The notes under the pieces: generated by a model
Database searches by the model: none
What the model saw: only the letters and a program-made list of their open reading frames with translations
Told to the model about the DNA's origin: nothing
Part shown: positions 1 to 64,000 of the stretch, in pieces
Numbering within the stretch: the stretch's first letter is position 1
How the letters are laid out: the number at the start of each line of letters is the position of its first letter
Made by a program: the position numbers and the translations under genes
IMG/VR virus record: IMGVR_UViG_3300035208_004923
Span: 256,001-320,000 of that record
Source: a virus
Lineage: Duplodnaviria > Caudoviricetes
Direction: 5' to 3' (one strand)
DNA: 64,000 bases

Positions 1-2
1 TA

Positions 3-608
3 ATGGATTTTTTAATGTTACATACTGCATTATTCAATGTAAATCGAAACATTGTTCTTGCATCTGTTAAAGAATGTATGTCTGTTGAAAGTATGGATAA
101 AATTAGACGTATATATGCAGACTTGCCGTATTACTTAAAACCTGGCGTCGAAAGTTATAACAAGAAATCATTAAAGTTCGATAACGGATGCAGAATTTTT
201 GCAATATCTTCTAGGCCAACTTCAACGATTGGTTTTTCGATTCACCATTTATTCTTGCAAGATTTTGCACACATGCAACCAGTTGCATCATCTGAATTTA
301 TACGTAATACATATGTAAGTATTAGTGCAATAAAAGATTCTACAATATTCATACAATCAACACCTAATGGGTATAATCAATTTTATGATATTTATGATAG
401 AGCATCACGTGGATTGAATTCTTATATGGCAACAAAAGTTTTGTGGTGGCAAGTGCCGGGACGTGATGAAAAATGGAAAGAACAAGAAATTCGCAATTTA
501 GGATCTGCTGAATTATTTGCTCAAGAATATGATTGCATGTTTTTTGGCAATCCTGAAGAATGGATTAAATGGCAAAATTCAACTATATCAGATTGGTATT
601 TGAAATAA
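3..608 (+). CDS. Terminase large subunit (gp17)-like ATPase domain, short/degenerate paralog; may be 5'-partial
   Basis: LPYYLKPGV..YNKKSLKFDNGCRI, STPNGYNQFY, WWQVPGRDEKW, FAQEYDC resemble T4 gp17. The Walker B position reads LQDFAH instead of xDEFA, and the ORF stops before any nuclease domain. Confidence 0.75.
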   Translation: MDFLMLHTALFNVNRNIVLASVKECMSVESMDKIRRIYADLPYYLKPGVESYNKKSLKFDNGCRIFAISSRPTSTIGFSIHHLFLQDFAHMQPVASSEFIRNTYVSISAIKDSTIFIQSTPNGYNQFYDIYDRASRGLNSYMATKVLWWQVPGRDEKWKEQEIRNLGSAELFAQEYDCMFFGNPEEWIKWQNSTISDWYLK

Positions 609-632
609 AAAAAAGAGGCAATTGCCTCTTTT
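607..632. terminator. Bidirectional intrinsic terminator
   Basis: aaaaaagaggc-aatt-gcctcttttt palindrome between convergent genes. Confidence 0.8.
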
Positions 633-642
633 TGTTGATATT

Positions 643-1269
643 TTAATACATATTATTCGGTATGTATCTGCTTTTGATATAATCAGCAACAGCAATTAGT
701 GCTTTAGGCTCATGTTTGCATGCATCAGCAAGATCGTCAGCCATAACTTTCAATTGTGGCCATGCATCAATTTTACCCCACGAACTTGTGCCATTCATGA
801 AAAAACCTTGTACTTGGAATTTTGTATCTTTATATTCGCCAAATCCTCTTGATTTACCTGTTGTGTAATCCCATACTCTAAAGAATATAAATCCTAATGC
901 AGGATGTTCAAAGCAAACAACAGTAGTGTCTGTGTATTGTTTGTTTTTGATAATTTTAGATGGAGTCCATTCTTTTTTGTTTGGCGCAATTACTAAATTT
1001 GTTAGCACATCAACAACTTCTTTACCATTTTTGTACGCTTCTGTTGTGTATAATCTAATTGACGTATAATTCCATCCATCAGTTTTCCAATTACCTTTTG
1101 TATCAATTTCACGAAATTCATCAGGTGTTCCTGCACATCGTGGAACAACTTCTCCTTGATTAAAACCTGGTGCTTTATTGAAACGGTTGATGTAAACGTC
1201 CATGTCTCCAAATAATGTAGCACTTTCGTTTAATGCAAAATCTTCGATTGTTGGTATTCTTCTTATCAT
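643..1269 (-). CDS. Leader-family protein (putative internal head protein)
   Basis: N-terminus MIRRIPTIEDFALNES. Confidence 0.65.
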   Translation of the reverse strand: MIRRIPTIEDFALNESATLFGDMDVYINRFNKAPGFNQGEVVPRCAGTPDEFREIDTKGNWKTDGWNYTSIRLYTTEAYKNGKEVVDVLTNLVIAPNKKEWTPSKIIKNKQYTDTTVVCFEHPALGFIFFRVWDYTTGKSRGFGEYKDTKFQVQGFFMNGTSSWGKIDAWPQLKVMADDLADACKHEPKALIAVADYIKSRYIPNNMY

Positions 1270-1270
1270 A

Positions 1271-1492
1271 TTATATTTTGATTTTATTTATTTGTGTTTC
1301 TAATTCATCTGCAAAGTTTTGTTCAAAATCGCTGGCATCAGCTGATTTGTTATATGCAGTTTTCAAATAGTTATATGCATGGTCATCAAGTTGTTTGAAT
1401 TTTTTAGGGTCATGACCTAATAATACTAAATATTTATCGAATGATTCTTTTTCATCTATAAATTTGTCGAATGACGGTATTCTTTTTTCCAT
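1271..1492 (-). CDS. Leader-family small protein (start re-called at 1492)
   Basis: Internal ATG gives MEKRIPSFDKFIDE and removes the overlap with the upstream ORF. Confidence 0.65.
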   Translation of the reverse strand: MEKRIPSFDKFIDEKESFDKYLVLLGHDPKKFKQLDDHAYNYLKTAYNKSADASDFEQNFADELETQINKIKI

Positions 1493-1500
1493 AATTTTAT

Positions 1501-1698
1501 TTACCAGTATCTTTTTACACAAAATTTTTGTGGTTTCTTTACGTAACTTTCCCATGCACAACTGCAATATGGACAGTGACTTCTATGAACTTCATTGAAA
1601 AACATGCATTGAACACAAATTCTTACTCTAGACCGTGTCAATTCATTTGCACCTACGGGTAAAAATTTCTTATACAATGCTTCTTCTCGTTCTGTCAT
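1501..1698 (-). CDS. Small Cys-rich (Zn-ribbon) protein
   Basis: CVQC...CPYC; TGAATATATAA motif just upstream. Confidence 0.5.
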   Translation of the reverse strand: MTEREEALYKKFLPVGANELTRSRVRICVQCMFFNEVHRSHCPYCSCAWESYVKKPQKFCVKRYW

Positions 1699-1793
1699 AG
1701 TATTTTATTTTATATATTCATAGAACAAAAGACAAAAAAAAATCCAGAGCAATTGCTCTGGATTTGAAAACCAACCGTTAAGATTAGTTTATG

Positions 1794-2225
1794 TTATTTG
1801 TTTTGAATATTGACTTTTATAGGGGCAGCAGATTCCGAACGAGGAACCTTGATTGTAAGTAAACCTTTATCCATAACTGCCACAATTTGTTTCAAATCAA
1901 ATTGGGAGCCAATTTTCCAACCCAAATTGAATGAACGGCGTGTGATGCCGCGGTGTATGTAATGATCTTCGTCACTGACTGTATCACCACTTTTTTTATC
2001 ATTAGATACTCTTAAAATATCAGATTCAACTGCAATATCAATATCATCAGATGTTAATCCGATTGCTGCAATATCAAATTGCAATCCTTCTTTTGTTTCT
2101 TTAATATCAACAGGATAAGAATACTTAGATTCTTGAGCAATGTTAAACATTGATTCCGTGTTAAAGAAATCTTTAAATAAAACTTCGAATGGGGAATTTC
2201 CCAAAATAAAACGATGTTGTGTCAT
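1794..2225 (-). CDS. Small heat-shock protein (Hsp20/IbpA family)
   Basis: YPVDI, YIHRGITRRSF, MDKGLLTI motifs; 143 aa. Confidence 0.9.
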   Translation of the reverse strand: MTQHRFILGNSPFEVLFKDFFNTESMFNIAQESKYSYPVDIKETKEGLQFDIAAIGLTSDDIDIAVESDILRVSNDKKSGDTVSDEDHYIHRGITRRSFNLGWKIGSQFDLKQIVAVMDKGLLTIKVPRSESAAPIKVNIQNK

Positions 2226-2334
2226 AATTAATCCTCCTAAAATAGATTTTTTTTTAATTTGTTTTTGTTACGTTAATTTTTGTTTGCCTAAGCTAAACAG
2301 TAATAACGGTTGGTTTTATTATATATTCAGAAAC

Positions 2335-3237
2335 TTATAAAAGTTTTGAATTTTCTTTATAATTTACATAAAATTTTTGAATGAAAACTTTAGCGTTATC
2401 TGTTTTAAAAACTTTATGTTTTGTTTTTGCTCCAACTTTTGGCGCCATTGTTACTTCGCAAATTGTCATAATGGATAACGCGTTTTTATCATATACTAAA
2501 TGTAATCCAGATTCGTCACGTTTTGATTTACGCATTACAATAATTGATTTATCGTTATATGGCAGCTCATTATTTACCATAATTTTAATAGCACCTATGT
2601 TACCTGCATATTGCAAAATTCCTGGAATTTCATTTGTCACTGTATCAGCATGAACAAACATTGACATATCAATAAATTTATTTAGCAATCCTGGTCCTAT
2701 TATACAAATATCACCGGAACCTCTTCTGCATGTAATTGCAACTTTATTGCCAAATAAAAATAATTTGCCAAGTAAACTTGTATTATTTTTAACATTATAT
2801 GATTTAATGTATGTTTTACTAAATAATTTGTACACCCATGTTTTTAATTTATCGAATCTTGTGAATGATTCCAAATAATTTTCATGTCCTAATGAATATA
2901 TTTCAGACAACACACTTCTGATAAGTTTATTTTTTGTGCATTCAATAACTTTTGATGTTGATGCTTCAACCGCATCAACGCCGCATGCTTTCATATCATA
3001 TACATCAGTAGCAGTCATTGTTATACTTTCAAAAACCGTGTCTAATTCTGCTACGTGTTGATGCAATTGTAACCCAATTTGGGCTTGCTTATCATTTGTT
3101 TCTAATGCAACAAAATCAAGATAATTATGTACATAATTATCACCTGAATTTTGTATTACATTTACTAATGAATTGATATTAGCATCTTCATATATGAATT
3201 TTGCTAATGTGTCGATATTGTCTTTACTTAATTGCAT
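2335..3237 (-). CDS. Divergent gp23/gp24-like capsid paralog
   Basis: AITCRRGSGDICIIG..YAGNIGAIKIMVN..IIVMRK aligns by eye with ISQRGRRGPANFIV..VGAVAGMTVYVD..VLVGRK of the major capsid in this window. Confidence 0.6.
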   Translation of the reverse strand: MQLSKDNIDTLAKFIYEDANINSLVNVIQNSGDNYVHNYLDFVALETNDKQAQIGLQLHQHVAELDTVFESITMTATDVYDMKACGVDAVEASTSKVIECTKNKLIRSVLSEIYSLGHENYLESFTRFDKLKTWVYKLFSKTYIKSYNVKNNTSLLGKLFLFGNKVAITCRRGSGDICIIGPGLLNKFIDMSMFVHADTVTNEIPGILQYAGNIGAIKIMVNNELPYNDKSIIVMRKSKRDESGLHLVYDKNALSIMTICEVTMAPKVGAKTKHKVFKTDNAKVFIQKFYVNYKENSKLL

Positions 3238-4073
3238 TCTTTATGTTTTGCTATTATTTGTAATCTTTCTAATTTAACTTTAAATACTTCTGGGTATTTA
3301 ACAACATACGGAATCATACGTATATAATGTCCGATTTCTAATAATTCGATAAAATTCATTTTATCGTTATTGAAATTGAATTGTGTTTTAATTTCATTAA
3401 AAATTTCATTGAAGAATTCCATGTCAGAAAACCTAGTTTCTTGGAATAATTTTGAAAGATCTAATAAATAAGATGGCCACATATCATTTTTGAAATTCGG
3501 GTCGATTAATGTATACTTTTCGCCATCCCACAAAATATTATCAACTGTAAAGTCTCCATGAAAATATGATAATGAAGAATTTGCAAATTGCGAATATTTA
3601 AGTATTAACGGTTCGTATGCAAACCAATCGAATCCTTCAAATAAATCAGGATTTCTTAAAACAATTTTTTTAAGATATTCAATATATGCTTCAAATGTCA
3701 ATTTTGGCGGAATTCCATTTGCAAAATTTGTAGGCATATTTTGTTCTAACCACATGCTTGCGTTTGCACCAAAACGTTCGCTCGCAGGCAATTTTATATG
3801 TCTTGCAATTCTAACAAGGTCTGCTGCATTATTTTTATTCATCGGTTTCGCATCAATTTTATTCATGCTGAATCCTGTTTCTTCAATTTCGCTTATCAAA
3901 TATAAATGACTAAATCCGTATTCTGGAAATTTATCTTTCATTATATTTAACCAATAGAATTGACGTTCAACAAATTGCTTTCTATGAATGTCATTTGTAT
4001 ACTTATAAACTGTATGAGAACCTATTTTGAATTTCTCGTGCGAATAACCTTTTACTTCTGTTACGTTTTTCAT
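3228..4073 (-). CDS. Aminoglycoside/choline-kinase-like phosphotransferase
   Basis: HGDFTVDNIL and LIDP motifs. Confidence 0.75.
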   Translation of the reverse strand: MKNVTEVKGYSHEKFKIGSHTVYKYTNDIHRKQFVERQFYWLNIMKDKFPEYGFSHLYLISEIEETGFSMNKIDAKPMNKNNAADLVRIARHIKLPASERFGANASMWLEQNMPTNFANGIPPKLTFEAYIEYLKKIVLRNPDLFEGFDWFAYEPLILKYSQFANSSLSYFHGDFTVDNILWDGEKYTLIDPNFKNDMWPSYLLDLSKLFQETRFSDMEFFNEIFNEIKTQFNFNNDKMNFIELLEIGHYIRMIPYVVKYPEVFKVKLERLQIIAKHKECN

Positions 4074-5425
4074 TAAAATAATGATTTAGATTTAGATTTT
4101 CTTTTTACTGAATCATCGCGTTCAAGTGACAATTCAATGTCGATACCTGTTCTTTTGAATGATTTGTTTAATATGTCATAAACAAAAGTACCAGTTTTTG
4201 CTTCTTTTAATAAGTTGTATTGCAATCCTTTTACCAATGCAATACGTTTATCCGGATTTGCATCAAGATAATCCATTTTTTTATAAAGATCCTCAGGAGT
4301 TTTTACTCTAATGAAATGGTCAGCAGGAACAACAGAGTTTTGTGTATCGTATCCTGGTACAAGAAACGGAACAACACCTTGCGCAAGTGTATCTGCCCAT
4401 TTTGCTGTACTCCAATCTGCTCGAATTCCTTTAACAACAGTATATCTTGTTTGACGTAATTTTGCATCCATTTCTTGATATGGTATCATTCCTTTGAACC
4501 AATCTTCATAACCAGCAATTACTTCAGGTGACCATTTACCGTAAATTTCAACTTCTTTTTTATCGTCATATTTAAAAACCCAAGTTTTTAACATTTCTAA
4601 ACGGTCATCATAACCTGCGCCTTGTCCATATTTTGATTGCATAACACCCATAAGTAATCGTATCGGTCTATCGTTATCTGGCGGATATATCGGTTCCTGT
4701 ATTCTTGCAAGTTTTTCGATTCCTGTTGCTTCTAAACGTAAGTGTTTAACAGTTTCATTGCCAACAGTTTCTTCATTGCCTTCATAACAATCGACACTTT
4801 CCCACGTAACAGCCTTTTCAAATTGTGAAATGATTTCACGTGGAGTATTCATGGTATCACGTTGACGATACACATCTTTTACGTATCGAGGATCTAATGA
4901 TACATTATACCAAGGTAATTTTGTCATGTTTAGAAAATGAACAACAGGCGCACAATAATTATATGTAACCCATTGTACACGAACACGATGTTCAGGTATT
5001 CTTACAGCACCTAAAAAATTTGGAATTGAATTATTTGTGAAATATCCCATTCCAGAAAATAAGTATGCGGTATCTAAATTGTGTTTATCTTTGAAGTGCT
5101 CGTAGAAATTTCTGTAATTAGTGCAAAGTTGAGTATCTTCATTTTTCTTTGGCGTTACACTCGCGCGTGAAAAACCAGGTTCTTCAGAATACGGGTCGAA
5201 TAAAACGCCTCGTGGGTCGAATTCTATTTTTTCATTTTCAGGCAAATCTGCCCAATCAGATTTTTGCAATAACATTACATGCGAAATTGATTTATTACGA
5301 ACAAGTGACCATAACATTTTCCAATATTCTAATGATCCATCGTACCGTTGTATTGTATCTTTTTTGAATTTTAACGCACACCCAATTGCGCCAAATCCGA
5401 TACGAACGTTCTCTGTTTTTGTCAT
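4073..5425 (-). CDS. GT-B glycosyltransferase, possibly DNA-modifying (beta-glucosyltransferase-like)
   Basis: DPRY, EIYGKW, TAKWADTLAQGVVPF, DYLDANPDKR in a GT-B C-terminal pattern. Confidence 0.55.
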   Translation of the reverse strand: MTKTENVRIGFGAIGCALKFKKDTIQRYDGSLEYWKMLWSLVRNKSISHVMLLQKSDWADLPENEKIEFDPRGVLFDPYSEEPGFSRASVTPKKNEDTQLCTNYRNFYEHFKDKHNLDTAYLFSGMGYFTNNSIPNFLGAVRIPEHRVRVQWVTYNYCAPVVHFLNMTKLPWYNVSLDPRYVKDVYRQRDTMNTPREIISQFEKAVTWESVDCYEGNEETVGNETVKHLRLEATGIEKLARIQEPIYPPDNDRPIRLLMGVMQSKYGQGAGYDDRLEMLKTWVFKYDDKKEVEIYGKWSPEVIAGYEDWFKGMIPYQEMDAKLRQTRYTVVKGIRADWSTAKWADTLAQGVVPFLVPGYDTQNSVVPADHFIRVKTPEDLYKKMDYLDANPDKRIALVKGLQYNLLKEAKTGTFVYDILNKSFKRTGIDIELSLERDDSVKRKSKSKSLF

Positions 5426-5463
5426 ATTACTATTAAATTTATTAATATTTATATACAGATGAA

Positions 5464-6033
5464 TTAAATAGTTTTGCCGTTTGCAATATCTTCAGCTTTC
5501 TTGCGAAGTTTTTGTTCTTTTGCTTTGATTATGTTTTTCTTTACTTTTGTTTTGTATTTCAAAAACTTTTGATGAATTTGTTTAAATTCAAGATGCGTTA
5601 ATTCCTCATGAGATTCGCTTGATACTAAAAAATTTGTAGGCATCCAATAGTAATAAAATGCACAGGATTTTTTGTCATCAAAATCTTTTTTGTAATGAAT
5701 CTGTTCGTCATCTAATTGTTTTATAATATCTTTTTCATCAGAAATAAATTTGCTTTCTCTATTGAATATTTTTGCAAAAAAACCTGTCGGTTTGATTTCC
5801 TTTGTTTCGATATAACGTCGGCAAGTAACGTATCCTTCAAGTATCAGATACATTTCCGAATCGTTGATGATCATTTGTAAATTTTTCTTTGGATGGAATT
5901 TGCTAGGTGTAAAACCTGCAAGAGGCGATAGTTTTGTATAAATGTTTTTTGTTAATTTTGTAGTTGAAGGATTAACTTTTATTACATTTTTCGTACTACC
6001 TAATTGTTTTAAAATTGTTTCTTTGATGCTCAT
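5464..6033 (-). CDS. Hypothetical protein
   Basis: 189-aa ORF in gene-dense context. Confidence 0.5.
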   Translation of the reverse strand: MSIKETILKQLGSTKNVIKVNPSTTKLTKNIYTKLSPLAGFTPSKFHPKKNLQMIINDSEMYLILEGYVTCRRYIETKEIKPTGFFAKIFNRESKFISDEKDIIKQLDDEQIHYKKDFDDKKSCAFYYYWMPTNFLVSSESHEELTHLEFKQIHQKFLKYKTKVKKNIIKAKEQKLRKKAEDIANGKTI

Positions 6034-6081
6034 ATATGTTTAAATAGAAAAAGAGGGAACCTAGCGATTCCCTCTTTTGTT

Positions 6082-7545
6082 TTAGATGATAATTTTTGAA
6101 TAGCGTGGGTCGTTAATTGTTCTTAACATTACTCTTTCTGGCGAAAGAATATCTCCACCTAAAACGGATTTCAATATTGCTGGTGAAAATCCTGATATTA
6201 ATGCAGCCCCAGTTTTGTCAAATTTAACTGGGTTATTTTCCATTTTTATAACGTTTACTTTCCAGAATACAATTGTTGGCATTGTATATCCTGCCGCTTC
6301 GTATTTTTGCGAAATCATTTGCCATGCTGATGCGTCAACTCCGCGAATATAACTTCCGTTGAATTCCATATCTGATACAATAAGAATCTTTGTTGGCATT
6401 TCAGATACAGGTACGTTTCCGTTTACTGCAGCATTAAGTATCAATTCAAATGCAGCACTAAGATTTGTATCGTATCCTTTAGGACCTTTGATTTGTCTAA
6501 TTCTTTGCGATAAAGAACCAGTCATTCTCTGCAATGTTGGTTGACTTGTAAATGTAATAAAGTGGTCTTTAAACGCGCCTTCTGTTCTTTCAGCAATATA
6601 CATACTCAACGATATTGCAACATCTCCAGCATATAAGTTATCAGTTATTTTTCCAGAAGAACTTGTCATTGATTCTGAAACGTCAATCATTGATATAATA
6701 TTTTCATTGTTGCCTTCAAGAAAATTTGGTAATGCGTTCCATTGCGCTTGTGCAGCGTTTTCGTTTGTACTTACAGTTTTGATTACGTCGTAAGGATATA
6801 TTGCGCCGGCATTGATTTTTGCTTCACCTTTTTCAACTGCTTTTACGTATGCACTGAATCTTTCTTGGTCATTTTTTCCGAATGACTTCATGTAACGAGA
6901 CATTGCAAGCGAAGGCACTTTTTGATAATCTATAGATGAAAAATCTTTATTGCACATTGCTGTTTCAACAACATTTGTTAATGTTGATAAAAGAACTCTA
7001 TAATCTTTTGGCGAAATACCCATTGCAGTTCTGATTTTGTTTGCAATTAATTTTTTATCTTTAGATATTTTTCCACCAAGACGAGGCATCCATTTTGCGC
7101 ATAACGGTTTCATGTTATTGTCTCCAAGTAAAACTGCGATTATGTAATCAATTGCTGCTCTTTCAGCAGGTGTTGAGAATACCGCAAATAAGTCATCGAA
7201 TCTTCCGTATTCTGGAATAACTGTTAAGTTCTTTAACAATACTTCAACGTTTTTTGTTGCTAAGTGATTTAACAATTTTTTGAATACTTCACGTTCTCCA
7301 GCACCACCTCGAATGTCACGAGACCAGAATAAAATTTTCATTGCAACTAATGGGTTTTCTGCGAATGCACCATCGAACATATCAGATAATTTTTCCATCA
7401 TTACTTTGTTATCTCTGTTTGCTCTCATTGCTCCTATTGCGAAGAAAAGGTCAACACAGTAACTTGATGTTGTTGAGTTTGTTAACATACCGTTTGCAGT
7501 TCTTGCGTCGTTTGTTGTCATAGACTGTAATAAAGCGTTTGCCAT
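6082..7545 (-). CDS. TROVE/Ro60-like vWA protein (DUF2828 family)
   Basis: RDIRGGAGER, YGRFDDL, AKWMPR, MIDAS DVSESM, SDMEF, GFSP. Confidence 0.85.
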   Translation of the reverse strand: MANALLQSMTTNDARTANGMLTNSTTSSYCVDLFFAIGAMRANRDNKVMMEKLSDMFDGAFAENPLVAMKILFWSRDIRGGAGEREVFKKLLNHLATKNVEVLLKNLTVIPEYGRFDDLFAVFSTPAERAAIDYIIAVLLGDNNMKPLCAKWMPRLGGKISKDKKLIANKIRTAMGISPKDYRVLLSTLTNVVETAMCNKDFSSIDYQKVPSLAMSRYMKSFGKNDQERFSAYVKAVEKGEAKINAGAIYPYDVIKTVSTNENAAQAQWNALPNFLEGNNENIISMIDVSESMTSSSGKITDNLYAGDVAISLSMYIAERTEGAFKDHFITFTSQPTLQRMTGSLSQRIRQIKGPKGYDTNLSAAFELILNAAVNGNVPVSEMPTKILIVSDMEFNGSYIRGVDASAWQMISQKYEAAGYTMPTIVFWKVNVIKMENNPVKFDKTGAALISGFSPAILKSVLGGDILSPERVMLRTINDPRYSKIII

Positions 7546-7662
7546 AATAATTTGTTTTTATTGTTAATATTTTTATAATATGCTTTTTTCTTACAAAAAA
7601 AGCGAGAATACGTTTAAGTCTGCAACAAAGCGGACGAAATTGTATTCTCGCGAATAAATTTA

Positions 7663-8036
7663 CAGGTTGCGCATTGATTGATAGTTAAACGATTACTGGT
7701 AAACCAGTGGGACGTCAAATTAGTTTTCAATAATTGCTGTAGGCAACCTTCCTAATAATGTTGCAGGTTAGTGTTTATAGTTTTTGCTGAACTTTTTGAG
7801 TTGCTGTAACTAACCTTTTATATTTTCAAAATTCTGAACAGATTAACTTTGAGATTTTACTGTCTCGCAGTTTGTGTATTTGCAGAGCACCCTCCGATAA
7901 TCCTTTGTTCCGCAATGTTTCGATAACGAACGGCATTTGCAGCGGTTAATGTATGAAGGCGATTGATTTTCCTTCGAGATTAGACTAATGCTTCTAGTTT
8001 AAATTAGTTGCAGTATTTAATCTTCAATCAGAATTT
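7663..8036 (-). ncRNA. Array of three related structured RNA units upstream of the TROVE-like gene
   Basis: Each unit is a closing stem (AGGTTGC/GCAACCT, AGGTTAGT/ACTAACCT, AGATTAA/TTAATCT) whose 5' strand is followed by TAC(A/T)GCAA. Confidence 0.6.
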
Positions 8037-8093
8037 GTATTTGTTTGTTTTGTTTATATATTATACACAAGTATAAAATAGTTTCAAAAATTT

Positions 8094-8585
8094 TTATTTT
8101 TTTATCATATCACTGTTCCAAGCCAGTAACGTTGGAACAACACTTTGAAAATCATCTTCGGAATTTAACTCTTTTTTGTCTTTTAATGACTTGATGAAAT
8201 CTGATAATTTTGATACTATGGTATTAACGCCAATCCCAATATGATTACTATGTCCATCAAAATATACGTAATCGCCATTTATATCATCATACATTAAAAT
8301 AACAGGACGATTTGCCCATAATCTTGCTTGCGTTCTTGACCAAAGTTCTCGGTATTTGTATGGTGTTGACAGATTGCATTTAAAACCCATTTCCTCTACA
8401 TTTAATTGCAATTTGAAATTTTTTGTTGGCACGCCATAAATAATAGTAGGATTTTTAACGTAATTCGAAGCAAGAAATACTAAATTTTTAAGTGTTACTT
8501 CCGCATACGTTACTTCATAAATACTTTCGTTTATTATTTGACTTTCATTGATGAATTCGTCAAGTGTTGGTATTCTTCTTTCCAT
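8094..8585 (-). CDS. Leader-family protein
   Basis: MERRIPTLDEFINESQIINES. Confidence 0.7.
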   Translation of the reverse strand: MERRIPTLDEFINESQIINESIYEVTYAEVTLKNLVFLASNYVKNPTIIYGVPTKNFKLQLNVEEMGFKCNLSTPYKYRELWSRTQARLWANRPVILMYDDINGDYVYFDGHSNHIGIGVNTIVSKLSDFIKSLKDKKELNSEDDFQSVVPTLLAWNSDMIKK

Positions 8586-9655
8586 TATACTAATTAATTT
8601 TTAAAATGACTTTGTGCTTCTTTATCCGTGTAAAATTTCTTTTCAACAATATCATAGTATATGCTATCAGATGTTGAACCTGGAAAATAAAGTGAACAAC
8701 CGTTAGATCCTTGGCCCATATTTGGTGTTCCATGATTGTACGCAAAATGTACTGTTGTCCAAATATATGCAGGGAAAGTAAAAACACCGTTTTCTTCTTT
8801 TCCCATTGGCATTTTTCTACCAGAGAAATTATCAATTGTTACAGAATTCATGCCATATTGAAATATGCCGTATTCATGTCTGTTAATAGGTTTTATAGTC
8901 ATATCAATATATCCTCTTGAATTTTTAACATCAGATATATTAAGTTGTATTCCTATTTTTTTGTTAACCAAATCAGAAAATGCTTGGCCCCAATTTTTTA
9001 ATATAGATGCTTCCAATTCAGATTGTGAAGTTATCGTAGAGTCAGATACCATTTGTTCTGATTCGTTTAAAAATTGTGAAGATTCATTGATGAATTCGTC
9101 AAGTGTTGGTATTCTTCTTTCCATTATACTAATTAATTTTTAAAATGACTTTGTGCTTCTTTATCCGTGTAAAATTTCTTTTCAACAATATCATAGTATA
9201 TGCTATCAGATGTTGAACCTGGAAAATAAAGTGAACAACCGTTAGATCCTTGGCCCATATTTGGTGTTCCATGATTGTACGCAAAATGTACTGTTGTCCA
9301 AATATATGCAGGGAAAGTAAAAACACCGTTTTCTTCTTTTCCCATTGGCATTTTTCTACCAGAGAAATTATCAATTGTTACAGAATTCATGCCATATTGA
9401 AATATGCCGTATTCATGTCTGTTAATAGGTTTTATAGTCATATCAATATATCCTCTTGAATTTTTAACATCAGATATATTAAGTTGTATTCCTATTTTTT
9501 TGTTAACCAAATCAGAAAATGCTTGGCCCCAATTTTTTAATATAGATGCTTCCAATTCAGATTGTGAAGTTATCGTAGAGTCAGATACCATTTGTTCTGA
9601 TTCGTTTAAAAATTGTGAAGATTCATTGATGAATTCGTCAAGTGTTGGTATTCTT
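8544..9655. repeat. Tandem duplication with 539-bp period, bounded by a 34-bp leader-coding repeat present three times
   Basis: ttcattgatgaattcgtcaagtgttggtattctt at 8544, 9083 and 9622; the two encoded proteins are identical after residue 3. Confidence 0.9.
8594..9124 (-). CDS. Leader-family protein (duplicate copy)
   Basis: MERRIPTLDEFINES plus a body identical to 9133..9663. Confidence 0.7.
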   Translation of the reverse strand: MERRIPTLDEFINESSQFLNESEQMVSDSTITSQSELEASILKNWGQAFSDLVNKKIGIQLNISDVKNSRGYIDMTIKPINRHEYGIFQYGMNSVTIDNFSGRKMPMGKEENGVFTFPAYIWTTVHFAYNHGTPNMGQGSNGCSLYFPGSTSDSIYYDIVEKKFYTDKEAQSHFKN

Positions 9656-9663
9656 TGTTTCAT
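9133..9663 (-). CDS. Leader-family protein
   Basis: MKQRIPTLDEFINESSQFLNES. Confidence 0.7.
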   Translation of the reverse strand: MKQRIPTLDEFINESSQFLNESEQMVSDSTITSQSELEASILKNWGQAFSDLVNKKIGIQLNISDVKNSRGYIDMTIKPINRHEYGIFQYGMNSVTIDNFSGRKMPMGKEENGVFTFPAYIWTTVHFAYNHGTPNMGQGSNGCSLYFPGSTSDSIYYDIVEKKFYTDKEAQSHFKN

Positions 9664-9694
9664 TCTACTTAATTATTTTTGTATTTTTTACCAA

Positions 9695-9946
9695 TTAGTC
9701 AAGTGCTTTGCCATCAGGATATTCACCTTTTGCAATTGCGTATTTTACAATGTCAACAGTATCAAATGCAGGATGCGGTGCTATACCGCCATTGTATTTT
9801 TTGTCCCATTCTGCTACTGATGAAGGATTATTAATGTCAAATTCTTTATTTACGTATGCTTTAACAACATACATAGAAAACCACGATTTTGGGGTTCTTA
9901 CGCTCTCGTTAATAAATTGTTCTAATGTAGGTATTCTTTGTTTCAT
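9695..9946 (-). CDS. Leader-family small protein
   Basis: MKQRIPTLEQFINES; late-type motif at ~9962. Confidence 0.7.
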   Translation of the reverse strand: MKQRIPTLEQFINESVRTPKSWFSMYVVKAYVNKEFDINNPSSVAEWDKKYNGGIAPHPAFDTVDIVKYAIAKGEYPDGKALD

Positions 9947-9978
9947 TGATATACTTTATTTTATATATTCATATCAAA

Positions 9979-11328
9979 TTACAGTTTAGATGCAGCTAAT
10001 GTTGCAACAGCAGATCTTTCACCTTTTTCTAATGTGACATGAGCAAACATTGGTTCGCCTTTTAATTTTTCAATAACGTATGAAACGCCACAGCTGCTTT
10101 CTGATAAGAAAGGATTGTCGATTTGTTGAACATCACCCGTGAATACAATTTTACTTCCTTCACCAATTCTAGTGATAATTGTTTTCATTTCAAGCGGTGA
10201 TAAGTTTTGTGCTTCATCAACAATAAACAATACATTCGATAAACTTCTACCACGGATAAATGCCAAAGGTGTAACAACAATTTTATCTTTTAATGTAGTA
10301 TCATCAAATTTCTTTTGACCTTTTTTAACAGTGTAAGATTGCGTTTTGATGAATTTTAAGTTATCCCAAATTGGGTCCATGTATGGGCCAATTTTTGAAT
10401 CAACATCGCCTGGCAAGAAACCTAAATCTTTATTGTTTAAAGATACAATAGGTCTAGCAACATATATTTCATTAAAATCATCAATTTGTTCTAATGCAGC
10501 AGCTAATGCAATTAATGTTTTACCTGTACCTGCAGCACCTTGTATTGATACGATTTTGATTGAGTTATCTAAGATTGCATCCATTGCAAATATTTGTTCC
10601 GCATTTCTTGGCATAATATTTGCAGAACTTTTCTTTTCAACATGATGTAAACATTTATCAACAGTTGAATACGCAGCGATAACAGATTTCTTTCCGTTTT
10701 TAATAATGAAATATGTATTTGTTAAAATTTCACCTTCACCAGGAAAACCTTCAGATTCAGCAAATTCAGATAACGGAACACCATCAGTTTCAAGATACAA
10801 TTTATCAATAGCTTCGATAGGAGCGTTCTTTAATAAATATTTTCCAGTGAATCTTGTATCTGTATTACGAATAGAACCTGCAATATAATCTTCTGCTTGT
10901 AAGCTTAAAGATTTCGCTTTTACTCTCAAGTTAACATCTTTTGATACTAAGATAACATCTGCATCTGGGTATTTTTCTTGTTGCATTAAAGCAACATCTA
11001 GAATTCTATGGTCTGGTTTATTTTCGTGAAAAATCTTAACTGCACTATTTTCTGGTGTATCTCGTAAATACGAAACTTTTATTTTTCCCGCACCTGGCTC
11101 ATCAATGTCAACCCATGTATTTAATCCATCTTTTGTTGATAACTTATCAATTACTCTGGTAAATTCTCTTGCCTCATAATTGATAGGCTCATTACCTTTT
11201 TTGAAATTATCTAGTTCTTCAAGAACAGCGATTGGAATTACCACGTCATGTTCTGCAAATTTTTTGTATGCAGCGTGGTCGTGCAAGATGACACAAGTGT
11301 CTAGTACGAAAATTTTTCTTTTTTCCAT
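9979..11328 (-). CDS. phoH: PIN-PhoH ATPase (PhoH2/YlaK-like)
   Basis: PIN VLDTCVILHD..VLEELD; Walker A GAAGTGKT; LGFLPG, FIRGRSL, IVDEAQN, GDVQQID. Confidence 0.92.
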   Translation of the reverse strand: MEKRKIFVLDTCVILHDHAAYKKFAEHDVVIPIAVLEELDNFKKGNEPINYEAREFTRVIDKLSTKDGLNTWVDIDEPGAGKIKVSYLRDTPENSAVKIFHENKPDHRILDVALMQQEKYPDADVILVSKDVNLRVKAKSLSLQAEDYIAGSIRNTDTRFTGKYLLKNAPIEAIDKLYLETDGVPLSEFAESEGFPGEGEILTNTYFIIKNGKKSVIAAYSTVDKCLHHVEKKSSANIMPRNAEQIFAMDAILDNSIKIVSIQGAAGTGKTLIALAAALEQIDDFNEIYVARPIVSLNNKDLGFLPGDVDSKIGPYMDPIWDNLKFIKTQSYTVKKGQKKFDDTTLKDKIVVTPLAFIRGRSLSNVLFIVDEAQNLSPLEMKTIITRIGEGSKIVFTGDVQQIDNPFLSESSCGVSYVIEKLKGEPMFAHVTLEKGERSAVATLAASKL

Positions 11329-11344
11329 ATATGTAATTGTTTGT

Positions 11345-11902
11345 TTAAATGTTGATGAATTCTTTTTCTCCAGTTGTATGACTGTAAGTATACACTTCTG
11401 GATTAAATTGTTTTGGTTCAGTTAATTCTTTTGCGTATTTTTTACCACAACCTGGTTTTAAATATGCAATTGTTATGTGTGGGTGGTAATCAGGAAAATC
11501 TGATGTATATTCAAAGTTTTCACATATTTCTTTGTTAAGCTTAAATAAATTATCGCCTTGTATGTCGTACTTTAATACATCATATTTTGGATTTTCAAAA
11601 ATGCTAATAGCATCCGAACTTAATTCAATTGTTGATAAAGATGGCAGCATACTTTTTAACTTTTCCATGTCTGTATCTGCGTGTAAGCCGTAAAGTACAG
11701 TTACGTGTGGCTCTGTTTCAAATCCGTAATCTTCCTCTTCGGTATACAAATCATTGGCATCAACCAATGTATGAATAAAATTGTCCCATCCGTCGGTATT
11801 TACATTTACCATTAGACAACTATAATCGTATACTTGTTTTGATGCCTCATTAATTTGTTTTTGTTCAACAAATTCGTTTAATGTTATGATTCTTTGTTTC
11901 AT
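11345..11902 (-). CDS. 2H phosphodiesterase (T4 gp57B/Acb1-like) carrying the leader peptide
   Basis: Two HxT motifs (EPHVTVLYG, YHPHITIAY); N-terminus MKQRIITLNEFVEQKQINEA. Confidence 0.8.
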   Translation of the reverse strand: MKQRIITLNEFVEQKQINEASKQVYDYSCLMVNVNTDGWDNFIHTLVDANDLYTEEEDYGFETEPHVTVLYGLHADTDMEKLKSMLPSLSTIELSSDAISIFENPKYDVLKYDIQGDNLFKLNKEICENFEYTSDFPDYHPHITIAYLKPGCGKKYAKELTEPKQFNPEVYTYSHTTGEKEFINI

Positions 11903-11908
11903 ATGTAT

Positions 11909-12166
11909 TTATTTTAAAAAACTTCTAAGTCGTGGGTAAGTAGATAAGTTAAATCTTTCGTTTTTGAGCCATTCAATAAATTTGGATTTGTTATCAATAT
12001 TTTCGATGTCAATTTCATCATCGTATTCATTTGATTTTTTTGCAGATACGCCAATATCGCGTAATGTTTTTATGGTTTCCTCAGTGTCCTTTACTTGTAA
12101 TGAATCAATCATTCCATTTGATTTGCGGAGAGGGAAATCGGTTATAGATGATAATCTATTTTCCAT
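11909..12166 (-). CDS. Hypothetical protein with possibly degenerate leader
   Basis: MENRLSSITDF; late-type motif at ~12200. Confidence 0.45.
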   Translation of the reverse strand: MENRLSSITDFPLRKSNGMIDSLQVKDTEETIKTLRDIGVSAKKSNEYDDEIDIENIDNKSKFIEWLKNERFNLSTYPRLRSFLK

Positions 12167-12848
12167 AGCAACTTGTTTTTTTAATGTTTGTTTGTATTTT
12201 ATATATTCATTAAATCTGAAGCATGATGAATATCATAAAAACAAATGCTATATTGAATTTCTTTCCTGTATGATAATTTTGTAACAGCCTTCACCGCATT
12301 CTCGTTTTACTCTATCTGTTACTTGTTTATCATCTGCACATACTATAAGTGATTTCTTATCTTTTGCAACCAAGATTGGCATAAATGGCTTTCCGAAATA
12401 CATGTTAATTTCATCAGCCAAATCATACATTGATTTTTTTATTTCAACCTTTTCTGTTACAAATGTTTCTTCACTCGTGTAATCTAATGTTATAAATTCT
12501 TCTTCCATTTTGTTTCTTTTAATGAACTTTTATTTTTTGAATATACAACTACAATATCCATCTATTTGTTAACGATACGATCTTTAGATATCGTTTAATG
12601 AATGGATATTATTCAGTTGCTGTTTTTGCTTTTTCTTCCATCATTTCTTTCATGATGTAGTAAATATCGTATAAAACATTCACTTGTAAATAACTATCAG
12701 TATTTTGTGGTGCTACATTTAAAAACTTTATTGTAGGTATCTGTTCTTTTTCGATTACTTTTGAATTATTCACTAGATCATAAAACTTTTTGAATTTTTC
12801 TAGTTCATATTCTTGAATCCATATAGTTACTGTCATATACATAATTTA

Positions 12849-13637
12849 TTAGATTAAAGGTTTTGCTGTTCTTGGTTTTGCTTGTTTTGCTTCGTTTTCT
12901 TCTTCAGTAACAACGCCATGTACTAAGTCAAGATCGTTTCTGAAATAGAATCCACGTGTTTCGCGTGTACCTATGTCTGACTGACATGCCGCTTGACCGC
13001 ATAATGTTTCATTGCACATAAATGGATGATGCTTCTTATGAAATTTTGATACACTTGAACAAAGAAATTCGTCAATGTGTTTATATTCATTTGCTGCCTT
13101 TTCACCCCACTTTATAAATTCATCATACAATTGTTCTTGTATTCCCCATGCACCTAACGCATGTATAAATTCGATTCTGTACGAATGCAAACTGTAACGT
13201 TCAGACCATTTGCCTTTTTGTTGATGTGCAGCCAAACGGCCACCTGCTAAAAACAAAAATCCCCAATCGTCAGGTAATTCATTTAGATATGTTTCAACTT
13301 TTTCATTAAAATTATCAAGAAATTCAACATCATCCTCGAATACTAAAATTTGTTTATAGCCTCTACGTTTTGCTTCCTTTACAACATTTGTCATACTAGT
13401 TGCACAACCTTTTCTGCCGAACGGCAATTGCGCCTCTAACTTTTGACGAGTCGTAAATCCTTCCATGGAATTTGTTTTTTGCCATTCAGCAAATTCGATA
13501 TTGCCATCATGCGCTTCAAAGAACTCAAAGTTTATTCCGTGCAAATCCATTTCTTTTTGACAATGTTCAGCCCTATCTGGACGTCTTTTCAAATTAACAA
13601 CGAATACGTTGTTGAAAAATTTGTTTATGTAATGCAT
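12849..13637 (-). CDS. Glycosyltransferase family 25
   Basis: FVVNLKRRPDR, FFEAHDG, GC..S, ILVFEDD. Confidence 0.88.
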   Translation of the reverse strand: MHYINKFFNNVFVVNLKRRPDRAEHCQKEMDLHGINFEFFEAHDGNIEFAEWQKTNSMEGFTTRQKLEAQLPFGRKGCATSMTNVVKEAKRRGYKQILVFEDDVEFLDNFNEKVETYLNELPDDWGFLFLAGGRLAAHQQKGKWSERYSLHSYRIEFIHALGAWGIQEQLYDEFIKWGEKAANEYKHIDEFLCSSVSKFHKKHHPFMCNETLCGQAACQSDIGTRETRGFYFRNDLDLVHGVVTEEENEAKQAKPRTAKPLI

Positions 13638-13638
13638 A

Positions 13639-15098
13639 TTATTGAAATTTTTGTTTTACGATTTCTTTCCAATTTTCTTTATATTCGTCAATCTTAAAGT
13701 GATTCCATAACTCTTTTAAGATTGCTTGTCTTTCTTCTTCGTGTTCATTAAAGTATTTAACACGTTCTTCGATATCTTTATGATTTGAAACAACAATCTT
13801 ATCCTGTATGCTTTTTGGTATTCCAATAAATTCAGGATCATACTCGCAAGTTATTAATGGCAGTATTCCCAGATATGTATAAAAAACAGGTCTTGGGTTT
13901 AATGAGTCACTAAAAGATACGCATTTCAAAACAATGCCATATTTGTATTCTGCCAATGTTTTCCGAACATCTTTCGTGTACATATGGCCTTTGTGCATCG
14001 GATGCTTTTTAATTTGTTCAACAAGTTCACCAAATAATTCGTTTGCTTTTGTTGCTGCAGACTGTCCGTAATGACTATTTACTTGTTTTTCTGTCATGAA
14101 CAAACCGTTTGCTTTTATAGGAATCCACATTGAACTATTTGTAAGATTCAAATCTTTAAAGTATTTATCCCACATATCTTTTCGATGTCCTTTTGAATGC
14201 AGTATAGTTCCTACATAAAATAAATCTTTTGTTTTAGTAGTATCAACATTTCCAAATACGTTTTCCTCGTGTGTAATATGTTGCAAATGAGCAATTGGAA
14301 ATTCCTCGAATTTTCGAGTACCGCGATTATCATCAGCAAAATAAAACCGTTTTTGTGGAATTCCATAGTAATCGAAAATTTCCAAAAAAGCTGCAGGGTC
14401 AACACTAAAACTGTAAAGACATTTCAACGGTTTTTTATCATGAAAGTATTTCACAACATTGATGAACATGTTTTTTGTGTACATTGAGAATGCAAGCAAA
14501 GAAACTCTATTATCATAATTAGAACAAACTTGTTCAATTGCTTTTTTTCTTAAATCAATTTCAGATGTATTGTTTCCTACATAATCATGAAATTCATTTT
14601 GTAAGTATTGCAAATTACCAGTTGGGTCAAGTTCTTTCGATATATATGAAGTTAACGGCAATATGTAATAAATATCATTTGCGAATAAAATTCTGTCTAA
14701 AGTAAATGGGAATGAATTATCAAATTCTCTAGTAAGAATTTTAAGATTGTGTACTGCATTATCTTTATTCTCTGCTTTTCTTTTGAATTCTTTACCGTTT
14801 ATTTGTTTATATCTTGTAAGATTATACGTATAAAAATTTGACATTCCATTAGGAATTGTTTTATCAGATTCTTCACCGATAAAAACAAGATTATACATTT
14901 CAGATAAAACTGTTACGATTTCTCGAACAAATCCGAAGTTAATGTTAAAATCGGATAGCATAAAACTATTTTTAGTTATAATACCTAATGTTTCTTTTGA
15001 AGGATCTAACGGTTTAGGATTCGCGCATACAAATAATTTTAATGTATTTTTTTTTTTTCTTCTGGTTCTGGTGCGTCAAATAAACTTTTGCTTTTCAT
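13639..15098 (-). CDS. GT-B glycosyltransferase-like protein; probable true start at 15098 is out of frame across an A12 tract (in-frame ORF 13639..14961)
   Basis: DLFYVGT, SLNPRPVFY..LGILPL, DIEERVKYF. The frame is open upstream of 14961 to the A12 run at 15047-15058, and an ATG at 15098 follows a promoter motif. Confidence 0.55.
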
Positions 15099-15133
15099 AT
15101 AATTGAAATGATGAATCTATTAAATTTGTTTAT

Positions 15134-15159
15134 TATATACATTAATGATGTTTAGTTTT
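15134..15159 (-). promoter_or_regulatory. Class II (putative middle) promoter AAACT-N12-TGTATA, representative of ~14 copies
   Basis: Fixed 12-nt spacer at ~5451, 8061, 15134, 16882(+), 22699, 29925, 35751, 36818, 42781, 43476, 45053, 47305, 55871, 63308. Confidence 0.8.
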
Positions 15160-15210
15160 AAAAAGAAAGCATAAAAAAACCTGGAACTTTAAGAATTCCA
15201 GGTTTCAATA

Positions 15211-15711
15211 TTACTTCATTATGTTTACAAACTTTCTGAAAAGTTTTTCTAATAAATCACCTGTTACTCTAACGTCTAATTTGTTTTGTTTATACGTAAC
15301 TGTTTCTCTTTCGTAATCAGTATTTTTGAAACTCCAAGCAGAAGGCGCAGTTGAACCCATTGCTTTTGCAAATCCTTCGATATCTTGAGGTTTAGCACGT
15401 GTAACAGTTAATGTTACTTGTTTGTTTTCAAAAATTTCAGAATCAATACCTACGTATATTCCTCTTTCAGATACACCAGAAATTGAATATGCGTCAAGAT
15501 CTTGATATACTTCTAAATCAAATTCATTAAATAAATTTGTAATAGTAACCCATAAAGCAACTTCTCTATCTGTTGGTTCTAATGGTTCATCTTCATTAAC
15601 TTCATTGAAGTTTTTTGCAACTTTTTGTGCATTCCAATTAAATGTTTTTCCTTCGTTTAATTGTTTTGATTCATTGATGTATTCATCAAGTGTTGGTACT
15701 CTGTTTGCCAT
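15211..15711 (-). CDS. Leader-family protein
   Basis: MANRVPTLDEYINESKQLNEG. Confidence 0.7.
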   Translation of the reverse strand: MANRVPTLDEYINESKQLNEGKTFNWNAQKVAKNFNEVNEDEPLEPTDREVALWVTITNLFNEFDLEVYQDLDAYSISGVSERGIYVGIDSEIFENKQVTLTVTRAKPQDIEGFAKAMGSTAPSAWSFKNTDYERETVTYKQNKLDVRVTGDLLEKLFRKFVNIMK

Positions 15712-15715
15712 GTTT

Positions 15716-16837
15716 TTATTTATTTATTTTATCTAATTCTGTTTTTGTTTCTTTCATTTTCTTTTGCATGTCTTTCATATCATCTAAAGACTTCGAAGAT
15801 TCTAGTTTTAATTTATTTATTTTCGTATCAATTGAATTTTTATCTGTAGCAGTTTCTTTTTCTTTTTCTAATTCTGCTATCTTACTATCAATACCTTGTT
15901 TATACTTCATTTCATCTTCAATATTCTTGCTGAAATCTTTAATCGTTGATTCCAATTCGGCAATTTTATCTGCTTTTTTTGTTTCTGCTGGATTAGCATC
16001 AGCAGGTTTAGCATCAGCAGGTTTAGCATCAGCAGGTTTAGTGTCAGCAGGTTTAGCATTCGCTTTCTTTTTGCCAACGATAACAGTTTTTCCTTGTTTA
16101 TCTTGTAGTGATATTACGTCGTAATCGCCTGAATCAATTTGTTCTTTAGAAACAGGAACAAATCCATTTTCTTTAGCAGCTGCAACTTTATCTACTTTAG
16201 ATTCTTCTTTTTGTTGTGCTGCTAATGTTTCGTCAGCTTTCTTTGCTTGATTTTGCAAATTTTTGTATGTATTTTCAAGGTCGCTATATTCTGAATCGCT
16301 ATACATACCTTTTGCAACTGTTCGTACTTTAGTAAGTGCTGCTAATTTTGCTTTTGTTTTATACATGCCTAACACATTATCAACGCCGTATCGTTTTGCA
16401 ATTTCTTCCATACGATCTTCGATTGCTGATACTGCATCACCGTCTGCAGTGACTTTTATTTTTTGTGCTTCTGTTGCATGATTTCGTTGGTCCTGGTCCA
16501 TTTTCTCCCATCTTGGAGTTTTCTTTAATTTCATTAATTCAATTGGCGCCATTTTCCATGCAAGATACGCATTTGCATATTTCTTTACATTATTTTTCAA
16601 TTTTGTTTTGCCAATCATTCTCATAAAAAAGTTGGAACCACCTTCAGCCTCATTTAAAGGTAAAAACATTTCGTCTGCAATATTTGAAATTTCGCATTCT
16701 GTTATAAATTCTTCAATATTGTTGTCCCATACGAATGCATTATACTGTTCGTTAATCGACCCTAATAATTCGCTTTCTTTTATAAAAACGTTAGCTATAA
16801 ATAATTCCTTACCTTTTGTGTAATCAGTATATTTCAT
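15716..16837 (-). CDS. Coiled-coil protein with KPAD repeats, putative virion/core protein
   Basis: AKPADTKPADAKPADAKPADANPAE (15-nt repeats at ~15985-16060); SINE and PLNEA sites; late-type motif upstream. Confidence 0.5.
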   Translation of the reverse strand: MKYTDYTKGKELFIANVFIKESELLGSINEQYNAFVWDNNIEEFITECEISNIADEMFLPLNEAEGGSNFFMRMIGKTKLKNNVKKYANAYLAWKMAPIELMKLKKTPRWEKMDQDQRNHATEAQKIKVTADGDAVSAIEDRMEEIAKRYGVDNVLGMYKTKAKLAALTKVRTVAKGMYSDSEYSDLENTYKNLQNQAKKADETLAAQQKEESKVDKVAAAKENGFVPVSKEQIDSGDYDVISLQDKQGKTVIVGKKKANAKPADTKPADAKPADAKPADANPAETKKADKIAELESTIKDFSKNIEDEMKYKQGIDSKIAELEKEKETATDKNSIDTKINKLKLESSKSLDDMKDMQKKMKETKTELDKINK

Positions 16838-16937
16838 TGAAACTTTATTTTATTATATATTCATAAATATAATTAAGTTTTAAACTTTTTACCTTTTATG
16901 TATATAAATTATACAAAAATATACTTAAAAGAAACAT

Positions 16938-17540
16938 ATGATTTACTTTACATCAGACACACACTTCGGTGATGACCGTTTAAATTTGTACGGCAGAGAT
17001 CTTGTTTGTAAAACATCAGAGGAAATGGATAACTTAATCATCGACAATTGGAATTCAATTGTTACTGATGATGATACAGTTTATCATTTAGGTGATGTTG
17101 CAATGAACGAAGAATCTTTAAAACAAGTTTTAAAACTTAACGGAAAAAAGATTTTAATCAAAGGAAACTATGATGATAAAATTGCAGATGAAGTTCTTTT
17201 GCAATATTTTTCAGCAGTTCATAAGAATCTTGTTGTTGAACATGGCGCAAAATCAATTCCCCAAAAATTACTTTTCTTAAATCATTATCCAACAAAGGCA
17301 GATGATATGATGTTCAATATAGTTGGACATATTCATGGCTTATGGAAAGTACAAAGAAATACAATAAACGTTGGTTGTGACGCTTGGCACTTTAAACCTA
17401 TTTCAATGGATTTAGTTTTATTTAGTATAAATGGCATTAACAAATTTTATGACCAAAATGTATTTGCTGGCGAAATAATTGCAAATTTAAAATATGCACC
17501 TAAAGAATCTCTAGAATCTATTAAAACATTAATATCATGA
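16938..17540 (+). CDS. Calcineurin-like metallophosphoesterase
   Basis: SDTHFG, HLGD, KGNYD, GHIH, NVGCD. Confidence 0.9.
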   Translation: MIYFTSDTHFGDDRLNLYGRDLVCKTSEEMDNLIIDNWNSIVTDDDTVYHLGDVAMNEESLKQVLKLNGKKILIKGNYDDKIADEVLLQYFSAVHKNLVVEHGAKSIPQKLLFLNHYPTKADDMMFNIVGHIHGLWKVQRNTINVGCDAWHFKPISMDLVLFSINGINKFYDQNVFAGEIIANLKYAPKESLESIKTLIS

Positions 17541-18067
17541 AAGTAATTCGACCACTTGACGAAACAACAAACAAACCTACTATATTTTTAGCAGGTCCTA
17601 TCCAATCTGCACCAGATTGGCATTCAGTTGCAATTAAAAATTTTGAACAACTACATGAATACGTATCTAATGTAGAATTCGATATTGCATCACCAAAAAT
17701 GCTAAATAAACCCGAAGAATTTTATTACGATAAACAGGTTGCGTGGGAAAGTAAAAATTTAGCAAATGCTGCAGCTGGCGGCGTTATTTTGTTTTGGTTA
17801 GCAAATCCTATTCCAGAAGAACTTGACCCAAGTAGAAGTTACGCACAAACAACAAGGTTTGAAATTGCTGAATGGTTTGGAAAAGCAAATTACAATAAAG
17901 GAATCAAATTGGCAATTGGTGCTGAACCTGGTTTTCACGGAGTTCGTTATATAAAACAACGTTTTGCTGATGATTTAGGTATTCCGGTTTTCGATAATTT
18001 GAAAGATACTTGCATACATGCAATTAAATTATTAAATGAAAACTATCCGGGCGATTTGATATTTTAA
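17537..18067 (+). CDS. Nucleoside 2-deoxyribosyltransferase-like protein
   Basis: IFLAGPI..W, QVAWE, ILFW, TTRFE. Confidence 0.75.
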   Translation: MKVIRPLDETTNKPTIFLAGPIQSAPDWHSVAIKNFEQLHEYVSNVEFDIASPKMLNKPEEFYYDKQVAWESKNLANAAAGGVILFWLANPIPEELDPSRSYAQTTRFEIAEWFGKANYNKGIKLAIGAEPGFHGVRYIKQRFADDLGIPVFDNLKDTCIHAIKLLNENYPGDLIF

Positions 18068-18070
18068 AAC

Positions 18071-18112
18071 AAAAAAAAGGGAACTTAAATTAATTTAAGT
18101 TCCCTTTTTTTA
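18071..18112. terminator. Bidirectional terminator
   Basis: aaaaaaaagggaacttaaat-ta-atttaagttccctttttttt. Confidence 0.85.
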
Positions 18113-18126
18113 TGCGTTTATTTTAA

Positions 18127-18393
18127 TTAACTAACTCGTAAACCTTCTGCTTTTTTCTGTTCAATAAAAGCATTCATTTCTTCTTCAGTATCAAATAATT
18201 CAGCAGTAATATATCCGTATGATGGATTTTCAGCAGTTTTAATATCTTTTGCTGACATTTGTCCACGAACCATGTAATATGGATTTTTAAGTTGTGGATT
18301 ATCTCTTCGCAAAACAACAAACTTTTGTTTTGCTTTTGCTTCGTTTATGTTTTCATTAATGAAAACGTCTAATGTAGGTATTCTCTTTTCCAT
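18127..18393 (-). CDS. Leader-family small protein
   Basis: MEKRIPTLDVFINENINEA. Confidence 0.7.
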   Translation of the reverse strand: MEKRIPTLDVFINENINEAKAKQKFVVLRRDNPQLKNPYYMVRGQMSAKDIKTAENPSYGYITAELFDTEEEMNAFIEQKKAEGLRVS

Positions 18394-18402
18394 CGTTTAT
18401 TT

Positions 18403-18651
18403 TTATTTTAACCCTCGTCTTTCAACTTCTAGTTTAACAAGATTTCTTTGAAAGTCAAGTGGCGTATTCGGTATAGGATTATCTTTTGAATTATACCATA
18501 TCATTAAAGTTTCATCACTTAACTTTCTTATTTGTGTTTTGTATTCGGCTGGTGTCCAATCATCACCAAGCCATCCTAACGAACGAAGTATTTTTGTTAA
18601 ATTTGAAGATTCGTTAATGAATTCATCAAACTTCGGTATTCTCTTTTCCAT
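18403..18651 (-). CDS. Leader-family small protein
   Basis: MEKRIPKFDEFINES. Confidence 0.7.
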   Translation of the reverse strand: MEKRIPKFDEFINESSNLTKILRSLGWLGDDWTPAEYKTQIRKLSDETLMIWYNSKDNPIPNTPLDFQRNLVKLEVERRGLK

Positions 18652-19814
18652 TATTCGCCTTTATCTTTTTTAATTGCGGCTGCAACTGTATGAACTGCAG
18701 TTTCTGCTATTGTTGTTAAAAATAATCCTTTAGATACTAATTCCAAAGTATGTAATATCCATCCAATTCCTGGTATCAATACAATGATACTTGCAGCAAT
18801 TGCTGTTTCTCCTAAATGTTCAATCATGCCAGCAACACCATGTTCTAAAACATAGCCGGCAAGAATTCCAAACAATGTTCCCATAAACACAAATTCAAAT
18901 GGTCCTGGCGCGCCAATATATTTTGTTAACATTTGAGATGCCTTTTCAAACGCGTTGTTTGCATTTTTTGCAACAAATGCTTCAGCATGATGCATCCAAG
19001 TAAACGGAGGGAATTTTGTTAATTTTTTTGCAATTGATGATACTAATGGCAAATGAATTGTTCCATGCCCGTCAGATTCAAATACGTCATATCCTTCAGT
19101 AATCAATTCAGCCATTGATAAGTATACAGCTTTTTCCATTATGTATTCAATTGATTCATTTGTTTTTGTTGCTGCTGTAATTCCTTGTGTCATTGTTTTT
19201 GCAGCATCACCTGTAAAATATTGAATCGTATGTTTACACATTGCTCCAAGATTCTTTATTTCTTCTGATGTTTTATCAACACCATGTTTATGAATTTTTG
19301 GAGTTGCTGATTCAATAATTTTATCCTTCAATGGCGCATATTTAGATTGCGTTTGGTTATAAATCCATGCCCATGCTTTCTTTAAAAATGTTGCAATTGT
19401 ATTTGAAATAACTTTAACTAATCCAGTAATATCTGAACCTATTTTAATAAGTACTTCTTGTGTTTTCGATAACGCAGATTTTCCTTTTTCTTTTGCAGTT
19501 TCAATTGCTGCAGCTGCTTTATCTTTCCATTTTTGCGCTAAACTTTCGCCAGCTTCATTAATTGATAAACACCATTCATAAACAGCGTTTTCATTTAACG
19601 TTCCTTCAAATAAATCGTTTGTTCCGTTATTTTCTTTAATAATAACAAGTACAGATTTTTCAAGTTCGTTTAGGATTATTGACTTTTCTGACAACAAAGA
19701 TTCGATTAATTTTTCTTTGTGGTCTATTTGAATGAATTTATCATAATCTTTTTGAATTGCAATAAACGCATTCTCGTTTACATATTCGTTTAATGTAGGT
19801 ATTCTATGTTTCAT
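18651..19814 (-). CDS. Leader-family protein with C-terminal hydrophobic helices
   Basis: MKHRIPTLNEYVNEN; hydrophobic FVFMGTLFGILAGYVL and IAASIIVLIPGIGWIL. Confidence 0.7.
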   Translation of the reverse strand: MKHRIPTLNEYVNENAFIAIQKDYDKFIQIDHKEKLIESLLSEKSIILNELEKSVLVIIKENNGTNDLFEGTLNENAVYEWCLSINEAGESLAQKWKDKAAAAIETAKEKGKSALSKTQEVLIKIGSDITGLVKVISNTIATFLKKAWAWIYNQTQSKYAPLKDKIIESATPKIHKHGVDKTSEEIKNLGAMCKHTIQYFTGDAAKTMTQGITAATKTNESIEYIMEKAVYLSMAELITEGYDVFESDGHGTIHLPLVSSIAKKLTKFPPFTWMHHAEAFVAKNANNAFEKASQMLTKYIGAPGPFEFVFMGTLFGILAGYVLEHGVAGMIEHLGETAIAASIIVLIPGIGWILHTLELVSKGLFLTTIAETAVHTVAAAIKKDKGE

Positions 19815-19818
19815 ATTT

Positions 19819-20097
19819 TTAATTTCTCTTTTTTAATTTATTTAAAAGATTCTTTGGAATAAACGTCAAATCTGTATCTTCTTCAAACGAAACAAGCCAT
19901 TCGCTATAACTAATGTCTATGACGTCATCACGGTGCTTAGGATCTTTGATTATTTTTAAAAGTTCTTCCCATTCTTTATGTGCAGCAGAACTAGATTTAT
20001 CACCTTCAAATTCATAATCATCTGAATTCATAAAACTTAAAGGATGTGCAATATATTCGTTGACGAATTCATCAAGTGTCGGTATTCTTTTTTTCAT
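19819..20097 (-). CDS. Leader-family small protein
   Basis: MKKRIPTLDEFVNEY (second Met of the ORF track call). Confidence 0.7.
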   Translation of the reverse strand: MKKRIPTLDEFVNEYIAHPLSFMNSDDYEFEGDKSSSAAHKEWEELLKIIKDPKHRDDVIDISYSEWLVSFEEDTDLTFIPKNLLNKLKKRN

Positions 20098-20102
20098 ATG
20101 CA

Positions 20103-20663
20103 TTATTTTGGTTCAATTATTTCTTCTTTGTAACTTTTAAATGGAATAACATTCACACTTAATAATTTTTTAGTATTAAGGTTGCCACTTGGCAATTTTT
20201 CCAATGCAAGATGATATTTATTATATGCGTATTCTTTAACAATTTGAGACATGTCAGTATATTTTGTTGCTTTCAAGAACTTTGTTACTGTTCCTTTATT
20301 TTCAATTAAAAAACCAATTTCGTTTGCAGATTCAGATCCTTTTAATGCAAAAAAGTTAACATAATGACTTACAGATATTTCAGCGCAAAGTGCGTTTGCA
20401 ACTTCAAACACGCTTCTGAACTTTGGCGGTGGTGTACTACAAATATAATATACATTATCTCTACTTGTTGTGTATTCACCATTTTTCAAATTATTTAGAA
20501 AATATGATAAATCTTCCTTTGTTGCATTTTCTTTCATGCTATCATTTGATGCATAAAATGCAGAACCGTCTAACATACCAACCAATATAAATATTGGAGA
20601 TGGACTTGACATATCGGCACCTTCGTTTATAAAGTCATCTAGACTAGGTATTCTTTGTTTCAT
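20103..20663 (-). CDS. Leader-family protein
   Basis: MKQRIPSLDDFINEG. Confidence 0.7.
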   Translation of the reverse strand: MKQRIPSLDDFINEGADMSSPSPIFILVGMLDGSAFYASNDSMKENATKEDLSYFLNNLKNGEYTTSRDNVYYICSTPPPKFRSVFEVANALCAEISVSHYVNFFALKGSESANEIGFLIENKGTVTKFLKATKYTDMSQIVKEYAYNKYHLALEKLPSGNLNTKKLLSVNVIPFKSYKEEIIEPK

Positions 20664-20667
20664 ATTA

Positions 20668-20946
20668 TTAATTTAATTCGTCTTTTAATGCCTTTAAATT
20701 TGTTCCTCTATTATCGGCAGCGTGTACGATAACAATGCTATCTTTTATTGCAAGTAATGTACATTTATGTTTTGCAATTACGCCTTCCAATATTTCGATA
20801 TTAGTTCGGGTAACAGGTCTGTCTAGAAATATAGCTATTGCATCTGTTGCTGTTACAATATCTGCTTGTTCACGTTCAGCTTCTGATACATTGCTTACAA
20901 TTTCTTTACTGCTGAATTCTTCGATTGTTGGTATTCTCTGTTTCAT
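20668..20946 (-). CDS. Leader-family small protein
   Basis: MKQRIPTIEEF. Confidence 0.65.
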   Translation of the reverse strand: MKQRIPTIEEFSSKEIVSNVSEAEREQADIVTATDAIAIFLDRPVTRTNIEILEGVIAKHKCTLLAIKDSIVIVHAADNRGTNLKALKDELN

Positions 20947-20948
20947 AA

Positions 20949-21407
20949 TTATTTGATAAATTTAGGCATAACTGCTTTTAAGAATTTGATTATAATAGCA
21001 GGTGCATCGCTTGGTTTACTTACTTGAATTTCATAATCATTTGAACCTTTTTTGCTAAAACCAAGTTTTTTAGCAATCTTGATTGATTCTTCGGATGGAA
21101 TATCGAAAGTTGGGCCATTGCTCCAAACTGTTTGCGTTATCTCAGGAACTGCTGATTCAACATCGGCAAGAATTTGCATTCCAGTGATTTGCAATTTTTG
21201 TCCTCTATCACCCAAGTACATAAATATTTTTGATTGCGATTGGTCGCCATTATTTCCGTATATTGATATGCCAGCAAATAACGGTCCAACTACTTTTTTA
21301 AATGCAACATATGCAGGTTGTGGTTCTCTTTCAAGGTCAGCAGCTTCATTTATGTAATTTGCGTTTTCATTAATGAACTCGTCTAATGTAGGTATTCTTT
21401 GTTTCAT
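20949..21407 (-). CDS. Leader-family protein
   Basis: MKQRIPTLDEFINENANYINEA. Confidence 0.7.
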   Translation of the reverse strand: MKQRIPTLDEFINENANYINEAADLEREPQPAYVAFKKVVGPLFAGISIYGNNGDQSQSKIFMYLGDRGQKLQITGMQILADVESAVPEITQTVWSNGPTFDIPSEESIKIAKKLGFSKKGSNDYEIQVSKPSDAPAIIIKFLKAVMPKFIK

Positions 21408-21413
21408 AATAAA

Positions 21414-21668
21414 TTATTTTTTATCAGCCACGTCACTTAAAAGACCTTGATAGTCATTAAGTTTCGACAATTTTTTTTCTAAACTATCAATAGCAGATTG
21501 CGAACGTGCATTTGATATTTTATCTGTTACTATATAAATCTCTTCATCAATTATCTCTTGAATGTCTTTTATTTTTTCAATAGACATTGCATCTAATTCT
21601 TTTTCTTTATAAAAAGTTATTGAACTTTCATTGATAAATTCATCCAAACTTGGTATTCTTTGTTTCAT
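21414..21668 (-). CDS. Leader-family small protein, first gene of an 8-gene run
   Basis: MKQRIPSLDEFINES; late-type motif at ~21685. Confidence 0.7.
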   Translation of the reverse strand: MKQRIPSLDEFINESSITFYKEKELDAMSIEKIKDIQEIIDEEIYIVTDKISNARSQSAIDSLEKKLSKLNDYQGLLSDVADKK

Positions 21669-21746
21669 ACTAATTTGTTTATTTTATATATTCATAAATT
21701 AAAGCATAAAAAAAAAACGGAACTTTACGCTCCGTTTCAATTTAAC

Positions 21747-22610
21747 TTATATAGTTCTTATGCCTTTAACTTTTATATTGCCTTGTGGGTCTCGTATTAC
21801 ATATTGTTTTTTTCCAACAAACATACCTTGATATCCAGGTTCTACATCAAACGAATGATACGTATAATCAGCGCCACGCATAGTTGCAAAAAATCTTTCA
21901 TTAATTTCATTAAAATTATTGAAATATATCGTGTCAGTATCAATATAAACGTAATGGCCTGGGAATATTTGTTCAGCTTTATGTAATATTCTATTTACGT
22001 TAAACGGTATTCTGTCTGCATTGAAACTGTTAAATTTTAAAGGTGACTTATTGCTAGCAATCATACCGAATACGTAATTTATAAATATCTTTAAAACTAA
22101 ATTTGCATTAGAATAATCTTGATTATTTTCGATTTGTGCATGTTTCAATTCTATTCGCAAATCTTTTGCTCTTGAAAAAATTGAATGAAAATTTGAATGC
22201 GTACATATTGAACTATTTGATAATTTTAGTATTTCTGTTGGATATGCAGATACTATACTAACAGCAGTTAAATTTGTTGCCCATTTATTTGCAAAATTGC
22301 TGTTTACAACAACTGTACCTGGGATGAATGATTCTTTGTTTGTGTAAATTACATTCATGTTATAATCAATCTCTGGCATTGTTGGCACATCACCATGTAA
22401 AAAATGTAATAAAGAATAAACAAAATACCAGACTTCAATCTTATTTTCGATTTCAAGTAGTTCTTTATTGTTTAATACGTTTAATAGATTATCAACAGTT
22501 CGTATCGGTGGATTACTTTGCCATGTTTTAATTGCTCTTTGTAAACCGTTGTTGAATGATTCTGCATACAATGCTGCATCGTTTGGAAATGATTGTTTTA
22601 CTTTTGTCAT
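21747..22610 (-). CDS. Short family-B DNA polymerase palm-like protein, degenerate
   Basis: SIVSAYP (motif A lacking Asp), KIFINYVFG (motif B), YIDTDT (motif C), KKQY..KVKG. Confidence 0.7.
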   Translation of the reverse strand: MTKVKQSFPNDAALYAESFNNGLQRAIKTWQSNPPIRTVDNLLNVLNNKELLEIENKIEVWYFVYSLLHFLHGDVPTMPEIDYNMNVIYTNKESFIPGTVVVNSNFANKWATNLTAVSIVSAYPTEILKLSNSSICTHSNFHSIFSRAKDLRIELKHAQIENNQDYSNANLVLKIFINYVFGMIASNKSPLKFNSFNADRIPFNVNRILHKAEQIFPGHYVYIDTDTIYFNNFNEINERFFATMRGADYTYHSFDVEPGYQGMFVGKKQYVIRDPQGNIKVKGIRTI

Positions 22611-22798
22611 TGAAGTTATCGTTTTAGTTACTTATTTGAAATTATCGCAGTATAAATCAATTGAAGTTATCGACTTGATTTTTTATTTGTTTAATTTATA
22701 TACAGGAAAAGATAAAAGTTTTACTTCAATATAACGCATAAAAAAAGGGAACCGAAGTTCCCTTTTTGAATTATATGTTAATTTAATTAATCCTAAGA

Positions 22799-24508
22799 TT
22801 ATACTAAACCTCCAGCTGGAGTAGCAACGAAGAATGTGAAATACATTGTTTCTGGGTGGAAACCTGCTTCAACAAGAGCGTAACGAGATTTAACGGCAAC
22901 TTTCGGAGTCATTGTACCTTCAGCAATTGTTTGGATAGTTTCAGCCATCAAGTAAGGCATGTATTTTAATCCTGGTTCTTCATCAGCACCTTTACGTCCT
23001 ACTAATACACGAGTATCAGACCAAGACATGTTAGGGTCAACATATACAGTCATACCTGCAACAGCACCTACTGGGTAAAGTGAACCGTTGTTTTGGTTGA
23101 TTGTATTTGCCATTGGAGCAAATGTGAATTGTGCAGAATCTTGTAAGATTGTAGCGATTTGAAGGTTTGTAACAATGAAGTTAGCAGGACCTCTACGACC
23201 TCTTTGAGAGATTACGTTACCACCAGCAAGAATTCTTGAGAAAACTCTACGTTGAACAGTCCATTGGTTTTCAAATGCTGCAGAAGGATTAGCTCCAGCG
23301 AACAATGACATAACAGGAACAGACATTGTAGTAGTTGCACCGTCTTTATTGTTGAATGTTTGGTAAGTTGTACTAGCACTTGGGTCAGTTTGCAAGTTGA
23401 AGTTTTGACCTTCTACTTCAGCAAATGTATTGTGGTTAGTCCATCCTAAAGCAAACGCTCTTGATAAGATGTGTTTGTTGATTGATTGAGATACTTCGTT
23501 CACTAATGAATTTTCAACCATACCTACAACATCGATACCGAATTGACGGTTAAGATCTTGTATTTGTTCAGTTGTTACAGTAGCAGCAGCTTGGTAAGTT
23601 TCAGCTTCAACGAACTTAGTGAATGTTTGAAGACCCATAGTTCTGTAGTAAGTTTGTTCACCAATACCTCTTCTCATTGGTTCTGGGTTAGAAGCACCAT
23701 TTGCATAGTTTCCAGTCCAAGCATCACCATCTTGAGCACCAGCACCAGTATATCCTTGGATATGATCTTCTAAAGCTTTCACTAAAGAAGCAGTTGCAGT
23801 ACAAGGTGTAGCAGCAGGAGAACCATCAGAATCAATTGTAAATGCAGATCCAGTGTTGAATACATCAGCAACTAATAAATGAGGAGTTGAGATAGAAGCA
23901 GTTTGCCAAGCAGAACCGATTTTATATTTTTCGCCAGATTTAAGAGCACGGAAGATTTTGTATGCATCGATACGAGATTTACCAATATAGATTAACTCTA
24001 AGTTGTTTGATCCTGAAGTTGCAACATATTTAGTACCTACTGTGTAAGAACCACCGATGTTAACTTTAATCATTGTTGGGTTTTCTGCGTTTGCATCAGA
24101 TGGGTCGTTTGGTAATTTACCACCAGCATAAACGTAGTCAAGGTAAGTTAATACTCCTGAAGGACCGTTCATTGGAATTACAGGTACAATATCAAAACCG
24201 ATTGTTCTAGCACCAACTTGGATTGCAAGAGGTAAAAGAGAAGGGAATTTGTCACCTGAACCAGTTGCAGCGCTATGGAAAGCAGCACCACCAGCAACTT
24301 GACCTGTAGCCACGTTACCCATACCTGGAGTGTTTTGTAAAGATGCAGCAGGCCATGCCCATCCGCCTACGAAAGAAGATTCATTCAAAGCGTGGAAGTG
24401 GCAATATTTTGATAACCAAGCAAGTTTACTTTTGTCTGTAATTTGCGTTTTTTCTTCTACGATTGGTGCCCATTCTTCGAAAATTTGTTTTTCGTTTAAA
24501 AGTTTCAT
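22799..24508 (-). CDS. gp23: Major capsid protein, T4 gp23-like (probable start MKLLNE at 24508)
   Basis: IVPVIPMNGPSG, QIQDL, RGRRGPANFIV, YMPY, PKVAVKSRYAL; strongly biased codon usage; terminator at 22740-22767. Confidence 0.93.
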   Translation of the reverse strand: MKLLNEKQIFEEWAPIVEEKTQITDKSKLAWLSKYCHFHALNESSFVGGWAWPAASLQNTPGMGNVATGQVAGGAAFHSAATGSGDKFPSLLPLAIQVGARTIGFDIVPVIPMNGPSGVLTYLDYVYAGGKLPNDPSDANAENPTMIKVNIGGSYTVGTKYVATSGSNNLELIYIGKSRIDAYKIFRALKSGEKYKIGSAWQTASISTPHLLVADVFNTGSAFTIDSDGSPAATPCTATASLVKALEDHIQGYTGAGAQDGDAWTGNYANGASNPEPMRRGIGEQTYYRTMGLQTFTKFVEAETYQAAATVTTEQIQDLNRQFGIDVVGMVENSLVNEVSQSINKHILSRAFALGWTNHNTFAEVEGQNFNLQTDPSASTTYQTFNNKDGATTTMSVPVMSLFAGANPSAAFENQWTVQRRVFSRILAGGNVISQRGRRGPANFIVTNLQIATILQDSAQFTFAPMANTINQNNGSLYPVGAVAGMTVYVDPNMSWSDTRVLVGRKGADEEPGLKYMPYLMAETIQTIAEGTMTPKVAVKSRYALVEAGFHPETMYFTFFVATPAGGLV

Positions 24509-24539
24509 TTTATTGAATTTTTTTATTTTAATGTTTGTT

Positions 24540-26591
24540 TTATCTGTTGAATCTATCAAGATTTGCTTTTACGCTTTCCATATAGCTTTTGCTATATCCA
24601 CGTTGTGCAGCTCCAGTTTCTTCAACAATTTGAGCATTTGCTGATTCGTTCAGCGTACCGTTGCCTTCAACTTTATGCAATCCACGAGTTTGCCAGAAAT
24701 TGATTACTTGTCGTTCAGTATTCAATGGGTACAATTTCGATTGTGAAGCAATTTGATTCTTTGCAGATTCAGTTAGAGATTCCCAAGTTGCTTTGTACTC
24801 CTCAGGCATTTTTTCTAACCATAGGTCAGATTTTGGTGCTAGAGATTGAGTTGCTGCTCTTTCAAGTAAAGCAGTCATTTCTTCTTTACTTTTGTGGTTG
24901 TTTTCATTGATAGACGATGCAATCTGTTGTTTTTGAATGTCTGTAAAAGAAATAAATTTCTTAACTTGTTCGCCATCTAAATTCTTTAAGAAAGGATAAT
25001 TTTCAATGTGTTCATTGATTGGATTCATCTTTTGTGTTTGGATAGATTCCAATAAGTTGTCAATTTTGCTTCCTAAAGAAGTATATTTACTTAATATGTT
25101 TTCTTTTTCATTAACAACAGCTTCATTAACAATTGGAGCAGTTGTGTTTGTTTTTACGCTTTCAGAAATTGCTTCAGCAAAACCTGCAACGTTTTCAAGA
25201 TCTTCACGAGTTGCAGCATTTTCACCTAAGTAATCAGCGTATACGTGAACTTCGTTTGTTTTCTCCATGATATAATCTTGGTAGTTCCATAAGTGATTAA
25301 TTTTTTCAGTAATTACTTCTTGGATATAAGATTGTGTTTCATGTAATTCTTTTGCTAAAACTTCTTCAGCATAATTTAAACCGTAATTTGCTTGTTCTGC
25401 AATTTTCTCAGAGTAAGCAATATTTTTTTCAAGTAACGGTCTAATTTTATCGTTTAAATAACCAGCAACATAATTATGATCTTCAGCAATTTTTTCAGTG
25501 TATGCAGCAACATGATTATGATCTTCTGCAATACGTTGTGTATAATCTGCTAACCAGTTATGATCTTCACCAATCAATTCAACATAATTAATTGTATCAG
25601 AAACATATTTAGAAAGTTCATTAGAATATTTCTTGATTGTAACAATTTCACCTTCAAGAACTTTAATTCTTTCATTTGTTTCATCGGTTGTAGATTCTTG
25701 TGGCTTAACAGATAAAGATTCCATTTTCTTAGTCATTTCAGCGATTGCCGATTCAAACTTTTCCATTTGTTCTTTAACATGTAAAGAATACTTGTACATA
25801 TCTTCAGCCGTAACAGTATTATTATTTTTTTCCATGCTTGATGAATTATTTTTATTATATATTGCTTCATTCAATGCATTTTTTTCAACTTGTGCATTTT
25901 GGGTTGAAGCAGGTTTTGTTTTCTTTGTTAAACTAAAATCATATATACTAAAATCAGCACCTTCAATTAATAAATCAGGATACTTATCAGTCACATCGTA
26001 TAAATTAATGCCATCAGCACCATTGAATCCTAATTCTTTATTTAATGAAGGTAATTCAGTTTCCATTACTAATCCTGAACAGATAGATTCGTATACACGT
26101 TCCATTTCAGCATTATCGCCAAATCCGCCATCCGCAACTAAATCATAAGTGAAGATTCTTTTGATTTTAACTTCTTTGTTTTCTTTAACAACACCTGCAG
26201 CTCTAGATGAAATACTAATAGGGAAACCTGAATCAACAAGTTTTCTAGCATTTAAACCAGCAGGGTCAGTATCTAATAATCGAATACGTCCTTTAAGTGT
26301 ACGTGTTTCTTTATCATACCAAATTTTTTCAACAAGATGTGAAATGTTTGCAAGACTTACATCGAATTTTTCAGGATGATCTAATTCACCAGCTAATTTA
26401 TTTCTTTTGATTTTTTCTTGTAAATATTCCAAGTGTGGCATGTATTCGTCTTCTTCGTAAATTCTATGATTTACGTTTTCTTTACCGAATACACAAAAAA
26501 TTCCTTCAAGAATATAATTGTCTTTATCAACAACTTTAAATTCATGACCAGATTTTTCAGTTAATAAAAATACCTTAGCGTTTTTTGACAT
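24540..26591 (-). CDS. gp21: Prohead protease (gp21-like) fused to a long coiled-coil scaffold (gp22-like)
   Basis: LEGIF..ENVNHRIY, GELDHP, SHLV, ISSRAAG, TYDLVADGGF; C-terminal helical region with 14-aa EDHN repeats. Confidence 0.88.
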   Translation of the reverse strand: MSKNAKVFLLTEKSGHEFKVVDKDNYILEGIFCVFGKENVNHRIYEEDEYMPHLEYLQEKIKRNKLAGELDHPEKFDVSLANISHLVEKIWYDKETRTLKGRIRLLDTDPAGLNARKLVDSGFPISISSRAAGVVKENKEVKIKRIFTYDLVADGGFGDNAEMERVYESICSGLVMETELPSLNKELGFNGADGINLYDVTDKYPDLLIEGADFSIYDFSLTKKTKPASTQNAQVEKNALNEAIYNKNNSSSMEKNNNTVTAEDMYKYSLHVKEQMEKFESAIAEMTKKMESLSVKPQESTTDETNERIKVLEGEIVTIKKYSNELSKYVSDTINYVELIGEDHNWLADYTQRIAEDHNHVAAYTEKIAEDHNYVAGYLNDKIRPLLEKNIAYSEKIAEQANYGLNYAEEVLAKELHETQSYIQEVITEKINHLWNYQDYIMEKTNEVHVYADYLGENAATREDLENVAGFAEAISESVKTNTTAPIVNEAVVNEKENILSKYTSLGSKIDNLLESIQTQKMNPINEHIENYPFLKNLDGEQVKKFISFTDIQKQQIASSINENNHKSKEEMTALLERAATQSLAPKSDLWLEKMPEEYKATWESLTESAKNQIASQSKLYPLNTERQVINFWQTRGLHKVEGNGTLNESANAQIVEETGAAQRGYSKSYMESVKANLDRFNR

Positions 26592-26613
26592 GTGATATAT
26601 GTTTTTATTTTAT

Positions 26614-26626
26614 TTTATATATTCAT
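26614..26626 (-). promoter_or_regulatory. Class III (putative late) promoter TGAATATATAA, representative
   Basis: Exact or near copies precede head, leader-family, endonuclease and lysin genes: ~1711, 9962, 12200, 16854, 21685, 26616, 30642, 33242, 36764, 38243, 55900(+). Confidence 0.75.
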
Positions 26627-26641
26627 TTAATTTTGAAGCTT

Positions 26642-26932
26642 TTATGTAAGTCTAACAGGATTTTCGATACATCCAATAATAGAGCACGAATCATTTTCGT
26701 CAGAATACTTTATTTTTGCAATTGCAAAATTATATATGCCACCAGTTACAAAACAATCTTTCGGTATTTCAATTCCTTCTGTTGGATTGTTCAATAAGTA
26801 CAATGTTAAATTACCTTTTAATTCTTTTGTTGCCATTATACCTGTAATGTATCTGCTGTGTTGGTCCAAACCACCCTTACCTGGCGTATAATCAATATCG
26901 TGTTTGATTGGTACAATTTTAGTATATACCAT
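26642..26932 (-). CDS. Hypothetical protein
   Basis: 96-aa ORF adjacent to the head genes. Confidence 0.45.
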   Translation of the reverse strand: MVYTKIVPIKHDIDYTPGKGGLDQHSRYITGIMATKELKGNLTLYLLNNPTEGIEIPKDCFVTGGIYNFAIAKIKYSDENDSCSIIGCIENPVRLT

Positions 26933-26933
26933 G

Positions 26934-27230
26934 TTATCGTTTTTTAAATTTATAAATCAAATATATTAATGCGGAAATAATTAAAACTTCGTTAAAATAT
27001 TCCAATAAGTTTGCGCTATTAAAATTAATGTTATGAAACATTGCAAAAAATTCGCCGATTGCGTAAAGAAGAGAGAAAAGAATAGTAACTTTAAGAAAAT
27101 TGATAACTTGCATACGTGTTAAACATATCATAGCTTTAACATTTTGTTTAAATCTTATGTATGTTTTAATAGACTTTAATAATAAGAAAAATGATAAACC
27201 GATTAATAAAATATGCAATGCTGTGTTCAT
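26934..27230 (-). CDS. Small multi-pass membrane protein
   Basis: Three hydrophobic segments, basic C-terminus. Confidence 0.5.
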   Translation of the reverse strand: MNTALHILLIGLSFFLLLKSIKTYIRFKQNVKAMICLTRMQVINFLKVTILFSLLYAIGEFFAMFHNINFNSANLLEYFNEVLIISALIYLIYKFKKR

Positions 27231-27775
27231 TATTTTGATTTTTTTTCAATGTATTGACGTGTTTCGTTTATATACGCCGCATACTCATTATTTAACATGC
27301 CAATTATATCTTTTGGATTGTAACCATGAATTAGATTTACGTAAAGATCTTGTGATATTTCAATGTAATTTATATGATTTTCCATGTATTCGTGTAAATG
27401 AACATTTCGATATTTAAGTTTACTTAAAACCGTAATATCTCTATCATATAAATTCTTTGTTATGATTTCCAAATTGCTTTTTATCAATTCTTGTCTTGCA
27501 GGGTCTTTAATATTATTCTCTGTATGAATTCGCATTATTGTTTCAATCAATGTAAACTTGGTTAACATGTATTGTGCTTCTATAATGTCGTACGAAGATT
27601 GTAATGTAAGATTGTTTGTATTCTCATCGTATAGAACTTTGTAAATCTTATCCAACGTTTTTGTTTGTCGAATAAACATAATCATGAATGCACTTAAGAA
27701 CACCACAATGATTAATGCGACAAATCCCAACTTCAAATATAATTCTCCCAATGTTCCTAGCGTATATGCATTCAT
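27230..27775 (-). CDS. Single-TM membrane protein (holin-like topology possible)
   Basis: N-terminal LGFVALIIVVFLSAFMIMFI followed by a soluble domain. Confidence 0.45.
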   Translation of the reverse strand: MNAYTLGTLGELYLKLGFVALIIVVFLSAFMIMFIRQTKTLDKIYKVLYDENTNNLTLQSSYDIIEAQYMLTKFTLIETIMRIHTENNIKDPARQELIKSNLEIITKNLYDRDITVLSKLKYRNVHLHEYMENHINYIEISQDLYVNLIHGYNPKDIIGMLNNEYAAYINETRQYIEKKSK

Positions 27776-27872
27776 TAAATTGTGTTATTTTACGTATAGA
27801 ATCACAATGTGATTGTTTAATTATATATTACATTCAAAAATGAACATTATTGAAGAATATAATGGTTTAGGA

Positions 27873-28271
27873 CTATTTATATGTGTATGCAGCCAAACTT
27901 TTACCATATTTATCTGCAAATTCTGGCAACTTTGCATTTGGACATGAATCAATAATTTCTAATGGTTTTCCTTCAAACATTGGACGGTCGGATTGGTCTG
28001 CTTTAAATGATTGCGTTCCGCCTATGGGTTTCATTGATTTTTTTCCTGCCGTGAATACAACTATTGTTTTGATAATGTTTCCGTTGTAATCTTTATTTGC
28101 CCATATTTCAGCTGTTCCATCAGGCCATGTTTCATACACGTTGAAATATTTTGATGAACCGGTTTTGAGATTTAATGTTCCGATTGATGCAACAGCAGCA
28201 CCAGAATTATAACGTCTGTTATTGTTTGCTTCATTGATAAATTCATCTAATGATGGTATTCTTCTTTCCAT
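27873..28271 (-). CDS. Leader-family protein
   Basis: MERRIPSLDEFINEA. Confidence 0.7.
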   Translation of the reverse strand: MERRIPSLDEFINEANNNRRYNSGAAVASIGTLNLKTGSSKYFNVYETWPDGTAEIWANKDYNGNIIKTIVVFTAGKKSMKPIGGTQSFKADQSDRPMFEGKPLEIIDSCPNAKLPEFADKYGKSLAAYTYK

Positions 28272-28436
28272 AATATTTATATTTTTATTTTATATATTTC
28301 CTGGAAAAAAAGCATAAAAAAACGGATTACCTCTTTCGAAGTAATCCGTAATTTTTTTGGAGCCGAATGAATTGTTCGGCAACTCCACCACTTTGTTTAA
28401 TATTTTATGCGGTAAAACAAAGAAACCGCCTTTTCT

Positions 28437-29162
28437 TTAATAATATTTTACAATCTGTTGATTTCCGTTATATACTTCGTCAGCTAATTGCTTTAATTTA
28501 TCGTTTATATTTTGAGTAAAAACATTTTCAGATATGCGAATAAGCCTATACGAATTAAGTATACACCATTTTTCTAATGCCGCATCTTTATCTTGTTTTT
28601 CTTTTAATTGATTATGAATGTTTTTAAAATGCCATATGCCATCGTATTCGATGCATACCTTTAATTTATTTGAATATAAATCTCGAGATATCCTATATTC
28701 ATCAATATTTAAGTTTCCGCCAAATGTCCAATTATCGTCAGGATATTCAGATTTAAAAAAATCTCGTATAATTAATTCATTTTTTGATGAAAACCTTTTA
28801 TTTTTTAAATGACTACTTGTTGTTAATTGCAAATTGCTATTAGTTTTCCACGCTTGCTTTAAACTTAAGCTCATCTTATTACGAGTTTCTATTGAATGAT
28901 TTCGTGTATTGCTACATGAAACTGAACAATAATACTTTTCTTTGCATTTATTTTCATGCTCTTTTATCGAAAATGATTTCCCACAAATATGGCACGAAAC
29001 GATTTTTTCTATAATTTCGCCATTAATCTTTTTATACCGATTAATGGCGTTTTCTTTATTTTTTGCAATGCTTGCAATATTGTCTTTATGCGCCCACCGT
29101 ATATGATTTGCGTATAATGAATGATTTTCAAATCCCATTCCGCAAGTTTCACATTTTTTCAT
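28437..29162 (-). CDS. Zn-finger + PD-(D/E)xK/Vsr-like free-standing endonuclease
   Basis: CETC..HIRWAH, CHIC..YCSVSC, RDLY..IEYDGIWH..KD..LIRI. Confidence 0.75.
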   Translation of the reverse strand: MKKCETCGMGFENHSLYANHIRWAHKDNIASIAKNKENAINRYKKINGEIIEKIVSCHICGKSFSIKEHENKCKEKYYCSVSCSNTRNHSIETRNKMSLSLKQAWKTNSNLQLTTSSHLKNKRFSSKNELIIRDFFKSEYPDDNWTFGGNLNIDEYRISRDLYSNKLKVCIEYDGIWHFKNIHNQLKEKQDKDAALEKWCILNSYRLIRISENVFTQNINDKLKQLADEVYNGNQQIVKYY

Positions 29163-29247
29163 AACATATTTTATTTATCAAATTGGATGTGAAAGAACTC
29201 GAACTAATAAATAAAACGGTTGCCTACTGTTGTAAGCAACCGTTTTG

Positions 29248-29906
29248 TGGAGGTGCGGGGATTCGCAAATGTTATCAATATGTTTCCATATTGTTCAGAC
29301 TATATCATCAACTGATTAATAACGATTAATCAGTGTCGGGCGCTTTATCCTGTTATTAAGGAAACTGTATTCCTCAGGTAGTCGTTGAACCTTCACAAAT
29401 TGTAATTTGCGCTTGGCTGCTGATTGGCATATTCAATTGAACTTAGCGTTCCAGCAATTCACCCGATTTATTTTTACTTGGTGTCACCACCAAGGGGGTC
29501 CAATTCCCATTTAAACCCCGGTCCTAGCAAACGAGCCAAAAGCTCTCTACGTGCGTGTGTTATTTTTGGTATTCGACAATTTCATCAATGAGAATAACCT
29601 GAAACTCGATGAATTGGTTTTAACAACAAAAAGTCATATACAAAATGATGTTGTTATCACATTAAGATATGTTACCAAATTGTTTGAAACCCACATATGA
29701 TTGCGTTAGGTAAATTGCAATCGAAGGTTGCTCTTTGCTTAATCTGATTAAGCAGCCATTAGCATTGACTCTCTTTCGAAAGTTGCTATTGAACGAAGTG
29801 CATTGTTAATAGTTTTGCCTATTATGGTTTTGTACGATATATGATTAGTACAATCATCAGCACGCGAACTTCGAACACTGAAAGCAGTCAAAAGCCGGTC
29901 ACCCCC
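29248..29906 (-). ncRNA. ssrA: tmRNA interrupted by a group I intron
   Basis: 5' GGGGGTGACCGGCTTTTGAC; 3' CACCTCC-A forming an acceptor stem with a G3.U pair; T-arm CGGGG-TT|CGAAT-CCCCG; tag ORF 29819-29748 GKTINNALRSIATFERESMLMAA*. Confidence 0.92.
29266..29513 (-). mobile_element. Group I intron (248 nt, no ORF) in the tmRNA T-loop
   Basis: P AATTGCTGGAA, Q AATCAGCAG, R GTTCAACGACTA, S GATATAGTC; P1 pairing GGGGTT/GACCCC with U.G at the splice site; terminal G. Confidence 0.9.
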
Positions 29907-30129
29907 TTATTTGTTGTTTAATTTATATACATTAAGATTCAATAGTTTTTCTGTAATGAAAATCAATTGGTCTAGATGCAAGTGGAAGAATACTGAAACT
30001 ATCAGTAATTTTTTCTGCATCTGCAATAACTTTTTTTAATTCAATTCCTTCAGATATTATTTCGCGTTTGCTATTTAAAGCAACGTATTTCGATTCTGAA
30101 TTTTTTGGCGTAATTTTTATCGCTGTCAT

Positions 30130-30342
30130 TTAAAATGTTGATTGCATAATTAGTTTTTTAATATCTTCAATTAATGCTGATTTAGCAGCATCTGCGCCGG
30201 GTTTCATATAATTTTCTTTTATCATATGTTCGACAATAACTGTTGCAAGTACTTGCGCACCAGCAGGTTTTTTATCGCCCGCAACTTGAACCATTGCTTC
30301 ATTAACTGAATATTCTTCAATTGTTGGTATTCTTCTTTCCAT
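30130..30342 (-). CDS. Leader-family small protein
   Basis: MERRIPTIEEYSVNEA. Confidence 0.7.
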   Translation of the reverse strand: MERRIPTIEEYSVNEAMVQVAGDKKPAGAQVLATVIVEHMIKENYMKPGADAAKSALIEDIKKLIMQSTF

Positions 30343-30663
30343 TATCTTAATTATTTTTAAATTTCATTTTCATCAATTACTTTGCAATTCTTTGCATTTT
30401 TGTCAATGAATTTTAATAATCTTTCATCAAGATAATTGTCAAAAAGTATAACCAAGTTTTCGTTTTCAAATTTAACGATTACTTCAGGTTCTTTGAATTT
30501 TCGAGATGCTCTGTATTGCAACTCATGAAGTTCATTAATATCGCCTGAAATTTTCATTCTCTTTTGATGAACCTTTCCGTTCTTTTTTGTAAACTCGGAA
30601 ATACTGTATAATCTTTTAAATGCCATTTGCGTAATTTTTATTATATATTCGCAAACACATTGA

Positions 30664-31284
30664 TTAATAGCCGTATTTCGATATGTCTTCGTATGTTTCT
30701 TTCGGTAATGAACCTGATGTCCAAGAACCTGTACGAATTGACATACTGTTCAAATATAGAGAATGCAATTTTTTCATTGCCAAATTCGCAGAATGCTTAG
30801 CAAGTTTGCTGTATTCTTCCCATTTTTTATTGTCGCCATCAAAGTACTCTTGTATTTTAGACGGTATGAATGCAATAGCAATCGAATTTTCATTGTCATC
30901 AATAACAGCAGCAATTATGCTATTGTTGCAAATAATTTCACAATTGTTAAAATTTTCAGATGACAATTCCTCAGCATTTGTGTGTTCTTCTTTTGCACCT
31001 AAAATTTCGCAAACATCTGAAATAAATGAATCAATAAATTCTTCATTTCTATCATTCAAGAATTCTGTAATTTCGTTTTCTTTAATAACGATAGGAAGTA
31101 AACATTCAACGATAGTTCTTTTGCAACAAAAACATTTCTTTTGTTTTATTAAGTTATTTATTGCATCGCGTTTTTCATTCATGATTGCATTTTCAGCTTC
31201 TTCCCAACTAACGCCTTTATTTACATAGTACGTGGAAACACCTACATAATTAAAATTTCCTAATTGAACGTTTCCTTTTCCCAT
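30664..31284 (-). CDS. Hypothetical protein
   Basis: 206-aa ORF abutting pncB. Confidence 0.5.
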   Translation of the reverse strand: MGKGNVQLGNFNYVGVSTYYVNKGVSWEEAENAIMNEKRDAINNLIKQKKCFCCKRTIVECLLPIVIKENEITEFLNDRNEEFIDSFISDVCEILGAKEEHTNAEELSSENFNNCEIICNNSIIAAVIDDNENSIAIAFIPSKIQEYFDGDNKKWEEYSKLAKHSANLAMKKLHSLYLNSMSIRTGSWTSGSLPKETYEDISKYGY

Positions 31285-31286
31285 GA

Positions 31287-32495
31287 TTATTTTTTAGTAT
31301 ATGCGTCAATTTGTTGTCCTACTTGCCACATTGCAAATTCTATAGTTTTCTTATCACCTATTGCTTTTATCGGATTATCCGATATTTTAACAGCAGGTAA
31401 TCCATCGCATTCCGTTAATTTGATAACGATATTCATCGGTTTTATGTCAGGTAAATCATTTGTAAACCAAGTTCCGATTGCAGGTCCTCTTCGAATTTCG
31501 CCTACACGATATGCCATTACCTTTTCAACTTCTTCCCAATTCATTCCGTCAGAGTATGTTATGGTTTTAGTTGTTGGGTCGATTCCTAATTTTTTATAAT
31601 GTGCAATCATTTTATCCATGTAAACTAATGGATCGCCAGAATCATGACGTGTTCCTGTGAATAAATTTGCAAACATTGAATCAAAATCGACTAAGAATGC
31701 GTCGGTTGTAAATGTGTCAGGAAGTGCAATTCCTAGGTTACCATTATAAACCGACACCCATGATTGCATTGCATGGCGATTTGGATGAGAATAACCAAAC
31801 ATTGCAGCATGAGCAGAAACCCATTCATGAGCAAATGTTCCAATTGCTTTTATTCCGTATGCGCACGCAAGTTCAACATTTGATGTTCCAAGTAATGTAT
31901 CTTCAGCATAATCAACAAAAGTTTTTACAACGTTTTCATGATTACGTGGAGAATATGCTCTACGTGTTCCAAATTCAGCAAAAGGTATTGAATTCATGCG
32001 GAATTGGGACGCCTTTTTTCGATGAATTTCAGTTATTGTATCAGCATCAACATCAATAACTTGATTTGTCATTTTGTAAAACAAATCACAAATTGCAGCC
32101 ATTAATGGAACTTCCCAAAGAATTGTTCTGTACCAGTAACCGCTTATTGTTAAAATCAGATGACCTTCATCATCTTGGATAACTCCAACTTCAGATGGGT
32201 CAAAACGATATACTTCAAGAAAATCAATAAATGCCATTGGCAAGAAAGGACATTTTTCAGCAAATTCCTTTTTACGTTGTTTCGACAATGTACGATTTCT
32301 GAATCCGTCAATAACTCTACGAAGTTCAACGTCAAATCCTTTTGGATATACTGTGTTATTGCGATCATTGAAAGTGTATTTCACCTTTACATTAGGGAAA
32401 CATTTCAAAACAGCCCAACACATCGTAAGTTTATACAAGTCAGTGAATAAAATTGATTCATAATTCGCTGGTTCAATAGATGGCGTGTATTTCAT
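31287..32495 (-). CDS. pncB: Nicotinate phosphoribosyltransferase
   Basis: TDLYKLTM, EFGTRR, GTSNV, GTFAHEW, RHDSGDP, SDG, VKISDNPIK. Confidence 0.95.
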   Translation of the reverse strand: MKYTPSIEPANYESILFTDLYKLTMCWAVLKCFPNVKVKYTFNDRNNTVYPKGFDVELRRVIDGFRNRTLSKQRKKEFAEKCPFLPMAFIDFLEVYRFDPSEVGVIQDDEGHLILTISGYWYRTILWEVPLMAAICDLFYKMTNQVIDVDADTITEIHRKKASQFRMNSIPFAEFGTRRAYSPRNHENVVKTFVDYAEDTLLGTSNVELACAYGIKAIGTFAHEWVSAHAAMFGYSHPNRHAMQSWVSVYNGNLGIALPDTFTTDAFLVDFDSMFANLFTGTRHDSGDPLVYMDKMIAHYKKLGIDPTTKTITYSDGMNWEEVEKVMAYRVGEIRRGPAIGTWFTNDLPDIKPMNIVIKLTECDGLPAVKISDNPIKAIGDKKTIEFAMWQVGQQIDAYTKK

Positions 32496-32521
32496 AATTT
32501 ATTTTTTAGATTAATTTAATT

Positions 32522-32560
32522 AAAATCAAATATACAACATTTAATTATCAATAGCAATAG
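32522..32560 (-). promoter_or_regulatory. Class I (putative early, host-sigma) promoter, representative of 11 copies
   Basis: TTGCTATTG..ATGTTGTATATTTGATTTT contains the Bacteroidota -7 TAnnTTTG; copies at ~32522, 33918, 35797, 37471, 39542, 43142, 43737, 53041, 54145, 59521, 62535. Confidence 0.85.
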
Positions 32561-32576
32561 TATTTGCATTTATTTT

Positions 32577-33227
32577 TTATTTTTTATTTTTATAATCATT
32601 AATTATTTTCCAATTATTTACAATTGCATCATTTTTAAGCATTTCATAATATACCCATTTCTTTATGTTAAGAAATTCAATTAATTTGTCACGCCCAAGA
32701 ATACAGAGTTGTTCATTCGTTATTACGTTTTCAATAATGTAATATTTTTTATTTATATTTTGCAATGAAACCGCACGTTTTGCCAATATTTCGTCTGTTA
32801 CATGTTTTGTGGCATCCCAAGCGTCTGCTAACGATTGTTTGTGTTCATCTGTTTTTTTAACATTTTTTAATTTATCGCGTATCTTATCTTTTGTTGATTC
32901 TTTTAAATGAGTACCTAATCTTTTCAATCTTAGTTTTTCTCTAGTTTCGTCAGTAATACCTGAATATCCATCACCGCCGTACGATCTATTGTAACCAACC
33001 GTATGATTTGTTGAATCAAAAAATTTTATCCAATATTTTTCTTTTTCATTTAATTCATCAAACGACAATGCAGTATCTATAATATCTTTTACGAAATTGT
33101 GTTTTCCATATTTTCTTAAAGCATATTGTATTACAATGCCAGATCCTAAATACTTTGGATTATTATTTTTCGATTTACCTATGTAAATCTTGTTATTAAT
33201 AATGTTTGTAACTTTGTATATTATCAT
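32577..33227 (-). CDS. GIY-YIG homing endonuclease
   Basis: MIIYKVTN..KIYIGKS..YLGSG, EKYWI, GYN..GG. Confidence 0.9.
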   Translation of the reverse strand: MIIYKVTNIINNKIYIGKSKNNNPKYLGSGIVIQYALRKYGKHNFVKDIIDTALSFDELNEKEKYWIKFFDSTNHTVGYNRSYGGDGYSGITDETREKLRLKRLGTHLKESTKDKIRDKLKNVKKTDEHKQSLADAWDATKHVTDEILAKRAVSLQNINKKYYIIENVITNEQLCILGRDKLIEFLNIKKWVYYEMLKNDAIVNNWKIINDYKNKK

Positions 33228-34131
33228 GAATACATTTATTTTATATATTCATTCATATAAACAGATTTATATAAGTTAACCCAATTTAATCTCTCCGTCG
33301 TTTCAAAATTTTTAGTTTTTAATAGCTTCCCATAAATTTTGAATTAGAACAGGCAATCCTGTTATTGTAATGCCGCAAAGAATCACAAACATTGTGGTAT
33401 ATGCAGATTTATTACATATAGGATATATTCCAGACGTAGTTAATAATCCGCCAAAAATCACGAATATAACAAATGCAATTGCAAACATGAAACATATCAG
33501 TGTGAGGACATTTTTTTGTTTTTTATTCATAATTTAATTTTAAAGTTTAACAATTTTATATTTCTCCGCCTTTTTCAAAATTTCTTTTAGCTTTTATTGA
33601 AAGTTCTGTAAGTCTTTTCAATAAATCATCTTTAGGATATGATACATCATAACGTTTTCCACCTTTTTGCAATGAGAAAAAACATGGAGTATTTCCCCTA
33701 AATTGCCATTGCAATATTCCTACTCCTAAACTGTTTGCTCGATAATGATTTATACCCGTAATTGAACTTGAACACCAAACGAATCCGATATTATCTTCAT
33801 CATCGTGTGAATAAGTCATATGAAAAACTTTATTTAAGTGTTTTTCAAGAATCCTTTCAATTTGTTCCGCTGTTGCGTTTGATACTGATAACATAATTTT
33901 TGTTTTATCAATTAATTAAAATCAAATATACAACATTTTTCAAGCAATAGCAATAGAAATGCAAATTATTTTAAATTTTCAGCAAAAAAAGTATCATAAG
34001 AATCATAACGAATTAAATCAACAAATTTATTTTTCTTGTCAATTTTTGCATTTTGTTTTACGTTTTCGCATGGCTCTTCGTGTTCATCTTGTTTGTTATT
34101 TGCAAACAATTGAGGTACAACAATAACCATG

Positions 34132-34905
34132 TTATAAATCAGTACTTTTTGCAAATTTTATTCCTAACGATTTTGCTGCTTCCCATGTAGGGTCAGCAAT
34201 ATGTTCGAAACCTTGTACATTGCTCATGCAATCCTCAAGAATAACCAATTTTTTACGAACATCAGGATATTCAAAAAGTTGTTTTACCGTTTGTGCAACA
34301 CAATGTGATTTTGCCTCGCCTGTGATATAAATATTATCATATTTATTTAAAGAATTGATTAATTCCAAATTCCAATCTGTACTTGGAACGCCAGGTAATG
34401 CAACTTGTGCTTTAAAAATTCCGAAGAACTCTGTCAATATATGTTTACCTTTTAGAACTGTTGTGTATTCTTTACCGGTTCTTGACCATTCATTTATTGC
34501 TTCTTGCAATTCTGGAACGATTGATGCGCCATCAGAACCTGCAATACAATGTTCTGGCCAAATCAAATGAAGGTATTCACCAGATTGTTCTAATTCTTCA
34601 AGATATGTTTCAACAGTAACTGGTGCAATTGCTGGTACGTATTTACCTGCTTTTACATCAGCAAGTGTTATTGCTGTGAATACTGCTGGCTGATTACCGT
34701 TTTCATCTGTCCAAAATGATGGGTGAAAAATCGAAAATGGCTGATGCCAATCAAGTGATACGATAATGTTATCAATTGTTTCTGTATTTTTCTTAATGAA
34801 ATTTGAAATTCTTGTAATATCTTCAGGAGCACCGTTTACAAATAAACTTCCAGTTGGACTACAAAAATCTTTTTGCGGGTCAATGACAATGATGCAATTT
34901 CTCAT
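34132..34905 (-). CDS. pncA: Nicotinamidase (isochorismatase family)
   Basis: IDPQKDFC..GSLFV, DWH, WPEHC, KG, GEAKSHCV. Confidence 0.9.
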   Translation of the reverse strand: MRNCIIVIDPQKDFCSPTGSLFVNGAPEDITRISNFIKKNTETIDNIIVSLDWHQPFSIFHPSFWTDENGNQPAVFTAITLADVKAGKYVPAIAPVTVETYLEELEQSGEYLHLIWPEHCIAGSDGASIVPELQEAINEWSRTGKEYTTVLKGKHILTEFFGIFKAQVALPGVPSTDWNLELINSLNKYDNIYITGEAKSHCVAQTVKQLFEYPDVRKKLVILEDCMSNVQGFEHIADPTWEAAKSLGIKFAKSTDL

Positions 34906-35249
34906 GATTTATTTTTTAAATTTATAATTGAATTTTCGTGTTTGATTTTCCATAGCTTCCCATGTATCGTAAGCAGAATCGCGTTCCTTTATTTCTGCTG
35001 CTGTTAATTCTCTAACAATAAGTTCGCCTTTTCCGTTTAATGGATTTGCGTAATAACTATATCGTCCAGGTATATCGGAAAAATTAATAAAAGCATATCC
35101 TGTATCTTTTGACGTTGAATGTTCAACGCGATACCAATCAAGTTTCGGCTCGCAAATAAAGAACATTGTTGTTCTTTTATATTTCATAAGATAACTTTTG
35201 CCAAATTCAAAAGTGTATTTATTATCGTATGATTTTAATTTTTCTGCCA

Positions 35250-35729
35250 TTATATTAAGTTTTTCGATTTGAACAATTCTTTTAAAGATTCAAGATAGCA
35301 CTCTTGCGATATCATAATCATTTCTTTTGCTTCATCAAGCGAAAACATTCCAGGTTTTTCAACCTCTGGAAATTCTTGAAACTTTCCAGATTTTGGTGGC
35401 CATTCCATGGAAAACATATTCGATTTAATTACACCATTAAATTTTGAACGGAATGCCCATGCATATACCAATTTTCCTGAACCGTATTTTGCGTACGGTA
35501 TTTCGTCAAATGGCCCTATTGCACGAATTCCTGTTTCTTCTTCAAATTCGCGAATTGCACATGTAAGTAAATTTTCGCCTTGTTCAACGTGGCCTTTTGG
35601 GATTCCATAACATTTTTTATGTTTGTTCCAGAAATATGGCCCGCCTGCTTTAACAAGTAAAATTTTAGGAACTCCATCAATGATGTCCCATAAAACAAGT
35701 CCTGCTGATACTTCTGTTGACTTCCCCAT
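35250..35729 (-). CDS. NUDIX hydrolase
   Basis: PKGHVEQGENLLTCAIREFEEETG; EWPPKSGK.QEFPEV. Confidence 0.9.
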   Translation of the reverse strand: MGKSTEVSAGLVLWDIIDGVPKILLVKAGGPYFWNKHKKCYGIPKGHVEQGENLLTCAIREFEEETGIRAIGPFDEIPYAKYGSGKLVYAWAFRSKFNGVIKSNMFSMEWPPKSGKFQEFPEVEKPGMFSLDEAKEMIMISQECYLESLKELFKSKNLI

Positions 35730-35838
35730 GATATAAATTATTTGTATATTATATACATTATATTAAATTAGTTTTATTTTGTTTTATCAATTGTTTAAAA
35801 TCAAATATACAACATTAATGAAGCAATAGCAAATTTTT

Positions 35839-36750
35839 CTAATATTTTTTTGCTATATGTATCAATTCGCCAGATATATATCTAGGATCTGTTTTTAAAA
35901 CTCTAAAACATTTTCCTGTTTTTACATCCCGTACAGGAACAGTATCTGTGTTTTTATTTTTAGACCAATGTTGTAATTTGCCAGATGTATACCGTGGGTC
36001 ATCAATTGAAATTCTTATATTATTACCATTTTCATCAATAACACCTACTGTATTTTTTAATTTTTTTGAAACTGCTGCGTTTTTATGCCCGACCGATATA
36101 TGTTTTAATTCACCATTAACATATCGTGGATCGTCGACTGAAACCCTAAATGTATTTCCATTTATGTCGAATACTGTTACGAATCCTACAGAAGCAGCTA
36201 TTAATTCTCCACTAGTATATCGTGTATCATTAGTTGATACATTTATACATGTACCGTTACGTAATCTAACAGTTATTTTTCCTTTATTATCTAAAGCAGG
36301 AATCAATTTTCCTGCTTTATAATCCGGCGTTTCAACAGATGTTCTAAAACAGTTACCGTTTGCATCCTTAACAGTTATCATACCTTTATTATATGCAGTC
36401 AATTCTCCACTAACATATCTAGGATCATTTGTTGACACGCGTATTAATTTTTCGTCATCCTTAACTATCACGGTATTGCATGTATGAAAACCAATGTTTG
36501 GGATGTTATAGTTTTCATTTTTTTCATCATCAATGAACTTTGTTATTTCTTCTGCTTCAAATTTAATTGCATCTTCTCTGCAAATAAAGTCATCTTTGAT
36601 TATTTCTTTTATCAATTTTGATTTGTCAGGCTTCCACGTACACATTGAACCTAAGTAAGAATCTGATGATGGTAGGATTTTACAACTGCGTACGCCAATA
36701 TAAAATTGTCCTGTTTCTGTATGGGTTACTTTATAAACATAATGATACAT
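35839..36750 (-). CDS. GIY-YIG-like endonuclease with repeated DPRYxSGEL DNA-binding modules
   Basis: HYVYKVT..FYIGVRS..YLGS; about six V(x)nDPRY.SG.L repeats. Confidence 0.75.
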   Translation of the reverse strand: MYHYVYKVTHTETGQFYIGVRSCKILPSSDSYLGSMCTWKPDKSKLIKEIIKDDFICREDAIKFEAEEITKFIDDEKNENYNIPNIGFHTCNTVIVKDDEKLIRVSTNDPRYVSGELTAYNKGMITVKDANGNCFRTSVETPDYKAGKLIPALDNKGKITVRLRNGTCINVSTNDTRYTSGELIAASVGFVTVFDINGNTFRVSVDDPRYVNGELKHISVGHKNAAVSKKLKNTVGVIDENGNNIRISIDDPRYTSGKLQHWSKNKNTDTVPVRDVKTGKCFRVLKTDPRYISGELIHIAKKY

Positions 36751-36898
36751 ATAACTTTTAATTTATATATTCTTTATATTTCGGTTGATTTTCCCATTTA
36801 TTTTTATTTATAATTTATATACATTAATATGCTGTAGTTTTCATTTAAATGAATATCTATGAACTTTTATTGCATCGACAATTGCAACTACAACAAAA

Positions 36899-37447
36899 TT
36901 AATATGTATTTAATGAATCAAGTTCTCTCCACATTTCTGGATATAAATCTCGTGTTTTTAATGATGCTCTGAAGATAATGTATTCCTCAGTATATGTTTT
37001 GTACTTTCTAGCACTTTCTTTATCAACACCAGATTTTGAATATCCTGTGTTGAATATTCTATCACAAAGTTTAACAAAAATTGCTTTATCGCATGGCCAG
37101 ATTTTTGGGTATGTTTTAAAATTCTTTTCTTTTCGAGTCCAACCGAATTCATTTGTTACTCGGTAAACAATCCATGCAACTTCTTTGTTGAACATTTTTT
37201 GCAATTTTGATGGTGTGATATCAGTATCTTCACAAATATCATGCGCGTAGCAGGCAGCAATAACATTTTCTCTGTCCGCTTCTGGCACCAAGTGAATATA
37301 ACGGAGTGCAACTTCGACAACCCCATTCAAGTGAAATGAATATGGTGCTGTTCCGTATCTTTGCGGCTCTGGTGCGTCATGTTTTTTAATTGCAAATTCT
37401 TTAACGTTATTTATCAATTTTGATTTTTCAATATTAAATGTTTCCAT
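36899..37447 (-). CDS. RelA/SpoT-type HD-domain hydrolase (Mesh1/SAH-like)
   Basis: H..QRYG..PY..HL, AHDICEDT, VKLCDRI.N; start taken at the second Met. Confidence 0.8.
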   Translation of the reverse strand: METFNIEKSKLINNVKEFAIKKHDAPEPQRYGTAPYSFHLNGVVEVALRYIHLVPEADRENVIAACYAHDICEDTDITPSKLQKMFNKEVAWIVYRVTNEFGWTRKEKNFKTYPKIWPCDKAIFVKLCDRIFNTGYSKSGVDKESARKYKTYTEEYIIFRASLKTRDLYPEMWRELDSLNTY

Positions 37448-37514
37448 AATTTTAATTTTTATCAATTGTTAAAATCAAATATACAACATTAATGAAGCAA
37501 TAGCAAATTTTTTA

Positions 37515-38228
37515 CTAATTATTTTTAAATTTCCATTTATATCCATTTGCAGTTTTGCGATTTCCTCTGCATACAGATGAAATCATTTTTTCATTGTATC
37601 CTGCTTCTTTTAATGCTATATAGTCAGGCCATTCTGCTATAAATTCATTTGTTAATGAAAATTGCAATATTATAATGTTTTTATATCTTGAATTTTTTCG
37701 TCCTTTTGCTCTATTACTGTAAAGTTCACGAATTTCTGCTGTAAATCTTTCTTTATGCGATAATGATTGTTTTTCTTTTGCAGATTGTAATTTTTCGTTA
37801 GCAATAGTATTTCCATATTTTTCAACCCAAATATCATATGCACATTTGCCATACATCGGATTATTTTTACCATTTACGTCATGATGATTTTCTGATATTT
37901 TTTGTTTATGTTCATCTGTAAATTTGCGGTTTTTATCAATTAATGGATTATTTGCGTATGTATCCCCGCCTTCTCCACCAACAGTTATATTATATCCGAT
38001 TATTCTGCTTGTTGAATTATAAATATTTATCCAATATATTTCCTTTTCGCATAATTCTTTATTTGTATCTGCAGTATCTATAATTTCCTTTTTAAAATTT
38101 GATTTGCCATACTTAATGATGGCAAATCTTAATAATTTGCCAGAGCCAATGTACTTTGGATTATTTCGACAATCTTTTCCTATATAAATTTTGCCATTTA
38201 TAAGATTTGTAGTTTTGTAAATTACCAT
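37515..38228 (-). CDS. GIY-YIG homing endonuclease with NUMOD3/NUMOD1
   Basis: VIYKTTN..IYIGKD, GKNNPMYGK, VCRGNRKTANGYKWKF. Confidence 0.9.
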   Translation of the reverse strand: MVIYKTTNLINGKIYIGKDCRNNPKYIGSGKLLRFAIIKYGKSNFKKEIIDTADTNKELCEKEIYWINIYNSTSRIIGYNITVGGEGGDTYANNPLIDKNRKFTDEHKQKISENHHDVNGKNNPMYGKCAYDIWVEKYGNTIANEKLQSAKEKQSLSHKERFTAEIRELYSNRAKGRKNSRYKNIIILQFSLTNEFIAEWPDYIALKEAGYNEKMISSVCRGNRKTANGYKWKFKNN

Positions 38229-38837
38229 AATAAATTTTTATTTATATATTCATTATGTTACTTCACAAATATCATGAATATTTATTTTTAATAAAATGTC
38301 CACAATCTTTGCATTCTTTAAATGATGTATGTAAAACAATGCAGCAATTATTAGGAAATCTTTCTAAACGACAAGCAGGATTCTTTTTATCAACTTTTAT
38401 TGCTTCTTGCTTTTTGTACGATTGTACAATCTGCAATGCTTTTAAGTATTCATCTTCTGTTATCATAATACATTTAGATTAAGTTCTTGTAAAATTTTGT
38501 GTCCATCTTCTGGATAAAGATACATGAACAAAAATACATCACGATTGATTCCTTTATCGTCTGTTACGCCAATTGTGCAACCGCCTATTTCAAAACAATC
38601 GTACAGTTTTTCAGCGCCTGCAAATGTAGGAAATCCACTATTTCTATGTATGAATACCCAATGCATTCGATTTTGTTTGAAAATTTCTAAGCATTCGTCA
38701 AACGATATGTCATATGGAGTACGGCGATAATTATCATCTTTAATATCTATGAAAATTTGAAATGATTTCTCATGACATTGTTTCATAACCTCAATAGGGT
38801 CGTGATTTCCTAATTTGTAAAATGTATCTTTCATATT

Positions 38838-39521
38838 TTAAATTCCCCAGTAATATGCAATATCTTTAACAGTTACATTATCAGAATCATCAAAATGGTC
38901 AGGTATAATTGTTTCCTTTACGTACGTATCAATATGATCCCATACACGTTTAGGTAAAATGTAATTAATTGTAAAAGCTTCATTAACGCAATTCAATTCG
39001 ATTAAATCATTTGTAAAACCATGTTTATCAGGTTTGGCATCTTTATTAAAAATTTCATTGTATTGATTTATGTTTTTTTCTTTAACTTTATCTATTTCAT
39101 ATTTTATGCCATTTGGTTTATTGTATAAAGTTTCAAAATTACGTTTTCTGAAATAAATAATTCCGCCTTCTGTAACTGTACTTTCAACGCAATTTGTTAT
39201 GAAAGAATTTTGTAACTGTCCGTATATAAATTCAACAGCTGCATCTTCAACTGATTGCATTTCGCCAACAATTTCAAGTATGCAATCTTTTAACACATCA
39301 ATATCATAATCAATTTCGCAGAATTCTAAACTTTCTTTATACTTGATATTCTTTTTGCCTATATGAATTCCTTTTGAATCAATAGACCATTTAAAATCTT
39401 TATTTATTTTTGATATTGTCTGTAAAATGATAATAACATCTTCCATTGTTGGCATATCGTCATTATTAATTACAGTATCATAAAAATATTCTCTAATGAT
39501 TGCAAATTTATCTTTTTCCAT
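38838..39521 (-). CDS. Hypothetical protein (class I promoter)
   Basis: 227-aa ORF. Confidence 0.5.
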   Translation of the reverse strand: MEKDKFAIIREYFYDTVINNDDMPTMEDVIIILQTISKINKDFKWSIDSKGIHIGKKNIKYKESLEFCEIDYDIDVLKDCILEIVGEMQSVEDAAVEFIYGQLQNSFITNCVESTVTEGGIIYFRKRNFETLYNKPNGIKYEIDKVKEKNINQYNEIFNKDAKPDKHGFTNDLIELNCVNEAFTINYILPKRVWDHIDTYVKETIIPDHFDDSDNVTVKDIAYYWGI

Positions 39522-39560
39522 AATTTGTGTATTAATTAATTAAAATCAAATATACAACAT

Positions 39561-40541
39561 TTATGAAGCAATAGCAATAGAATGTGAAATTCTTTGTATC
39601 ATATAATATCCATTTCCTAAATATTCATCTTTCAATATGTTGCGATTTGAATCGTCAATTTCAGTCGTAATAAAAACTAAGTTTTTTCTTTCGCTATCTG
39701 TGTATCTTTGTCGAATTTTACAATGTCCATCACCTGATGGGCAACAAGAATCTTTTGAAAAATCAACATAAACAACATTGCCAAAAAAGTCGGGATATTT
39801 TTCTGCTGTTATTTTTGTGAGATACTTATGTGCGCCTGCGGATTCGTCCCATATACGAATGTTATCTTTATTTTCTTTTGAATTGCTTATATATGGGAAA
39901 TTACTTCTCCATGTTGTTAATTGTGCATCGGGATAAATTATTCCGTCGATGTATCGAATAGCGCATGAATTTTTTTGCAACACACATGACTCATGTAATG
40001 TTCGATGTTTACTTATATCTTCAATGCCAGGATTTGGAAAATTGTAATGAACAAGTTCAAATTTCTTTGTTAATAATGTTTCACACAGTTTCACAAAATA
40101 TGGGTCAGAATAATGAATTGAATGGTCGCCTTCATATGATCTTCCGTTTATGTTATAAACTGATATGATAGTATCTTTTACATATATTGATGCAATGTTA
40201 TCTGGATTTGCATGTCCAGATGAATCAATTCTAAAAGATATATGTCGAACAAATCTTTTCTTTCCGTTTATTATTTGCCATCCAAAAAATTTTGCAATTT
40301 CTGGATGCAATACGTTTTCTTGTGTGGGATTGCCATGATAATTTGGCGTATAATGCCAACGATCATAAAACATTGGTGTATTGCATTCATCGAGCGAATT
40401 AATAAAATCATGTGGTGCCCAAATGGAATTGCAAAGTATTCCATTTATTTTAGGCATTGAATCATAATTAAAATACGCCGTATATTTGCAACACCCATTT
40501 GATGTTGTTATATGTTCATCAAGAAATTTTACGCTATTCAT
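39561..40541 (-). CDS. Hypothetical protein
   Basis: 326-aa ORF; 3' end runs into the class I promoter repeat. Confidence 0.5.
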   Translation of the reverse strand: MNSVKFLDEHITTSNGCCKYTAYFNYDSMPKINGILCNSIWAPHDFINSLDECNTPMFYDRWHYTPNYHGNPTQENVLHPEIAKFFGWQIINGKKRFVRHISFRIDSSGHANPDNIASIYVKDTIISVYNINGRSYEGDHSIHYSDPYFVKLCETLLTKKFELVHYNFPNPGIEDISKHRTLHESCVLQKNSCAIRYIDGIIYPDAQLTTWRSNFPYISNSKENKDNIRIWDESAGAHKYLTKITAEKYPDFFGNVVYVDFSKDSCCPSGDGHCKIRQRYTDSERKNLVFITTEIDDSNRNILKDEYLGNGYYMIQRISHSIAIAS

Positions 40542-40543
40542 AA

Positions 40544-41227
40544 TTAATCAATAAAGTTTTGGTCAATATCGTATTCTTTTGCAAATTCAATTGCATGTGC
40601 CATTTGACGATCTATTCGTATTTTTTTCTGTTTTGATATTTCATTATTAGCAGCGTCAAGTTTTTGTAATCTGCGTTTATTACGAATAAATGCTTTTTTG
40701 TATAACGATTCTAAGCATTTTCTAATAAGCGGATATAAAACAGAAAAATCATAGTCGTCATTTGTTATTGAGCATCTTTGTAAATTACTTATTTTTGCAA
40801 TTGATTGACTTTCATATGATGCATCATCAATTTTTGACGGTATGTAAACATTTATAGGGTCACAAAAATTATCATTACGTAAATGTATTGCACATAAGAT
40901 ATTTCCGTTATATGTAAATGTATATGTATTGCAATATGAAGATAAATGACTGTTTCTACATTTCAACGAGTTACTTAAGTTAATCCAATGCAATTGTCGT
41001 TTACAAATTTTGCCATAATCATAATCCTGTGTTGACATATATTCCATATATGTATGTTCGTCAATCATTTCAGCAGAATTTTCTAATATCATATCAATGC
41101 TGTTAGAATTTGCAAACGTCTTAAGAAACATTCCTAATTTTTGCTTATCAGTCAATAAGGGTGCGGGCGGCGTTGGTATTCTAATGTCACCCAATCGTGT
41201 TTTTTTGCCAAAAATACAACTTAACAT
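40544..41227 (-). CDS. Hypothetical protein
   Basis: 227-aa ORF. Confidence 0.5.
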   Translation of the reverse strand: MLSCIFGKKTRLGDIRIPTPPAPLLTDKQKLGMFLKTFANSNSIDMILENSAEMIDEHTYMEYMSTQDYDYGKICKRQLHWINLSNSLKCRNSHLSSYCNTYTFTYNGNILCAIHLRNDNFCDPINVYIPSKIDDASYESQSIAKISNLQRCSITNDDYDFSVLYPLIRKCLESLYKKAFIRNKRRLQKLDAANNEISKQKKIRIDRQMAHAIEFAKEYDIDQNFID

Positions 41228-41229
41228 AA

Positions 41230-41688
41230 TTATCGAATTAAAAAGATTGAACCAAAGTGCGTTGATTTTGTATACCCATTATTTACACCTAAATAAAAAC
41301 CACCTGTGTAATTTGATTTATCAAAATGAACTTCGGTAATTTTCCAAATATAAACATCGGATTTTAACAAAACTCCATTATACATTCCGTCCCATGATTC
41401 TGCAGGATTGCCATTAATCAATTTATCAGAATACCAAACAAGGTTTCCTTTTGAATCAAAAATGTGAATTTCGTATTCAACAAGATTTGTACCTACAGGT
41501 TTAAAAACGCGTATTCCAACGGGTGCGGATTCAGGCGCAAACGCATTAGGAACGAATAAAGTTTTCTCAACATAATCGGAATTATATGTCGAATCAATTT
41601 TTCTTAATTCTGATTCGTATGTAGAATCAAGTTGTGCACTTGCAAATAATGTTGCAAATAAAAGCCATGTTAAAATTAAGTATTTCAT
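41230..41688 (-). CDS. Signal peptide + T9SS type-B (gliding-motility-associated) C-terminal domain
   Basis: MKYLILTWLLFATLFASAQ; FVPNAFAP..FKP..IFDSKGNLVW..WDG.YNG..DVYIWKI..G.I.LIR. Confidence 0.8.
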   Translation of the reverse strand: MKYLILTWLLFATLFASAQLDSTYESELRKIDSTYNSDYVEKTLFVPNAFAPESAPVGIRVFKPVGTNLVEYEIHIFDSKGNLVWYSDKLINGNPAESWDGMYNGVLLKSDVYIWKITEVHFDKSNYTGGFYLGVNNGYTKSTHFGSIFLIR

Positions 41689-42129
41689 ATTATCCTCTAT
41701 GTTGTGTATATCGAAACTTTCCTTTATTCATGTTGTAATTCGGTTGTAACCGCAAATTTGCATTTTGTTCTTTTCTTTGTTTTTTGCTTTGTTTTTTATG
41801 ATTTTGTACAGATGTAATTTGTTTGACAATTTTTTTAACTTTTGGCGTATGCAACTTTGAAATTAATTCACGAGTTTTTGCTTCCATTTTTAAAAGATTT
41901 TGTCTGAACTGTTCGCGTGAACTTATATATAAATATGTTTCAAATGCAAAATGCATAAATGCAAACATGTAATGAAAAATACTCACAAGAATGACAATTA
42001 TTGGATATGCAATAAAGCGAGCACCAATATCAGTTCCAATTTCTGTCCAAAGTTTACCCATTCTTAACCAGTGAACAAATTCCTTTAAAAGGAATATTTT
42101 CAATAAAGTGATTTTATTACTTTCCATAA

Positions 42130-42735
42130 TTATTTTGTTACTTTATAAATTTTTAATAGACCAGGAAACGCTTTAGTTGCTTTATTGAATTCTGATTCTT
42201 TAATGCGAATTTCTTTCCATTCTTTAATTGTAGGAATTATTTGTGCGCTCCATTTGTCAGGAATGTAATTTGTTTCCCAACGTTGGTACATGTTTATTGT
42301 ATCAAAGACAAATTTGAATTCATCAATAGCAAACTTTGTGATATCATCTTCACTTTTAAATTTAACGGCAATTTGCGTTGAATCAATTAATTTAATAAAA
42401 GAATAATGCTTATGAATAACATATGCATTTGATTTTTTCTTAGGAGCAACAACTTTAGATATTGAAGTAACGTTATTTGCAATTGTTGTGTCGCATTTAT
42501 AAAAGACGGTATCAGCACCAACAACAATTGGTTCTAAACCTTCGATTCTTACAGCTTCACTTTTTACTTTTAATGATTTTAATCGAATTGATGTTACAAT
42601 TGCATTGGAGAGAATTAATGCAATAAGAAATACGATTGCGCTAACAAATCGTGCATTCGGGTCGCCATGATCTTTTCTAAAAATACATGCTAATAGGATA
42701 AACGTTAAAACGCCAGTAATGATTGTTGTGTACAT
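42130..42735 (-). CDS. Membrane protein
   Basis: Two N-terminal hydrophobic helices. Confidence 0.5.
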   Translation of the reverse strand: MYTTIITGVLTFILLACIFRKDHGDPNARFVSAIVFLIALILSNAIVTSIRLKSLKVKSEAVRIEGLEPIVVGADTVFYKCDTTIANNVTSISKVVAPKKKSNAYVIHKHYSFIKLIDSTQIAVKFKSEDDITKFAIDEFKFVFDTINMYQRWETNYIPDKWSAQIIPTIKEWKEIRIKESEFNKATKAFPGLLKIYKVTK

Positions 42736-43252
42736 ACAATAGTTTTTAAGATATGAATAATTATTTTTATATTTATATTATATACAGAAATACGAAAAAG
42801 TTTCAATTATTTGCCGAAACCTTCTGCAATACTTCTTAATGTTTTTGAAATGTTAAGTAAACCGTTGCCAACAAAATCATGATACGGATTATGTCCGTCA
42901 AGACCGACTTTTGTTTTTTGAAATTCAGCAATTAATTCTCTTTGTTCAAATGAGAAATTTTCACAATCCCAAAAATCAAACATCAAGCAATTAAATCCAA
43001 GCCAGTTAAATGGCCATCCGTCTCTCCACAATTTTGCATTATTATACGAAAGATTTTTATCATTGAAAATTTCTTCCATATAATTTAACGATTCTTCTTT
43101 ACTTTTGATTGCCATAATCTTTATGTATTTGTTTAATTGTTAAAATCAAATATACAACATTAATGAAGCAATAGCAATAGTTTTATCATTTATTTTAAAC
43201 TAAAAAACCTTGTCAACTTTAGATTGACAAGGTTTTTCGTAAGATTTTTATC

Positions 43253-43429
43253 TTATTTCACTGCTGTTGTATCAACAACTGTTGTATCAACATTTGCAGA
43301 ATCAACGGTTACAACTGTTGCAGTATCAACTGATGTGCTATCAGAATTTACAGTACTTTGTGAACCAGATGTACAACTTAAAAATGCAAGAACAATTGCA
43401 GTGCTGATGATTAAAAGAATTCTTTTCAT
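43253..43429 (-). CDS. Small lipoprotein (58 aa, absent from the ORF track)
   Basis: MKRILLIISTAIVLAFLS-CTSGSQSTVNSDSTSVDTATVVTVDSANVDTTVVDTTAVK; own class II promoter and terminator. Confidence 0.8.
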   Translation of the reverse strand: MKRILLIISTAIVLAFLSCTSGSQSTVNSDSTSVDTATVVTVDSANVDTTVVDTTAVK

Positions 43430-43844
43430 AATAAATGATTTAAAATTTTAATTAATTGATTGTTTGAGTATTATATATACACGAAGTTTTTTTAGTTTCA
43501 TATTTTTGCAAATACTTTGCAATTATTTTGAACCTAACAACGCACTGCAAAACGCTGCAGTTTTAGGATCTTTATCGAAATTTTTTGTAAAATGATCGTA
43601 AGCAAATTTTATTTTTGCAGCAGGCAACTTTGAATCCTCATTAATATGTTTTGCATATTGTGTTCCTATGAACATTTCATTTAACATTTCGACTTTTGTT
43701 TTTGCTTTCATAATTTCAATTTTTTAGTAATTGTTTAAAATCAAATATACAACATATATGATGTAATAGCAATAGTTTTATCATTTATTTTAAACTAAAA
43801 AACCTTGCCAATTTCTTGACAAGGTTTTTATTTTTTATTTTGAA

Positions 43845-45008
43845 TTATTTATCATCATCACCCCATGATACACCTGGACACATATCAGTATATGAACTCC
43901 CAAAGTATTCACCAAAGATTCCTGTGAATTTGATTAATGCAACACCTAATCCTTTAACAATTCCCCATACCAAAGATAGACAAATTATTTTCCAAATTAA
44001 AGTTACAAAGATAAAGTATATAACAGGAAACAATACATAATCCCATATTGCAATAACCCCATGACCGAACCATAAGAATGGCTTTGCATATAATGGTACG
44101 TTTCCTTTTTTCTCCCATTGATTAACCGCTTTAATAATCAGTGCACGTATTGAATATAAAAGTAAACCCACAGGTAAGCCGCCAGCAATTCCATAACCCA
44201 ATATTTTACCAACAGTAATCAATACAGCAAGTACAGCAGCGCCATTCCACACAGAAACAAGTGAAAGAACACCCCATGTCAATAATTGACCTAGATATGA
44301 TAATCCAATAGCAACAGCAATAGTAACAACTAATCCAACAAATTGTTTTGTCAGTTTCACTACTTGATTGAAATTTTTAACTTCAAATGTAAATGTATCT
44401 TTCAAAGATTTGCCTATCGGTTTAAATATATCACCAACCGCATTTAATTTTGTTTGAATTTTTTCTCTACGTTCATCACGTTTACGTTCGCGTTCTTGTT
44501 TAGCAGCACGTATTAAATTGTATGCAGAATTTTTTTGTTTCTTCAATTCTTCACGTTCAATTTTAATTTTTTCAAACATTGCAGCTAATTTTTCACGATA
44601 CTCAGGATCATCACGTTTGAGATCATTCGCTTCAGCCCATTCGCCTAACATATAAGAATCGGAATAATTTTCTTTTGCAAACTTAGGACGTTTAATAACT
44701 TCATCTTCATACCAGTTTCCGTAGTACAAATCGAATGCTTCAGCCAATGATAATGTTTTAATCCATCGAGACACTGCGGCTTCTTTAGATTTTCGCCAAG
44801 CAGTTTTAGTGCCGCGAATTAACATGCCAATTAATTTGAATGGCAATACTGGCACCACAAGAATCATGGATGCGATTGTTACCCAAAAATACGGGCAAAG
44901 ATTTTTCAAAGATCTTGGGTCAGGCAACGAATTCCCAAATACAAATTTAATCAACTTGTAATGCCATTGTTTTTCATTTAAAGAAATGAGTTTTACTTTT
45001 TCTTCCAT
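43845..45008 (-). CDS. Multi-pass membrane protein
   Basis: NLCPYFW motif, coiled coil, several TM segments. Confidence 0.6.
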   Translation of the reverse strand: MEEKVKLISLNEKQWHYKLIKFVFGNSLPDPRSLKNLCPYFWVTIASMILVVPVLPFKLIGMLIRGTKTAWRKSKEAAVSRWIKTLSLAEAFDLYYGNWYEDEVIKRPKFAKENYSDSYMLGEWAEANDLKRDDPEYREKLAAMFEKIKIEREELKKQKNSAYNLIRAAKQERERKRDERREKIQTKLNAVGDIFKPIGKSLKDTFTFEVKNFNQVVKLTKQFVGLVVTIAVAIGLSYLGQLLTWGVLSLVSVWNGAAVLAVLITVGKILGYGIAGGLPVGLLLYSIRALIIKAVNQWEKKGNVPLYAKPFLWFGHGVIAIWDYVLFPVIYFIFVTLIWKIICLSLVWGIVKGLGVALIKFTGIFGEYFGSSYTDMCPGVSWGDDDK

Positions 45009-45089
45009 AAGGACTTTAAGATTTAATTAAGTTAAATAATATTTGTATATTATATACAAGTATGGTCAATAGTTTTAAAAATCAGGAAT

Positions 45090-45224
45090 TTATTTTTCCT
45101 GATTTTCGATAATAATACTTAATTGACCGCAAGCAGCACCATTTTTAATTTCTGCTTGTGTAGCAACAGCGATTGCAAAGTCAAACCCTGCGTTTTCCAA
45201 TTGTTTTTTGATGTTTTCGTTCAT
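45090..45224 (-). CDS. 44-aa peptide equivalent to the RlmN/Cfr C-terminal catalytic-Cys segment (absent from the ORF track)
   Basis: MNENIKKQLENAGFDFAIAVATQAEIKNGAACGQLSIIIENQEK. Confidence 0.8.
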   Translation of the reverse strand: MNENIKKQLENAGFDFAIAVATQAEIKNGAACGQLSIIIENQEK

Positions 45225-45253
45225 GATTTCTAATTTTTATTTGTGAATATTAA

Positions 45254-46141
45254 TTAATAGATTACTTTTCCGTTAAATCCTTCTCTAAGATTTGCGCCAT
45301 CAAAGACAAGTAGATTTGTTGAACAACTAGGTTTTATTGCACACCTAGAATATGTTTGTACTGCATCATAGTTTGTGTTTTTTGGAATGTACATATAATT
45401 GTTGCATTTGCAAATATCTTTATAATGCCATTCTTTTATATTATGCAAGTTATTGTTTGTTTCGATTATTGTGCTAAAATCAACATAATGCGATTTTGCA
45501 TATTCATTCGCTTTCATTAAAGAAACAAATCCTGTATCATGAATTCCCATAGATGCCGCAGCTTCAAGGTATTCTTGTATTTTTTCATTTGAATCAATAT
45601 GACCTTTGATTATGTTACAACTTAAATGCAACTTAAATTTGTCAGTTGTATTTTTTTGTATTCTTGTAATATCTTTATCTGTTGGTGCATTGAATCCCAA
45701 TATCGTATTATTAATATCATTATCAAAATGATGTCGGCTTAACGATATGCTATTTAGATATTTATCAAGTCCTAACGAATACAATTCATTTAAATTTAAC
45801 CCATTAGTATTCAGCACACGAAATGCCGAAGGTACTTTTTTTCTAGCAACATTAACAGCAGCAATAAGATTTCCAAGTTTCAATGTAGGTTCACCACCTG
45901 TAAATGAAATTTTGCGAATTTCGATTTTTTTTGAAACTTCGGTTATTGCATCTGTGAAAGCGCTCAAATCAAAATATGTTGCAACATCTTTAAATTCGCA
46001 GAACGGACAATTTGCATTGCATCCTCTAAATTGAACATACATGTTTACGTATGGACGTTCAACAGGACATTTAGCATATCCTTTTTGTTCGCAATAATAA
46101 TCCTTTAGTTGGATTGTTTTATCAAAAAGTTTAAATTCCAT
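45254..46141 (-). CDS. Radical SAM protein
   Basis: CNANCPFC, FTGGEP, LNTNG, SRHH. Confidence 0.9.
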   Translation of the reverse strand: MEFKLFDKTIQLKDYYCEQKGYAKCPVERPYVNMYVQFRGCNANCPFCEFKDVATYFDLSAFTDAITEVSKKIEIRKISFTGGEPTLKLGNLIAAVNVARKKVPSAFRVLNTNGLNLNELYSLGLDKYLNSISLSRHHFDNDINNTILGFNAPTDKDITRIQKNTTDKFKLHLSCNIIKGHIDSNEKIQEYLEAAASMGIHDTGFVSLMKANEYAKSHYVDFSTIIETNNNLHNIKEWHYKDICKCNNYMYIPKNTNYDAVQTYSRCAIKPSCSTNLLVFDGANLREGFNGKVIY

Positions 46142-46147
46142 AGCGAT

Positions 46148-46480
46148 TTAACATCTGCTTATACTTGAACTGCTACTACGACCACAAGGATCTACCAATA
46201 CACGACGTTCAACACGGACTGGTTCTAATCTTGTTTTTAAGCTAGAAATTTCTTTTTCTAATTTATCAATTTCGCCCTTGAATCCTTGAATCAGCTGTTT
46301 CTTTGCATCAATAGCGGCTTCAATTTCTTTATCTCTTAAGAATGCATCTAATGCTTCAATCGAAATTTGTCCGGAATTAACAAAAAGACTAGTTGCGTGA
46401 TTTCTGAATTTGCTAAAATCGTTATTTTTTTCTAACCAGAATTTTAAGTATTCTGTTAAGAAAGTTTTTTCGTTTGCCAT
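46148..46480 (-). CDS. Coiled-coil protein with DPCG-Ser-rich-RC tail
   Basis: Ends VDPCGRSSSSSISRC; lies between two radical SAM genes. Confidence 0.55.
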   Translation of the reverse strand: MANEKTFLTEYLKFWLEKNNDFSKFRNHATSLFVNSGQISIEALDAFLRDKEIEAAIDAKKQLIQGFKGEIDKLEKEISSLKTRLEPVRVERRVLVDPCGRSSSSSISRC

Positions 46481-46486
46481 TTGCTT

Positions 46487-47275
46487 TTATTTTAAATTTA
46501 TACCTTCGATAACGCCAAGTCCTAAATCATTTGATTCTGATGTTTCATTCGGATTAATTGGACTTAATTTTATGAAAAACTTTTCAGTGTTAAAATGTTT
46601 TACTAATTCTGCAATATCAAAATCAGATTCATCAACCAATGTAAGATTTAACGTAGTTTTTAAATTGCTTTCAGTTCGAATTTTACCAAGTTCCGCAATT
46701 GTTAATTTATTTTTAAATGGAATCAACCAATTACGTTTTTCCTCAACAAAACTGTGTATACTTATTTGTAATGTAATATTACCTTTTATCCAAGAATAAT
46801 CGGCATCTTTAATTCCGATTGTTGATACATAATGATGAACGTTCGGATATAATTCAGTTATTTTTGCAATTGCTTCTTTTACATTTTTTATGTTTAAAAA
46901 AGGTTCGCCCATTCGTGTCCAATTGATTTTAAACTCAAATGAATCTTTCGGGTTAATACCAGGGTTTGACTCAATAATGAACTTTACTTGATTTATCATT
47001 TCATCGGCAGTCAGATTTCTGTATTTTTTCAATTTGCCTGTTGCACAAAACTTACAACGAACAGGACATCCTGACATTGTCGATACACCTATCATCCAAC
47101 GTTCAGCACGTGTGCCAAGTTCTTCAGAATCAAGACAATTTTGTTTACGTCCAATTGCATCTTTTGTGTACGATGGCAAAAATGTATCGGTTGTTTCGAT
47201 TAAATATCCATCGGATGTTCTTAATGCATATACAATACCGTTTGCGAATTCTTTCTTTTTAATAACTTCTATCAT
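46487..47275 (-). CDS. RlmN/Cfr-like radical SAM enzyme, C-terminally truncated
   Basis: IET, VSTMSGCPVRCKFCATG..RNLTADEM, MGEP, VSTIG, LQISIH..R..LIP; no AACGQL. Confidence 0.85.
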   Translation of the reverse strand: MIEVIKKKEFANGIVYALRTSDGYLIETTDTFLPSYTKDAIGRKQNCLDSEELGTRAERWMIGVSTMSGCPVRCKFCATGKLKKYRNLTADEMINQVKFIIESNPGINPKDSFEFKINWTRMGEPFLNIKNVKEAIAKITELYPNVHHYVSTIGIKDADYSWIKGNITLQISIHSFVEEKRNWLIPFKNKLTIAELGKIRTESNLKTTLNLTLVDESDFDIAELVKHFNTEKFFIKLSPINPNETSESNDLGLGVIEGINLK

Positions 47276-47855
47276 ATCAATTATTTTAATTTTATTTTAT
47301 TTTATATACAGAACAATTATTTAGTTTTATATTTAGTAGGCATATTATCAGGATATCCTAATGAAGCTTTAATAGTTTCGATTATGTTGTATATTTCTTC
47401 CTTTCCTTCTTCAAGTTCTTCATTTGAAATATGTCCTTGCGCTTGTTGCAATCCAGAATGTATAATAAAAGCATTTTCTAATAGTTGAATTACATTATTA
47501 ACTTCTTGCCAAGAACGTTCGCCATTACACATATTTATTGCATTCATATGTATCAATTTTGATAACCGCATTTTTCGCATACTAAACCTGATACCATCAT
47601 TTGTCCGCAATTAGGGCATTCGATTGAATTTCTATCTTTTGGGATTTTCGATTGTTTCTCAAGTTGTTTCATAAGCCATTTCATCAAAGTTGATTCATAT
47701 TTAGGATTGCCGTGAACGAAAACTACATTATCCGATGTTTCAGTATCGAAACTTATTGACTCAATAACAGGTGCTGGTTTTGAATAATCAGTTATAAAAT
47801 GATATTCCTTTTCAAACTTTAGTTTATCGTTTTCCATGTTTATGTTTTAAAATAA

Positions 47856-48100
47856 AAAAGCGGCCAACAATAAGATTCGCACTTATTGCTGTCCTTTTAC
47901 GATTCGTCACCGTAAAAGTTAGACCTAATAGATTCCGAGTCTTAACACCTTAACAACCTTGATGCACAAGGCCTTGCCTTCGAACGCTCTACTAACGGAA
48001 ATTGTTGCAGACAATTTCAACGGGACACGTGCTTGATTATTGCTTCCATTTGGGCGTGACCTCCTAGCCTCTCAATCACGAGATATTTATTCGGGCTCGT
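47856..48100 (-). ncRNA. Putative structured non-coding RNA downstream of the RNA ligase
   Basis: GC-enriched intergenic region with at least 4 hairpins; the last has a T-loop-like TGCGAAT loop and is followed by a U-tract. Confidence 0.45.
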
Positions 48101-48107
48101 ATTTTGA

Positions 48108-49154
48108 TTATTTTTTGCTATTATCGAGAATGTTCAAAAAATCGGCACGAATCATATTTGACCATTCAGCACCCATTCTTTTTGTAAGTACTTTTTGTTC
48201 TTTTAAATCAAGTGCTTCAAATGATTCTCGTTCATCCTTTAAAAAGTCGTTCATTGTGTCTCCCATGCATTCACCCACAATTTTACCGAACATTTTATCG
48301 TTAAGTTCACCTAATTTTGAAATAACCGCATTTAAACGATTTTCATTAACATATTGCATCAATGTTTCAAGTAATTCATTGCCTGCTTCTGATAATTCGA
48401 TTGCTTCTTTTGGTTGTTTCATTGATTTTTCTCCAGATTTCTTTCCAGTGATTTCAGCATATTTTTCATTTTTGTTTTTGAAAATTACACGGTTACCTGC
48501 CCATGAACGTTTTACTTCAATTGGCTTAATAACAACACCTTCACAAACATTACCTTCAATTTCAGGTAAACCTAATCTTTTAGGAATTGTTGTTGGAAAT
48601 AAATTTGGGTATTTAAGGCATTCGTTAAAAGTTCCTTCGAATAAAGGTTCGTCCCAAAAAATACCGAATTGCTCGCAAAGTTCACCTTTTTGTGTTTCAC
48701 CTAATAAACGTCCATTTACTTTAATATCAAAACAGTAAAATTCATTAGTTGGTGAGTAAAATAAACCTTTTTGTACTGCAGTTGCATGTGGATTTCTTGG
48801 TACATCTGGATGAGGATATGTACCGCCGAAAAGTTCACCGTATACTACAAGTTCGCCAAGGTCAAATTCCATACCAAAATCTTTGATTTCTGATTTGATG
48901 AAATCCCACATAGCAATAATTTTAGGATTTTCTTTTGTTGCAACTTCTTCATAATTGAAAAAGTTTTCAGTTGCATCAATGAATCCTGTTCTTTTTGCAT
49001 ATTTCATTTTTACACCATCATACCAAAATGAAAAATTTGAATTGTGAACAAGAATATCATCGGCAAAAAAGTTATGATTATCTTCAACTTCAATATCATG
49101 TCTTTTTGATTTAATGTCAATTTTTTTAATCGACTTGATTCCAACTATTTCCAT
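48108..49154 (-). CDS. rnl2: RNA ligase 2, C-terminal part, preceded by a split-intein C fragment (38 aa)
   Basis: ..DIEVEDNHNFFADDILVHN|SNFSF; YGELFG, FDI, EGVVIKP, FKNKNEK, NRLNAVISKLG. Confidence 0.9.
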   Translation of the reverse strand: MEIVGIKSIKKIDIKSKRHDIEVEDNHNFFADDILVHNSNFSFWYDGVKMKYAKRTGFIDATENFFNYEEVATKENPKIIAMWDFIKSEIKDFGMEFDLGELVVYGELFGGTYPHPDVPRNPHATAVQKGLFYSPTNEFYCFDIKVNGRLLGETQKGELCEQFGIFWDEPLFEGTFNECLKYPNLFPTTIPKRLGLPEIEGNVCEGVVIKPIEVKRSWAGNRVIFKNKNEKYAEITGKKSGEKSMKQPKEAIELSEAGNELLETLMQYVNENRLNAVISKLGELNDKMFGKIVGECMGDTMNDFLKDERESFEALDLKEQKVLTKRMGAEWSNMIRADFLNILDNSKK

Positions 49155-49157
49155 GTT

Positions 49158-50087
49158 TTAATTGTTTATAAAATTAATTATGTTATTTATCGTTTCTTCA
49201 AAATTTTTATTTATGTCGTATTCCCATACAACGCATGTTTTATAGCCTGCAGCTTCTATATAAGAAATACGGTTTTTATCGTGAGTCCAAATATCCACAA
49301 CTGTTCTTGTCGAATTTCTTGGAAATTTGATTACGTCGTTTTCTTTATACTTTCTTGGGTTAGCATGCCAATAATCACCATATGCTTCTATTACTTTATT
49401 TGTGTTCTTAATGAAAATATCAACCCTATAAGGATATACATTATATTCAGTTTTTGTTTCGTACCCTAATTTTAACAATTCATTATTAATTTTTTGTTGC
49501 AGCTTAGATACATTTCCACCAAATTTATTATTCGGTGATTGGATAGGATATCTATATCCGTGTGATTCTTCATAGTTATCAAAAAACTTCTTCGTAAATA
49601 CTGGAGATTGCATATGGCTAGCAAAACCGTATACTTCAATATGATGAGCAATAATTTTTCTTTTTACATCTTCTCTTTGAAATACATTTGTTATATTTTC
49701 ATCATCAAGCAAACGTTGTGTCCATTCCTTTCTTGATGTATGTTCTTTACAAAAGTTATGTTTTGCGCCGTGTCTTTCCAAGTTTGTTGTTTCCGTTTTG
49801 TCTTTGCAACGTTTTTCTTTTTTTGATTCTTTTATACTACGAGTTCCTATGCCATGCGCATTCATTAATTTGTTAACCGAACATGATGAACGAATTCCAT
49901 GTTCATGCGCAATTTCATTACATGATTTCCCGTTTACCCAATGTTCATTATATAGAAATTCCTTTGTTAAAATTTCTTTTTTGTACGTTTGCCATTCCTT
50001 GCATTGCCATTGAAAATGATTTGATATTACATTAGGCCGTGTCACTTCGATTTCTTTTTTGCAAAAAGGACATTGATAAAGTTCCAT
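49158..50087 (-). CDS. Free-standing Vsr/DUF559-like endonuclease between the split-intein halves
   Basis: CPFC; VDIFI..VIEAYGDYWHANP..D..R..GY...VWEYD. Confidence 0.8.
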   Translation of the reverse strand: MELYQCPFCKKEIEVTRPNVISNHFQWQCKEWQTYKKEILTKEFLYNEHWVNGKSCNEIAHEHGIRSSCSVNKLMNAHGIGTRSIKESKKEKRCKDKTETTNLERHGAKHNFCKEHTSRKEWTQRLLDDENITNVFQREDVKRKIIAHHIEVYGFASHMQSPVFTKKFFDNYEESHGYRYPIQSPNNKFGGNVSKLQQKINNELLKLGYETKTEYNVYPYRVDIFIKNTNKVIEAYGDYWHANPRKYKENDVIKFPRNSTRTVVDIWTHDKNRISYIEAAGYKTCVVWEYDINKNFEETINNIINFINN

Positions 50088-50152
50088 AAAATTTATTTTT
50101 ATTTATATATCAATATTCTTTTGTGAAAAATTGCACAAACTGTAATTTTTCA

Positions 50153-50617
50153 CTAATCTATAAGAACTTTATCATTTGTTGTTAAATCTTTAACTTGTCT
50201 CCAGCAATGTAATTCGGGCAACCAAATATAATGAGACCCTGTGACTTGTATGATTTTGCCATTCGTTGTTTCAATTTCATACCAATCATTGTTATCTTCT
50301 TTAATAGAAAAATTAATAACACGTTTCCATTCAATTTCATTGGTATCAATATTCAAACTTTTGGCATGACAATCAAGTCTTTCTTCAATTATCTTTCCTA
50401 TTGCAAGCTTGCCAAATTCTAAAGTATCAACAAGTGATTCATAAGTAAGACAACCATGCACTTTTTCTGATAATCGCCAAACGCCACCTGCATTGCCTTG
50501 TTCTGTAATTCTGTCAATTTCACGACCACGATATGTGTTCTCAATTTCTGAATATTTCGTAAATTTTCCAGGAACAAATGTATGTTCATTTGTTGTGTTA
50601 ATGATTTGATCTTGCAT
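50153..50617 (-). CDS. rnl2: RNA ligase 2, N-terminal part, fused to a split-intein N fragment (99 aa)
   Basis: FTKYSEIEN..SEKVHG|CLTYESLV..IQVTGSHYI..WRQVKDL; probable start MQDQ at 50617. Confidence 0.9.
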   Translation of the reverse strand: MQDQIINTTNEHTFVPGKFTKYSEIENTYRGREIDRITEQGNAGGVWRLSEKVHGCLTYESLVDTLEFGKLAIGKIIEERLDCHAKSLNIDTNEIEWKRVINFSIKEDNNDWYEIETTNGKIIQVTGSHYIWLPELHCWRQVKDLTTNDKVLID

Positions 50618-51467
50618 TTTTCGTAATTTTAAATTCGTAATCAATTAAATTATTTCGTTTGTTTATCATTGCGTAATTTGTTGCTTTTTCTAATAAGTTC
50701 AGTGTATTTGATGTTATTTTACCTTTATTTAATAATGAAACGATTGAAGCGTATGGCATATTATTTTGTTTCGCAAATTTTATCATTTCGCTCACACCTA
50801 AAATTTCGATAATATCGTGTGTCGGTGTAATAACATTATAAATTATCATTTGCCATTTTCTTTTATATTCTTTATATTCGTCACTTCTTTTTTTACCCGT
50901 ATTCGATTCTCCTATTTTAGCTCTATGCTCTTCTGTACTTTTGTGTCCTCTTCTAAATGTATGCAATCCTTCATTTTTTGCAAATGTTAAATTCCATTTT
51001 TCTTTTGCTGCGCTACGTTCTTCATCAGTTATTTTAGTTTGCGCTTCCTGCATTGATGCTTTTACTTTTATTACATATACAGGGTCATTCCAACGTTCTG
51101 CTGTTGCTTTGCCTATTTTTTGTTTTGTTGAATCTTTTAATACTTTTTCTTTTGCTGCTTCGGACATGTGTTGTCTATGCGAATCAGTGAAAACTAAACC
51201 TTGTGTGCCGCCTCCACCATCTGTTAGATTATATCCTATATTTGAATCCTTTGCATGCAATTCTTTTATCCAAAAAATTTCTTTTTCGTTTAGTTCATCA
51301 GTTGTATTAGCGGTATCAATAATTTCTTTTTTGAAATTCTCAATGCCATATTTTTTTATTGCTTTATTTATTAAAATGCCTGAACCAAAATAATTAGGAT
51401 TATTATGCGAATCTTGGCCAACGTAAATTTTGCCATTAATTAAATTTGTTATTTTATAGATAATCAT
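50598..51467 (-). CDS. GIY-YIG homing endonuclease
   Basis: IIYKITN..IYVGQ..YFGSG, EIFWI, GYNLTDGG, NUMOD3-like repeats. Confidence 0.9.
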   Translation of the reverse strand: MIIYKITNLINGKIYVGQDSHNNPNYFGSGILINKAIKKYGIENFKKEIIDTANTTDELNEKEIFWIKELHAKDSNIGYNLTDGGGGTQGLVFTDSHRQHMSEAAKEKVLKDSTKQKIGKATAERWNDPVYVIKVKASMQEAQTKITDEERSAAKEKWNLTFAKNEGLHTFRRGHKSTEEHRAKIGESNTGKKRSDEYKEYKRKWQMIIYNVITPTHDIIEILGVSEMIKFAKQNNMPYASIVSLLNKGKITSNTLNLLEKATNYAMINKRNNLIDYEFKITKNARSNH

Positions 51468-51543
51468 ACTTGTTTATTTTATATATCAAATATGTTTTCT
51501 TCAATTTCACAATACTTTTTAAATTGTTATGGCAATCGATTTA

Positions 51544-51894
51544 TTATAAAAGTTTAATTCCTGGTTTTGCATTTACTGTAAGTGTTATGCCTCTTTCAAT
51601 TTCGCCTGGCATAATCATTGCGGTTGATTCAACGCCCATCATTTTAACAGGCTTTAAATTTGTAATAAAAGGAAAACATAATCCTTTTAAAACCAAATTG
51701 CATTCGTCCAAGTCACCAATGTGTTGTTTAATGTTAGTAACAACCCATCTTATATCTTCATCGCCAAAGTCGACAACTAATCTTATTAGTTTATCAGATT
51801 TTGGAATTCCCATGACTGCTGTGATTTTTCCTATTTTAATTTCAAGTTTTTTCTCTATCTCGAGAAATTCCGCAAATTCAATTTGTTCTTTCAT
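51544..51894 (-). CDS. tRNA-binding OB-fold protein (Trbp111/CsaA/MetRS C-terminal-like)
   Basis: LEIKIGKI..IPKSDKL..VDFG, NLKPVKMMGVES..M. Confidence 0.85.
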   Translation of the reverse strand: MKEQIEFAEFLEIEKKLEIKIGKITAVMGIPKSDKLIRLVVDFGDEDIRWVVTNIKQHIGDLDECNLVLKGLCFPFITNLKPVKMMGVESTAMIMPGEIERGITLTVNAKPGIKLL

Positions 51895-52480
51895 TATTTT
51901 ACGTATATTATTTTTTCATCATTTTCTTTCAAATATATTATGAGCGTTTCTTCACTAAGTATAATATAAGATACTTCTTCATTTTTGCAAGAAAACATAT
52001 ATATGCCTTCTTGTAATTCTTTTACCTCATCATATACAATGTATTGAACAGATGCGGTTGCAGTGTCCATACCTGTTGAATTGAAACTTAATCGTTTGCA
52101 CAATTCATCAACAGTTACCTGTACATCGTCATTTTCATACCGAACCAATATAGTATCCTGAGCAAACGCAGTTTTACTGTAAAGCCAAATATTCGATTGA
52201 CAATAACTTGACATCGATATAAAGTAAAATAATAGTATGAACAATATCTTTTTCATAATTATGACATTACAACAATCATTTTTTTAATTTCATTTTTACA
52301 TGTTGGACAATTAAATTGTAAACCTGCCCAGCCACTTGTCATTCGAATGGTATTTACGTAAACAACTTCAGATGTTTCGCAAATTCCGGTCCATCCGCAT
52401 TTGCAAGTTATTCTTTCTTTTTTCTTTTCATCGGTATAATTTATGTCGATAAAAGAATACGCCATTGAATCGCTCATGAT

Positions 52481-53035
52481 TTATTTTTTAAGATTATTCA
52501 AATGTTCAACATCTTGAGGTGTTCCAGCAAAATTGATTTGTTCAAACCATGCAATTTTGTTGTCATCGGATATTAAATCGTCCCAGTATTCGTAAGCTTG
52601 GTCGAAATGAATATGGAAACTCATAACATGTTTTTGAATTTCTTCAGGCATTTCAGAAAACAAATATTCTTTTCCTTCAAATGCAAAAGTAAATTCATCT
52701 TTAACAAACCCTATTAATGTAGATAAACGTTGTTTACCGTCCATTACTTTATATACTTTTGTTCTGTCTTCAAATTCAGAAATAATAATGGTAAAATGTG
52801 GAATATCTCTGCCCATTAAAACAGAAGTAATCAATTCGCGTTTTTGTTCAATAGTCCAACAAAAAGGACGTTGCAAATTTTTTCCTTTTGTTGGAAGAAA
52901 AATATCAAAATCAAATTTGTGATTGTACCTTGGATTTACTAATTCTTTTAGCCATCCGTAATGCATTCCTTTTTGAATTTTTATCGGTAACTCTTTTTTA
53001 AAATCGGATAATTTCATATATTTTGTTTTTATCAA
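52481..53035 (-). CDS. DUF262 (ParB-like) domain protein
   Basis: LQRPFCW..LITSVL..IP, VMDGKQRL, FEQINF.GTP. Confidence 0.8.
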   Translation of the reverse strand: MIKTKYMKLSDFKKELPIKIQKGMHYGWLKELVNPRYNHKFDFDIFLPTKGKNLQRPFCWTIEQKRELITSVLMGRDIPHFTIIISEFEDRTKVYKVMDGKQRLSTLIGFVKDEFTFAFEGKEYLFSEMPEEIQKHVMSFHIHFDQAYEYWDDLISDDNKIAWFEQINFAGTPQDVEHLNNLKK

Positions 53036-53560
53036 TTGTTAAAATCAAATATACAACATTTAACAAGCAATAGCAATAGTAAAGCAATTTATTTTTCTAA
53101 AAGTTCCAAATTAACAGGAAATAATTTCATTGCTTTTACTGTTACTTTTTTCTTGTCCACTTTATGATTCTTTGGTTTGTCTGACCATAATCCTTGTAAT
53201 GATTTAACAACTTCCAATGTAACACCGGTTTTTGTTTCATTTGTTGCAATTCCGACTGTTGATGTTGTTATGCCGCTTGAATCAACAGAATAGCCATAAG
53301 CATTTCCGATAATAACTTCGTTTCCTAATGCATCATATTTCATATTGTCATTTTTAAGTTATTCAATTGTTGGTCCTTGTTCAAATGCAATTCCTTTTTT
53401 CTTCAAGTCAACTTCAATTACGTTGAAAATTGTACCTTTGTATTCGGCAGTTTCATTTAATAGTTTTCTAGCTTCATCCTTTGCAACAATAATGCAAACG
53501 CCTGAAGACATTTCCCATTTATCCTTCGATGTTGTTTCTAAAATAAAAGTTTTCATGAAA

Positions 53561-54139
53561 TTATTTTTTAAGATTTTCTAAATGTTGAGCATCTTGTGGA
53601 GTTCCTGAAAAATTGATTTGCTCGAACCATGCAATTTTATCGGCGTCAGCAATCATTCGATTTGAATACTCATAAACAACATCAACAGTAAAATTGAAAC
53701 CTGCTATTTCATATTTTGCGTTATCGGCAAGATCTTTGAAAAAATAAATGTTATCATTTACTTCAATTGGAAATTCGTTATTGTAAAATTTTGTGATTGC
53801 AGTAAAACGTTGTTTACCGTCGATTATTTTAAATGTGCAAGCAGAACCGTCTTTTGTTCTATCACGATACTGAATCCATGAAATATTTGCAATTTTAATA
53901 CCTTTGAGAACTGAAATTATAAATTCTTGTTGTTGTGATAATGTCCATACATGATCTCGTTGAAGATTTTTGCCGATAGACGGTAAAAATACATCAGTAT
54001 CATAAACATCACCATAGTGATTTTCGGCAAGAAACGAAATTGATTCTGTTGCCATGCCTTTATGAATTTCAAAAGGTAATTTTTTTCGAACATCAAATAA
54101 ATCTAGTGGTTTCATATGTTTCAATTTTATTTTTATCAA
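53561..54139 (-). CDS. DUF262 domain protein (paralog)
   Basis: LQRDHVW..FIISVL, IIDGKQRF, FEQINFSGTP. Confidence 0.8.
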   Translation of the reverse strand: MIKIKLKHMKPLDLFDVRKKLPFEIHKGMATESISFLAENHYGDVYDTDVFLPSIGKNLQRDHVWTLSQQQEFIISVLKGIKIANISWIQYRDRTKDGSACTFKIIDGKQRFTAITKFYNNEFPIEVNDNIYFFKDLADNAKYEIAGFNFTVDVVYEYSNRMIADADKIAWFEQINFSGTPQDAQHLENLKK

Positions 54140-54859
54140 TTGTTAAAATCAAATATACAACATATTTGATGCAATAGCAATAGATTTACTGATTTTTTTC
54201 TAAAATAACGATATTTTTTGTCCAATTGCCGTATGACTGTGTGTATGATTGACGTTGTGCAATTTCAGCAACAAATACCCATCCTTCTTCAAATAATTTA
54301 TTTAACTCTATAACTTCAGTTTGATTAAAGTTACTAATAAGTACTGCTTTATTCTTTATTGCCATTTTATTACATTTTAAATACTAAATAACTACCATCA
54401 CGTTGGTCTGAATGCCATTTTGCTTCTTTCCAGCCAGCAGCAAGATATCTTTTTTCAAGTATACTCCATATATCACTACGTAAACCGCTTGGTATATCAA
54501 TAGAAATTGAATTTCCGTAATTTACTGTTGATTTTGATAGCATTCTATCAATAATTTCTTCATAACGATTTGCGGTTGCTTGCAATTCCTTTTTGAATGA
54601 TTCTGGTCCTATTGCCATATTTTATGAGTTTAAAAGTGAACATATTAAAACTACTTGAAAGCAACAAATATCTATCGGCATTAATCGTCTTTCAACTTTA
54701 TATAACGGTGCATCTAATCTCTTTGATGAAGCAACCGCATCACCTATGTTTGGAACTAAATAATGTTCGTACGTTAATACAACATTTTGTTTCAAATCAA
54801 CAACTGTGATTTTATAAATTGGGTTATTGTCAAGCATATTCTTAAATTTAAGTTAAAAA

Positions 54860-55180
54860 AAAACGGTTTCGATACGCAGCCTTGTATAAACCTCAAGAAT
54901 CGTACAATCAGAATTCTATCAAATTACTCAAGGATTTGAAAGACCTTTCGGCTTTATATCTTTTACCTTTAAAGCCCTATGCCTCGGTATTTTTACCGAT
55001 ACGGCTAATAGAAAGCAATAAGAGATTTGAGTATTGAAATTTAACGTTTGACCTTTAAGATTTGAACTTTTCAGTTTTTTTCCTAATATGGAGTTGCGCC
55101 CGAGAGCGCGACGTTAATTCTATCTTAACCTAGATAAAGAGGGATTGTGTTGTAGAGGTTTTCGCGTATGAAACCGTTTT
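54860..55180 (-). ncRNA. Putative ~320-nt structured RNA with internal 7-nt periodic repeats
   Basis: Ends pair (AAAACGGTTTC-ATACGC / GCGTAT-C-GAAACCGTTTT; AAACCTC/GAGGTTT); seven heptamers at 55026-55074. Confidence 0.65.
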
Positions 55181-55196
55181 ACTTTATATTATTCGA

Positions 55197-55823
55197 TTAA
55201 ACCTCGATAGAAGTTATTGCATTACTTTCGCTAAGAACCGCATCGACTTCACCTAAGAAATCTTGAAGTTCAGTTTCAAGAATTGCAATTTTGTCATCTA
55301 TGTTAAGTGGGTCAACATATTCATAACCGTTGTTTTCATCAAACATTTTTGACAATGATGTGATTTCTTCTGGCTTTGCTTTTGATTTATCACCGCCTAG
55401 TGAAGCATTAATGAATATTTCGCGTTTTTCAGCGATTTGCGCATTTTGCTTTTCAAGACTTGATTTTCCTTGACGAGATCTGTTTTTAAGATTGTCAATA
55501 AAGCTTGCAGTTAATGCAGCGTTACCTTTTGCTGTTATTGCGTCAGCAACACTCATTTCTTTGTTTGCAACTGTTACAATTGTTTTACTGTTAGATAAAA
55601 CGATTGCTGCTTTAATTGCATTTTTACGTGCGATTAAATCTTGAACAGATTGATATGATTTTTTCGCGTTTTCAACGAATTTTGCTTCCTCTGTATGTCC
55701 GTATACAAGTTTACCTTTTTGACGGATTCCTACTGGTTGGATTTCTGAAATTGCTTTCGCGATTCGTGAATCAATTGTTTTGATTTCTGTTAAAGCTCTG
55801 TGAATTGTTAATTTTGTAGCCAT
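55197..55823 (-). CDS. Coiled-coil protein, DIP1984-like family (probable start MATKL at 55823)
   Basis: TIHRALTEIK.ID.RI..., K.AI..SN.KT.V.V...MSVADAI, VDPL, EVD.VLSESNA.T.IEV. Confidence 0.6.
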   Translation of the reverse strand: MATKLTIHRALTEIKTIDSRIAKAISEIQPVGIRQKGKLVYGHTEEAKFVENAKKSYQSVQDLIARKNAIKAAIVLSNSKTIVTVANKEMSVADAITAKGNAALTASFIDNLKNRSRQGKSSLEKQNAQIAEKREIFINASLGGDKSKAKPEEITSLSKMFDENNGYEYVDPLNIDDKIAILETELQDFLGEVDAVLSESNAITSIEV

Positions 55824-55925
55824 GTTTAAGATTTTTAAGTTTTTTAAGTTTGAATTAATTTCAAATATATTATACATAAGATTTCATTAGTTTCATTTTA
55901 TGAATATATAAATCAAAATAATATT

Positions 55926-56525
55926 ATGAATAAAACATTAATTACGCCAGAAAAAATAAAGGCCGCTTTTGTAAAAAAAGGTTACAAATTTTTTGAAAAC
56001 GATTTAAAAAATTATAACATCAATCTTTTTGGCATTCGTTCTTCTGATATGACACCTGATAAATTCAATGATGCAGTTTGTATCATGTGGAGATATAAAG
56101 GTGTTTGGACAACTAAAATTTATGATGCAACAACAGACCCAGGACTTTATTATCTTAAAGATCCAATGAACGTTCACGGAACGGCGATAATGGTGCCAGG
56201 ACAATATCCAGGTTGCTATGAAGTTGGATTACATAAAGGATATCCTGCATTGCGTCAAAAATTACCAATGAAATATTATCGAGATGTTGACAGAGATGCA
56301 CAATTTGATTTAACAGGAAAAATCTACGAAGAAGTTGGATTTACCGATATTCATCATGCATCGAATACTGCAAAATCAACAGTTGTTGCGAACTGGAGTG
56401 CAGGCTGTCAAGTTATTGCCGACATTAATGATTGGAATGAATTTTTAAGCATTTGCGAATCCGCAAAAAACGCGTATTCAAATTCATTTACATATACATT
56501 ATTAAATGAATCAGATATCGTTTAA
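55926..56525 (+). CDS. Putative endolysin / peptidoglycan enzyme (YkuD-like H..SxGC)
   Basis: NLFGIR, ATTDPG, PGQY, DIHHA..WSAGCQV; late-type promoter. Confidence 0.55.
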   Translation: MNKTLITPEKIKAAFVKKGYKFFENDLKNYNINLFGIRSSDMTPDKFNDAVCIMWRYKGVWTTKIYDATTDPGLYYLKDPMNVHGTAIMVPGQYPGCYEVGLHKGYPALRQKLPMKYYRDVDRDAQFDLTGKIYEEVGFTDIHHASNTAKSTVVANWSAGCQVIADINDWNEFLSICESAKNAYSNSFTYTLLNESDIV

Positions 56526-57533
56526 TTACTTGTAAGAATTTACAATTGATTCCAGCCGCTTTATAAAATCTATATTTTGATTATATGTATGAACATGAAC
56601 GGTGTGAGAATATTCAGATAATTCTCCACCGTTCATACGTTTACATTTTTCTTCGTTTTCCTTTTTCAAAGTTGCAATTAATGCGTTGATTTCTGCTTTC
56701 ATATTATTCAGTATAAAATTCCCAATTATCAGTTGCCCATAAAGCGGTGAAAAACCGCATGTTATATTTTATTCCATCTTCCGTATAAATGTTAGGACCT
56801 ATCATAATCAAATATTCTTCTGGCAAAAAATATTTATGCGTAATTTTTTTGCCAATATGTAATTCGATTAATGCTTCAGCTCTTGTCATATTCTTTATTT
56901 TAAAATTTCAAATAATTTCCAGGATTCTTTCCATTCACACCAGTACCAGTTGAATGTCCAACCAGAATCAAAATCAGCACAACGTTCTTTTACAAATTGT
57001 TCTCTAATAGAAACAAATGAAAACCATTTTCCTGTCCAATGAAAATCAGATTCAAATCCATTTGCAACAATAAATGGAAATATTGAAAAAATTACCCTTA
57101 CACGAAATCTTTCAGTTTTTACGATTTCGTAATCTTTTGAAATTGTATTACTAGACATTTCTTTTAAGTCGTTTAATTGCAGTTAAAACAGCATGTTCTC
57201 TTGCAGCGTAATATGAATCATATTCTTCGGTAAAATCAATGTTGCCTACTTTAGGGCAGTATCCGCACAAACTACAAGATCCTATTGCTACGTTAATATA
57301 AATTGGTTCTGCACATACATTTAAACTGTATTTTTCTAAGAACCATTCTCTAACTTGTTGCCATAAAGGCGCAGGTGTTAATCCATCGCTTAAACCTCTA
57401 AATGATACGTAATCAGTATCAATTGGCGTTGGCACTTTTCCTTTAAAGTATGCAAAACATTGTTTATCAAAACCCAATGCAACAACTTCTTTTGCAATTT
57501 CTTTAGTTACAAATTGACTTTCTATATGTTCGT

Positions 57534-59498
57534 TTATTTTCGCCATTCTTTTTTGTTTAAGAATTTTTTTGTATTTTTGTTAGGTATATTTTCACGCGTA
57601 TTCAATTCAGCTTTGATTACTTCAGGATCGTATTGTTTATTTCCTATCCATACGTATCCACGATGATAATGACATGTTGGACATGACTTAAATTCTTTAA
57701 GCAATTTTTTAGTGTCCATTGCTTTAATTTCAGCAGGAACTTCAATATGACTTAAATCTTTAACAATACGTTTTCGTATTCCTGACATCCAGCCAACGCT
57801 TACTTTATCGAAAACAAGTCCTACGTGTGTTGTAACTTCATATGTTCCATCTTTACGTTTTTTTGAAATCCATCCTGTAAGATCTTCAACTCTATTATTC
57901 AATTTTGTTCTGTACCAAACAGGATCATTGATTTCATATTTTACAGGTCCATTTGATGATTTTAATGCACTTCTTTGCAATACAGGATCATTTGCTTTTC
58001 GCAATTCAAGAACTTTGAAATATTGGTCAAACGTTAAATGTTTTTCAGATATATCACGACCTTCATATTGTTTGACCAATTTTGATAAATGTTCCTTTGC
58101 AGATTCTTCCGCAACTTTAGTTTTCAAATAGTCAGAAACTAAATAAAAACGGTATTCTTCATTTGCAGTAAGTAAACGTTTGTTTGCATCTTTTACTCTA
58201 GAAACAACAATCTTGCGTTTATCTTTAAGCGTTTGTATTTGTTCATCAATTAATCGAACAGATTCTTCATTATCGGCAATTGAAATTTGCAAATCTTCAG
58301 TTCTTTTATGCAATTCTTTTCCCCATTTTGTTTTTGTTTGTTCAACAACTTTCATCAAAACAGAATGATCATTAACAATATGACCGAATAAAACCATTTC
58401 AAACAATGTGTTCAATGTTTTTCCAATAGCTTCGCCTTCAATTCCGAATGTTTTAATATCATCACCAGTGATTTTTAAATCAGTGATTTTTGCAACCATT
58501 TTGCCTGATTCCATCAAATCAAGAATTTCCTTTACGTTAGAAAAAACACTACCTAATTTGAAAGCATCTTTTGTTGTTTTAACCATTGCAGCAGCAATTA
58601 ATTCAGCAGCAATACCGTTTTCCATCAATTCGTGCATTTTAATTAAAGCAAGAATTTGTTTTTTAGTATCGTTATCGCATTTGAAACGATTAGCAGCAAT
58701 TTGTAGAATATCATTTTCAAAAAATAACAGCAAATACATCAAATCACCTAATGTTTTGAAATTTTCATCATGAATTGACATTGTTTTGTTGGTTTTGATT
58801 CCGAATGTTTCAAAAAAACCAATGTTGCATAATGTTTTAAATGCAATTTCAACAGAACCATGTTTGTTGATAATTTTTGTAAATTCCTCAATGATTCGTT
58901 CGCCAGTGATATCTTTAAGTAAATCAATATTTTTTGACATCATTGTTAAAGTTTCATCGGAAATTCGGAATTTGAAACGAGCAGCAAATTGAACGGCACG
59001 TACAATTCTTAGAGCATCATCAACAAAAGCATTTGGATTAGTTGCATGAATAATGCGATTAGTAATATCCTTAATACCATCAAATGGGTCAAGAATTGCA
59101 CCATCCATTGCAATTGCAATTGAGTTTATTGTAAAATCTCTACGGAATAAATCCTCACCGATTGATATGTTTTTGTTTGAAATGATTTCAAATCCTTTAT
59201 GACCAGCACCAATTTTTTTATCGGTACGGCAAACAGAAATATCGAAGTCATCAGCAATATTTGGATCCTTGAATTTAATTACGGCAAAAGATTCGCCAAC
59301 TAAATCGCATTTTCCATGTTTTTTCAAAATTTCGATTAAATCGGCAACATCAATACCTTCAACAACCAGGTCAATATCTTTAGATTGGGCTTTTGTAAAA
59401 AAATCCCTAACACAACCGCCTACGAGAAATATTTTTCCTTGTGATTCAATTTCTTGAATCCATTTGGTTGAATTTAATGTTTTTAATAGTTCCTTCAT
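57534..59498 (-). CDS. cca: CCA-adding enzyme / class II nucleotidyltransferase with an unrelated C-terminal extension
   Basis: VGGCVRD, KDIDL, DLFRRDFTINSIA, DPFDG..D, F.DDALRIVRAVQFAAR, ERI..E. Confidence 0.85.
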   Translation of the reverse strand: MKELLKTLNSTKWIQEIESQGKIFLVGGCVRDFFTKAQSKDIDLVVEGIDVADLIEILKKHGKCDLVGESFAVIKFKDPNIADDFDISVCRTDKKIGAGHKGFEIISNKNISIGEDLFRRDFTINSIAIAMDGAILDPFDGIKDITNRIIHATNPNAFVDDALRIVRAVQFAARFKFRISDETLTMMSKNIDLLKDITGERIIEEFTKIINKHGSVEIAFKTLCNIGFFETFGIKTNKTMSIHDENFKTLGDLMYLLLFFENDILQIAANRFKCDNDTKKQILALIKMHELMENGIAAELIAAAMVKTTKDAFKLGSVFSNVKEILDLMESGKMVAKITDLKITGDDIKTFGIEGEAIGKTLNTLFEMVLFGHIVNDHSVLMKVVEQTKTKWGKELHKRTEDLQISIADNEESVRLIDEQIQTLKDKRKIVVSRVKDANKRLLTANEEYRFYLVSDYLKTKVAEESAKEHLSKLVKQYEGRDISEKHLTFDQYFKVLELRKANDPVLQRSALKSSNGPVKYEINDPVWYRTKLNNRVEDLTGWISKKRKDGTYEVTTHVGLVFDKVSVGWMSGIRKRIVKDLSHIEVPAEIKAMDTKKLLKEFKSCPTCHYHRGYVWIGNKQYDPEVIKAELNTRENIPNKNTKKFLNKKEWRK

Positions 59499-60185
59499 AA
59501 TTTGTTTTTATCAATTAATCAAAATCAAATATACAACATATTTGATGCAATAGCAATAGAAATGCTATTTATTTTCATATAATTCTTTGCATTTATGAAA
59601 ATTGCCATAAGAGTCTTTCCATAAACTTCTACAGTTCAAATGATTAATTTCATCGCCATAAATATTACGGTGAAATGAAAGACCCCATTTTTCTGCAGCG
59701 TCAATTGTTTTGTGCGTTATATATGATCTTATGTAATAAGTTATATTTCCTATCGTCATCATATTAATGTCCTATCATTGTATCGTAAACATGCTTTTGT
59801 ATTGCCGCAGATAATGATTTGGGTATTTTCACTGTATGCAGAATTTTATTGTTTGACTCGCCGATACGCTTTTCCCAAATGAAAATTTCGGATTTATCCA
59901 AAGAAACTTTATCAGCGTCAATCAAATTCCAAGTAACATCCTCGAATTGCAATTCTTTTGTTTTTTCTTTTGGCGAAAAATCAATATTTAATGCAGACAT
60001 AAACACGTATGGGTTATGTATGCTAGTCATTGTTATTCGTAACGAGCCATCTTCATACGTCAATGGCTTTAATTCCGAATCAAGTTTTAACAATTCGTAT
60101 TCTCGTTTTGTTGTAGATAGTATTGCGTATCTACCATTTGTCCATGAAAAGGAATCATTTTCAGGATATTCTAATTCAATAACTT

Positions 60186-60779
60186 TTAGCATGACTCAAA
60201 TATTTCAAAAGGTCCACAACATTTTTTATACTTTAAATCTGAACCGCAAGGACATTTTGCATTACGGTCAATTTTTGTTGATTTTGTTGGCACATCGCCA
60301 AATTTACGTTCAACTGTTAATTCGTGAACACCGTCAAGATGGTTTATTTCGTGTTGCCAAATATGCGCACGAAATCCTATGATTATTTTTGTATGTTCAA
60401 CGCCATCTTCATCCCAGAATTTTACTTTTATTCGTCTGTAACGATTTGCCATAATGTTATATCCAGGCCATGTTAAACAGCCTTCAACACATGCATCAGT
60501 CATACCGATACGTTCAATAATTGAAGGATTGATAATAGCAGACCAAATTTCGCCTGAAATAGCAGTTTCTTTTTCGTATTTGCGTTCCAAGAAAAATCTA
60601 TCCATAAGTCGATTGCCATCGACAGATACTTGATTTGCAGCTAAACCGACTGCTTTTCTGTATTTTACAAAATCAATTAATTCATTGATAAGTAAACTAG
60701 ATGTTCTACCAAAATAATGCGGATTTTGTATTTCCGGCAGTAATGGCGTTTGTTCTTCTTTAATAATTTCTATTTTCAT
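60186..60779 (-). CDS. def: Peptide deformylase with C-terminal SEC-C motif
   Basis: [20 protein letters not shown]; [17 protein letters not shown]. Confidence 0.92.
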
Positions 60780-61077
60780 TATAACCATTTATTAAAACGT
60801 GCACTCATTTGTTCACAAATAAATGCACGATATTCTGTTTCAGTTTTTCCTACAAGAAATGCATCAGTGATAACTTCACCAAGTGTAACATTTAAAATAA
60901 CTTCAAGATCTGCAATTGCGTAATCGTGTTCAGTTTTTTTCAATACATCAAAGTCACCATTTAGTGTGTCAACAACGCAAATGTCACTTTCATTAACTCC
61001 TAATATTTCTAAAACATTTCTGTTATTTGTCGTTATTCTATTTCCTACTTTAAATATGTCATTTGACGTTTTCATAA

Positions 61078-62238
61078 TTATAAATTAAATGATTCAATCG
61101 TTAATTTTTCAATAGGATAATTTTTGTCGAAATACCCAAGATTTACGCTATTCATATTTCTATGTTTTGCATATTCTTTGATAGTTTTCAACTGTTGTTT
61201 TGTTATTTGCAACTTCAAATTTTTAGGATAATAAAAGAATTGATTTGCTGATAATTTTATCCAGCCAGTGCTTTCAATAAATTTCGCAGGATCATTTTTA
61301 CAATCGACATTTAATTCTGCTGGAATTAATCCAGCATCATATATTTTATCAGCCATTTCTAAATGAATCAACGTAAACATTATGCTTGAACGATAATCGC
61401 CGTAAAAATTACCGTTACGGTCAATCCATGCATTTGTTACTTCTGGAATATCTAAACCGAATGGAGAAATTACACTTTGTAGTCGTTTTTTTGATTCAAT
61501 TTCTTGTTCTTTTGTAAATTGTTGAGCAAGAACTGTTGATGGCTCTCCAAGAATATCTGTGTATTTTCCTAATGCCCTGCCTGTTAATTCTTCCTTCAAA
61601 TCAGCAACAGGCATGTCTTTGCCATTTTTTGCTCTATCAGACATTATTGGCAAATAATTTGGATGCCAATAATCAAATGTTTCAATTTTGTCCGCGACGT
61701 CAGACCAATCAATATCGAACATCGATTTATCTTTCATCGGATAAATGTATTGAAAGAACGGTTTTAATTCTGTTAAAATAAGTCCTGATTTTTGAACAAC
61801 AGTTTTATCTTTTGCAAAAGTGTTACCATTCAATTCTTCATAATCACCAAGTTTACCTGTTTTATATGATACACCCATACCATCCATACGCAATGGCCAA
61901 TATTTCATACGTGAATCTGCATTTGCATAAAGAATCGAATGTTTCTTTAATTCTGCAACCATTCGATTGTTCATTCCATCAAATGTAATATCAACACCGT
62001 CATGAAACGATTCAGTATCAGGCTCTATATGTAGAGTATCTTCATTTGAATTACCTTCCATTTTTGCATTTCCGGTAAAAACATCAAGCCAAAATTGTTC
62101 AGGACAACCGCAAGATTCAATTATGTTGATTGCTGGTTGAATTCTTCCTTCCGACCAACAAGTTCGAATAAGTCTTGTCATGTTCTCGCCATTTACATTA
62201 AATGACATTTTTATAGAACGTTTTGTAGTAGTTTCCAT
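61078..62238 (-). CDS. Hypothetical protein
   Basis: 386-aa ORF; C-terminal AWIDRNG..H..GWIKL motif. Confidence 0.5.
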   Translation of the reverse strand: METTTKRSIKMSFNVNGENMTRLIRTCWSEGRIQPAINIIESCGCPEQFWLDVFTGNAKMEGNSNEDTLHIEPDTESFHDGVDITFDGMNNRMVAELKKHSILYANADSRMKYWPLRMDGMGVSYKTGKLGDYEELNGNTFAKDKTVVQKSGLILTELKPFFQYIYPMKDKSMFDIDWSDVADKIETFDYWHPNYLPIMSDRAKNGKDMPVADLKEELTGRALGKYTDILGEPSTVLAQQFTKEQEIESKKRLQSVISPFGLDIPEVTNAWIDRNGNFYGDYRSSIMFTLIHLEMADKIYDAGLIPAELNVDCKNDPAKFIESTGWIKLSANQFFYYPKNLKLQITKQQLKTIKEYAKHRNMNSVNLGYFDKNYPIEKLTIESFNL

Positions 62239-62599
62239 ATTATTGTTCGCTATAATGCATTTCCCATAACTTAGTTATAGGGTTTTTAATTAAAAATCTA
62301 GGGTCCTTTTTTGTTGGAGTTGTTAACGGACAATTACGTGCGTGACAAAGATATCCTGAATGTTGACCACGATTTTCTTTTGTATTTTCAAAACCTGTGG
62401 TTTTTAGAATAAATGCATGTATTTTTGACCACGATGCAACTTTATTACAATCGGTTTCGATAAAATCAAGGATTTGCGATTTCAATGTTTTTTTCATAAT
62501 TTTCGATTTTAGTGAATTTGTTTATCAATTAATTAAAATCAAATATACAACATTTATGATGCAATAGCAATAGTTTATGCAATTAATTTTTACTTTTTT

Positions 62600-62678
62600 G
62601 TGCGGCCAGCAGGACTCGAACCTGCAACTCCAAACCCGTCTTAACGTGGGTGACCTACCATTTCGCCATTACAGGACA
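62600..62678 (-). pseudogene. Degenerate tRNA (Leu-TAA-like)
   Basis: Perfect T-arm GCAGG-TTCGAGT-CCTGC and D-loop TGGCGAAATGGTAG, but acceptor and anticodon stems are poorly paired. Confidence 0.55.
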
Positions 62679-62694
62679 CAGCCGCTAGATTATC

Positions 62695-63288
62695 CTAGAA
62701 TAATCCTTTTGTTGCTTTATGATCTTTTATTTGTTTAGATACGTATGAACCCAATGCAAAATTTGATTCTAATTGGGTTAGCAATTCTTCAATGTATTCT
62801 TTAAGTCCAATTGCATTTTTTTCGCCTTCCCATACATAAATTGTTACATCATTTTCTTTAAGTTCTTTAAATATTATCGCGATAATAGTTTCAAGTTCGC
62901 CACCAGCAAGGCCGTAACCAATAAGAGGAAGCCCAATTGATAAATCATTCAATGTTGCAACTGAACTTAATTTTTTTAATGCAAGTTCAAATGCAGGATA
63001 CACAAACGGTTTATCTGCAGGATTGTGACCAAATTGAGTGTATAAATTGAATATGTTAGTTTCTGTACCGTCCTGCCATTTTTGTACTGCATTAGTGTAA
63101 TTTCCAAGTTTGCGAATATCACCAGGAATTGTTTTGTAATCTTCAGCGGTTGCTTGTGGGAAAGTGTTTTTTACGTCAAGTGCAATACCTGCGCCCATGC
63201 GACAAAAACAGTTACATCCATGAGCAATTGCACCAAATTGTTTTGCATCTTGTATAAGATTGCCTATAACTACTTTAGCTTTTTTCAT
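62695..63288 (-). CDS. Macro domain (ADP-ribose binding/hydrolase) protein
   Basis: GNL..IAHGCNCFCRMGAGIA, NLYTQ, PLIGYGLAGG. Confidence 0.9.
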   Translation of the reverse strand: MKKAKVVIGNLIQDAKQFGAIAHGCNCFCRMGAGIALDVKNTFPQATAEDYKTIPGDIRKLGNYTNAVQKWQDGTETNIFNLYTQFGHNPADKPFVYPAFELALKKLSSVATLNDLSIGLPLIGYGLAGGELETIIAIIFKELKENDVTIYVWEGEKNAIGLKEYIEELLTQLESNFALGSYVSKQIKDHKATKGLF

Positions 63289-63319
63289 AATTTATATTTT
63301 TATATTATATACAGATTTT

Positions 63320-63820
63320 TTAATTAGTTTTTCTTGATTCTATTTCGACAAAATTATGTATCATTATAGATACGGCTTCTTCGTTATTTACGGTTATACA
63401 TATTTCGTATTTTGAATTTCTATATGTAATGGAATTAATATCATTTTTTTGCAAAACCTCTTTAAATTTTAATACATACATTTCTAATAGAATTCTTTTT
63501 AATTGAGATGTATCTGTATGATATATCAAGCGATTTTCGTATTCATATGATTGCAAAATTTCAATACTTTGAAATTGATAAGGTTCAAAAGATTCTTTAT
63601 TTAAAATTGTTGCACTATACAAAATATAATCATAATCATATTTTGAATCATCCATTATTGATTCGTCCGGAATCAATAATTGCCAATCTTTGGACAACAA
63701 GCTATCAGATAATGCAGTAGTACTTTGTTTTTGCATACTGATTAGATTTTTAACTGTCATTGTTTGTGAAAACAATGATAACGAAATGATTGTCAATAAA
63801 AAAGTAAGTAATTTTCTCAT
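63320..63820 (-). CDS. Secreted hypothetical protein
   Basis: Bacteroidota-style signal peptide ending FSQ. Confidence 0.5.
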   Translation of the reverse strand: MRKLLTFLLTIISLSLFSQTMTVKNLISMQKQSTTALSDSLLSKDWQLLIPDESIMDDSKYDYDYILYSATILNKESFEPYQFQSIEILQSYEYENRLIYHTDTSQLKRILLEMYVLKFKEVLQKNDINSITYRNSKYEICITVNNEEAVSIMIHNFVEIESRKTN

Positions 63821-64000
63821 GTCAAATAGTTTTAATGTTATTTTACTAAATATCCAAAGTTTTCTTGAACGATTGGGTGTAATAATTCATTTTCCAAATC
63901 AAAAATAAATGATGATGGCAAATTGTTGGCAGGGAACGTTCCTTTTTCAATAAAACCTACAGGTGCAACAAGATATGTTTTATTTTCGTATACGATAATG

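What the first reader, a model, noticed from the sequence alone, without database searches (positions are those of the whole stretch)
643..30342. A portable capsid-targeting leader on 18 genes: a large virion cargo-loading system
Seen: 18 ORFs start with variants of M-x-x-R-I-P-(T/S)-L-D-E-F-I-N-E (starts 1269, 1492, 8585, 9124, 9663, 9946, 11902, 15711, 18393, 18651, 19814, 20097, 20663, 20946, 21407, 21668, 28271, 30342). Apart from one duplicate pair, the bodies share no evident similarity. They sit in runs behind the TGAATATATAA-type motif that also precedes the protease-capsid operon. The same (L/I/V)NE tripeptide occurs in the capsid N-terminus (HALNE-S) and repeatedly in the scaffold (ALNEA, IVNEA, VVNEK, PINEH, SINEN, TLNES). 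Established: T4 internal proteins are packaged via an N-terminal signal (IPIII MKTYQEFIAE) that gp21 cleaves after Glu. Inference: this is a greatly expanded packaging address that loads many effectors into the head for injection with the DNA.
Basis: partly seen in the sequence, partly recalled or inferred. Interest (0 to 1): 0.9.

Follow-up and report, generated by a model that had tools for sequence, protein, structure and literature searches.

The report
T4-style head-cargo leader, hugely expanded
A complete 421-kb uncultured phage puts one 14-residue N-terminal tag, a lengthened version of phage T4's capsid-targeting sequence, on 63 mutually unrelated proteins (18 in this window); the tag most likely sends them into the phage head, where the head protease cuts it off, about twenty times more proteins than T4's three, but packaging has not been shown experimentally.

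Summary
All 18 ORFs carry the leader. Genome-wide, 63 genes on the 420.8-kb phage contig carry it, and none on the other 77 contigs. Their bodies fall into 62 BLASTP clusters.

The leader is conserved as a peptide: synonymous codons at positions 6-14 vary as genome codon usage predicts. Its last seven residues match the T4 IPII/IPIII capsid-targeting sequence, including the residues mapped for targeting and for cleavage.

The phage has a gp23-type capsid and an S77 (gp21-type) protease fused to a scaffold. The (L/I/V)-N-E site recurs at the conserved capsid maturation site and in the scaffold.

Relatives carry graded leader versions, from a 10-residue T4-like form to the 14-residue form. Orthologous bodies carry the leader of their own lineage. 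Leader arrays sit behind a late-promoter-like motif shared with sheath and protease genes, and are swapped between conserved flanks in related contigs. Public data hold at least 61 further unrelated bodies with this leader.

Packaging, cleavage and injection are inferred, not shown. I found no paper describing this in huge phages. This scan has noted analogous shared leaders in other huge phages on other DNA.

Verdict: a new, greatly expanded variant of the T4 system (confidence 0.7).

The parts
643..1269 (-). leader gene, 208 aa
1271..1492 (-). leader gene, 73 aa from ATG 1492
8094..8585 (-). leader gene, 163 aa
8594..9124 (-). leader gene, 176 aa; copy 2 of an exact 539-bp tandem duplication
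9133..9663 (-). leader gene, 176 aa; copy 1. The duplication junction lies at leader codon 4
9695..9946 (-). leader gene, 83 aa; first gene of an array, 23 nt behind the promoter-like motif
11345..11902 (-). leader gene, 185 aa; 2H phosphoesterase body (Pfam 2_5_RNA_ligase2 and Acb1 both above cut-off). Its ortholog in L046 also carries the leader
15211..15711 (-). leader gene, 166 aa. Against the L046 ortholog the leader is 12/14 identical and the body 26%
18127..18393 (-). leader gene, 88 aa
18403..18651 (-). leader gene, 82 aa
18651..19814 (-). leader gene, 387 aa; helical protein conserved across the clade, whose orthologs carry lineage-specific leader versions
19819..20097 (-). leader gene, 92 aa (alternative ATG at 20103)
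20103..20663 (-). leader gene, 186 aa
20668..20946 (-). leader gene, 92 aa
20949..21407 (-). leader gene, 152 aa
21414..21668 (-). leader gene, 84 aa; first gene of the 8-gene array downstream of the capsid gene
27873..28271 (-). leader gene, 132 aa
30130..30342 (-). leader gene, 70 aa
30357..30626 (-). possible degenerate leader gene, 89 aa, directly behind the promoter-like motif
   Evidence: weak, not counted among the 63
24540..26591 (-). prohead protease (S77, gp21-type; His72 and Ser128/129 invariant in the family) fused to a scaffold-like C-terminal part, which has repeated (I/L)-A-E units and six (L/I/V)NE sites
22799..24508 (-). major capsid protein (Gp23 family), 569 aa; its propeptide ends at the conserved L-N-E|S-S site
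9961..9969 (-). AATATATAA late-promoter-like motif
21684..21692 (-). AATATATAA late-promoter-like motif
26615..26623 (-). AATATATAA motif upstream of the protease-scaffold gene
28290..28298 (-). AATATATAA late-promoter-like motif
30641..30649 (-). AATATATAA late-promoter-like motif
16853..16861 (-). AATATATAA motif heading the run that holds leader gene 15711
12199..12207 (-). AATATATAA motif heading the run that holds leader gene 11902
1710..1718 (-). AATATATAA motif heading the run that holds leader genes 1492 and 1269

Best explanation
The leader is a capsid-targeting sequence of the T4 kind, lengthened by about four residues.

Proposed mechanism (all steps inferred):
1. Late in infection the leader genes are transcribed together with the head and tail genes.
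2. The amphipathic stretch (L8, F11, I12 on one helical face, flanked by acidic residues) docks each protein onto the protease-scaffold core while the gp23-type shell closes around it.
3. The S77 protease then cuts after the Glu of (I/L/V)-x-E, usually INE|S, often again at a second NE site a few residues on. It also cuts the capsid propeptide and shreds the scaffold.
4. The freed, mostly acidic-to-neutral, soluble bodies stay in the head and leave with the DNA into the next cell.

Because the address is a short N-terminal peptide, any gene that acquires it becomes cargo. Recombination between leaders duplicates and swaps cassettes, giving hypervariable cargo islands.

What is shown: the anatomy, the peptide-level selection, the protease and capsid families, the shared site, and the lineage-specific covariation.
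For: 1. Scale and specificity: 63 genes, N-terminal only, phage contig only, with 62 unrelated body clusters.

2. Peptide-level selection: at identical residues of positions 6-14 the same-codon fraction is 0.61, against 0.59 expected. Pairwise nucleotide identity is 0.76 at codon positions 1+2 and 0.53 at position 3.

3. Match to the T4 CTS. IPII and IPIII read from the T4 genome align residue for residue with leader positions 8-14. These include the T4 targeting residues 4 and 7 and processing residues 8 and 10 (PMC9026906).

4. Machinery: Pfam Peptidase_S77 44.8 bits and Gp23 128 bits. The protease aligns to T4 gp21 (5JBL) over the His and Ser motifs, and these residues are invariant in 47 homologs.

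5. Shared cleavage site.
- 98% of leader genes have a hydrophobic-x-E site with its Glu at residues 10-25, against 31% of other genes. P1' is S, A, G or N in 45 of 57.
- (L/I/V)NE occurs at 11.0 per 1000 aa in residues 15-40 of leader proteins, 1.1 in the rest of those proteins, and 1.84 in the proteome.
- The capsid maturation site L-x-E is positionally conserved in this phage, L098, L099, LR756500.1, Lak-A1 and PTm1.
- INES and LNES sites are conserved in the protease-scaffold family.

6. The leader tracks the phage lineage, not the body.
- LR756500.1 (capsid 47% identical) has about 20 genes with its own 13-residue version.
- A 389.6-kb contig has a 10-residue T4-like version on 5 genes directly upstream of its protease.
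- Lak-A1 has another version, with L-x-E|S, on at least 12 genes.
- Orthologs of the 387-aa protein form a graded series between the short and long forms.
- In one ortholog pair the leader is 12/14 identical while the body is 26% identical.

7. Portability. Pfam domains (M16 peptidase, cytidylyltransferase, 2H phosphoesterase) begin just after the leader. Of 99 public proteins with the leader and a body of at least 60 residues, 61 have bodies with no homolog in this phage, in 83 clusters overall. Leader arrays are replaced between conserved flanks in L045, L046, L050 and L054. The junction of the 539-bp tandem duplication lies inside the leader.

8. Timing. The AATATATAA motif sits 21-36 nt upstream of the tail sheath gene (phrog_34521, 2e-100), baseplate- and fibre-like genes, the protease-scaffold gene and at least 10 leader arrays.

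9. Only 1 of 63 leader proteins has a TM-like segment, against 8% of other small proteins.
Against: - There are no virion proteomics, no cleavage data and no isolate, so packaging and ejection are inferred.
- The bodies are not basic (median pI 6.5; 22% above pI 8, against 39% of other small proteins), unlike the T4 IPs.
- Sixty-three cargo species is far beyond any documented case.
- Some bodies (a weak LicD-like hit, a cytidylyltransferase-like domain, an M16 peptidase) look like enzymes that would work in the producing cell.
- Arg4 and Ile5 are conserved at codon level (AGA 90%, ATA 87%, against 49% and 34% genome-wide), so a short nucleic-acid constraint is superimposed on the peptide signal.
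- Six of the 63 lack a site at residues 12-17.
- The N-terminal R-I-P part has no T4 counterpart, and its role is unknown.
Confidence: 0.7

Rival explanations
1. The leader is a late-assembly or docking tag for another destination: tail, baseplate, head surface, a membrane-associated assembly site, or export from the cell. It would not be a head-interior address.
For: The promoter-like motif is shared with tail genes as well as head genes. This scan has described N-terminal docking peptides on virion-surface adhesins in another giant phage (e1-158929; not checked here). The bodies are not basic.
Against: The residue-for-residue match to the T4 CTS, and the graded series leading to it. The leader ends in the same site as the capsid propeptide and the scaffold. 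There is no hydrophobic signal-peptide core (listing). In a relative, five leader genes sit directly upstream of the protease gene.
Confidence: 0.1
2. The leader is the recognition sequence of a modifying enzyme, chaperone or protease that acts on many substrates in the infected cell, in the manner of a RiPP leader or a degron. The proteins would not be packaged.
For: This scan re-read a shared N-terminal tag in RB43-like phages as the site of a radical-SAM/SPASM enzyme (e1-127136). One enzyme serving many precursors with a common leader is a known pattern. The phage has two radical-SAM genes.
Against: Those two genes lie at window 45.6-47.1 kb, more than 15 kb from the nearest leader gene, and no gene recurs beside the 12 or more leader arrays. 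The bodies are folded-domain-sized (56-373 aa after the tag) and include complete enzyme domains. The leader resembles the T4 CTS, whose function is known.
Confidence: 0.08
3. The leader is the remnant of one paralogous family whose bodies have diverged beyond recognition. It would be a conserved N-terminal structural element with no addressing role.
For: In LR756500.1, five of the 18 leader proteins tested form one paralog family. In L098, three leader genes are paralogs.
Against: There are 62 of 63 distinct clusters here. Several bodies belong to unrelated, widespread Pfam families whose domains start after the leader. A further 61 unrelated bodies exist in public data. In the AF2 model of the 387-aa protein, leader residues 1-17 have pLDDT below 50; the model is weak overall (mean pLDDT 60.9).
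Confidence: 0.05
4. The conservation is at nucleic-acid level: a translation-initiation or mRNA element, or a recombination site for cassette shuffling. The peptide would be incidental.
For: AGA-ATA at codons 4-5 is conserved beyond codon usage. The 539-bp duplication recombined inside the leader. Promoter-terminator cassettes mediate shuffling in T4-type phages (PMC4122927, title and abstract as listed).
Against: At positions 6-14, synonymous codons are as variable as genome usage predicts, and third positions are much less conserved than first and second positions. Distant lineages keep the peptide pattern with different DNA.
Confidence: 0.03

Closest known systems
[quoted passage not shown]
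   Same: A short N-terminal peptide on otherwise unrelated proteins. The same pattern applies: hydrophobic or aromatic residue at -6, Phe at -3, Ile/Leu at -2, Glu at P1, and a small P1' residue. The protease family (S77) and capsid family (gp23) are the same. The capsid propeptide and the scaffold carry the same kind of site. The loci are variable between relatives.
   Different: 14 residues instead of 10, with an extra R-I-P-(T/S) segment. 63 genes (about 10% of the gene set) instead of 3. The bodies are not basic. The protease is fused to the scaffold. The phage is a 421-kb relative of the Lak megaphages, not a Straboviridae member. Function is untested here.
Propeptide-bearing inner-body and ejection proteins of phiKZ, 201phi2-1 and SPN3US (S80 protease, sites S/A/G-x-E or A-x-E)
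   Same: A giant phage head loaded with dozens of proteins that are trimmed after Glu by a gp21-related protease. Propeptides contain multiple sites (PMC9026906, PMC5694885).
   Different: Those propeptides are not one shared leader. Many of those proteins are paralogs. The protease family and the site differ.
Phage P1 Dar anti-restriction proteins packaged in the head
   Same: Head-packaged proteins delivered with the DNA as counter-defence (PMC9024508, PMC12810830; from their abstracts).
   Different: Incorporation is hierarchical and protein-dependent. There is no common cleavable leader on many unrelated proteins.
Encapsulin cargo-loading peptides
   Same: A short portable peptide addresses unrelated cargo to the interior of an HK97-fold shell (my own knowledge).
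   Different: The peptide is usually C-terminal, is not cleaved, binds the shell protein, and involves no DNA or injection.
RiPP-type shared leaders, and the radical-SAM-linked N-terminal tag of RB43-like phages (scan note e1-127136)
   Same: One conserved N-terminal peptide on many unrelated sequences.
   Different: No maturase is linked here. The bodies are whole domains. The leader matches the T4 CTS.

Membership tests
T4-type capsid targeting sequence / internal-protein system | Short N-terminal peptide with targeting residues (aromatic or hydrophobic, then Phe three residues later) followed by (I/L)-x-E | tested here: met
   Leader positions 8, 11, 12 and 14 align with T4 IPIII residues 4, 7, 8 and 10 (PMC9026906)
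T4-type capsid targeting sequence / internal-protein system | The same peptide on proteins that are otherwise unrelated | tested here: met
   62 clusters among 63 bodies; 61 further unrelated bodies in public data
T4-type capsid targeting sequence / internal-protein system | Phage encodes a gp21-type (S77) prohead protease with its catalytic residues | tested here: met
   PF03420, 44.8 bits against a cut-off of 27; aligned to 5JBL; His72 and Ser128/129 invariant
T4-type capsid targeting sequence / internal-protein system | gp23-type capsid whose propeptide is removed at the same kind of site | tested here: met
   PF07068, 128 bits; conserved L-N-E|S at the propeptide end in six related phages. 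Cleavage itself is not shown
T4-type capsid targeting sequence / internal-protein system | Expressed late, together with the head genes | tested here: inconclusive
   Shared AATATATAA motif with the sheath, baseplate-like and protease genes; no transcript data
T4-type capsid targeting sequence / internal-protein system | Leader necessary and sufficient for packaging into proheads; removed by the protease; protein ejected with the DNA | not testable with these tools
   Needs virion mass spectrometry or fusion-protein packaging assays
T4-type capsid targeting sequence / internal-protein system | Cargo are small basic DNA-associated proteins (typical of the T4 IPs, not strictly defining) | tested here: not met
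   Median pI 6.5; 22% above pI 8
Sec/Tat signal peptide | Hydrophobic core of 10 or more residues after a charged N-terminus | tested here: not met
   The leader is acidic and amphipathic with no hydrophobic run; 1 of 63 has any TM-like segment
RiPP or radical-SAM-tag precursor system | Maturase gene linked to the tagged genes | tested here: not met
   The only two radical-SAM genes on the phage lie more than 15 kb from any leader gene
phiKZ-type inner-body proteins | S80 protease with S/A/G-x-E sites and paralogous inner-body families | tested here: not met
   The protease scores as S77; the sites are (L/I/V)-x-E; the bodies are not paralogs

The most novel reading that the evidence does not exclude
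Lak-related megaphages run a plug-and-play protein-injection system. Any gene that acquires the lineage's 10-15-residue leader is loaded into the head and delivered with the DNA. About a tenth of this phage's genes (63 unrelated proteins), and well over 100 unrelated families across its close relatives, would then be pre-made effectors acting in the first seconds of infection. They would include candidate counter-defence enzymes such as the 2H/Acb1-like phosphodiesterase. The leader would then be a sequence-only label that picks injected effectors out of the unannotated genes of huge phages.
Probability: 0.45. Interest if true: 0.85.

Novelty: new variant of a known kind. Interest (0 to 1): 0.72.

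Why it matters
Most genes of huge phages have no known function. If this leader is a head address, a 14-residue motif assigns a location (inside the virion) and a timing (acting on entry) to 63 orphan genes of one phage. The lineage-specific versions would do the same for many more genes in Lak-type and related megaphages of gut and fermentation habitats.

It would raise the known capacity of the T4-type cargo system from three proteins to dozens. It shows how the address evolves: a graded series from a 10-residue to a 14-residue form that follows the protease-scaffold lineage. It also shows how cargo sets turn over, through cassette exchange and unequal crossing-over at the leader.

The idea is directly testable by virion or metaproteomic mass spectrometry. 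It also offers new portable tags for loading proteins into large capsids.

Tried and rejected
- Complex prediction. Protease-scaffold (47-row alignment) with the first 32 residues of the leader proteins (63 rows): no verdict, score 0.00, controls not run. This is evidence neither for nor against binding.
- Exact-pattern scans of viral contigs for the leader found nothing. The metagenome scan did find it.
- The genome search with the 16-column leader profile on LR756500.1, PTm1 and Lak-A1 returned nothing. De novo N-terminal k-mer counts on the fetched records later showed that two of them have their own leaders, so that tool route was simply insensitive.
- Tenacibaculum phage PTm1 (capsid 30% identical) shows no enriched N-terminal motif, so no cultured relative with a virion proteome could be used.
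- No body of this phage has a homolog among LR756500.1 ORFs. The exception is a non-RIP variant, C1 178410, a cytidylyltransferase-like protein of 652 aa, whose relative there carries that phage's own leader.
- The AF2 model of the 387-aa conserved leader protein was too weak for a fold search (mean pLDDT 60.9).
- Megablast of the head operon against GenBank phages gave no match.
- The idea that the cargo would be basic like the T4 IPs was rejected.
- Radical-SAM linkage was rejected.
- Pfam and PHROGs name only a handful of the 63 bodies.

Full report
**Observation.** Translating the 18 stated starts on the minus strand gives, in every case, an ORF that opens with M-x-x-R-(I/V)-(P/I)-x-(L/I/F)-(D/E/N)-x-(F/Y) and mostly ends ...(I/V/L)-N-E. 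A six-frame scan of all 64 kb finds no further copy; all lie between 1269 and 30342.

The window is positions 256001-320000 of contig C1 of a 78-contig assembly. C1 is 425,361 bp at 31% GC. Its last 4.6 kb repeat its first 4.6 kb, so it is a closed genome of about 420,768 bp. By crude ORF calling, 564 of 609 genes are on one strand.

A profile built from the 14 residues and run over all six frames of the whole assembly finds 63 ORFs that start with the leader. All are on C1, between 51 kb and 412 kb, and none on the remaining 1.18 Mb. A few divergent variants exist beyond the 63. The reversed-pattern control gave zero.

With the first 22 residues removed, the 63 proteins fall into 62 BLASTP clusters at E<=1e-3. 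The only pair is window 9124/9663.

Among gene pairs with the same residue at a leader position, the fraction that also share the codon is 0.61 for all positions except 4 and 5. Genome codon usage predicts 0.59. Mean pairwise nucleotide identity over codons 4-14 is 0.76 at codon positions 1+2 and 0.53 at position 3 (codon tables). Selection therefore acts on the peptide. The exception is Arg4-Ile5, which is AGA-ATA in about 90% of genes, against 49% and 34% genome-wide. A short nucleic-acid constraint next to the start codon appears to be superimposed.

**The head machinery.** ORF 24540-26591 scores as Peptidase_S77 (PF03420, 44.8 bits) and as PHROG 'head maturation protease'. ORF 22799-24508 scores as Gp23 (PF07068, 128 bits). 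The protease aligns to T4 gp21 (PDB 5JBL) across the His and Ser motifs. His72 and Ser128/129 are invariant in an alignment of 47 homologs, drawn from a family of at least 1,293 protease-scaffold fusions.

The C-terminal two thirds of this protein is scaffold-like. It has repeated units that each contain (I/L)-A-E, and six (L/I/V)-N-E sites in 683 residues, against 1.84 per 1000 in the proteome. The family consensus keeps an I-N-E-S just after the protease domain and an L-N-E-S near the C-terminus.

The capsid propeptide ends H-A-L-N-E|S-S. The same position reads L-N-E|S in two relatives, L-Y-E|N in LR756500.1, L-N-E|D in Lak-A1 and I-N-E|N in PTm1.

**Match to T4.** From the T4 genome itself, IPII and IPIII begin MKTYQEFIAE followed by Ala, and IPI begins MKTFKEF.... 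The literature gives the same CTS (PMC8442874). It maps targeting to residues 4 and 7 and processing to residues 8 and 10, and states that all T4 internal head proteins join the core through a CTS (PMC9026906, PMC5694885).

Aligned from the cleaved Glu, these four residues correspond to L/F8, F/Y11, I/L/V12 and E14 of the leader here. These are its most conserved side chains after R4, I5 and P6.

A hydrophobic-x-E site with its Glu at residues 10-25 is present in 98% of leader genes, against 31% of other genes. In 49 of the 57 genes with a site at residues 12-17 the Glu is at residue 14, and the next residue is S, A, G or N in 45 of those 57. A second (L/I/V)NE is six-fold enriched in residues 15-40 (11.0 against 1.84 per 1000). 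It is, if anything, depleted in the rest of the bodies (1.1 per 1000). This fits the multiple-site propeptides described for T4, phiKZ and SPN3US (PMC9026906, PMC5694885).

**Relatives.** The closest GenBank capsids are LR756500.1 (462 kb, 47% identity) and the Lak megaphages of Prevotella (40%). I fetched LR756500.1 whole and counted N-terminal k-mers. About 20 genes begin with a 13-residue version, MKY(I/L)xxY(E/D)(E/D)F(L/I)xE. In 400 kb of Lak-A1 read with code 15, at least 12 genes begin with another version that contains L-(L/I/V)-E|S-L-F-D-D.

A 389.6-kb metagenome contig whose protease is 45% identical has five genes directly upstream of the protease that begin with a 10-residue form, MK(S/T)FSEFLNE, almost the T4 sequence. 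A 250-kb contig (47% identical) has the R-I-S-T-L-E-Q-F-V-N-E form.

The clearest evidence comes from the 387-aa leader protein (window 18651-19814). It has orthologs in 11 other clusters, and their N-termini run in a graded series from the short form (M-K-L-x-x-(Y/F)-(E/Q)-Q-F-...) through intermediates to the full R-I-P-T-L-D-E-F-I-N-E, while the body stays alignable throughout. The leader therefore follows the phage lineage, not the body. The 14-residue form looks like a three- or four-residue extension of a T4-type CTS.

**Portability and turnover.**
- Where bodies have Pfam domains, the domain begins just after the leader: M16 peptidase from about residue 17, a cytidylyltransferase-like domain from about 27, and a 2H phosphoesterase/Acb1-like domain from about 30.
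- A degenerate DNA pattern for the leader found 13 metagenome contigs. They are 70-85% identical to C1 in shared genes. About half of their leader genes have no homolog in C1.
- In three loci, conserved flanking genes bracket different leader arrays. One of these is the 8-gene array downstream of the capsid gene.
- In one ortholog pair the leader is 12/14 identical while the body is 26% identical.
- A profile search of 1.84 billion representative proteins gave 110 hits at E<=0.001, and 101 of them start with the leader. Of the 99 with a body of at least 60 residues, 61 have no similarity to any C1 cargo. The set forms 83 clusters.
- The duplicate pair in the window is an exact 539-bp tandem repeat whose left junction falls at leader codon 4. 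This is the signature of unequal crossing-over between the leaders of neighbouring genes.

**Expression context.** AATATATAA occurs 82 times on C1, 71 times on the gene strand, typically 21-36 nt upstream of a start codon. It precedes the protease-scaffold gene, the tail sheath gene (phrog_34521, 2e-100), baseplate-, fibre- and decoration-like genes, and at least ten leader arrays. All 18 leader genes of the window lie in runs headed by it. This is consistent with late co-expression but does not prove it.

**What argues against, and the rivals.**
- The bodies are not basic (median pI 6.5), unlike the T4 IPs.
- Several look like biosynthetic enzymes.
- Nothing shows packaging.
- A modification-tag reading, raised by an earlier scan note on RB43-like phages, finds no support. 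The only radical-SAM genes on the phage are more than 15 kb from any leader gene, and no gene recurs beside the arrays.
- A signal-peptide reading fails for lack of a hydrophobic core.
- A paralog-remnant reading fails on the 62 clusters and the unrelated Pfam families.
- A DNA-element reading fails on synonymous variation.
- A different virion destination cannot be excluded from sequence alone.

**Literature and earlier scan notes.** The concept is established for T-even phages: diverse internal proteins that share only a CTS, possibly a way to load varied proteins (PMC3012670, PMC9026906). Full-text searches combining the CTS term with huge, jumbo or megaphage terms returned no paper that holds both. 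The 2026 jumbo-phage review mentions only the phiKZ inner-body proteins.

This scan has noted the same leader in neighbouring windows of this genome, and analogous shared leaders in several other huge phages on other DNA.

**Verdict.** It is a new, greatly expanded and lengthened variant of the T4 capsid-targeting system in a Lak-related megaphage. Packaging, cleavage and injection are still to be shown.

Noticed in passing
G000:C1, whole contig (the window is 256001-320000): C1 is a closed phage genome of about 420.8 kb (4.6-kb terminal overlap) sitting inside a 1.6-Mb, 78-contig 'bacterial' genome bin of similar GC. It is most likely mis-binned; no integration junction was looked for.
   Followed up: partly
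window 8561-9720: Exact 539-bp tandem duplication (gene 9663 body, intergenic spacer and next leader). Its junction lies at codon 4 of the leader. It could also be an assembly artefact.
   Followed up: yes
window 25000-25600 (scaffold part of ORF 24540-26591): Run of roughly 14-residue units, each with (I/L)-A-E followed by D-H-N...Y. The units are conserved as Y-x-x-(L/I)-A-E across 47 homologs. They may be both cleavage sites and docking sites for leaders.
   Followed up: partly
window 33227-33249, 36750-36771, 38228-38250, and elsewhere on C1 (7648, 11194, 369071): Several GIY-YIG-like homing-endonuclease genes (N-termini Y-V-Y-K-V-T...G-x-F-Y-I-G) sit directly behind the same AATATATAA motif as the structural genes.
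   Followed up: no
leader codons 4-5 of all 63 genes: Arg4 is AGA in 90% and Ile5 is ATA in 87% of genes, far above genome usage (49% and 34%). This is a codon-level constraint next to the start codon, unexplained.
   Followed up: partly
P0133, P0181, P0184 (public proteins): Single predicted ORFs that contain two copies of the leader, one at residue 1 and one about 70-120 residues in. Either two cassettes are fused by read-through or miscalling, or these are polyproteins cut by the head protease.
   Followed up: no
Lak-A1 (MK250016.1) about 311.3-313.5 kb and 197-200 kb: Two other N-terminally similar gene sets: five tandem genes starting M-K-(V/I)-Q-I-R-x-G-V-F-E-T-N-S-S-S, and about nine small genes starting M-I-K-F-K. 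These look like paralog families rather than portable leaders.
   Followed up: no
window 28437-29162: HNH endonuclease-like gene (phrog_559, 3e-9) lying between the head operon and the leader genes.
   Followed up: no
G000:C1 176452-178410 (L012:6452-8410): 652-aa protein with a cytidylyltransferase-like domain and a non-RIP leader variant ending ...T-L-E-Q-F-I-N-E|T. Its homolog in LR756500.1 carries that phage's own leader. It may be a conserved head-targeted enzyme.
   Followed up: partly
L098 13861-15108: An IS605 OrfB/TnpB-like gene lies immediately downstream of the capsid gene in the 389.6-kb relative.
   Followed up: no

What the first reader, a model, noticed from the sequence alone, without database searches (positions are those of the whole stretch)
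11345..11902. Acb1-like 2H phosphodiesterase fused to the packaging leader: pre-loaded anti-defence enzyme
Seen: two HxT motifs (EPHVTVLYG, YHPHITIAY) behind MKQRIITLNEFVEQKQINEA. Established: T4 gp57B (Acb1) is a 2H enzyme that degrades CBASS cyclic nucleotides. Inference: it would be delivered from the virion before phage gene expression, and the other leader cargoes become candidate anti-defence proteins.
Basis: partly seen in the sequence, partly recalled or inferred. Interest (0 to 1): 0.75.

Follow-up and report, generated by a model that had tools for sequence, protein, structure and literature searches.

The report
Capsid-tagged 2H phosphodiesterase of a megaphage
A 425-kb uncultured phage related to T4 makes an intact two-histidine (2H) phosphodiesterase with the phage's own "load into the head, then clip off" tag, so the enzyme is probably injected ready-made with the DNA. 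Whether it destroys immune signal nucleotides, as T4 Acb1 does, or trims cut RNA ends has not been measured.

Summary
Window 11345-11902 (minus strand) is a 185-aa ORF with two intact HxT motifs. Residues 26-185 are modelled as a 2H fold (pLDDT 88.8).

Residues 1-19 carry the leader found on about 65 otherwise unrelated ORFs of this 425-kb contig, 18 of them in the window. The contig also encodes a T4 gp21-type (S77) prohead protease and a gp23-type capsid protein. The leader matches the T4 capsid-targeting sequence in its EF-[IV]-x-E core, and in this protein it ends in INE|A.

New here: 117 of 119 homologues have an N-terminal extension with an [LIVM]-x-E motif, usually 7-11 residues before the first strand. 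The extension is lineage-specific and is shared with other ORFs of the same phage. It can differ completely between enzymes whose mature parts are 85-90% identical. The same 2H clade also occurs as the last domain of giant polyvalent proteins.

"Acb1-like" holds only loosely. Acb1-type chains are the best solved sequence matches (E 4.5e-6), but Pfam is borderline, hhalign covers only one lobe, and the fold does not discriminate between 2H families. Packaging and substrate are inferred, not shown.

Earlier notes of this scan report leader-tagged 2H enzymes in at least 13 other genomes. I found no paper describing this.

The parts
11345..11902 (-). Precursor ORF of the leader-tagged 2H phosphodiesterase (185 aa plus stop)
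11846..11902 (-). Leader (propeptide), residues 1-19, MKQRIITLNEFVEQKQINE; predicted cut after E19 (INE|A). The usual first site at residues 12-14 is degenerate (VEQ).
   Evidence: leader PSSM score 35.3; second [ILV]NE site enriched among leader proteins; low pLDDT 55-65
11348..11845 (-). Predicted mature enzyme, residues 20-185 (2H fold from residue 26)
   Evidence: AF2 model and fold searches
11699..11707 (-). First catalytic motif H66-V-T68
   Evidence: sequence; invariant in 61 homologues
11471..11479 (-). Second catalytic motif H142-I-T144, inside DFPDYHPHITIAY, the stretch shared with true Acb1
12193..12208 (-). Promoter-like motif GAATATATAAAATACA heading the three-gene run orf11909 - 2H - PIN-PhoH2
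   Evidence: The motif occurs 58 times on C1 against 6-11 in shuffles. It also precedes the protease/capsid operon and at least 10 leader genes.
11909..12166 (-). 85-aa ORF just upstream, same strand, stop 6 nt before the 2H ATG; its N-terminus MENRLSSITDF looks like a decayed leader
   Evidence: no family match
9979..11328 (-). PIN-PhoH2-type RNA helicase/nuclease gene, 16 nt downstream, no leader
   Evidence: Pfam PIN_4 + PhoH; NCBIfam PhoH2; linkage to the 2H gene is not conserved in relatives
24540..26591 (-). T4 gp21-type prohead protease (S77 domain at residues 23-140 of a 683-aa ORF), the predicted processing enzyme
22799..24559 (-). gp23-type major capsid protein; its N-terminal region holds LNE|S-type motifs like the leader's
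   Evidence: Pfam Gp23 6.9e-37
8094..9946 (-). Four leader-tagged cargo ORFs (8094-8585, 8594-9124, 9133-9663, 9695-9946). The two 176-aa ORFs are identical over the 45 N-terminal residues listed, apart from residues 2-3.
15211..15711 (-). Leader-tagged cargo ORF (166 aa)
18127..21668 (-). Array of nine leader-tagged cargo ORFs just downstream of the capsid gene (18127-18393, 18403-18651, 18651-19814, 19819-20097, 20103-20663, 20668-20946, 20949-21407, 21414-21668)
   Evidence: no Pfam family
27873..28271 (-). Leader-tagged ORF (132 aa) upstream of the protease gene
643..1492 (-). Two leader-tagged ORFs (643-1269, 1271-1492)
30130..30342 (-). Leader-tagged ORF (70 aa, variant leader)

Best explanation
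The gene encodes a catalytically intact 2H phosphodiesterase made as a precursor. Its first 19 residues are this phage's version of the T4 capsid-targeting sequence. The proposed sequence of events is inferred by analogy with T4 IPI, IPII, IPIII and Alt. The precursor is made together with the head proteins and taken into the prohead core by the leader. The gp21-type protease frees it by cutting after Ile-Asn-Glu19. It stays in the filled head and enters the host with the DNA, before any phage gene is expressed. In the cell it most likely hydrolyses a nucleotide second messenger of a host defence (a CBASS or type III CRISPR type cyclic oligonucleotide), as T4 Acb1 does. Shown here: the fold, the catalytic tetrad, the shared and swappable leader, the cleavage-type motifs, and the presence of the protease. 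Inferred: packaging, cleavage site, injection and substrate.
For: - Enzyme: there are two invariant HxT motifs. The AF2 model has pLDDT 88.8 with a 2H fold, at Z 11.6-13 to solved 2H enzymes.
- Closest solved relatives by profile are Acb1-type enzymes: 9q2g at E 4.5e-6 and 7t26 at 0.0049, against a LigT-like protein at 0.026.
- hhalign against true Acb1 gives 94.6% probability and E 7e-8 over the DFxDYxPH[IL]T lobe. The Acb1 Pfam model hits 59 of 61 family members.
- Leader: about 65 ORFs on C1 carry it and none on the other contigs. Its codons vary synonymously, so selection acts on the peptide.
- The EF[IV]xE core matches the T4 ipII/ipIII leader MKTYQEFIAE, and the 19-residue length with I-x-E|A end matches ipI (PMC9026906).
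- An S77 protease and a gp23-type capsid gene lie 11-15 kb away.
- A second [ILV]NE site occurs in 17 leader proteins, against 0.5% of control windows.
- Family-wide: 117 of 119 homologues have [LIVM]xE in the extension, and in 106 it lies 7-11 residues before the conserved Cys. Only 33% of control windows have the motif.
- Leaders are lineage-specific and shared inside each phage: 22 other ORFs in a complete 256-kb phage and 5 ORFs in a 322-kb phage.
- Leaders are unrelated (16-29% identity) between mature domains that are 85-90% identical.
- All three relatives that are at least 90% complete have an S77 protease.
- The same clade is the C-terminal domain of polyvalent proteins, with an LxE motif at the junction. 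That protein class was predicted to be injected (PMC5512222).
- The operon carries the promoter-like motif that also heads the protease/capsid operon.
- The phage's RNA ligases and CCA-adding enzyme have no leader.
Against: - No virion proteome or cleavage map exists for this phage or any relative.
- The generic family PF13563 scores higher (31.7 bits) than Acb1 (27.3 bits, cut-off 27).
- hhalign covers only 45 columns.
- Structure comparison ties Acb1 with Usb1, LigT and VP3.
- No Trp-bearing C-terminal lid like that of T4 Acb1 is visible.
- The same clade is fused to CCA-adding nucleotidyltransferases in polyvalent proteins, and the phage has RNA ligases. Both fit an RNA-repair role.
- This protein's leader is one of the more divergent copies: Pro6 is Ile and the first cleavage site is lost.
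- In one 311-kb relative the extension is not shared with other ORFs.
- Some viral 2H groups showed no activity on a messenger panel (10.1101/2025.08.21.671373).
- In T4, one CBASS is triggered late, by the prohead protease (PMC12991175), so early delivery is not obviously needed.
Confidence: 0.5

Rival explanations
1. The delivery route is the same (leader, head packaging, cleavage, injection), but the enzyme is an RNA-end healing 2',3'-cyclic phosphodiesterase. It would open the cyclic phosphate ends left on tRNA or mRNA by host metal-independent defence nucleases, as the first step of repair.
For: PF13563 and PHROG 755 ('RNA ligase') are the top family labels. There is a weak hit to ThpR/LigT TIGR02258. 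Relatives are fused to PolyA_pol/CCA-adding domains in polyvalent proteins. The phage encodes two RNA-ligase-family proteins and a CCA-adding enzyme. A PhoH2-type RNA helicase gene is the next gene downstream.
Against: TIGR02258 scores 23.5 bits against a cut-off of 65.7. The RNA ligases and the CCA enzyme lie 37 kb or more away and carry no leader, so a packaged healing enzyme would arrive without its partners. No neighbour is conserved with the 2H gene in 80 related loci. Iyer et al. found that these 2H versions never associate with RNA ligases (PMC5512222). Profile matches favour Acb1-type chains over LigT.
Confidence: 0.25
2. The N-terminal extension is not a packaging tag for this protein. 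It is either an N-terminal lid over the active site, as in the Burkholderia phage PDE-9, or a tag with another role, and the enzyme works in the cytoplasm after ordinary expression.
For: PDE-9 (9q2g), the best solved sequence match, uses its first 15 residues as a lid (10.1101/2025.08.21.671373). The extension is present in nearly all homologues at a fixed distance from the fold. This copy of the leader is divergent. In one relative the extension is not shared with other ORFs. T4 Acb1 and the Maribacter phage homologue work or exist without any leader.
Against: About 64 unrelated proteins of the phage start with the same peptide. Unrelated extensions sit on nearly identical enzymes, which a co-evolving lid would not allow. 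The extension has low model confidence. Its constant feature is a protease-type [LI]xE motif, and the capsid protein's N-terminal region carries LNE|S-type motifs as well.
Confidence: 0.1
3. It is a packaged offensive RNase of the Usb1 type. It would trim or cut host RNAs, leaving cyclic phosphate ends, to shut the host down at the moment of injection.
For: Usb1 structures give the nominally highest Z (13.0). Iyer et al. proposed this as one of two roles for the 2H domains of injected polyvalent proteins (PMC5512222).
Against: The Z scores of all 2H families are tied within 1.5. Sequence identity to Usb1 is 10%, against 17-18% to Acb1. No sequence-profile match to Usb1 was found.
Confidence: 0.07

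Closest known systems
Phage T4 Acb1 (gene 57B) and Erwinia phage FBB1 Acb1 (PDB 7T26/7T27)
   Same: Both have a compact 2H fold and an HxT/HxT tetrad. They share the second-lobe signature D-F-x-D-Y-x-P-H-I-T-x-x-Y, with T4 F107/Y110/H113/T115 matching F136/Y139/H142/T144 here. Both are encoded next to internal-protein genes: T4 57B sits beside ipI, as already noted in PMC9117128.
   Different: T4 Acb1 is 152 aa and starts directly with the fold, with no cleavable leader. All 68 close Acb1 relatives are 99-162 aa, mostly about 150. Only 45 columns align by hhalign. No Trp-bearing C-terminal lid is seen here. The activity of this protein is unknown.
T4 internal proteins IPI, IPII, IPIII (and Alt) with the capsid-targeting sequence
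   Same: Unrelated proteins share a short N-terminal propeptide that ends in [LI]-x-E and is removed by the gp21 protease. They are packed in the head and injected, and IPI* is an anti-restriction protein (PMC3012670, PMC9026906). The leader core EF-I-x-E is the same, and the 19-residue propeptide ending I-x-E|A is the same as in ipI.
   Different: The leader here is 14 residues (19 in this protein) instead of 10. It sits on about 65 proteins instead of 3-4. The cargo here is a recognisable enzyme of the 2H superfamily. Nothing has been tested experimentally.
2H domains of polyvalent proteins (Iyer, Burroughs, Anand, de Souza, Aravind 2017, PMC5512222)
   Same: That paper predicted injected 2H phosphoesterases that degrade defence nucleotides or RNA. 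The same clade as this protein forms the last domain of such proteins, for example with PolyA_pol and ART-PolyVal domains in L053.
   Different: This protein is a solo domain delivered by a T4-type leader rather than by fusion to MuF, portal or other modules. The [LI]xE motif at the polyvalent junctions suggests that a prohead protease releases the domain, not only the zincin peptidase proposed in that paper.
Viral 2H PDE-11 (Maribacter phage Colly_1 gp180) and PDE-9 (Burkholderia phage BCSR5, PDB 9Q2G) of Doherty et al. 2025 (10.1101/2025.08.21.671373)
   Same: Colly_1 gp180 is the nearest homologue in a cultured phage (35% identity; BFVD TM 0.72-0.82) and is listed as PDE-11 in their Supplementary Table 1. 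It was run on their nucleotide panel (Supplementary Fig. 3 legend). PDE-9 is the best solved sequence match.
   Different: Colly_1 gp180 has no leader; it starts 8 residues before the fold. The PDE-11 result is only in figures that I could not read. PDE-9's N-terminus is a lid, not a shared tag.
Vibriophage ICP3 Gp15 ejectosome protein (10.1101/2025.07.23.666291)
   Same: It is a virion protein delivered at injection that blocks CBASS.
   Different: It is an essential structural ejection protein that inhibits the CapV effector stoichiometrically. It is not an enzyme and is not leader-tagged cargo.

Membership tests
2H phosphoesterase superfamily | Two H-x-T/S motifs on the two lobes | tested here: met
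   H66-V-T68 and H142-I-T144 are present and invariant in 61 homologues
2H phosphoesterase superfamily | Two-lobed alpha+beta 2H fold | tested here: met
   AF2 pLDDT 88.8; Foldseek probability 1.00 and VIA Z 11.6-13 to Acb1, VP3 PDE, Usb1 and LigT. This is a predicted structure, not a solved one.
Acb1 (Pfam PF23474) | Score over the curated Pfam cut-off, as the best-scoring family | tested here: inconclusive
   27.3 bits against a cut-off of 27, but PF13563 scores 31.7 on the same stretch. Among family members Acb1 hits 59/61 and PF13563 hits 56/61.
Acb1 (Pfam PF23474) | Full-length profile similarity to experimentally defined Acb1 proteins | tested here: inconclusive
   hhalign A1 vs A2 gives 94.6% probability and E 7.3e-8, but over only 45 columns of the second lobe
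Acb1 (Pfam PF23474) | Base-stacking aromatic residues (T4 Y12, W74, F107) and a C-terminal lid with W147 | tested here: inconclusive
   F107 aligns with F136. W74 probably corresponds to the invariant F102, judged by eye. No Trp occurs in the C-terminal 30 residues. No structural superposition with ligand was possible.
Acb1 (Pfam PF23474) | [quoted passage not shown] | not testable with these tools
   Needs a biochemical assay
T4-type capsid-targeting-sequence cargo (internal proteins) | Short N-terminal peptide shared by otherwise unrelated proteins of one phage | tested here: met
   About 65 ORFs on C1 and 0 of 2647 ORFs elsewhere in the assembly. The same holds with other leaders in two related complete phages.
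T4-type capsid-targeting-sequence cargo (internal proteins) | Peptide ends in the gp21-type motif [LI]-x-E | tested here: met
   LNE at 8-10 and INE|A at 17-19. 117 of 119 homologues have the motif, against 33% of control windows.
T4-type capsid-targeting-sequence cargo (internal proteins) | gp21-type (S77) prohead protease and gp23-type capsid protein in the same genome | tested here: met
   PF03420 at 44.8 bits and PF07068 at 128 bits
T4-type capsid-targeting-sequence cargo (internal proteins) | Protein present in virions in N-terminally processed form and injected | not testable with these tools
   Needs virion proteomics and infection assays
ThpR/LigT RNA 2',3'-cyclic phosphodiesterase (TIGR02258) | Score over the NCBIfam equivalog cut-off | tested here: not met
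   23.5 bits against a cut-off of 65.7
ThpR/LigT RNA 2',3'-cyclic phosphodiesterase (TIGR02258) | Gene linkage to RNA ligase or polynucleotide kinase | tested here: not met
   The RNA-ligase-family genes lie at window 48477-49046 and at C1:372638-373174, neither adjacent nor leader-tagged. No neighbour is conserved in 80 loci.

The most novel reading that the evidence does not exclude
A whole clade of 2H phosphodiesterases, with at least 545 loci in IMG/VR viral contigs, is routinely shipped inside the capsids of T4-superfamily jumbo phages. Each phage lineage bolts its own exchangeable address tag onto the same enzyme, or places the enzyme as the last domain of a polyvalent protein. If so, destroying host nucleotide signals in the first seconds of infection, before any phage gene is read, would be a common and so far undescribed counter-defence tactic. 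The tag would then serve as a sequence-only read-out of each phage's injected arsenal.
Probability: 0.35. Interest if true: 0.78.

Novelty: new variant of a known kind. Interest (0 to 1): 0.6.

Why it matters
All known phage enzymes that degrade defence signals (Acb1, Apyc1, ring nucleases) are thought to act only after they are expressed. A pre-loaded enzyme would close the gap between DNA entry and first gene expression. It would still work if the host blocks transcription or translation.

The 2H enzyme is the only one of the 18 tagged proteins in this window with a recognisable family. It therefore gives the first functional handle on a cargo set of about 65 proteins.

The swappable tag also offers a simple experimental route to loading chosen proteins into large phage heads, as was done with the T4 tag.

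Finally, the [LI]xE motif at the domain junctions of polyvalent proteins suggests that prohead proteases cut these proteins apart. That idea is directly testable.

Tried and rejected
- Megablast of 14 kb of the window against 50,697 phage records found no match.
- A single-sequence search of PDB sequences gave only E 0.86 to Acb1. A profile was needed.
- Fold comparison did not separate the 2H families. Foldseek E-values ran from 1e-5 to 1e-3 and VIA Z from 11.6 to 13 for Usb1, Acb1, VP3, LigT and the poxvirus cGAMP PDE.
- Neighbourhood conservation failed. None of 10 neighbouring proteins recurs next to the 2H gene in 82 related loci, except PhoH in two of them.
- Presence of an S77 protease does not predict a leader. 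The leaderless Maribacter phage Colly_1 and LR756504 both give S77 matches, the latter below the Pfam cut-off.
- In the 311-kb relative G005 the extension MKLMDIINE is not shared with other ORFs, although that phage has another N-terminal family of the MKKIxITESQLK type.
- No CD-NTase (SMODS) was found on the other contigs of the bin (88.8% complete). This says little, because binning does not prove they are the host.
- The assay result for 2H PDE-11, the nearest cultured homologue, exists only in figure images that I could not read.
- PF09511 (T4 Rnl1) gave no match, but its controls did not ring either, so this is uninformative.

Full report
**What is there.** Window 11345-11902 on the minus strand is a 185-aa ORF. 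Pfam places it in the 2H clan, with PF13563 at 31.7 bits and PF23474 (Acb1) at 27.3 bits, both with a 27-bit cut-off. PHROG 755 also matches. The large protein database holds 181 homologues at E<=1e-3. In an alignment of 61 of them, H66, T68, H142 and T144 are invariant. An AlphaFold2 model built on that alignment has mean pLDDT 88.8. Residues 26-185 form the fold. Residues 1-25 have low confidence (55-65) with a helix at 8-19.

**What genome this is.** The window is bases 256001-320000 of a 425,361-bp contig (C1, 31% GC) that was binned with 77 other contigs. The window contains a T4 gp21-type prohead protease: an S77 domain at the start of a 683-aa ORF, 24540-26591. It also contains a gp23-type major capsid protein at 22799-24559. 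C1 is therefore a very large phage of the T4 superfamily. Its nearest database relatives for this protein are the uncultured phage records of 480-640 kb (LR756502/04/08/11, LR745206) and the Maribacter phages Molly and Colly.

**The leader.** A position-specific score built from 26 strict matches separates about 65 ORFs of C1 (score 7.8 or more) from all others; the next-best scores -3.6. None of 2647 ORFs on the other contigs reaches 10. Earlier notes of this scan on the same genome give 63-69, which I reproduced independently. Eighteen of these ORFs lie in the window. The consensus is M-x-x-R-I-P-T-L-D-E-F-I-N-E followed mostly by Ser. The codons vary synonymously, so the peptide is what is conserved, not the DNA.

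I read the T4 leaders from the T4 record. They are MKTYQEFIAE|A for ipII and ipIII, and MKTFKEFTSTTTPVSTITE|A for ipI. The E-F-I-x-E core is the same here. In T4, residues 4 and 7 of the tag direct targeting and residues 8 and 10 direct cleavage (PMC9026906). The corresponding positions here are L8, F11, I12 and E14.

The 2H protein carries a divergent copy that scores 35.3. Pro6 is Ile, and the first site reads VEQ instead of INE. A second site, INE|A, follows at residues 17-19, which gives a 19-residue propeptide, as in ipI. A second [ILV]NE site within residues 15-26 occurs in 17 leader proteins, against 0.5% of control windows. This resembles the redundant cleavage sites described for giant-phage propeptides (PMC9026906). 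The N-terminal region of the capsid protein also carries LNE|S-type motifs.

**The tag on this enzyme family is general, positioned and exchangeable.** This is the main new result.
- Of 119 homologues that could be anchored on the conserved Cys of the first strand, 117 have an [LIVM]-x-E motif in the N-terminal extension. In 106 of them it lies 7-11 residues before the Cys. Only 33% of length-matched control windows have the motif.
- The extensions differ by lineage. Examples are MKHIKLFEEFVTE, MNLQENIxRIxxMMGxxxE, MKxYxDFLNE and MQxLAGxITE.
- Each type is shared with other ORFs near the 2H gene in 80 IMG/VR loci.
- I fetched three related phage records whole. In a complete 256-kb phage the 2H leader is shared by 22 other ORFs, where fewer than one is expected by chance. 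In a 322-kb phage five ORFs share it, with no internal occurrences. In a 311-kb phage it is not shared.
- All three of these records that are at least 90% complete encode an S77 protease.
- Pairs of enzymes whose mature parts are 85-90% identical carry unrelated leaders of 16-29% identity. An integral lid would not behave this way, whereas an address tag matched to each phage's head would.
- The homologue in Maribacter phage Colly_1 has no leader at all, and neither does T4 Acb1. The tag is therefore not part of the enzyme.

**A second delivery form.** In six loci the same 2H domain ends a much larger ORF. In three of these it ends an open frame of 1378 to 2033 residues, and in two of those three the frame includes PolyA_pol/CCA-adding domains. 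One of them (L053) also has an ART-PolyVal domain. In two other loci a zincin-like HExxH segment precedes the 2H domain. In five of the six an [LI]-x-E motif lies a few residues before the 2H fold. These are polyvalent proteins, a class predicted to be injected with phage DNA. The authors of that work had already proposed that the 2H domains of these proteins, and their solo versions, degrade defence nucleotides or act as RNases (PMC5512222).

**Expression context.** The 16-nt motif GAATATATAAAATAAA occurs 58 times on C1 with up to two mismatches, against 6-11 in shuffles. It nearly always lies 2-30 nt upstream of an ATG. It precedes the protease/capsid operon, at least ten leader genes, and the three-gene run orf11909 - 2H - PIN-PhoH2, where it sits at 12193 with one mismatch. 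The motif contains a T4-late-like TATAAA(A)TA. Co-expression of the 2H gene with the head genes is an inference from this shared motif.

**Is it Acb1?** It is Acb1-like, but membership of that family is not shown.
- The family profile finds Acb1-type chains first among solved structures: 9q2g at 4.5e-6, 9q2y at 2.9e-4 and 7t26 at 0.0049. A LigT-like protein follows at 0.026.
- Profile-profile comparison with 17 true Acb1 proteins gives 94.6% probability and E 7.3e-8, but only over the 45 columns around D-F-x-D-Y-x-P-H-I-T.
- T4 F107, Y110, H113 and T115 match F136, Y139, H142 and T144 here.
- Structure comparison ties all 2H families at Z 11.6-13. The lowest rmsd (2.6 Å) and highest identity (18%) are to FBB1 Acb1.
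- The ThpR/LigT equivalog model scores 23.5 bits against a cut-off of 65.7.
- Viral 2H enzymes differ widely in substrate, and two structural groups were inactive on a messenger panel (10.1101/2025.08.21.671373).
- That study assayed Colly_1 gp180 as "2H PDE 11". The result appears only in figures that I could not read.

**RNA repair as the main rival.** The phage has two RNA-ligase-family genes and a CCA-adding enzyme, and relatives of the 2H domain are fused to CCA-adding domains. Against this, those genes lie 37 kb or more away and carry no leader. No neighbour is conserved with the 2H gene. A healing enzyme injected without a kinase and a ligase could not complete a repair.

**Comparison with what is known.**
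- T-even internal proteins are a diverse set of injected anti-defence proteins that share only the capsid-targeting sequence (PMC3012670).
- T4 acb1 lies next to ipI, as already noted in PMC9117128.
- A virion ejection protein that blocks CBASS is known (10.1101/2025.07.23.666291).
- Six literature searches found no paper describing a leader-tagged or virion-packaged Acb1-like 2H enzyme.
- Earlier notes of this scan report leader-tagged 2H enzymes in at least 13 other genomes, with the same open question about substrate.

**Verdict.** This is a new variant of two known things: T4-type capsid cargo and viral 2H phosphodiesterases. None of ten other tagged proteins in the window matches any Pfam family, so this enzyme is the one interpretable member of the cargo set. 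My odds are:
- intact enzyme: about 0.95;
- head packaging through the leader: about 0.7-0.75;
- a nucleotide-signal substrate: about 0.45, against about 0.35 for RNA cyclic-phosphate ends.

Noticed in passing
window 12193-12208, 9955-9970, 21678-21693, 26609-26624, 28284-28299 and 53 more sites on contig C1: The 16-nt motif GAATATATAAAATAAA sits only 2-30 nt upstream of start codons on the coding strand, 58 times against 6-11 in shuffles. If it is a -10-type promoter element, many transcripts would be leaderless or nearly so. It also heads several GIY-YIG-like homing-endonuclease ORFs.
   Followed up: partly
window 24540-26591 (-): The S77 protease domain occupies only residues 23-140 of a 683-aa ORF. 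Relatives have ORFs of 606 and 769 aa, while two other relatives have ordinary ones of 227-252 aa. The long C-terminal part may be a fused scaffold or core protein.
   Followed up: no
L053:6737-10870, L061:4700-10798, L073:8066-12916, L039:3232-4371: Large and giant multidomain ORFs end in this 2H clade and have an [LI]-x-E motif just before the 2H fold. Other domains include CCA-adding/PolyA_pol, ART-PolyVal, cytidylyltransferase-like and a zincin HExxH segment. The junction motif suggests that the prohead protease, not only the zincin peptidase, cuts these proteins apart.
   Followed up: partly
window 8594-9124 and 9133-9663 (-): Two tandem 176-aa leader-cargo ORFs are identical over the 45 N-terminal residues listed, apart from residues 2-3, which points to a recent duplication. 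A third cargo ORF, 8094-8585, has the same upstream 30 nt.
   Followed up: no
window 11909-12166 (-): The 85-aa ORF just upstream of the 2H gene starts MENRLSSITDF. This looks like a decayed copy of the leader that lacks the INE cleavage site.
   Followed up: no
window 48477-49046 and 59049-59432 (-); C1:372638-373174: The phage encodes two RNA-ligase-family (PF09414) proteins and a 654-aa PolyA_pol/CCA-adding enzyme, none of them leader-tagged. This amounts to an RNA-repair kit outside the cargo set.
   Followed up: partly
protein P0095: One homologue's leader, MSKAFKLFCEFIAEQNISE|A, contains the exact T4 EFIAE core followed by a second I-x-E|A site. This is the same two-site layout as in the window's protein.
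   Followed up: no
window 31287-32495 (-), 12849-14961 (-): A nicotinate phosphoribosyltransferase gene and two glycosyltransferase genes (GT25 and a GT1-like) lie among the head and cargo genes.
   Followed up: no

Follow-up and report, generated by a model that had tools for sequence, protein, structure and literature searches.

The huge-phage DNA analysed here (a window of 64,000 nt, positions 256,001 to 320,000 of IMG/VR record IMGVR_UViG_3300035208_004923) carries a conserved four-gene unit, E-T-R2-P, in which an RlmN/Cfr-type enzyme is split around two further genes, T and R2. We consider it probable, at roughly 70%, that E and P are the two pieces of a single class-A radical SAM enzyme of the RlmN/Cfr type, and that this enzyme is coupled genetically to another module, made up of T and R2. 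The split RlmN-like system proposed in a preliminary description of this DNA was borne out, in that the AACGQL cysteine resides on a separate, conserved small protein and the position of E. coli RlmN Cys118 is occupied by a residue other than cysteine. RlmN of E. coli is the dual-specificity synthase of the C2-methyl group at 23S rRNA A2503 and tRNA A37, Cfr is the 23S rRNA A2503 C8-methyltransferase (PDB 9P0P), and the two-cysteine ping-pong mechanism of these enzymes is a textbook case. To our knowledge, no other class-A radical SAM methylase has been characterised. The clade to which E belongs, abundant in crAss-like and huge phages, dispenses with a resolving cysteine regarded as indispensable, and within it the methyl-carrier loop has repeatedly been relocated to a module that is separate, fused or permuted. 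A natural split variant of the RlmN/Cfr mechanism without C118 seems new: no split or C118-less RlmN-like phage enzyme was found in the papers that could be searched, a set that leaves most subscription journals outside.

Organisation of the four-gene unit

The four ORFs were present exactly as preliminarily described, all on the minus strand, and are flanked by two copies of a recurrent promoter-like motif (Table 1).

Table 1. Features of the four-gene unit and its flanking motif copies, in window coordinates
Feature	Position	Strand	Description
Promoter-like bipartite motif AAAACT-N12-TGTATATAA	47302..47328	-	Upstream of E; putative promoter
E	46487..47275	-	262 aa; RlmN/Cfr-type radical SAM core
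T	46148..46480	-	110 aa, helical; Ser-rich tail DPCGRSSSSSISRC; R2 partner
R2	45254..46141	-	295 aa; second radical SAM enzyme, MoaA-like fold
P	45090..45224	-	44 aa; contains GAACGQL; detached RlmN C-terminal segment
Next copy of promoter-like motif	45050..45076	-	Just past P; end of four-gene unit

The promoter previously placed at ~47305 coincides with the upstream copy of the motif, a putative promoter that is genuinely recurrent: the window contains 11 copies of TGTATATAA where 2.0 would be expected, a count reached by 0 of 100 shuffles, with 10 of the 11 copies on the minus strand and AAAACT preceding each. Contig C1 holds 31 copies of the motif, all on the same strand as the four-gene unit, and the other 77 contigs hold none. 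Since one copy lies upstream of E and the next just after P, which has no motif copy of its own, it is plausible that E, T, R2 and P form a single unit between the two. Contigs from metatranscriptome libraries span 45035-45320, which includes P, as well as portions of E, T and R2, with other portions of R2 and E left uncovered; these pieces, in which carry-over of DNA is possible, weakly suggest that P is transcribed.

Read-through joining E, T and R2, which share a frame, was ruled out by TAA stop codons at the end of all four genes, and P lies in a different frame. Contig C1 encodes 53 tRNAs, including tRNAs with the anticodons TCA and CTA. An intron or intein linking the split parts was likewise rejected, in line with the preliminary description, upon finding no match to Rfam families over 44800-47500 and no Pfam intein domain in E or P.

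E and P as probable parts of one enzyme

E was matched to TIGR00048 with an E-value of 2.8e-19 across model positions 82-301 of 355, at a score (69.3 bits) below the equivalog cut-off of 290; its score against TIGR04432 (51.9 bits) was likewise below the cut-off of 550. The Pfam radical SAM family PF04055 matched at 37.7 bits (cut-off 29.5), and the CX3CX2C motif supplies the cluster cysteines C70, C74 and C77. An AlphaFold2 model of E aligned best with E. coli RlmN (3rf9; Z 22.9, rmsd 2.4 over 227 residues, 24-26% identity in the structural match), with lower scores for Cfr (Z 16.2) and for other radical SAM enzymes (Z no higher than 12.8). The match spans RlmN 79-328 and begins with residue 1 of E at RlmN residue 79, so that by both profile and structure E is devoid of the N-terminal helical (HhH2-like) RNA-binding domain (RlmN residues 1-78). 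The C-terminal Cys loop is also absent from E, whose chain ends about 25 residues past the last barrel strand, in agreement with the earlier reading of E as an RlmN-like enzyme that ends without AACGQL. With the RlmN N-terminal domain missing and a score far under the equivalog cut-off, the target of E and P may be something other than RNA.

The missing segment is found on P, which consists of a helix, a strand (GFDFAIAVA) and a loop (GAACGQL) containing Cys32. In a residue-by-residue alignment P matches the strand and loop at the C-terminus of RlmN-type enzymes, with homology over residues 5-36, and it corresponds to the module that contiguous relatives have within their chain; by alignment, P is the separated RlmN tail, with the methyl-carrier Cys loop (C355 in the AACGQL of the E. 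coli enzyme) in trans. A scan of 83 loci found the small protein conserved in every one, and its pooled pN/pS of 0.16 (pN 0.116, pS 0.73; 35 unique nucleotide versions) indicates purifying selection.

The co-folding check suggested earlier was carried out with 4Fe-4S and SAM included. E and P scored 0.80 (best of three controls, 0.02). Of 80 solved complexes, 58 clear the pass mark, as do 2 of 110 mismatched pairs; the pass of E and P may reflect the model's memory of solved RlmN structures and so shows likeness rather than binding. At least 79% of contacts agreed between runs, with a partner pLDDT of at least 69, and the contacts included E residues 233-237, 68-69, 77-79 and 120-122.

The spread of the split was examined in phage contigs. 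P follows E in all 80 crAss-like IMG/VR contigs, at a distance of 20-47 nt in 78 of them and of 1187 nt in the other two, and was found too in Kehishuvirus, Moorella phage MTATph1, Yersinia phage P778 and Vibrio phage D479, the last of which carries the P module as a tandem duplicate. A database of 5.8 billion proteins yielded 2291 homologues at an E-value of 1e-5 or lower, and a search for loci with a profile of alignment A2 brought back the close relatives already found, with no added diversity. Altogether, hundreds of phage contigs show the split, and both ORFs were intact in every locus examined; judged from this distribution and from the pN/pS of P, the division of E from P is old and under selection. 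Other arrangements also exist, with contiguous chains in P0198 and P0219 and the P module fused to the N-terminus of E in P0133 and P0145; the P0145 chain additionally includes a second radical SAM domain.

In the two-piece enzyme that we favour, E would provide the barrel that binds the cluster and SAM. The model predicts that the P strand F14-A17 docks beside the last strand of E (F233-L237), with the loop bearing the invariant Cys32 laid over the cluster/SAM site, and the absence of intein halves from E and P implies that the pieces must act non-covalently. By analogy with RlmN, one SAM would S-methylate Cys32, the 5'-deoxyadenosyl radical from a second SAM would generate an S-CH2 radical, and this would attack an sp2 carbon of the target; both the methyl transfer and the radical step of E/P are proposed by this analogy. 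E/P and RlmN (PDB 3RF9/3RFA, 5HR6/5HR7) have in common the radical SAM barrel with its extra strands, the CX3CX2C motif and the AACGQL loop with its methyl-carrier Cys. They differ in that E/P has the loop on a separate protein, glycine at the Cys118 position and no N-terminal domain. The same motifs and, presumably, the class-A chemistry are found in Cfr, which gives the weaker structural match and holds both cysteines (C105, C338) in a single chain.

T, R2 and their link to E and P

R2 was confirmed to be a second radical SAM gene, as had been described, by its match to the Pfam Radical_SAM family (40.3 bits), with C41, C45 and C48 as cluster cysteines. Its AlphaFold2 model (pLDDT 94.5) resembled MoaA (GTP 3',8-cyclase; 2fb2 and 1tv7) most closely and then viperins; the likeness to MoaA extends over the full-length fold (TM 0.61-0.67 over 289-294 columns) at 19% identity, with profile scores well below the cut-offs for TIGR02666 (37.9 bits, cut-off 284) and TIGR02668 (41.7 bits, cut-off 325). 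Four additional cysteines are invariant (C17, C175, C244 and C246) and could hold an auxiliary cluster, as in MoaA. Pfam searches at E-values up to 0.1 gave no SPASM/twitch or RRE match in R2, and distant twitch-like elements are possible. R2 always comes with a small Cys-tailed partner, T, whereas MoaA has none.

T adjoins R2 in nearly all loci examined. Its only invariant residues after Met1, among nine aligned homologues, are Cys99 and the C-terminal Cys110, which lie 9-11 residues apart; a word-based search for relatives returned T alone, and the ESM Atlas gave no lead. Radical SAM maturases of RiPPs are known to be paired with precursors in SCIFF/ranthipeptides, sactipeptides and mycofactocin (MftA/MftC). 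T and R2 resemble such pairs in that a small protein with a Cys-bearing C-terminal tail adjoins a radical SAM enzyme, with T beside R2 in most loci examined as a precursor gene stands beside its maturase. They differ from them in the size of T (~100 aa, with a long helical N-terminal part), the lack of a detected SPASM or RRE domain in R2 and the phage setting. Most likely, R2 acts on, or through, the Cys-bearing Gly/Ser-rich tail of T.

The order E-T-R2-P was found in at least 14 other phage contigs (L088, L089/L090, L170/L171, L172, L173, L174, L175-177, L183-185, L188) and in rearranged form in two more (L187, E..P-R2-T; L189, R2-T-E-P), which extends the link to at least 16 contigs besides this phage. 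Both the small ORF and the gene order, for which a tBLASTn check had been recommended, were seen to be conserved. The 80 closest IMG/VR loci carry no T/R2, and a one-off insertion was considered on that ground and then overturned by the recurrent and rearranged loci. As read from gene neighbourhoods, T and R2 are a module of their own, repeatedly linked to E/P, rather than a chance insertion.

On the same neighbourhood evidence, the two modules probably serve one pathway. The main competing explanation, which we hold to be possible but distinctly less probable, is that T/R2, like the other radical SAM genes found beside E/P, are unrelated passengers, that the E-P junction is a tolerated insertion site, and that the functions of the two modules are separate. 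It draws on the 78 of 80 crAss-like loci with no gene between E and P, on L084/L086, whose insert there is a different one (a 255-aa radical SAM gene and a methyltransferase), on L179, where a 233-aa ORF interrupts T-R2 itself, and on the separate occurrence of the modules, with E/P lacking T/R2 in at least 80 loci and T/R2 lacking E/P in at least seven loci and in three huge phages whose entire genomes contain no E homologue. Against it, adjacency survives both rearrangement and deep divergence (identity across coupled loci of 31-60% for R2, 18-38% for T and 59-74% for E), E and P lie within 3 kb in 9 of the 16 IMG/VR loci with full-length R2 in genomes of 40-500 kb, and in the single chain of P0145 such a domain is fused to P and E.

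Unrelated second radical SAM genes adjoin E/P in L084, L168 and P0145. Kinship among R2, the 255-aa protein of L084, the 239-aa protein of L168 and the C-terminal domain of P0145 was rejected as the similarity is generic to radical SAM enzymes (E-values 1e-3 to 3e-5); the L168 and P0145 genes may be related to each other. Several kinds of second radical SAM gene beside E/P could be the sign of a general 'radical SAM island' and not of a single pathway. If one pathway is served, coupling of E/P to a MoaA-fold R2 and a Cys-tailed T suggests a multi-step radical pathway for which no counterpart has been described.

Loss of the resolving cysteine and its consequences

HMMER alignment of E to solved RlmN 6fz6 placed IGVSTMSGC over VCVSCQVGC, so that Gly63 is equivalent to Cys118 (Cfr C105), seven residues before the first cluster Cys, as had been noted from the sequence; Gly63 is invariant in the 18 aligned E sequences. 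Alignment of E sequences revealed no conserved Cys outside the cluster motif, and P has a single Cys. A tree of 96 relatives of E resolved two sister clades of 62 and 34 members, with Cys at the C118 position in 0 of 62 in the clade of E versus 32 of 34 in its sister. The C118-less clade holds both split and contiguous forms, and the loss is therefore independent of the split.

In RlmN, C118 is thought to serve as general base (PMC9692996), and C118A/S variants accumulate a protein-RNA cross-link (PMC9692996, PMC5130265). The resolving Cys is absent from those mutants and from every member of the E clade alike. The mutants are laboratory-made and stall, whereas in the E clade the loss is natural, ancient and clade-wide, and another outcome or release route must therefore exist. 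Given the absence of both Cys118 and any other conserved Cys in E/P, the adduct of the two-piece enzyme would be released by another base or H-donor, or never released. The clade is in this respect a natural experiment for enzymologists on how the cross-link is resolved or exploited, and it points to an undescribed phage modification of RNA, DNA, nucleotides or protein.

Should the S-CH2 link never be broken, P would be a sacrificial peptide that stays thiomethylene-bridged to its target (a nucleic acid base, a nucleotide or the tail of T), and splitting off P would spare E from consumption. We regard this as improbable. The accumulation of just such a cross-link by the C118 mutants speaks for it, as do the cysteine content of E and P and the tandem P module of Vibrio phage D479, which is expected of a stoichiometric reagent. 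However, the C118 Cys is equally missing from relatives in which the P module is part of a contiguous chain (P0198, P0219, P0188 and others) or an N-terminal fusion (P0133, P0145), and which on this reading would be suicide enzymes. In addition, P stands last in the unit with no promoter copy of its own, and the general-base role of C118 could fall to another residue. That E/P is a natural peptide-tagging system, in which P or the fused enzyme becomes S-CH2-bridged to an adenine-like base or to an R2-modified T tail, is a speculative proposal that we also hold to be improbable; if true, the phage would make a genetically encoded peptide-nucleic acid or peptide-protein conjugate.

It is very unlikely that P is a RiPP-like substrate instead of a subunit, modified by E (perhaps with R2) into a released bioactive peptide. 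P is small, lies beside radical SAM enzymes and is tandemly repeated in one phage, but it corresponds to a structural element of RlmN-type enzymes, the C-terminal strand and loop that contiguous relatives also have, is highly conserved including the would-be core, and is not organised as leader and core; among the genes of the unit, neither a protease nor an exporter was seen. An equally small chance was given to the suggestion, made in the preliminary description, that the 110-aa T supplies the resolving Cys of E in trans. The two invariant cysteines on a flexible tail and the location of T between E and P would suit such a role. As a general solution it was rejected as unlikely, since most E/P systems have no T (among them 78 of 80 crAss-like loci, Moorella phage MTATph1 and Vibrio phage D479), and T accompanies R2 rather than E where the modules separate, including in the huge phages that have no E homologue.

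A recent disruption leaving E and P as pseudogene fragments of an RlmN gene, which the preliminary description had set against its own proposal together with contiguity of the homologues, has nothing in its favour except the split itself and was dismissed on the basis of conserved splits in hundreds of contigs from distant phage lineages, purifying selection on P (pN/pS 0.16) and intact ORFs. The arrangement recalls fractured genes with split inteins, such as that of the Rnl2 RNA ligase in the same window, where one protein likewise arises from separate ORFs with other genes between them, and differs from these in that E and P bear no intein halves. The RNA ligase, which neighbours E/P, does have an intein match in Pfam.

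The RlmN-like core and its detached tail

E, the RlmN-like radical SAM core, was matched to the RlmN model TIGR00048 with an E-value of 2.8e-19 and 69 bits, below the cut-off of 290, over model positions 82-301 of 355. The AF2 model of E (pLDDT 86) had E. coli RlmN (3rf9) as its best structural match, at Z 22.9 and an rmsd of 2.4 Å over 227 residues (RlmN 79-328), compared with Z 16.2 for Cfr and at most 12.8 for other radical SAM folds. Because these matches span only RlmN 79-328 and model positions 82-301, E lacks the N-terminal domain with which RlmN binds RNA (residues 1-78), as well as the C-terminal segment that carries the methyl-carrier Cys355. In the HMMER alignment, VCVSCQVGC of solved RlmN stands opposite IGVSTMSGC of E, so the equivalent of the resolving Cys118 is Gly63. 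This Gly was unchanged throughout an 18-sequence alignment (identity down to 35%), in which no conserved Cys beyond the cluster motif was found in E.

The detached RlmN-type tail is P, a small protein with a GAACGQL loop (Cys32) and the consensus M.xIKxQLExMGYDYAVAIATKSEIENGAACGQL. By six-frame scan, an A[AG]CGQ ORF was present in every related locus. Of 80 crAss-like IMG/VR contigs, 78 have P at a distance of 20-47 nt downstream from E and the remaining 2 at 1187 nt. P comes directly after E in Kehishuvirus 'tikkala' and in Moorella phage MTATph1, and one gene beyond the position next to E in Yersinia phage P778. Vibrio phage D479 (OZ195776) carries two tandem copies of the P module in a single 93-aa ORF (4803-5084), which differ at one residue (N/D). 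Pooled over 35 distinct nucleotide versions of P, pS was 0.73 and pN 0.116 (ratio 0.16); P is thereby shown to be a genuine gene under purifying selection. Single-chain relatives were also found: contiguous forms with P module and E core (P0198 and P0219), a form with the module joined to the E N-terminus (P0133), and a protein in which P, E and a second radical SAM domain are all fused (P0145).

For co-folding, E and P were each supplied as an alignment, together with a 4Fe-4S cluster and SAM. The pair scored 0.80, and the best of three controls 0.02; in calibration, 58 of the 80 solved complexes and 2 of the 110 mismatched pairs attained the mark applied. Contact agreement between runs was at least 79% and partner pLDDT at least 69. 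The closest predicted contacts join P F14-A17 (numbered with Met1, which the co-folded peptide lacked) to E F233-L237, and the Cys-loop half of P contacts E 68-69, 77-79 and 120-122 (cluster loop and TRMGEP motif). Solved relatives exist for the fold of which E and P form the two halves, so the pass may reflect the folding model's memory of such structures; the co-fold shows likeness to RlmN rather than demonstrating binding.

Loss of Cys118 and the proposed chemistry

A quick IQ-TREE phylogeny of 96 family representatives, with SH-aLRT support values, divides at 99% support into clades of 34 and 62 members. The smaller has the canonical two-Cys form, with Cys seven residues before the first cluster Cys in 32 of 34 members and a contiguous CGQ tail in most. 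The larger has Cys at this position in 0 of 62 and comprises 23 contiguous, 36 tail-less (split) and 3 N-fused members. Loss of Cys118 is older than the E/P split and independent of it. Cys118 is called indispensable for cross-link resolution in the mechanistic literature (PMC9692996, PMC5130265); with 0 of 62 members having the Cys, the entire larger clade functions without it. The preliminary description had proposed that P may be consumed, left on its target as a lasting adduct. This reading is weakened, because contiguous clade members lack the same Cys and would then be suicide enzymes. In the literature searched, no phage enzyme of the RlmN type was found described as split or as lacking C118; new here are the clade-level tree, on which C118 loss does not depend on the split, the fused and permuted arrangements of P/E, and the conservation of the four-gene unit as such.

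The models of E/P show likeness to RlmN in predicted fold and docking. By analogy with RlmN/Cfr (PMC9692996), one SAM would methylate the sulfur of Cys32 in P, and a second would yield the 5'-dA radical that turns the methylated Cys32 into an S-CH2 radical; this radical would then add to an sp2 carbon in the target. Genes for RNA repair and for tRNAs in the vicinity (Rnl2, the CCA-adding enzyme and 53 tRNAs) hint that this target is tRNA; the absent RNA-binding domain of E argues for a target other than tRNA. Among distant RlmN-like relatives, fusions to isochorismatase (P0184, P0200, P0207), NUDIX (P0192) and HD (P0247) domains were seen; such small-molecule nucleotide hydrolase fusions hint that parts of the superfamily act on free nucleotides, not RNA. 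A further tail-less subfamily (12 representatives, including P0193, P0204, P0214 and P0221; about 270-285 aa) carries IGVSL.SGC...C.YC and stops immediately past the GFxYAxR strand, with no Cys loop in the chain.

The four-gene unit and its modules

The four ORFs were called on the minus strand as the preliminary description had them, all ending in TAA and tightly packed in the order E-T-R2-P, with gaps of 6, 6 and 29 nt.

Features of the window, with positions in nt
Feature	Position	Strand	Remark
E	46487-47275	minus	262 aa ORF
T	46148-46480	minus	110 aa ORF
R2	45254-46141	minus	295 aa ORF
P	45090-45224	minus	44 aa ORF
Major head protein	22799-24559		phage hallmark
Head protease	24540-26591		phage hallmark
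Group I catalytic intron	29276-29523	minus	Rfam RF00028, 105.5 bits, full-length model match
Nicotinamide phosphoribosyltransferase-like gene	31287-32495	minus	
Rnl2-type RNA ligase	48108-50644	minus	'fractured gene'
Rnl2 N-extein (EKVHG) and intein start	50153-50644	minus	ORF
Free-standing ORF between Rnl2 parts	49158-50087	minus	309 aa; GDYWH-type motif
Intein C-terminal block (VHN/S junction) and remaining ligase	48108-49154	minus	ORF

A bipartite motif, AAAACT-N12-TGTATATAA, flanks the unit: one copy lies upstream of E, the following one immediately beyond P. The window holds 11 copies of its nonamer (10 on the coding strand) against 2.0 expected, a count reached in 0 of 100 shuffles; the element earlier proposed as a promoter at ~47305 is thus a recurrent motif, and may act as a promoter. 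In wastewater metatranscriptome libraries, the P ORF is covered completely (45035-45320) and E, T and R2 in part, weak evidence of transcription given possible DNA carry-over.

R2, the second radical SAM enzyme, was modelled at pLDDT 94.5 and is nearest in fold to MoaA (TM 0.61-0.67 over 289-294 columns, 19% identity), with viperins next. It scores far under every curated cut-off; its invariant Cys are C41, C45, C48 and four others. For T, the Cys-tailed protein, a word search detected no sequence relatives. Its positional homologues can be aligned, the sole invariant residues being Cys99 and, at a spacing of 9-11 residues, the C-terminal Cys110, both in a Gly/Ser-rich tail that follows a helical body.

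T/R2 is absent from all 80 closest loci (0/80), as a one-off insertion would be, a reading overturned by recurrence of E-T-R2-P elsewhere: in L088, L089/L090, L170/L171 (503-kb contig), L172 (456 kb), L173 (322 kb), L174, L175-177, L183-185 and L188, with rearranged orders in L187 (E..P-R2-T) and L189 (R2-T-E-P). E and P lie at most 3 kb away in 9 of 16 IMG/VR loci with full-length R2. Identities over linked loci are 31-60% for R2, 18-38% for T and 59-74% for E, and E of these loci falls, together with two-gene forms, in a single clade with 99% support. T-R2 occurs without E/P in L006, L007, L179-182 and L190, and an E homologue is absent from three huge phages that have T-R2. Other radical SAM genes were found beside E/P: a 255-aa gene with a class-I methyltransferase inserted between E and P (L084 and L086), an L084-type gene in L185, and a 239-aa gene with a 51-aa Ser/Cys-rich ORF after a P-E fusion (L168). 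E/P thus forms one module and T/R2 another; the two are separable, yet repeatedly linked by gene neighbourhood, and likely serve a shared pathway.

Genome setting

Contig C1, of which the window spans positions 256001-320000, is 425,361 bp long and was placed in a bin of 1.6 Mb. The bipartite motif has 31 copies on C1, all on a single strand that also carries almost all of its long ORFs, and 0 on the 77 other contigs of the bin. The last 4096 nt of C1 repeat its positions 498-4593. Window genes include the major head protein, head protease, PhoH, a CCA-adding enzyme and the Rnl2-type RNA ligase. C1 probably represents a huge phage, some 421 kb in size, that was wrongly binned into a MAG. The same DNA was found in landfill, groundwater and wastewater sequencing runs.

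ARAGORN called 53 tRNA genes on C1, all on the coding strand, at sites that include about 8.8 kb, 47-73 kb and 125.6 kb, outside the window. Two are suppressors of UGA and UAG, with anticodons TCA and CTA respectively, and suggest that stop codons are recoded in part of the genome. The divided Rnl2 gene looks like a split intein whose halves are separated by an endonuclease gene, a putative role for the 309-aa ORF that rests on its position and motif. Besides the nicotinamide phosphoribosyltransferase-like gene in the window, a NadR-like ORF (N-terminal motif only) adjoins T-R2 in two huge phages (L006 and L007 flanks); NAD-salvage genes seem to recur close to the E/P and T/R2 modules.

What the first reader, a model, noticed from the sequence alone, without database searches (positions are those of the whole stretch)
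54860..55823. Coiled-coil gene followed by a closed ~320-nt RNA with a 7-nt periodic track
Seen: immediately after the stop, a long-range stem joins 55180-55164 to 54877-54860 and an inner stem pairs AAACCTC/GAGGTTT. Internal hairpins are GCGC-TCTCGG-GCGC and TCGGTA-AAAA-TACCGA. Seven in-register heptamers CTGAAAA GTTCAAA TCTTAAA GGTCAAA CGTTAAA TTTCAAT ACTCAAA (55074-55026) follow, and the element ends in a U-tract. Inference: a protein-RNA pair in which an oligomeric coiled-coil binds one heptamer per subunit (ribonucleoprotein, type III TA-like or autoregulatory).
Basis: partly seen in the sequence, partly recalled or inferred. Interest (0 to 1): 0.7.

Follow-up and report, generated by a model that had tools for sequence, protein, structure and literature searches.

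The report
Heptad-repeat knotted RNA beside helical-protein gene
A small all-helical protein gene and the knotted ~320-base RNA that starts 16 bases after its stop codon form a conserved two-part module found in hundreds of phages (including the classic phage T5) and in some bacterial chromosomes; it is almost entirely unannotated and its function is unknown.

Summary
Window 54860-55180 (- strand) is a real structured RNA. Its ends pair (P1). Inner helices P2 and P3 cross a pseudoknot and a hairpin P5. It carries exactly seven in-register heptads (consensus YUYAAAG) and about four more further on.

Covariation is strong: 91% of cells paired against 63% in shuffles and 33-50% in slid controls.

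The gene before it (55197-55823, -) belongs to phrog_1491, the family of T5.085. It is labelled 'tail fiber', probably wrongly. It has a DUF6847-like helical fold and a predicted symmetric homodimer.

Linkage holds in both directions:
- The RNA follows the gene in 69 of 72 sources (68 of 71 related loci plus the window) and in 77 of 80 bacterial loci.
- The gene precedes the RNA in 57 of 59 loci found by an RNA pattern alone.

Rfam holds only an 86-nt 5' fragment (RAGATH-27). The RNA is unannotated in T5 and in most of 440 T5-like records.

Some relatives carry a circularly permuted, YrlA-like tRNA-Ser(GCU) module. The window's RNA does not.

My best reading (about 50%) is a Ro/Y-RNA-like ribonucleoprotein tied to tRNA or RNA metabolism. 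Binding is not shown. A type III toxin-antitoxin reading is not supported.

This scan found the same module before on other DNA (e1-5654177); my tests agree with that note.

The parts
55869..55896 (-). sigma-70-like promoter candidate upstream of the gene
   Evidence: 10 of 12 consensus match. This is a consensus match only. No such site lies between the gene and the RNA.
55197..55823 (-). 208-aa all-helical protein gene (phrog_1491 / T5.085 family; DUF6847-like fold)
   Evidence: phrog_1491 E 1.1e-54. AlphaFold2 model pLDDT 92. Best solved match 3kdq, Z 10.1. The ATG at 55823 is chosen because the homologues begin there.
54860..55180 (-). whole structured RNA, from the first base of P1 to its last
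   Evidence: fold z -4.2; alignments A1 and A3; covariation
55164..55180 (-). P1, 5' strand (closing stem)
   Evidence: pairs with 54860-54877; 9 of 10 aligned pairs show compensatory change, 94% paired
55155..55161 (-). P2, 5' strand, directly after the conserved GAAAA
   Evidence: pairs with 54888-54894; covaries within both subfamilies
55143..55148 (-). P3, 5' strand
   Evidence: pairs with 54904-54909, which is the loop of hairpin P5
55120..55137 (-). P4 hairpin with conserved GGUUA loop
   Evidence: present in the window's subfamily
55096..55109 (-). variable hairpin; relatives carry a tRNA-like module or other inserts in this variable region
55025..55074 (-). heptad track 1: seven YUYAAAG units
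   Evidence: ungapped in 34 of 34 aligned RNAs; nhmmer E 3e-9
54984..54999 (-). variable hairpin between the two tracks
   Evidence: not conserved
54945..54974 (-). heptad track 2: about four more AAAG units, the last partly in a small hairpin
54929..54938 (-). invariant AAAUCC and the 5' strand of the pseudoknot
   Evidence: pairs with 54880-54884; 99.4% paired, with AU, UA, CG and GC all seen
54896..54917 (-). P5 hairpin (54913-54917 with 54896-54900) whose loop holds the P3 3' strand (54904-54909)
54888..54894 (-). P2, 3' strand
54877..54884 (-). pseudoknot 3' strand and invariant GGCUG
54860..54877 (-). P1, 3' strand
54855..54863 (-). U-tract after P1 (likely 3' end or terminator in this clade only)

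Best explanation
The gene and the RNA are the two parts of one conserved module, most likely a ribonucleoprotein.

Proposed course of events:
1. One transcript, probably from the promoter-like site at 55869-55896, carries the 208-aa protein gene and, 16 nt after its stop codon, the RNA.
2. The RNA folds into a closed, multiply pseudoknotted core (P1, P2, P3, P5 and the AAAUCC/GGCUG pseudoknot).
3. This core holds out an A-rich array of fixed length: seven YUYAAAG heptads plus about four more.
4. The protein is a helical bundle that forms a symmetric dimer, with a conserved 'head' built from its N- and C-terminal segments. It is proposed to bind this RNA, with several dimers sitting on the repeated heptads.

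By position (inside phage tRNA arrays, or beside a CCA-adding enzyme and an Rnl2 RNA ligase in the window's clade) and by the YrlA-like tRNA module in some members, the particle is proposed to work like a Ro/Y-RNA particle, in tRNA or RNA maintenance or mimicry.

Shown here: the RNA structure, the fixed heptad array, the two-way genetic linkage, and the wide distribution. Modelled only, not shown: the dimer.

Inferred: co-transcription, protein-RNA binding, and the link to tRNA.
For: RNA reality:
- Fold z -4.2.
- P1, P2 and the pseudoknot are 90.8% paired against 63% in shuffles and 33-50% when slid.
- The 3' domain in 69 sequences is 91.6% paired against 65%.
- G-U pairs occur on this strand only, so the constraint is on RNA of the gene's strand.

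Linkage:
- The closest homologues all have a 346-419-nt gap holding the RNA.
- Covariance model R1 hits 69 of 72 sources, once each, just after the gene.
- The RNA is present in 77 of 80 bacterial loci.
- In the reverse test, 57 of 59 RNA-first loci have the gene 264-566 nt upstream.
- The pair is single-copy in its own genome.

Heptads: seven units, ungapped, in 34 of 34 RNAs. AAAG motifs outnumber CTTT motifs in nearly every locus, typically 9-16 against 1-7, so most cannot be Watson-Crick paired within the RNA.

Protein:
- Homodimer ipSAE 0.63 against 0.00 for the best of 3 controls. This mark was reached by 20 of 30 proteins solved as pairs of one chain and by 1 of 23 solved as single chains. 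The runs agree in at least 98% of contacts and the partner's pLDDT is at least 89.
- The first 160 residues carry net charge +12 and the last 48 carry -12.
- The conserved residues 6-15 and 189-206 lie outside the predicted interface.

tRNA link:
- tRNA genes lie within 2.5 kb in 56 of 89 loci, often starting less than 100 nt after the RNA.
- A CCA-adding enzyme and an Rnl2 ligase are neighbours in the window's clade.
- A permuted tRNA-Ser-like module aligns to Rfam YrlA at 28-38 bits.
Against: - No direct evidence of binding exists, and no tool here models protein with RNA.
- The predicted oligomer is a closed dimer, which does not by itself explain a fixed count of seven.
- Thermodynamic folding does not mark the track as more unpaired than the rest (0.41 against 0.39).
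- The protein is near neutral overall (pI 5-9) and has no known RNA-binding domain.
- In the window's own 425-kb contig the tRNA array lies about 240 kb away.
- In most bacterial loci there are no tRNA genes nearby (8 of 80).
- The window's RNA lacks the tRNA-like module.
Confidence: 0.5

Rival explanations
1. A stand-alone stable structured RNA, like the large orphan phage RNAs ROOL and GOLLD. It is cut out of the mRNA or tRNA precursor and acts without the neighbouring protein. The fixed gene order would then reflect shared expression, or a protein that acts on the same pathway without binding the RNA.
For: - The RNA has an ornate, self-contained fold closed by P1.
- In many phages a tRNA gene starts a few bases after P1, so RNase P could release the RNA's 3' end.
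- The protein has no recognised RNA-binding domain.
Against: Near-obligate two-way linkage, with the same order and a spacing of 10-30 nt, holds across proteins only 30% identical and across distant bacterial phyla. Co-expression alone rarely keeps such linkage.
Confidence: 0.25
2. A cis-acting 3' untranslated element of the protein's own mRNA: a terminator, a stabiliser against 3' exonucleases, or an autoregulatory site that the protein binds to control its own level.
For: - The RNA starts 16 nt after the stop codon, with no promoter-like site between.
- In the window's clade P1 is followed by a U-tract.
Against: - A 230-470-nt multi-pseudoknot carrying tRNA-like inserts is far more than a terminator needs.
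- Most relatives lack the U-tract.
- In L097 and L169 the 3' part of the RNA persists with an unrelated ORF inserted and no such gene within 2.2 kb upstream.
Confidence: 0.12
3. A toxin-antitoxin, defence or counter-defence pair. One form is a protein toxin held in check by the RNA (type III-like). Another is an RNA decoy that soaks up nucleases or transferases acting on A-rich RNA or on tRNAs.
For: - It is a two-part protein-plus-RNA module found in both phages and chromosomes.
- In five Brevibacillus species it lies beside a complete AbiEi/AbiEii system.
- AbiEii-family toxin MenT3 modifies tRNA 3' ends and prefers tRNA-Ser (PMC7450476), and some family RNAs carry a capped tRNA-Ser-like module.
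- Repair enzymes are neighbours in the window's clade.
Against: - There is no PADLOC match.
- Repeats are 7 nt and lie after the gene, unlike type III systems.
- The pair sits at one syntenic site in 17 Lysinibacillus species.
- The window's RNA has no tRNA-like module.
- The AbiE adjacency is seen in one genus only.
Confidence: 0.1
4. Not an RNA at all: a chance palindrome, a miniature transposon with terminal inverted repeats, a DNA-level iteron array or origin, or a small protein gene.
For: - It has terminal inverted repeats of about 17 nt and AT-rich 7-nt repeats.
- An open frame without a start codon can be read by eye through part of it.
Against: - It always sits at the same place relative to one gene and is single-copy in the genome.
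- Compensatory changes include G-U pairs that work on one strand only.
- Conservation has a 7-nt period, not a 3-nt one.
- There is no ORF of 40 aa or more with a start codon on this strand.
Confidence: 0.01

Closest known systems
RAGATH-27 RNA motif (Rfam RF03100), an orphan candidate sRNA of 86 positions
   Same: It models the first 86 nt of this same RNA family: the P1 5' strand, GAAAA, the P2 and P3 5' strands and one hairpin. Relative L070 scores 82.2 bits (cut-off 76.1) exactly at the RNA's start, and L075 scores 56.6 bits. Both align with the window's RNA in A3.
   Different: The Rfam model stops before the heptad tracks, the pseudoknot and the 3' strands of P1-P3, so it treats as unpaired the parts that close the fold. 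The window's own RNA gives no match even at E 10, nor do the T5-like or bacterial versions. I found no function and no protein partner on record; full-text searches for the name returned nothing.
Ro60 (Rsr) with Y RNA, especially YrlA (Rfam RF02553; PMC4201824)
   Same: - The RNA gene lies next to its protein's gene.
- The RNA's ends pair to close the molecule.
- The build is modular, with a tRNA-like domain in the order T-arm, capped acceptor stem, D-arm.
- It occurs in both bacteria and phages and sits near RNA-repair genes.

The YrlA model aligns to the module of five relatives at 28-38 bits.
   Different: - There is no TROVE/Ro60 gene in the genome.
- The partner is a 208-aa helical dimer, not a ring.
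- All YrlA scores are below the cut-off of 69.
- The module here also keeps an anticodon arm with a GCU anticodon and is absent from the window's RNA.
- Y RNAs have no heptad array.
TRAP and HutP: proteins that bind arrays of short repeated RNA motifs (established knowledge, not tested here)
   Same: Short motifs are repeated at a fixed spacing on one RNA, as with the (G/U)AG triplets of TRAP or the UAG repeats spaced by four bases of HutP, which give a 7-nt period.
   Different: Those proteins are beta-rich ring oligomers that bind 5' leaders to control attenuation. Here the protein is helical, the predicted state is a dimer, and the array lies inside a knotted RNA after the gene. There is no homology.
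Large orphan phage-associated RNAs ROOL and GOLLD (PMC12286853)
   Same: They are ornate, conserved RNAs of unknown function, often beside tRNA genes in phages and prophages.
   Different: There is no Rfam match to either. This RNA is smaller (230-470 nt) and tied to one protein family. Self-assembly of this RNA was not tested.
Type III toxin-antitoxin systems (ToxIN, AbiQ)
   Same: A protein gene is paired with a repeat-bearing, A-rich non-coding RNA, on mobile elements and on chromosomes.
   Different: In those systems tandem repeats of about 35 nt precede the toxin gene and are cut by it. Here 7-nt units lie within a single knotted RNA after the gene, and the protein shows no known nuclease fold.

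Membership tests
RAGATH-27 (RF03100) | Score at or above Rfam's gathering cut-off (76.1 bits) | tested here: not met
   The window's RNA has no match at E up to 10. Relative L070 reaches 82.2 bits and L075 reaches 56.6 bits.
RAGATH-27 (RF03100) | Homology of the 5' 86 nt to RNAs that do pass the cut-off | tested here: met
   The window's RNA aligns with L070 and L075 over P1, GAAAA, P2 and P3 in A3, with covarying pairs.
phrog_1491 (T5.085 family) | Full-length profile match | tested here: met
   E 1.1e-54 over residues 1-208. T5.085 is named as the counterpart in the DT57C and T5 records.
DUF6847 (PF20935; structure 3kdq) | Pfam gathering score | tested here: not met
   The window's protein has no Pfam match. 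Five of 35 relatives give weak hits, best E 5.9e-4.
DUF6847 (PF20935; structure 3kdq) | Same fold as 3kdq | tested here: met
   Foldseek ranks it first, probability 0.99, E 0.02. VIA-align gives Z 10.1, rmsd 8.0 over 151 of 152 residues, with the next row at Z 8.0. For a helical bundle this supports likeness, not function.
Ro60/Y RNA (YrlA) | A TROVE-domain Ro60 gene in the genome | tested here: not met
   No PF05731 match in the window's assembly, which is 88.8% complete. Controls were found in 2 of 14 genomes.
Ro60/Y RNA (YrlA) | YrlA model at or above 69 bits; tRNA-like module present | tested here: not met
   The window has no match. Relatives score 28-38 bits. The window's RNA has a plain hairpin in the variable region where relatives carry the module.
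Type III toxin-antitoxin | Tandem RNA repeats of about 35 nt upstream of the toxin gene | tested here: not met
   Only 7-nt units were found, and they lie downstream of the gene.
Type III toxin-antitoxin | ToxN/AbiQ-type endoribonuclease fold | tested here: inconclusive
   It is not among the fold matches, and there is no PADLOC match. Absence from a list does not exclude it.
tmRNA | tRNA-like acceptor end with CCA, a tag reading frame, recognised by ARAGORN or Rfam | tested here: not met
   ARAGORN finds no tmRNA in the window or in 11 related loci. There is no Rfam match.
TRAP/HutP-type repeat-binding protein | Ring oligomer with one short RNA motif bound per subunit | not testable with these tools
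   Only a dimer was modelled. No protein-RNA modelling is available.

The most novel reading that the evidence does not exclude
A widespread, so far unrecognised ribonucleoprotein shared by bacteria and phages, working like Ro/Y RNA but built from different parts. Dimers of a DUF6847-like helical protein would load onto a fixed array of 7 + 4 heptads held out by a knotted RNA core. The particle (in some lineages armed with a capped tRNA-Ser mimic) would bind, protect or decoy tRNAs or tRNA-directed enzymes, for example end-modifying toxins of the AbiEii/MenT kind.
Probability: 0.3. Interest if true: 0.85.

Novelty: new variant of a known kind. Interest (0 to 1): 0.75.

Why it matters
The protein family is large: 3,636 clusters at 50% identity, all about 205-215 aa. 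It is present in 745 sequenced phages and in 221 bacterial species genomes. Yet the gene is mislabelled 'tail fiber', and the RNA is absent from the annotation of phage T5, one of the oldest model phages.

If the two parts form a particle, this adds a new class of RNA-protein machine to bacterial and phage RNA biology. It would have an unusual element, a fixed seven-fold heptad array, and in some lineages a permuted tRNA mimic.

It can be tested directly in T5 with E. coli and in Lysinibacillus. It may also help explain why tRNA-rich phages keep this pair inside their tRNA arrays.

Tried and rejected
- **Rfam.** A scan of the window at gathering and at E up to 10 found only a group I intron elsewhere and nothing on this RNA. 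Scans of bacterial versions also found nothing on it.
- **ARAGORN.** It found no tRNA or tmRNA here.
- **DNA similarity.** A search of the locus against sequenced phages gave no match. A single-sequence scan of viral contigs gave none either; only the alignment-based scan worked.
- **Paralogues.** Another 208-aa ORF at 643-1269 was suspected to be one, but the genome has a single match.
- **Phage K.** Its two abundant lncRNAs near tRNA genes (PMC9241854) were checked as possible expressed homologues. Neither the RNA profile nor the protein matches.
- **RNase P RNA.** The invariant AAAUCC...GGCUG pseudoknot recalls the P4 helix by eye. The strand order differs and Rfam gives no match, so I dropped this.
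- **Single-strandedness of the track.** Partition-function folding showed no difference from the rest of the RNA.
- **Literature.** Searches for RAGATH-27, DUF6847, T5.085 and T5 stable RNAs found nothing on this RNA or protein. The paper that first listed the RAGATH motifs is not held.
- **Full-length covariance model.** I did not try one, because the tool's stated limits (400 columns, about 6 minutes of calibration) rule out a model of this size. P2 and P3 were therefore tested by column scans within subfamilies.
- **Absent families.** ToxN/AbiQ and known RNA-binding folds did not appear in the fold searches or in PADLOC. That does not exclude them.

Full report
**What is in the window.** On the - strand an ORF runs from 55823 to 55197 (208 aa counted from the ATG where the homologues begin). 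Sixteen bases after its stop codon a 321-nt stretch begins (55180-54860), followed by nine T (54855-54863). No ORF of 40 aa or more with a start codon lies on this strand between 54838 and 55196.

The stretch folds at -85 kcal/mol, against -64.9 +/- 4.8 for dinucleotide shuffles (z -4.2).

**The RNA is real.** The three closest protein homologues (62-64% identity) come from unrelated metagenome contigs. Each is followed by a 346-419-nt gene-free gap, and these gaps align with the window.

I then collected 80 more loci from viral contigs with a protein profile and aligned 34 divergent RNAs (A3).
- On A3, the closing stem P1, the inner stem P2 and a pseudoknot form standard pairs in 90.8% of cells. 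Shuffles give 63.3% and structures slid by 1-3 columns give 33-50%.
- Nine of the ten P1 pairs show changes on both sides.
- The pseudoknot is 99.4% paired, with AU, UA, CG and GC all seen at its two variable positions.
- Within each of two subfamilies, P2 and a further helix P3 also covary.
- A hairpin P5 encloses the 3' strand of P3, and subfamily B has a 3-bp helix P6.
- A covariance model of the 81-nt 3' domain (R1) found one hit in 69 of 72 sources, always just after the gene on its strand. The window's hit is at 54869-54948. On that alignment 91.6% of cells pair against 65% in shuffles.
- G-U pairs are frequent. The constraint therefore acts on RNA of the gene's strand, not on DNA.

The fold is a closed, multiply knotted core. 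The 5' strands of P2 and P3 pair with 3' strands that lie between the two strands of the pseudoknot. The most conserved bases of the whole RNA are AAAUCC and GGCUG, which flank that pseudoknot.

**The heptads.** All 34 aligned RNAs carry exactly seven heptads with no gap.

| Heptad position | Commonest base(s) | Share |
|---|---|---|
| 1 | Y (U 44%, C 30%) | 74% |
| 2 | U | 86% |
| 3 | Y (U 44%, C 35%) | 79% |
| 4 | A | 100% |
| 5 | A | 97% |
| 6 | A | 72% |
| 7 | G | 68% |

About four more AAAG units follow after a variable hairpin. AAAG motifs outnumber CTTT motifs in nearly every locus (typically 9-16 against 1-7 in the 450 nt after the gene), so most cannot be paired within the RNA. Energy-based folding, however, does not mark the track as especially open.

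The region between P4 and the first track is variable. The window has a plain GC hairpin there.

**The tRNA-like module in relatives.** Several relatives carry a tRNA-like module in that variable region, in permuted order: anticodon arm (loop UUGCUAA), long variable arm, T-arm, an acceptor stem capped by a loop, then the D-arm.
- ARAGORN sees nothing in the native order.
- It calls tRNA-Ser(GCU) once the D-arm half is placed in front, in L011, L015, L017 and L044, and among mixed calls in L057.
- Rfam's YrlA model aligns its T-arm, capped acceptor and D-arm to the same module at 28-38 bits, below its cut-off of 69.

**The protein.**
- It matches phrog_1491 (E 1.1e-54) and no Pfam, NCBIfam or PADLOC family.
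- The AlphaFold2 model (pLDDT 92) is a bundle of five helices with a small sheet made from the N-terminal strand, a hairpin at residues 82-91 and the C-terminal strand.
- The only solved structure that stands out is 3kdq, a protein of unknown function that I take to represent DUF6847 (my attribution, from memory): Foldseek probability 0.99, VIA Z 10.1 over the whole chain, profile E 0.058.
- A two-copy fold gave ipSAE 0.63 against 0.00 for the best of three controls. This mark was reached by 20 of 30 proteins solved as pairs of one chain and by 1 of 23 solved as single chains. The runs agree in at least 98% of contacts and the partner's pLDDT is at least 89. The interface is symmetric. This supports self-association but does not show it.
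- The best-conserved residues (6-15 and 189-206) lie outside that interface.
- The first 160 residues carry net charge +12 and the last 48 carry -12.

The 'tail fiber protein' label carried by many records fits none of this, nor the gene's place among early genes and tRNA genes.

**Linkage and spread.** Profile searches found the RNA after the gene in essentially every locus that had enough downstream sequence.

The reverse test used a pattern drawn only from the RNA's 3' domain. It returned 80 viral loci. Of the 59 with at least 1 kb upstream, 57 have the gene 264-566 nt before the match on the same strand. The two exceptions (L097 and L169) share an unrelated ORF sitting inside the RNA's 5' half.

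- The protein occurs in 745 sequenced phages. T5-like phages are the majority, and the others include Vequintavirinae, Otagovirus, Bastillevirinae, Vibrio, Erwinia and Lactococcus phages.
- In T5 itself the gene is T5.085. The RNA lies at about NC_005859:43124-43494, between that gene and the promoter of T5.084. It carries no RNA annotation there or in most of 440 T5-like records.
- The RNA is visible by eye in Cronobacter phage GAP31, Pseudomonas phage phiPsa374 and Bacillus phage Deep Blue, inside or beside their tRNA arrays.
- The family has 3,636 clusters at 50% identity.
- It is not confined to phages: 221 bacterial species genomes encode it, and 77 of the 80 loci fetched have the RNA.
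- In 17 Lysinibacillus species the pair sits at one syntenic site, between an MFS transporter gene and a tRNA_U5-meth_tr family gene (13 of them show the latter within the stretch fetched). That suggests vertical inheritance.
- In five Brevibacillus species it lies beside a complete AbiEi/AbiEii system.

**Context.**
- In 56 of 89 related loci, tRNA genes lie within 2.5 kb, and often one starts a few bases after P1.
- In the window's own clade the neighbours are a CCA-adding enzyme (57534-59498 in the window), a peptide deformylase and a T4-type Rnl2 RNA ligase.
- The window lies on a 425-kb, 31% GC contig with almost all genes on one strand and 53 tRNA genes about 240 kb away. This is evidently a very large phage.

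**How it most likely works.** I commit to a ribonucleoprotein at about 50%. The steps are:
1. The gene and the RNA are transcribed together. A promoter-like site lies at 55869-55896 and none lies between them.
2. The RNA is released or remains as a stable 3' part.
3. Its knotted core presents the A-rich heptad array.
4. Dimers of the neighbouring protein load onto that array.

Two-way linkage across proteins only 30% identical is the pattern of RNA-protein partners such as Ro60 with Y RNA. That pair is also the closest working analogue: a closing stem, a modular tRNA-like domain, RNA-repair neighbours, and presence in both bacteria and phages (PMC4201824).

Still inferred are the binding itself, the stoichiometry and the cellular target. 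The rivals are a protein-independent stable RNA (25%), a cis-acting 3' element (12%) and a toxin-antitoxin or decoy role (10%).

The decoy idea has one concrete lead. AbiEii-family MenT3 extends tRNA 3' ends and prefers tRNA-Ser (PMC7450476), and some family RNAs carry a capped tRNA-Ser mimic. But the window's RNA lacks that module, and the AbiE adjacency is seen in one genus only.

A further untested lead is that the heptad has the length, and part of the consensus, of a tRNA T-loop.

**What is known.** Rfam's RAGATH-27 models only the first 86 nt of one subfamily. I found no function, no partner and no full-length description in the papers I could search. An earlier follow-up in this scan (e1-5654177) reached the same reading on another genome, and my tests agree with it.

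- the reverse-linkage test;
- the dimer model;
- the permuted tRNA-Ser/YrlA-like module;
- the syntenic Lysinibacillus locus.

**Verdict.** This is a real, widespread and nearly unannotated RNA-plus-protein module. It is a new variant among protein-associated structured RNAs, and its function is open.

Noticed in passing
window 29276-29523 (-): Group I intron, Rfam RF00028, 105.5 bits (cut-off 50), full length.
   Followed up: no
own contig G000:C1, 8.8-126 kb (outside the window): The contig has 53 tRNA genes, mostly at 47-73 kb. Two have anticodons UCA and CUA (suppressor-like), which hints at stop-codon recoding in this 425-kb phage.
   Followed up: no
L011:3138-3463, L015:3148-3481, L017, L044, L057, L009, L022: These members of the RNA family carry a circularly permuted tRNA-Ser(GCU)-like module with a capped acceptor stem. 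ARAGORN calls it tRNA-Ser in L011, L015, L017 and L044, and among mixed calls in L057, only after un-permuting; in L009 and L022 the module was seen by eye only. Rfam YrlA aligns below its cut-off in L011, L015, L017, L044 and L057. L015 even has ACCA after the acceptor 3' strand.
   Followed up: partly
L043:3112-3400 and L046:3106-3420: A long GAAAAG-type microsatellite flanked by inverted repeats lies between the gene and the RNA, pushing the RNA about 600 nt downstream.
   Followed up: no
L097:1830-2320 and L169 (same sequence): An ORF of unknown family ends inside the 5' half of the RNA. The 3' half is intact, and no phrog_1491 gene lies within 2.2 kb upstream.
   Followed up: partly
L238 (Lysinibacillus chromosome) and L236 (Brevibacillus chromosome): The pair is also chromosomal. 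In 17 Lysinibacillus species it sits at one syntenic site beside a tRNA_U5-meth_tr family gene. In five Brevibacillus species it lies beside AbiEi/AbiEii.
   Followed up: partly
L060:15-125, L019:3910-4017, L065/L070:2149-2321 (-), L085:4107-4174, L078:894-1050, L218:3519-3647: Other orphan Rfam motifs (drum, FuFi-1, int-alpA, RAGATH-36, skipping-rope) cluster in the same phage and bacterial loci. The skipping-rope RNA in L218 begins right after this RNA.
   Followed up: no
L092:5078-5633 (phage DT57C): The record annotates a separate 'rnaX, stable RNA with unknown functions' about 2 kb downstream of the pair. It is unrelated to this RNA by position.
   Followed up: no
window 52481-53035 and 53561-54139 (-): Two ORFs with similar sequence (184 and 192 aa) lie in tandem just downstream of the pair. 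The second matches GmrSD_N (PF03235, E 2.5e-11); the first was not scanned.
   Followed up: no
window 57534-59498 (-): The CCA-adding enzyme homologue has 654 aa. The tRNA nucleotidyltransferase match covers only residues 21-333, leaving a long C-terminal extension with no family match.
   Followed up: no
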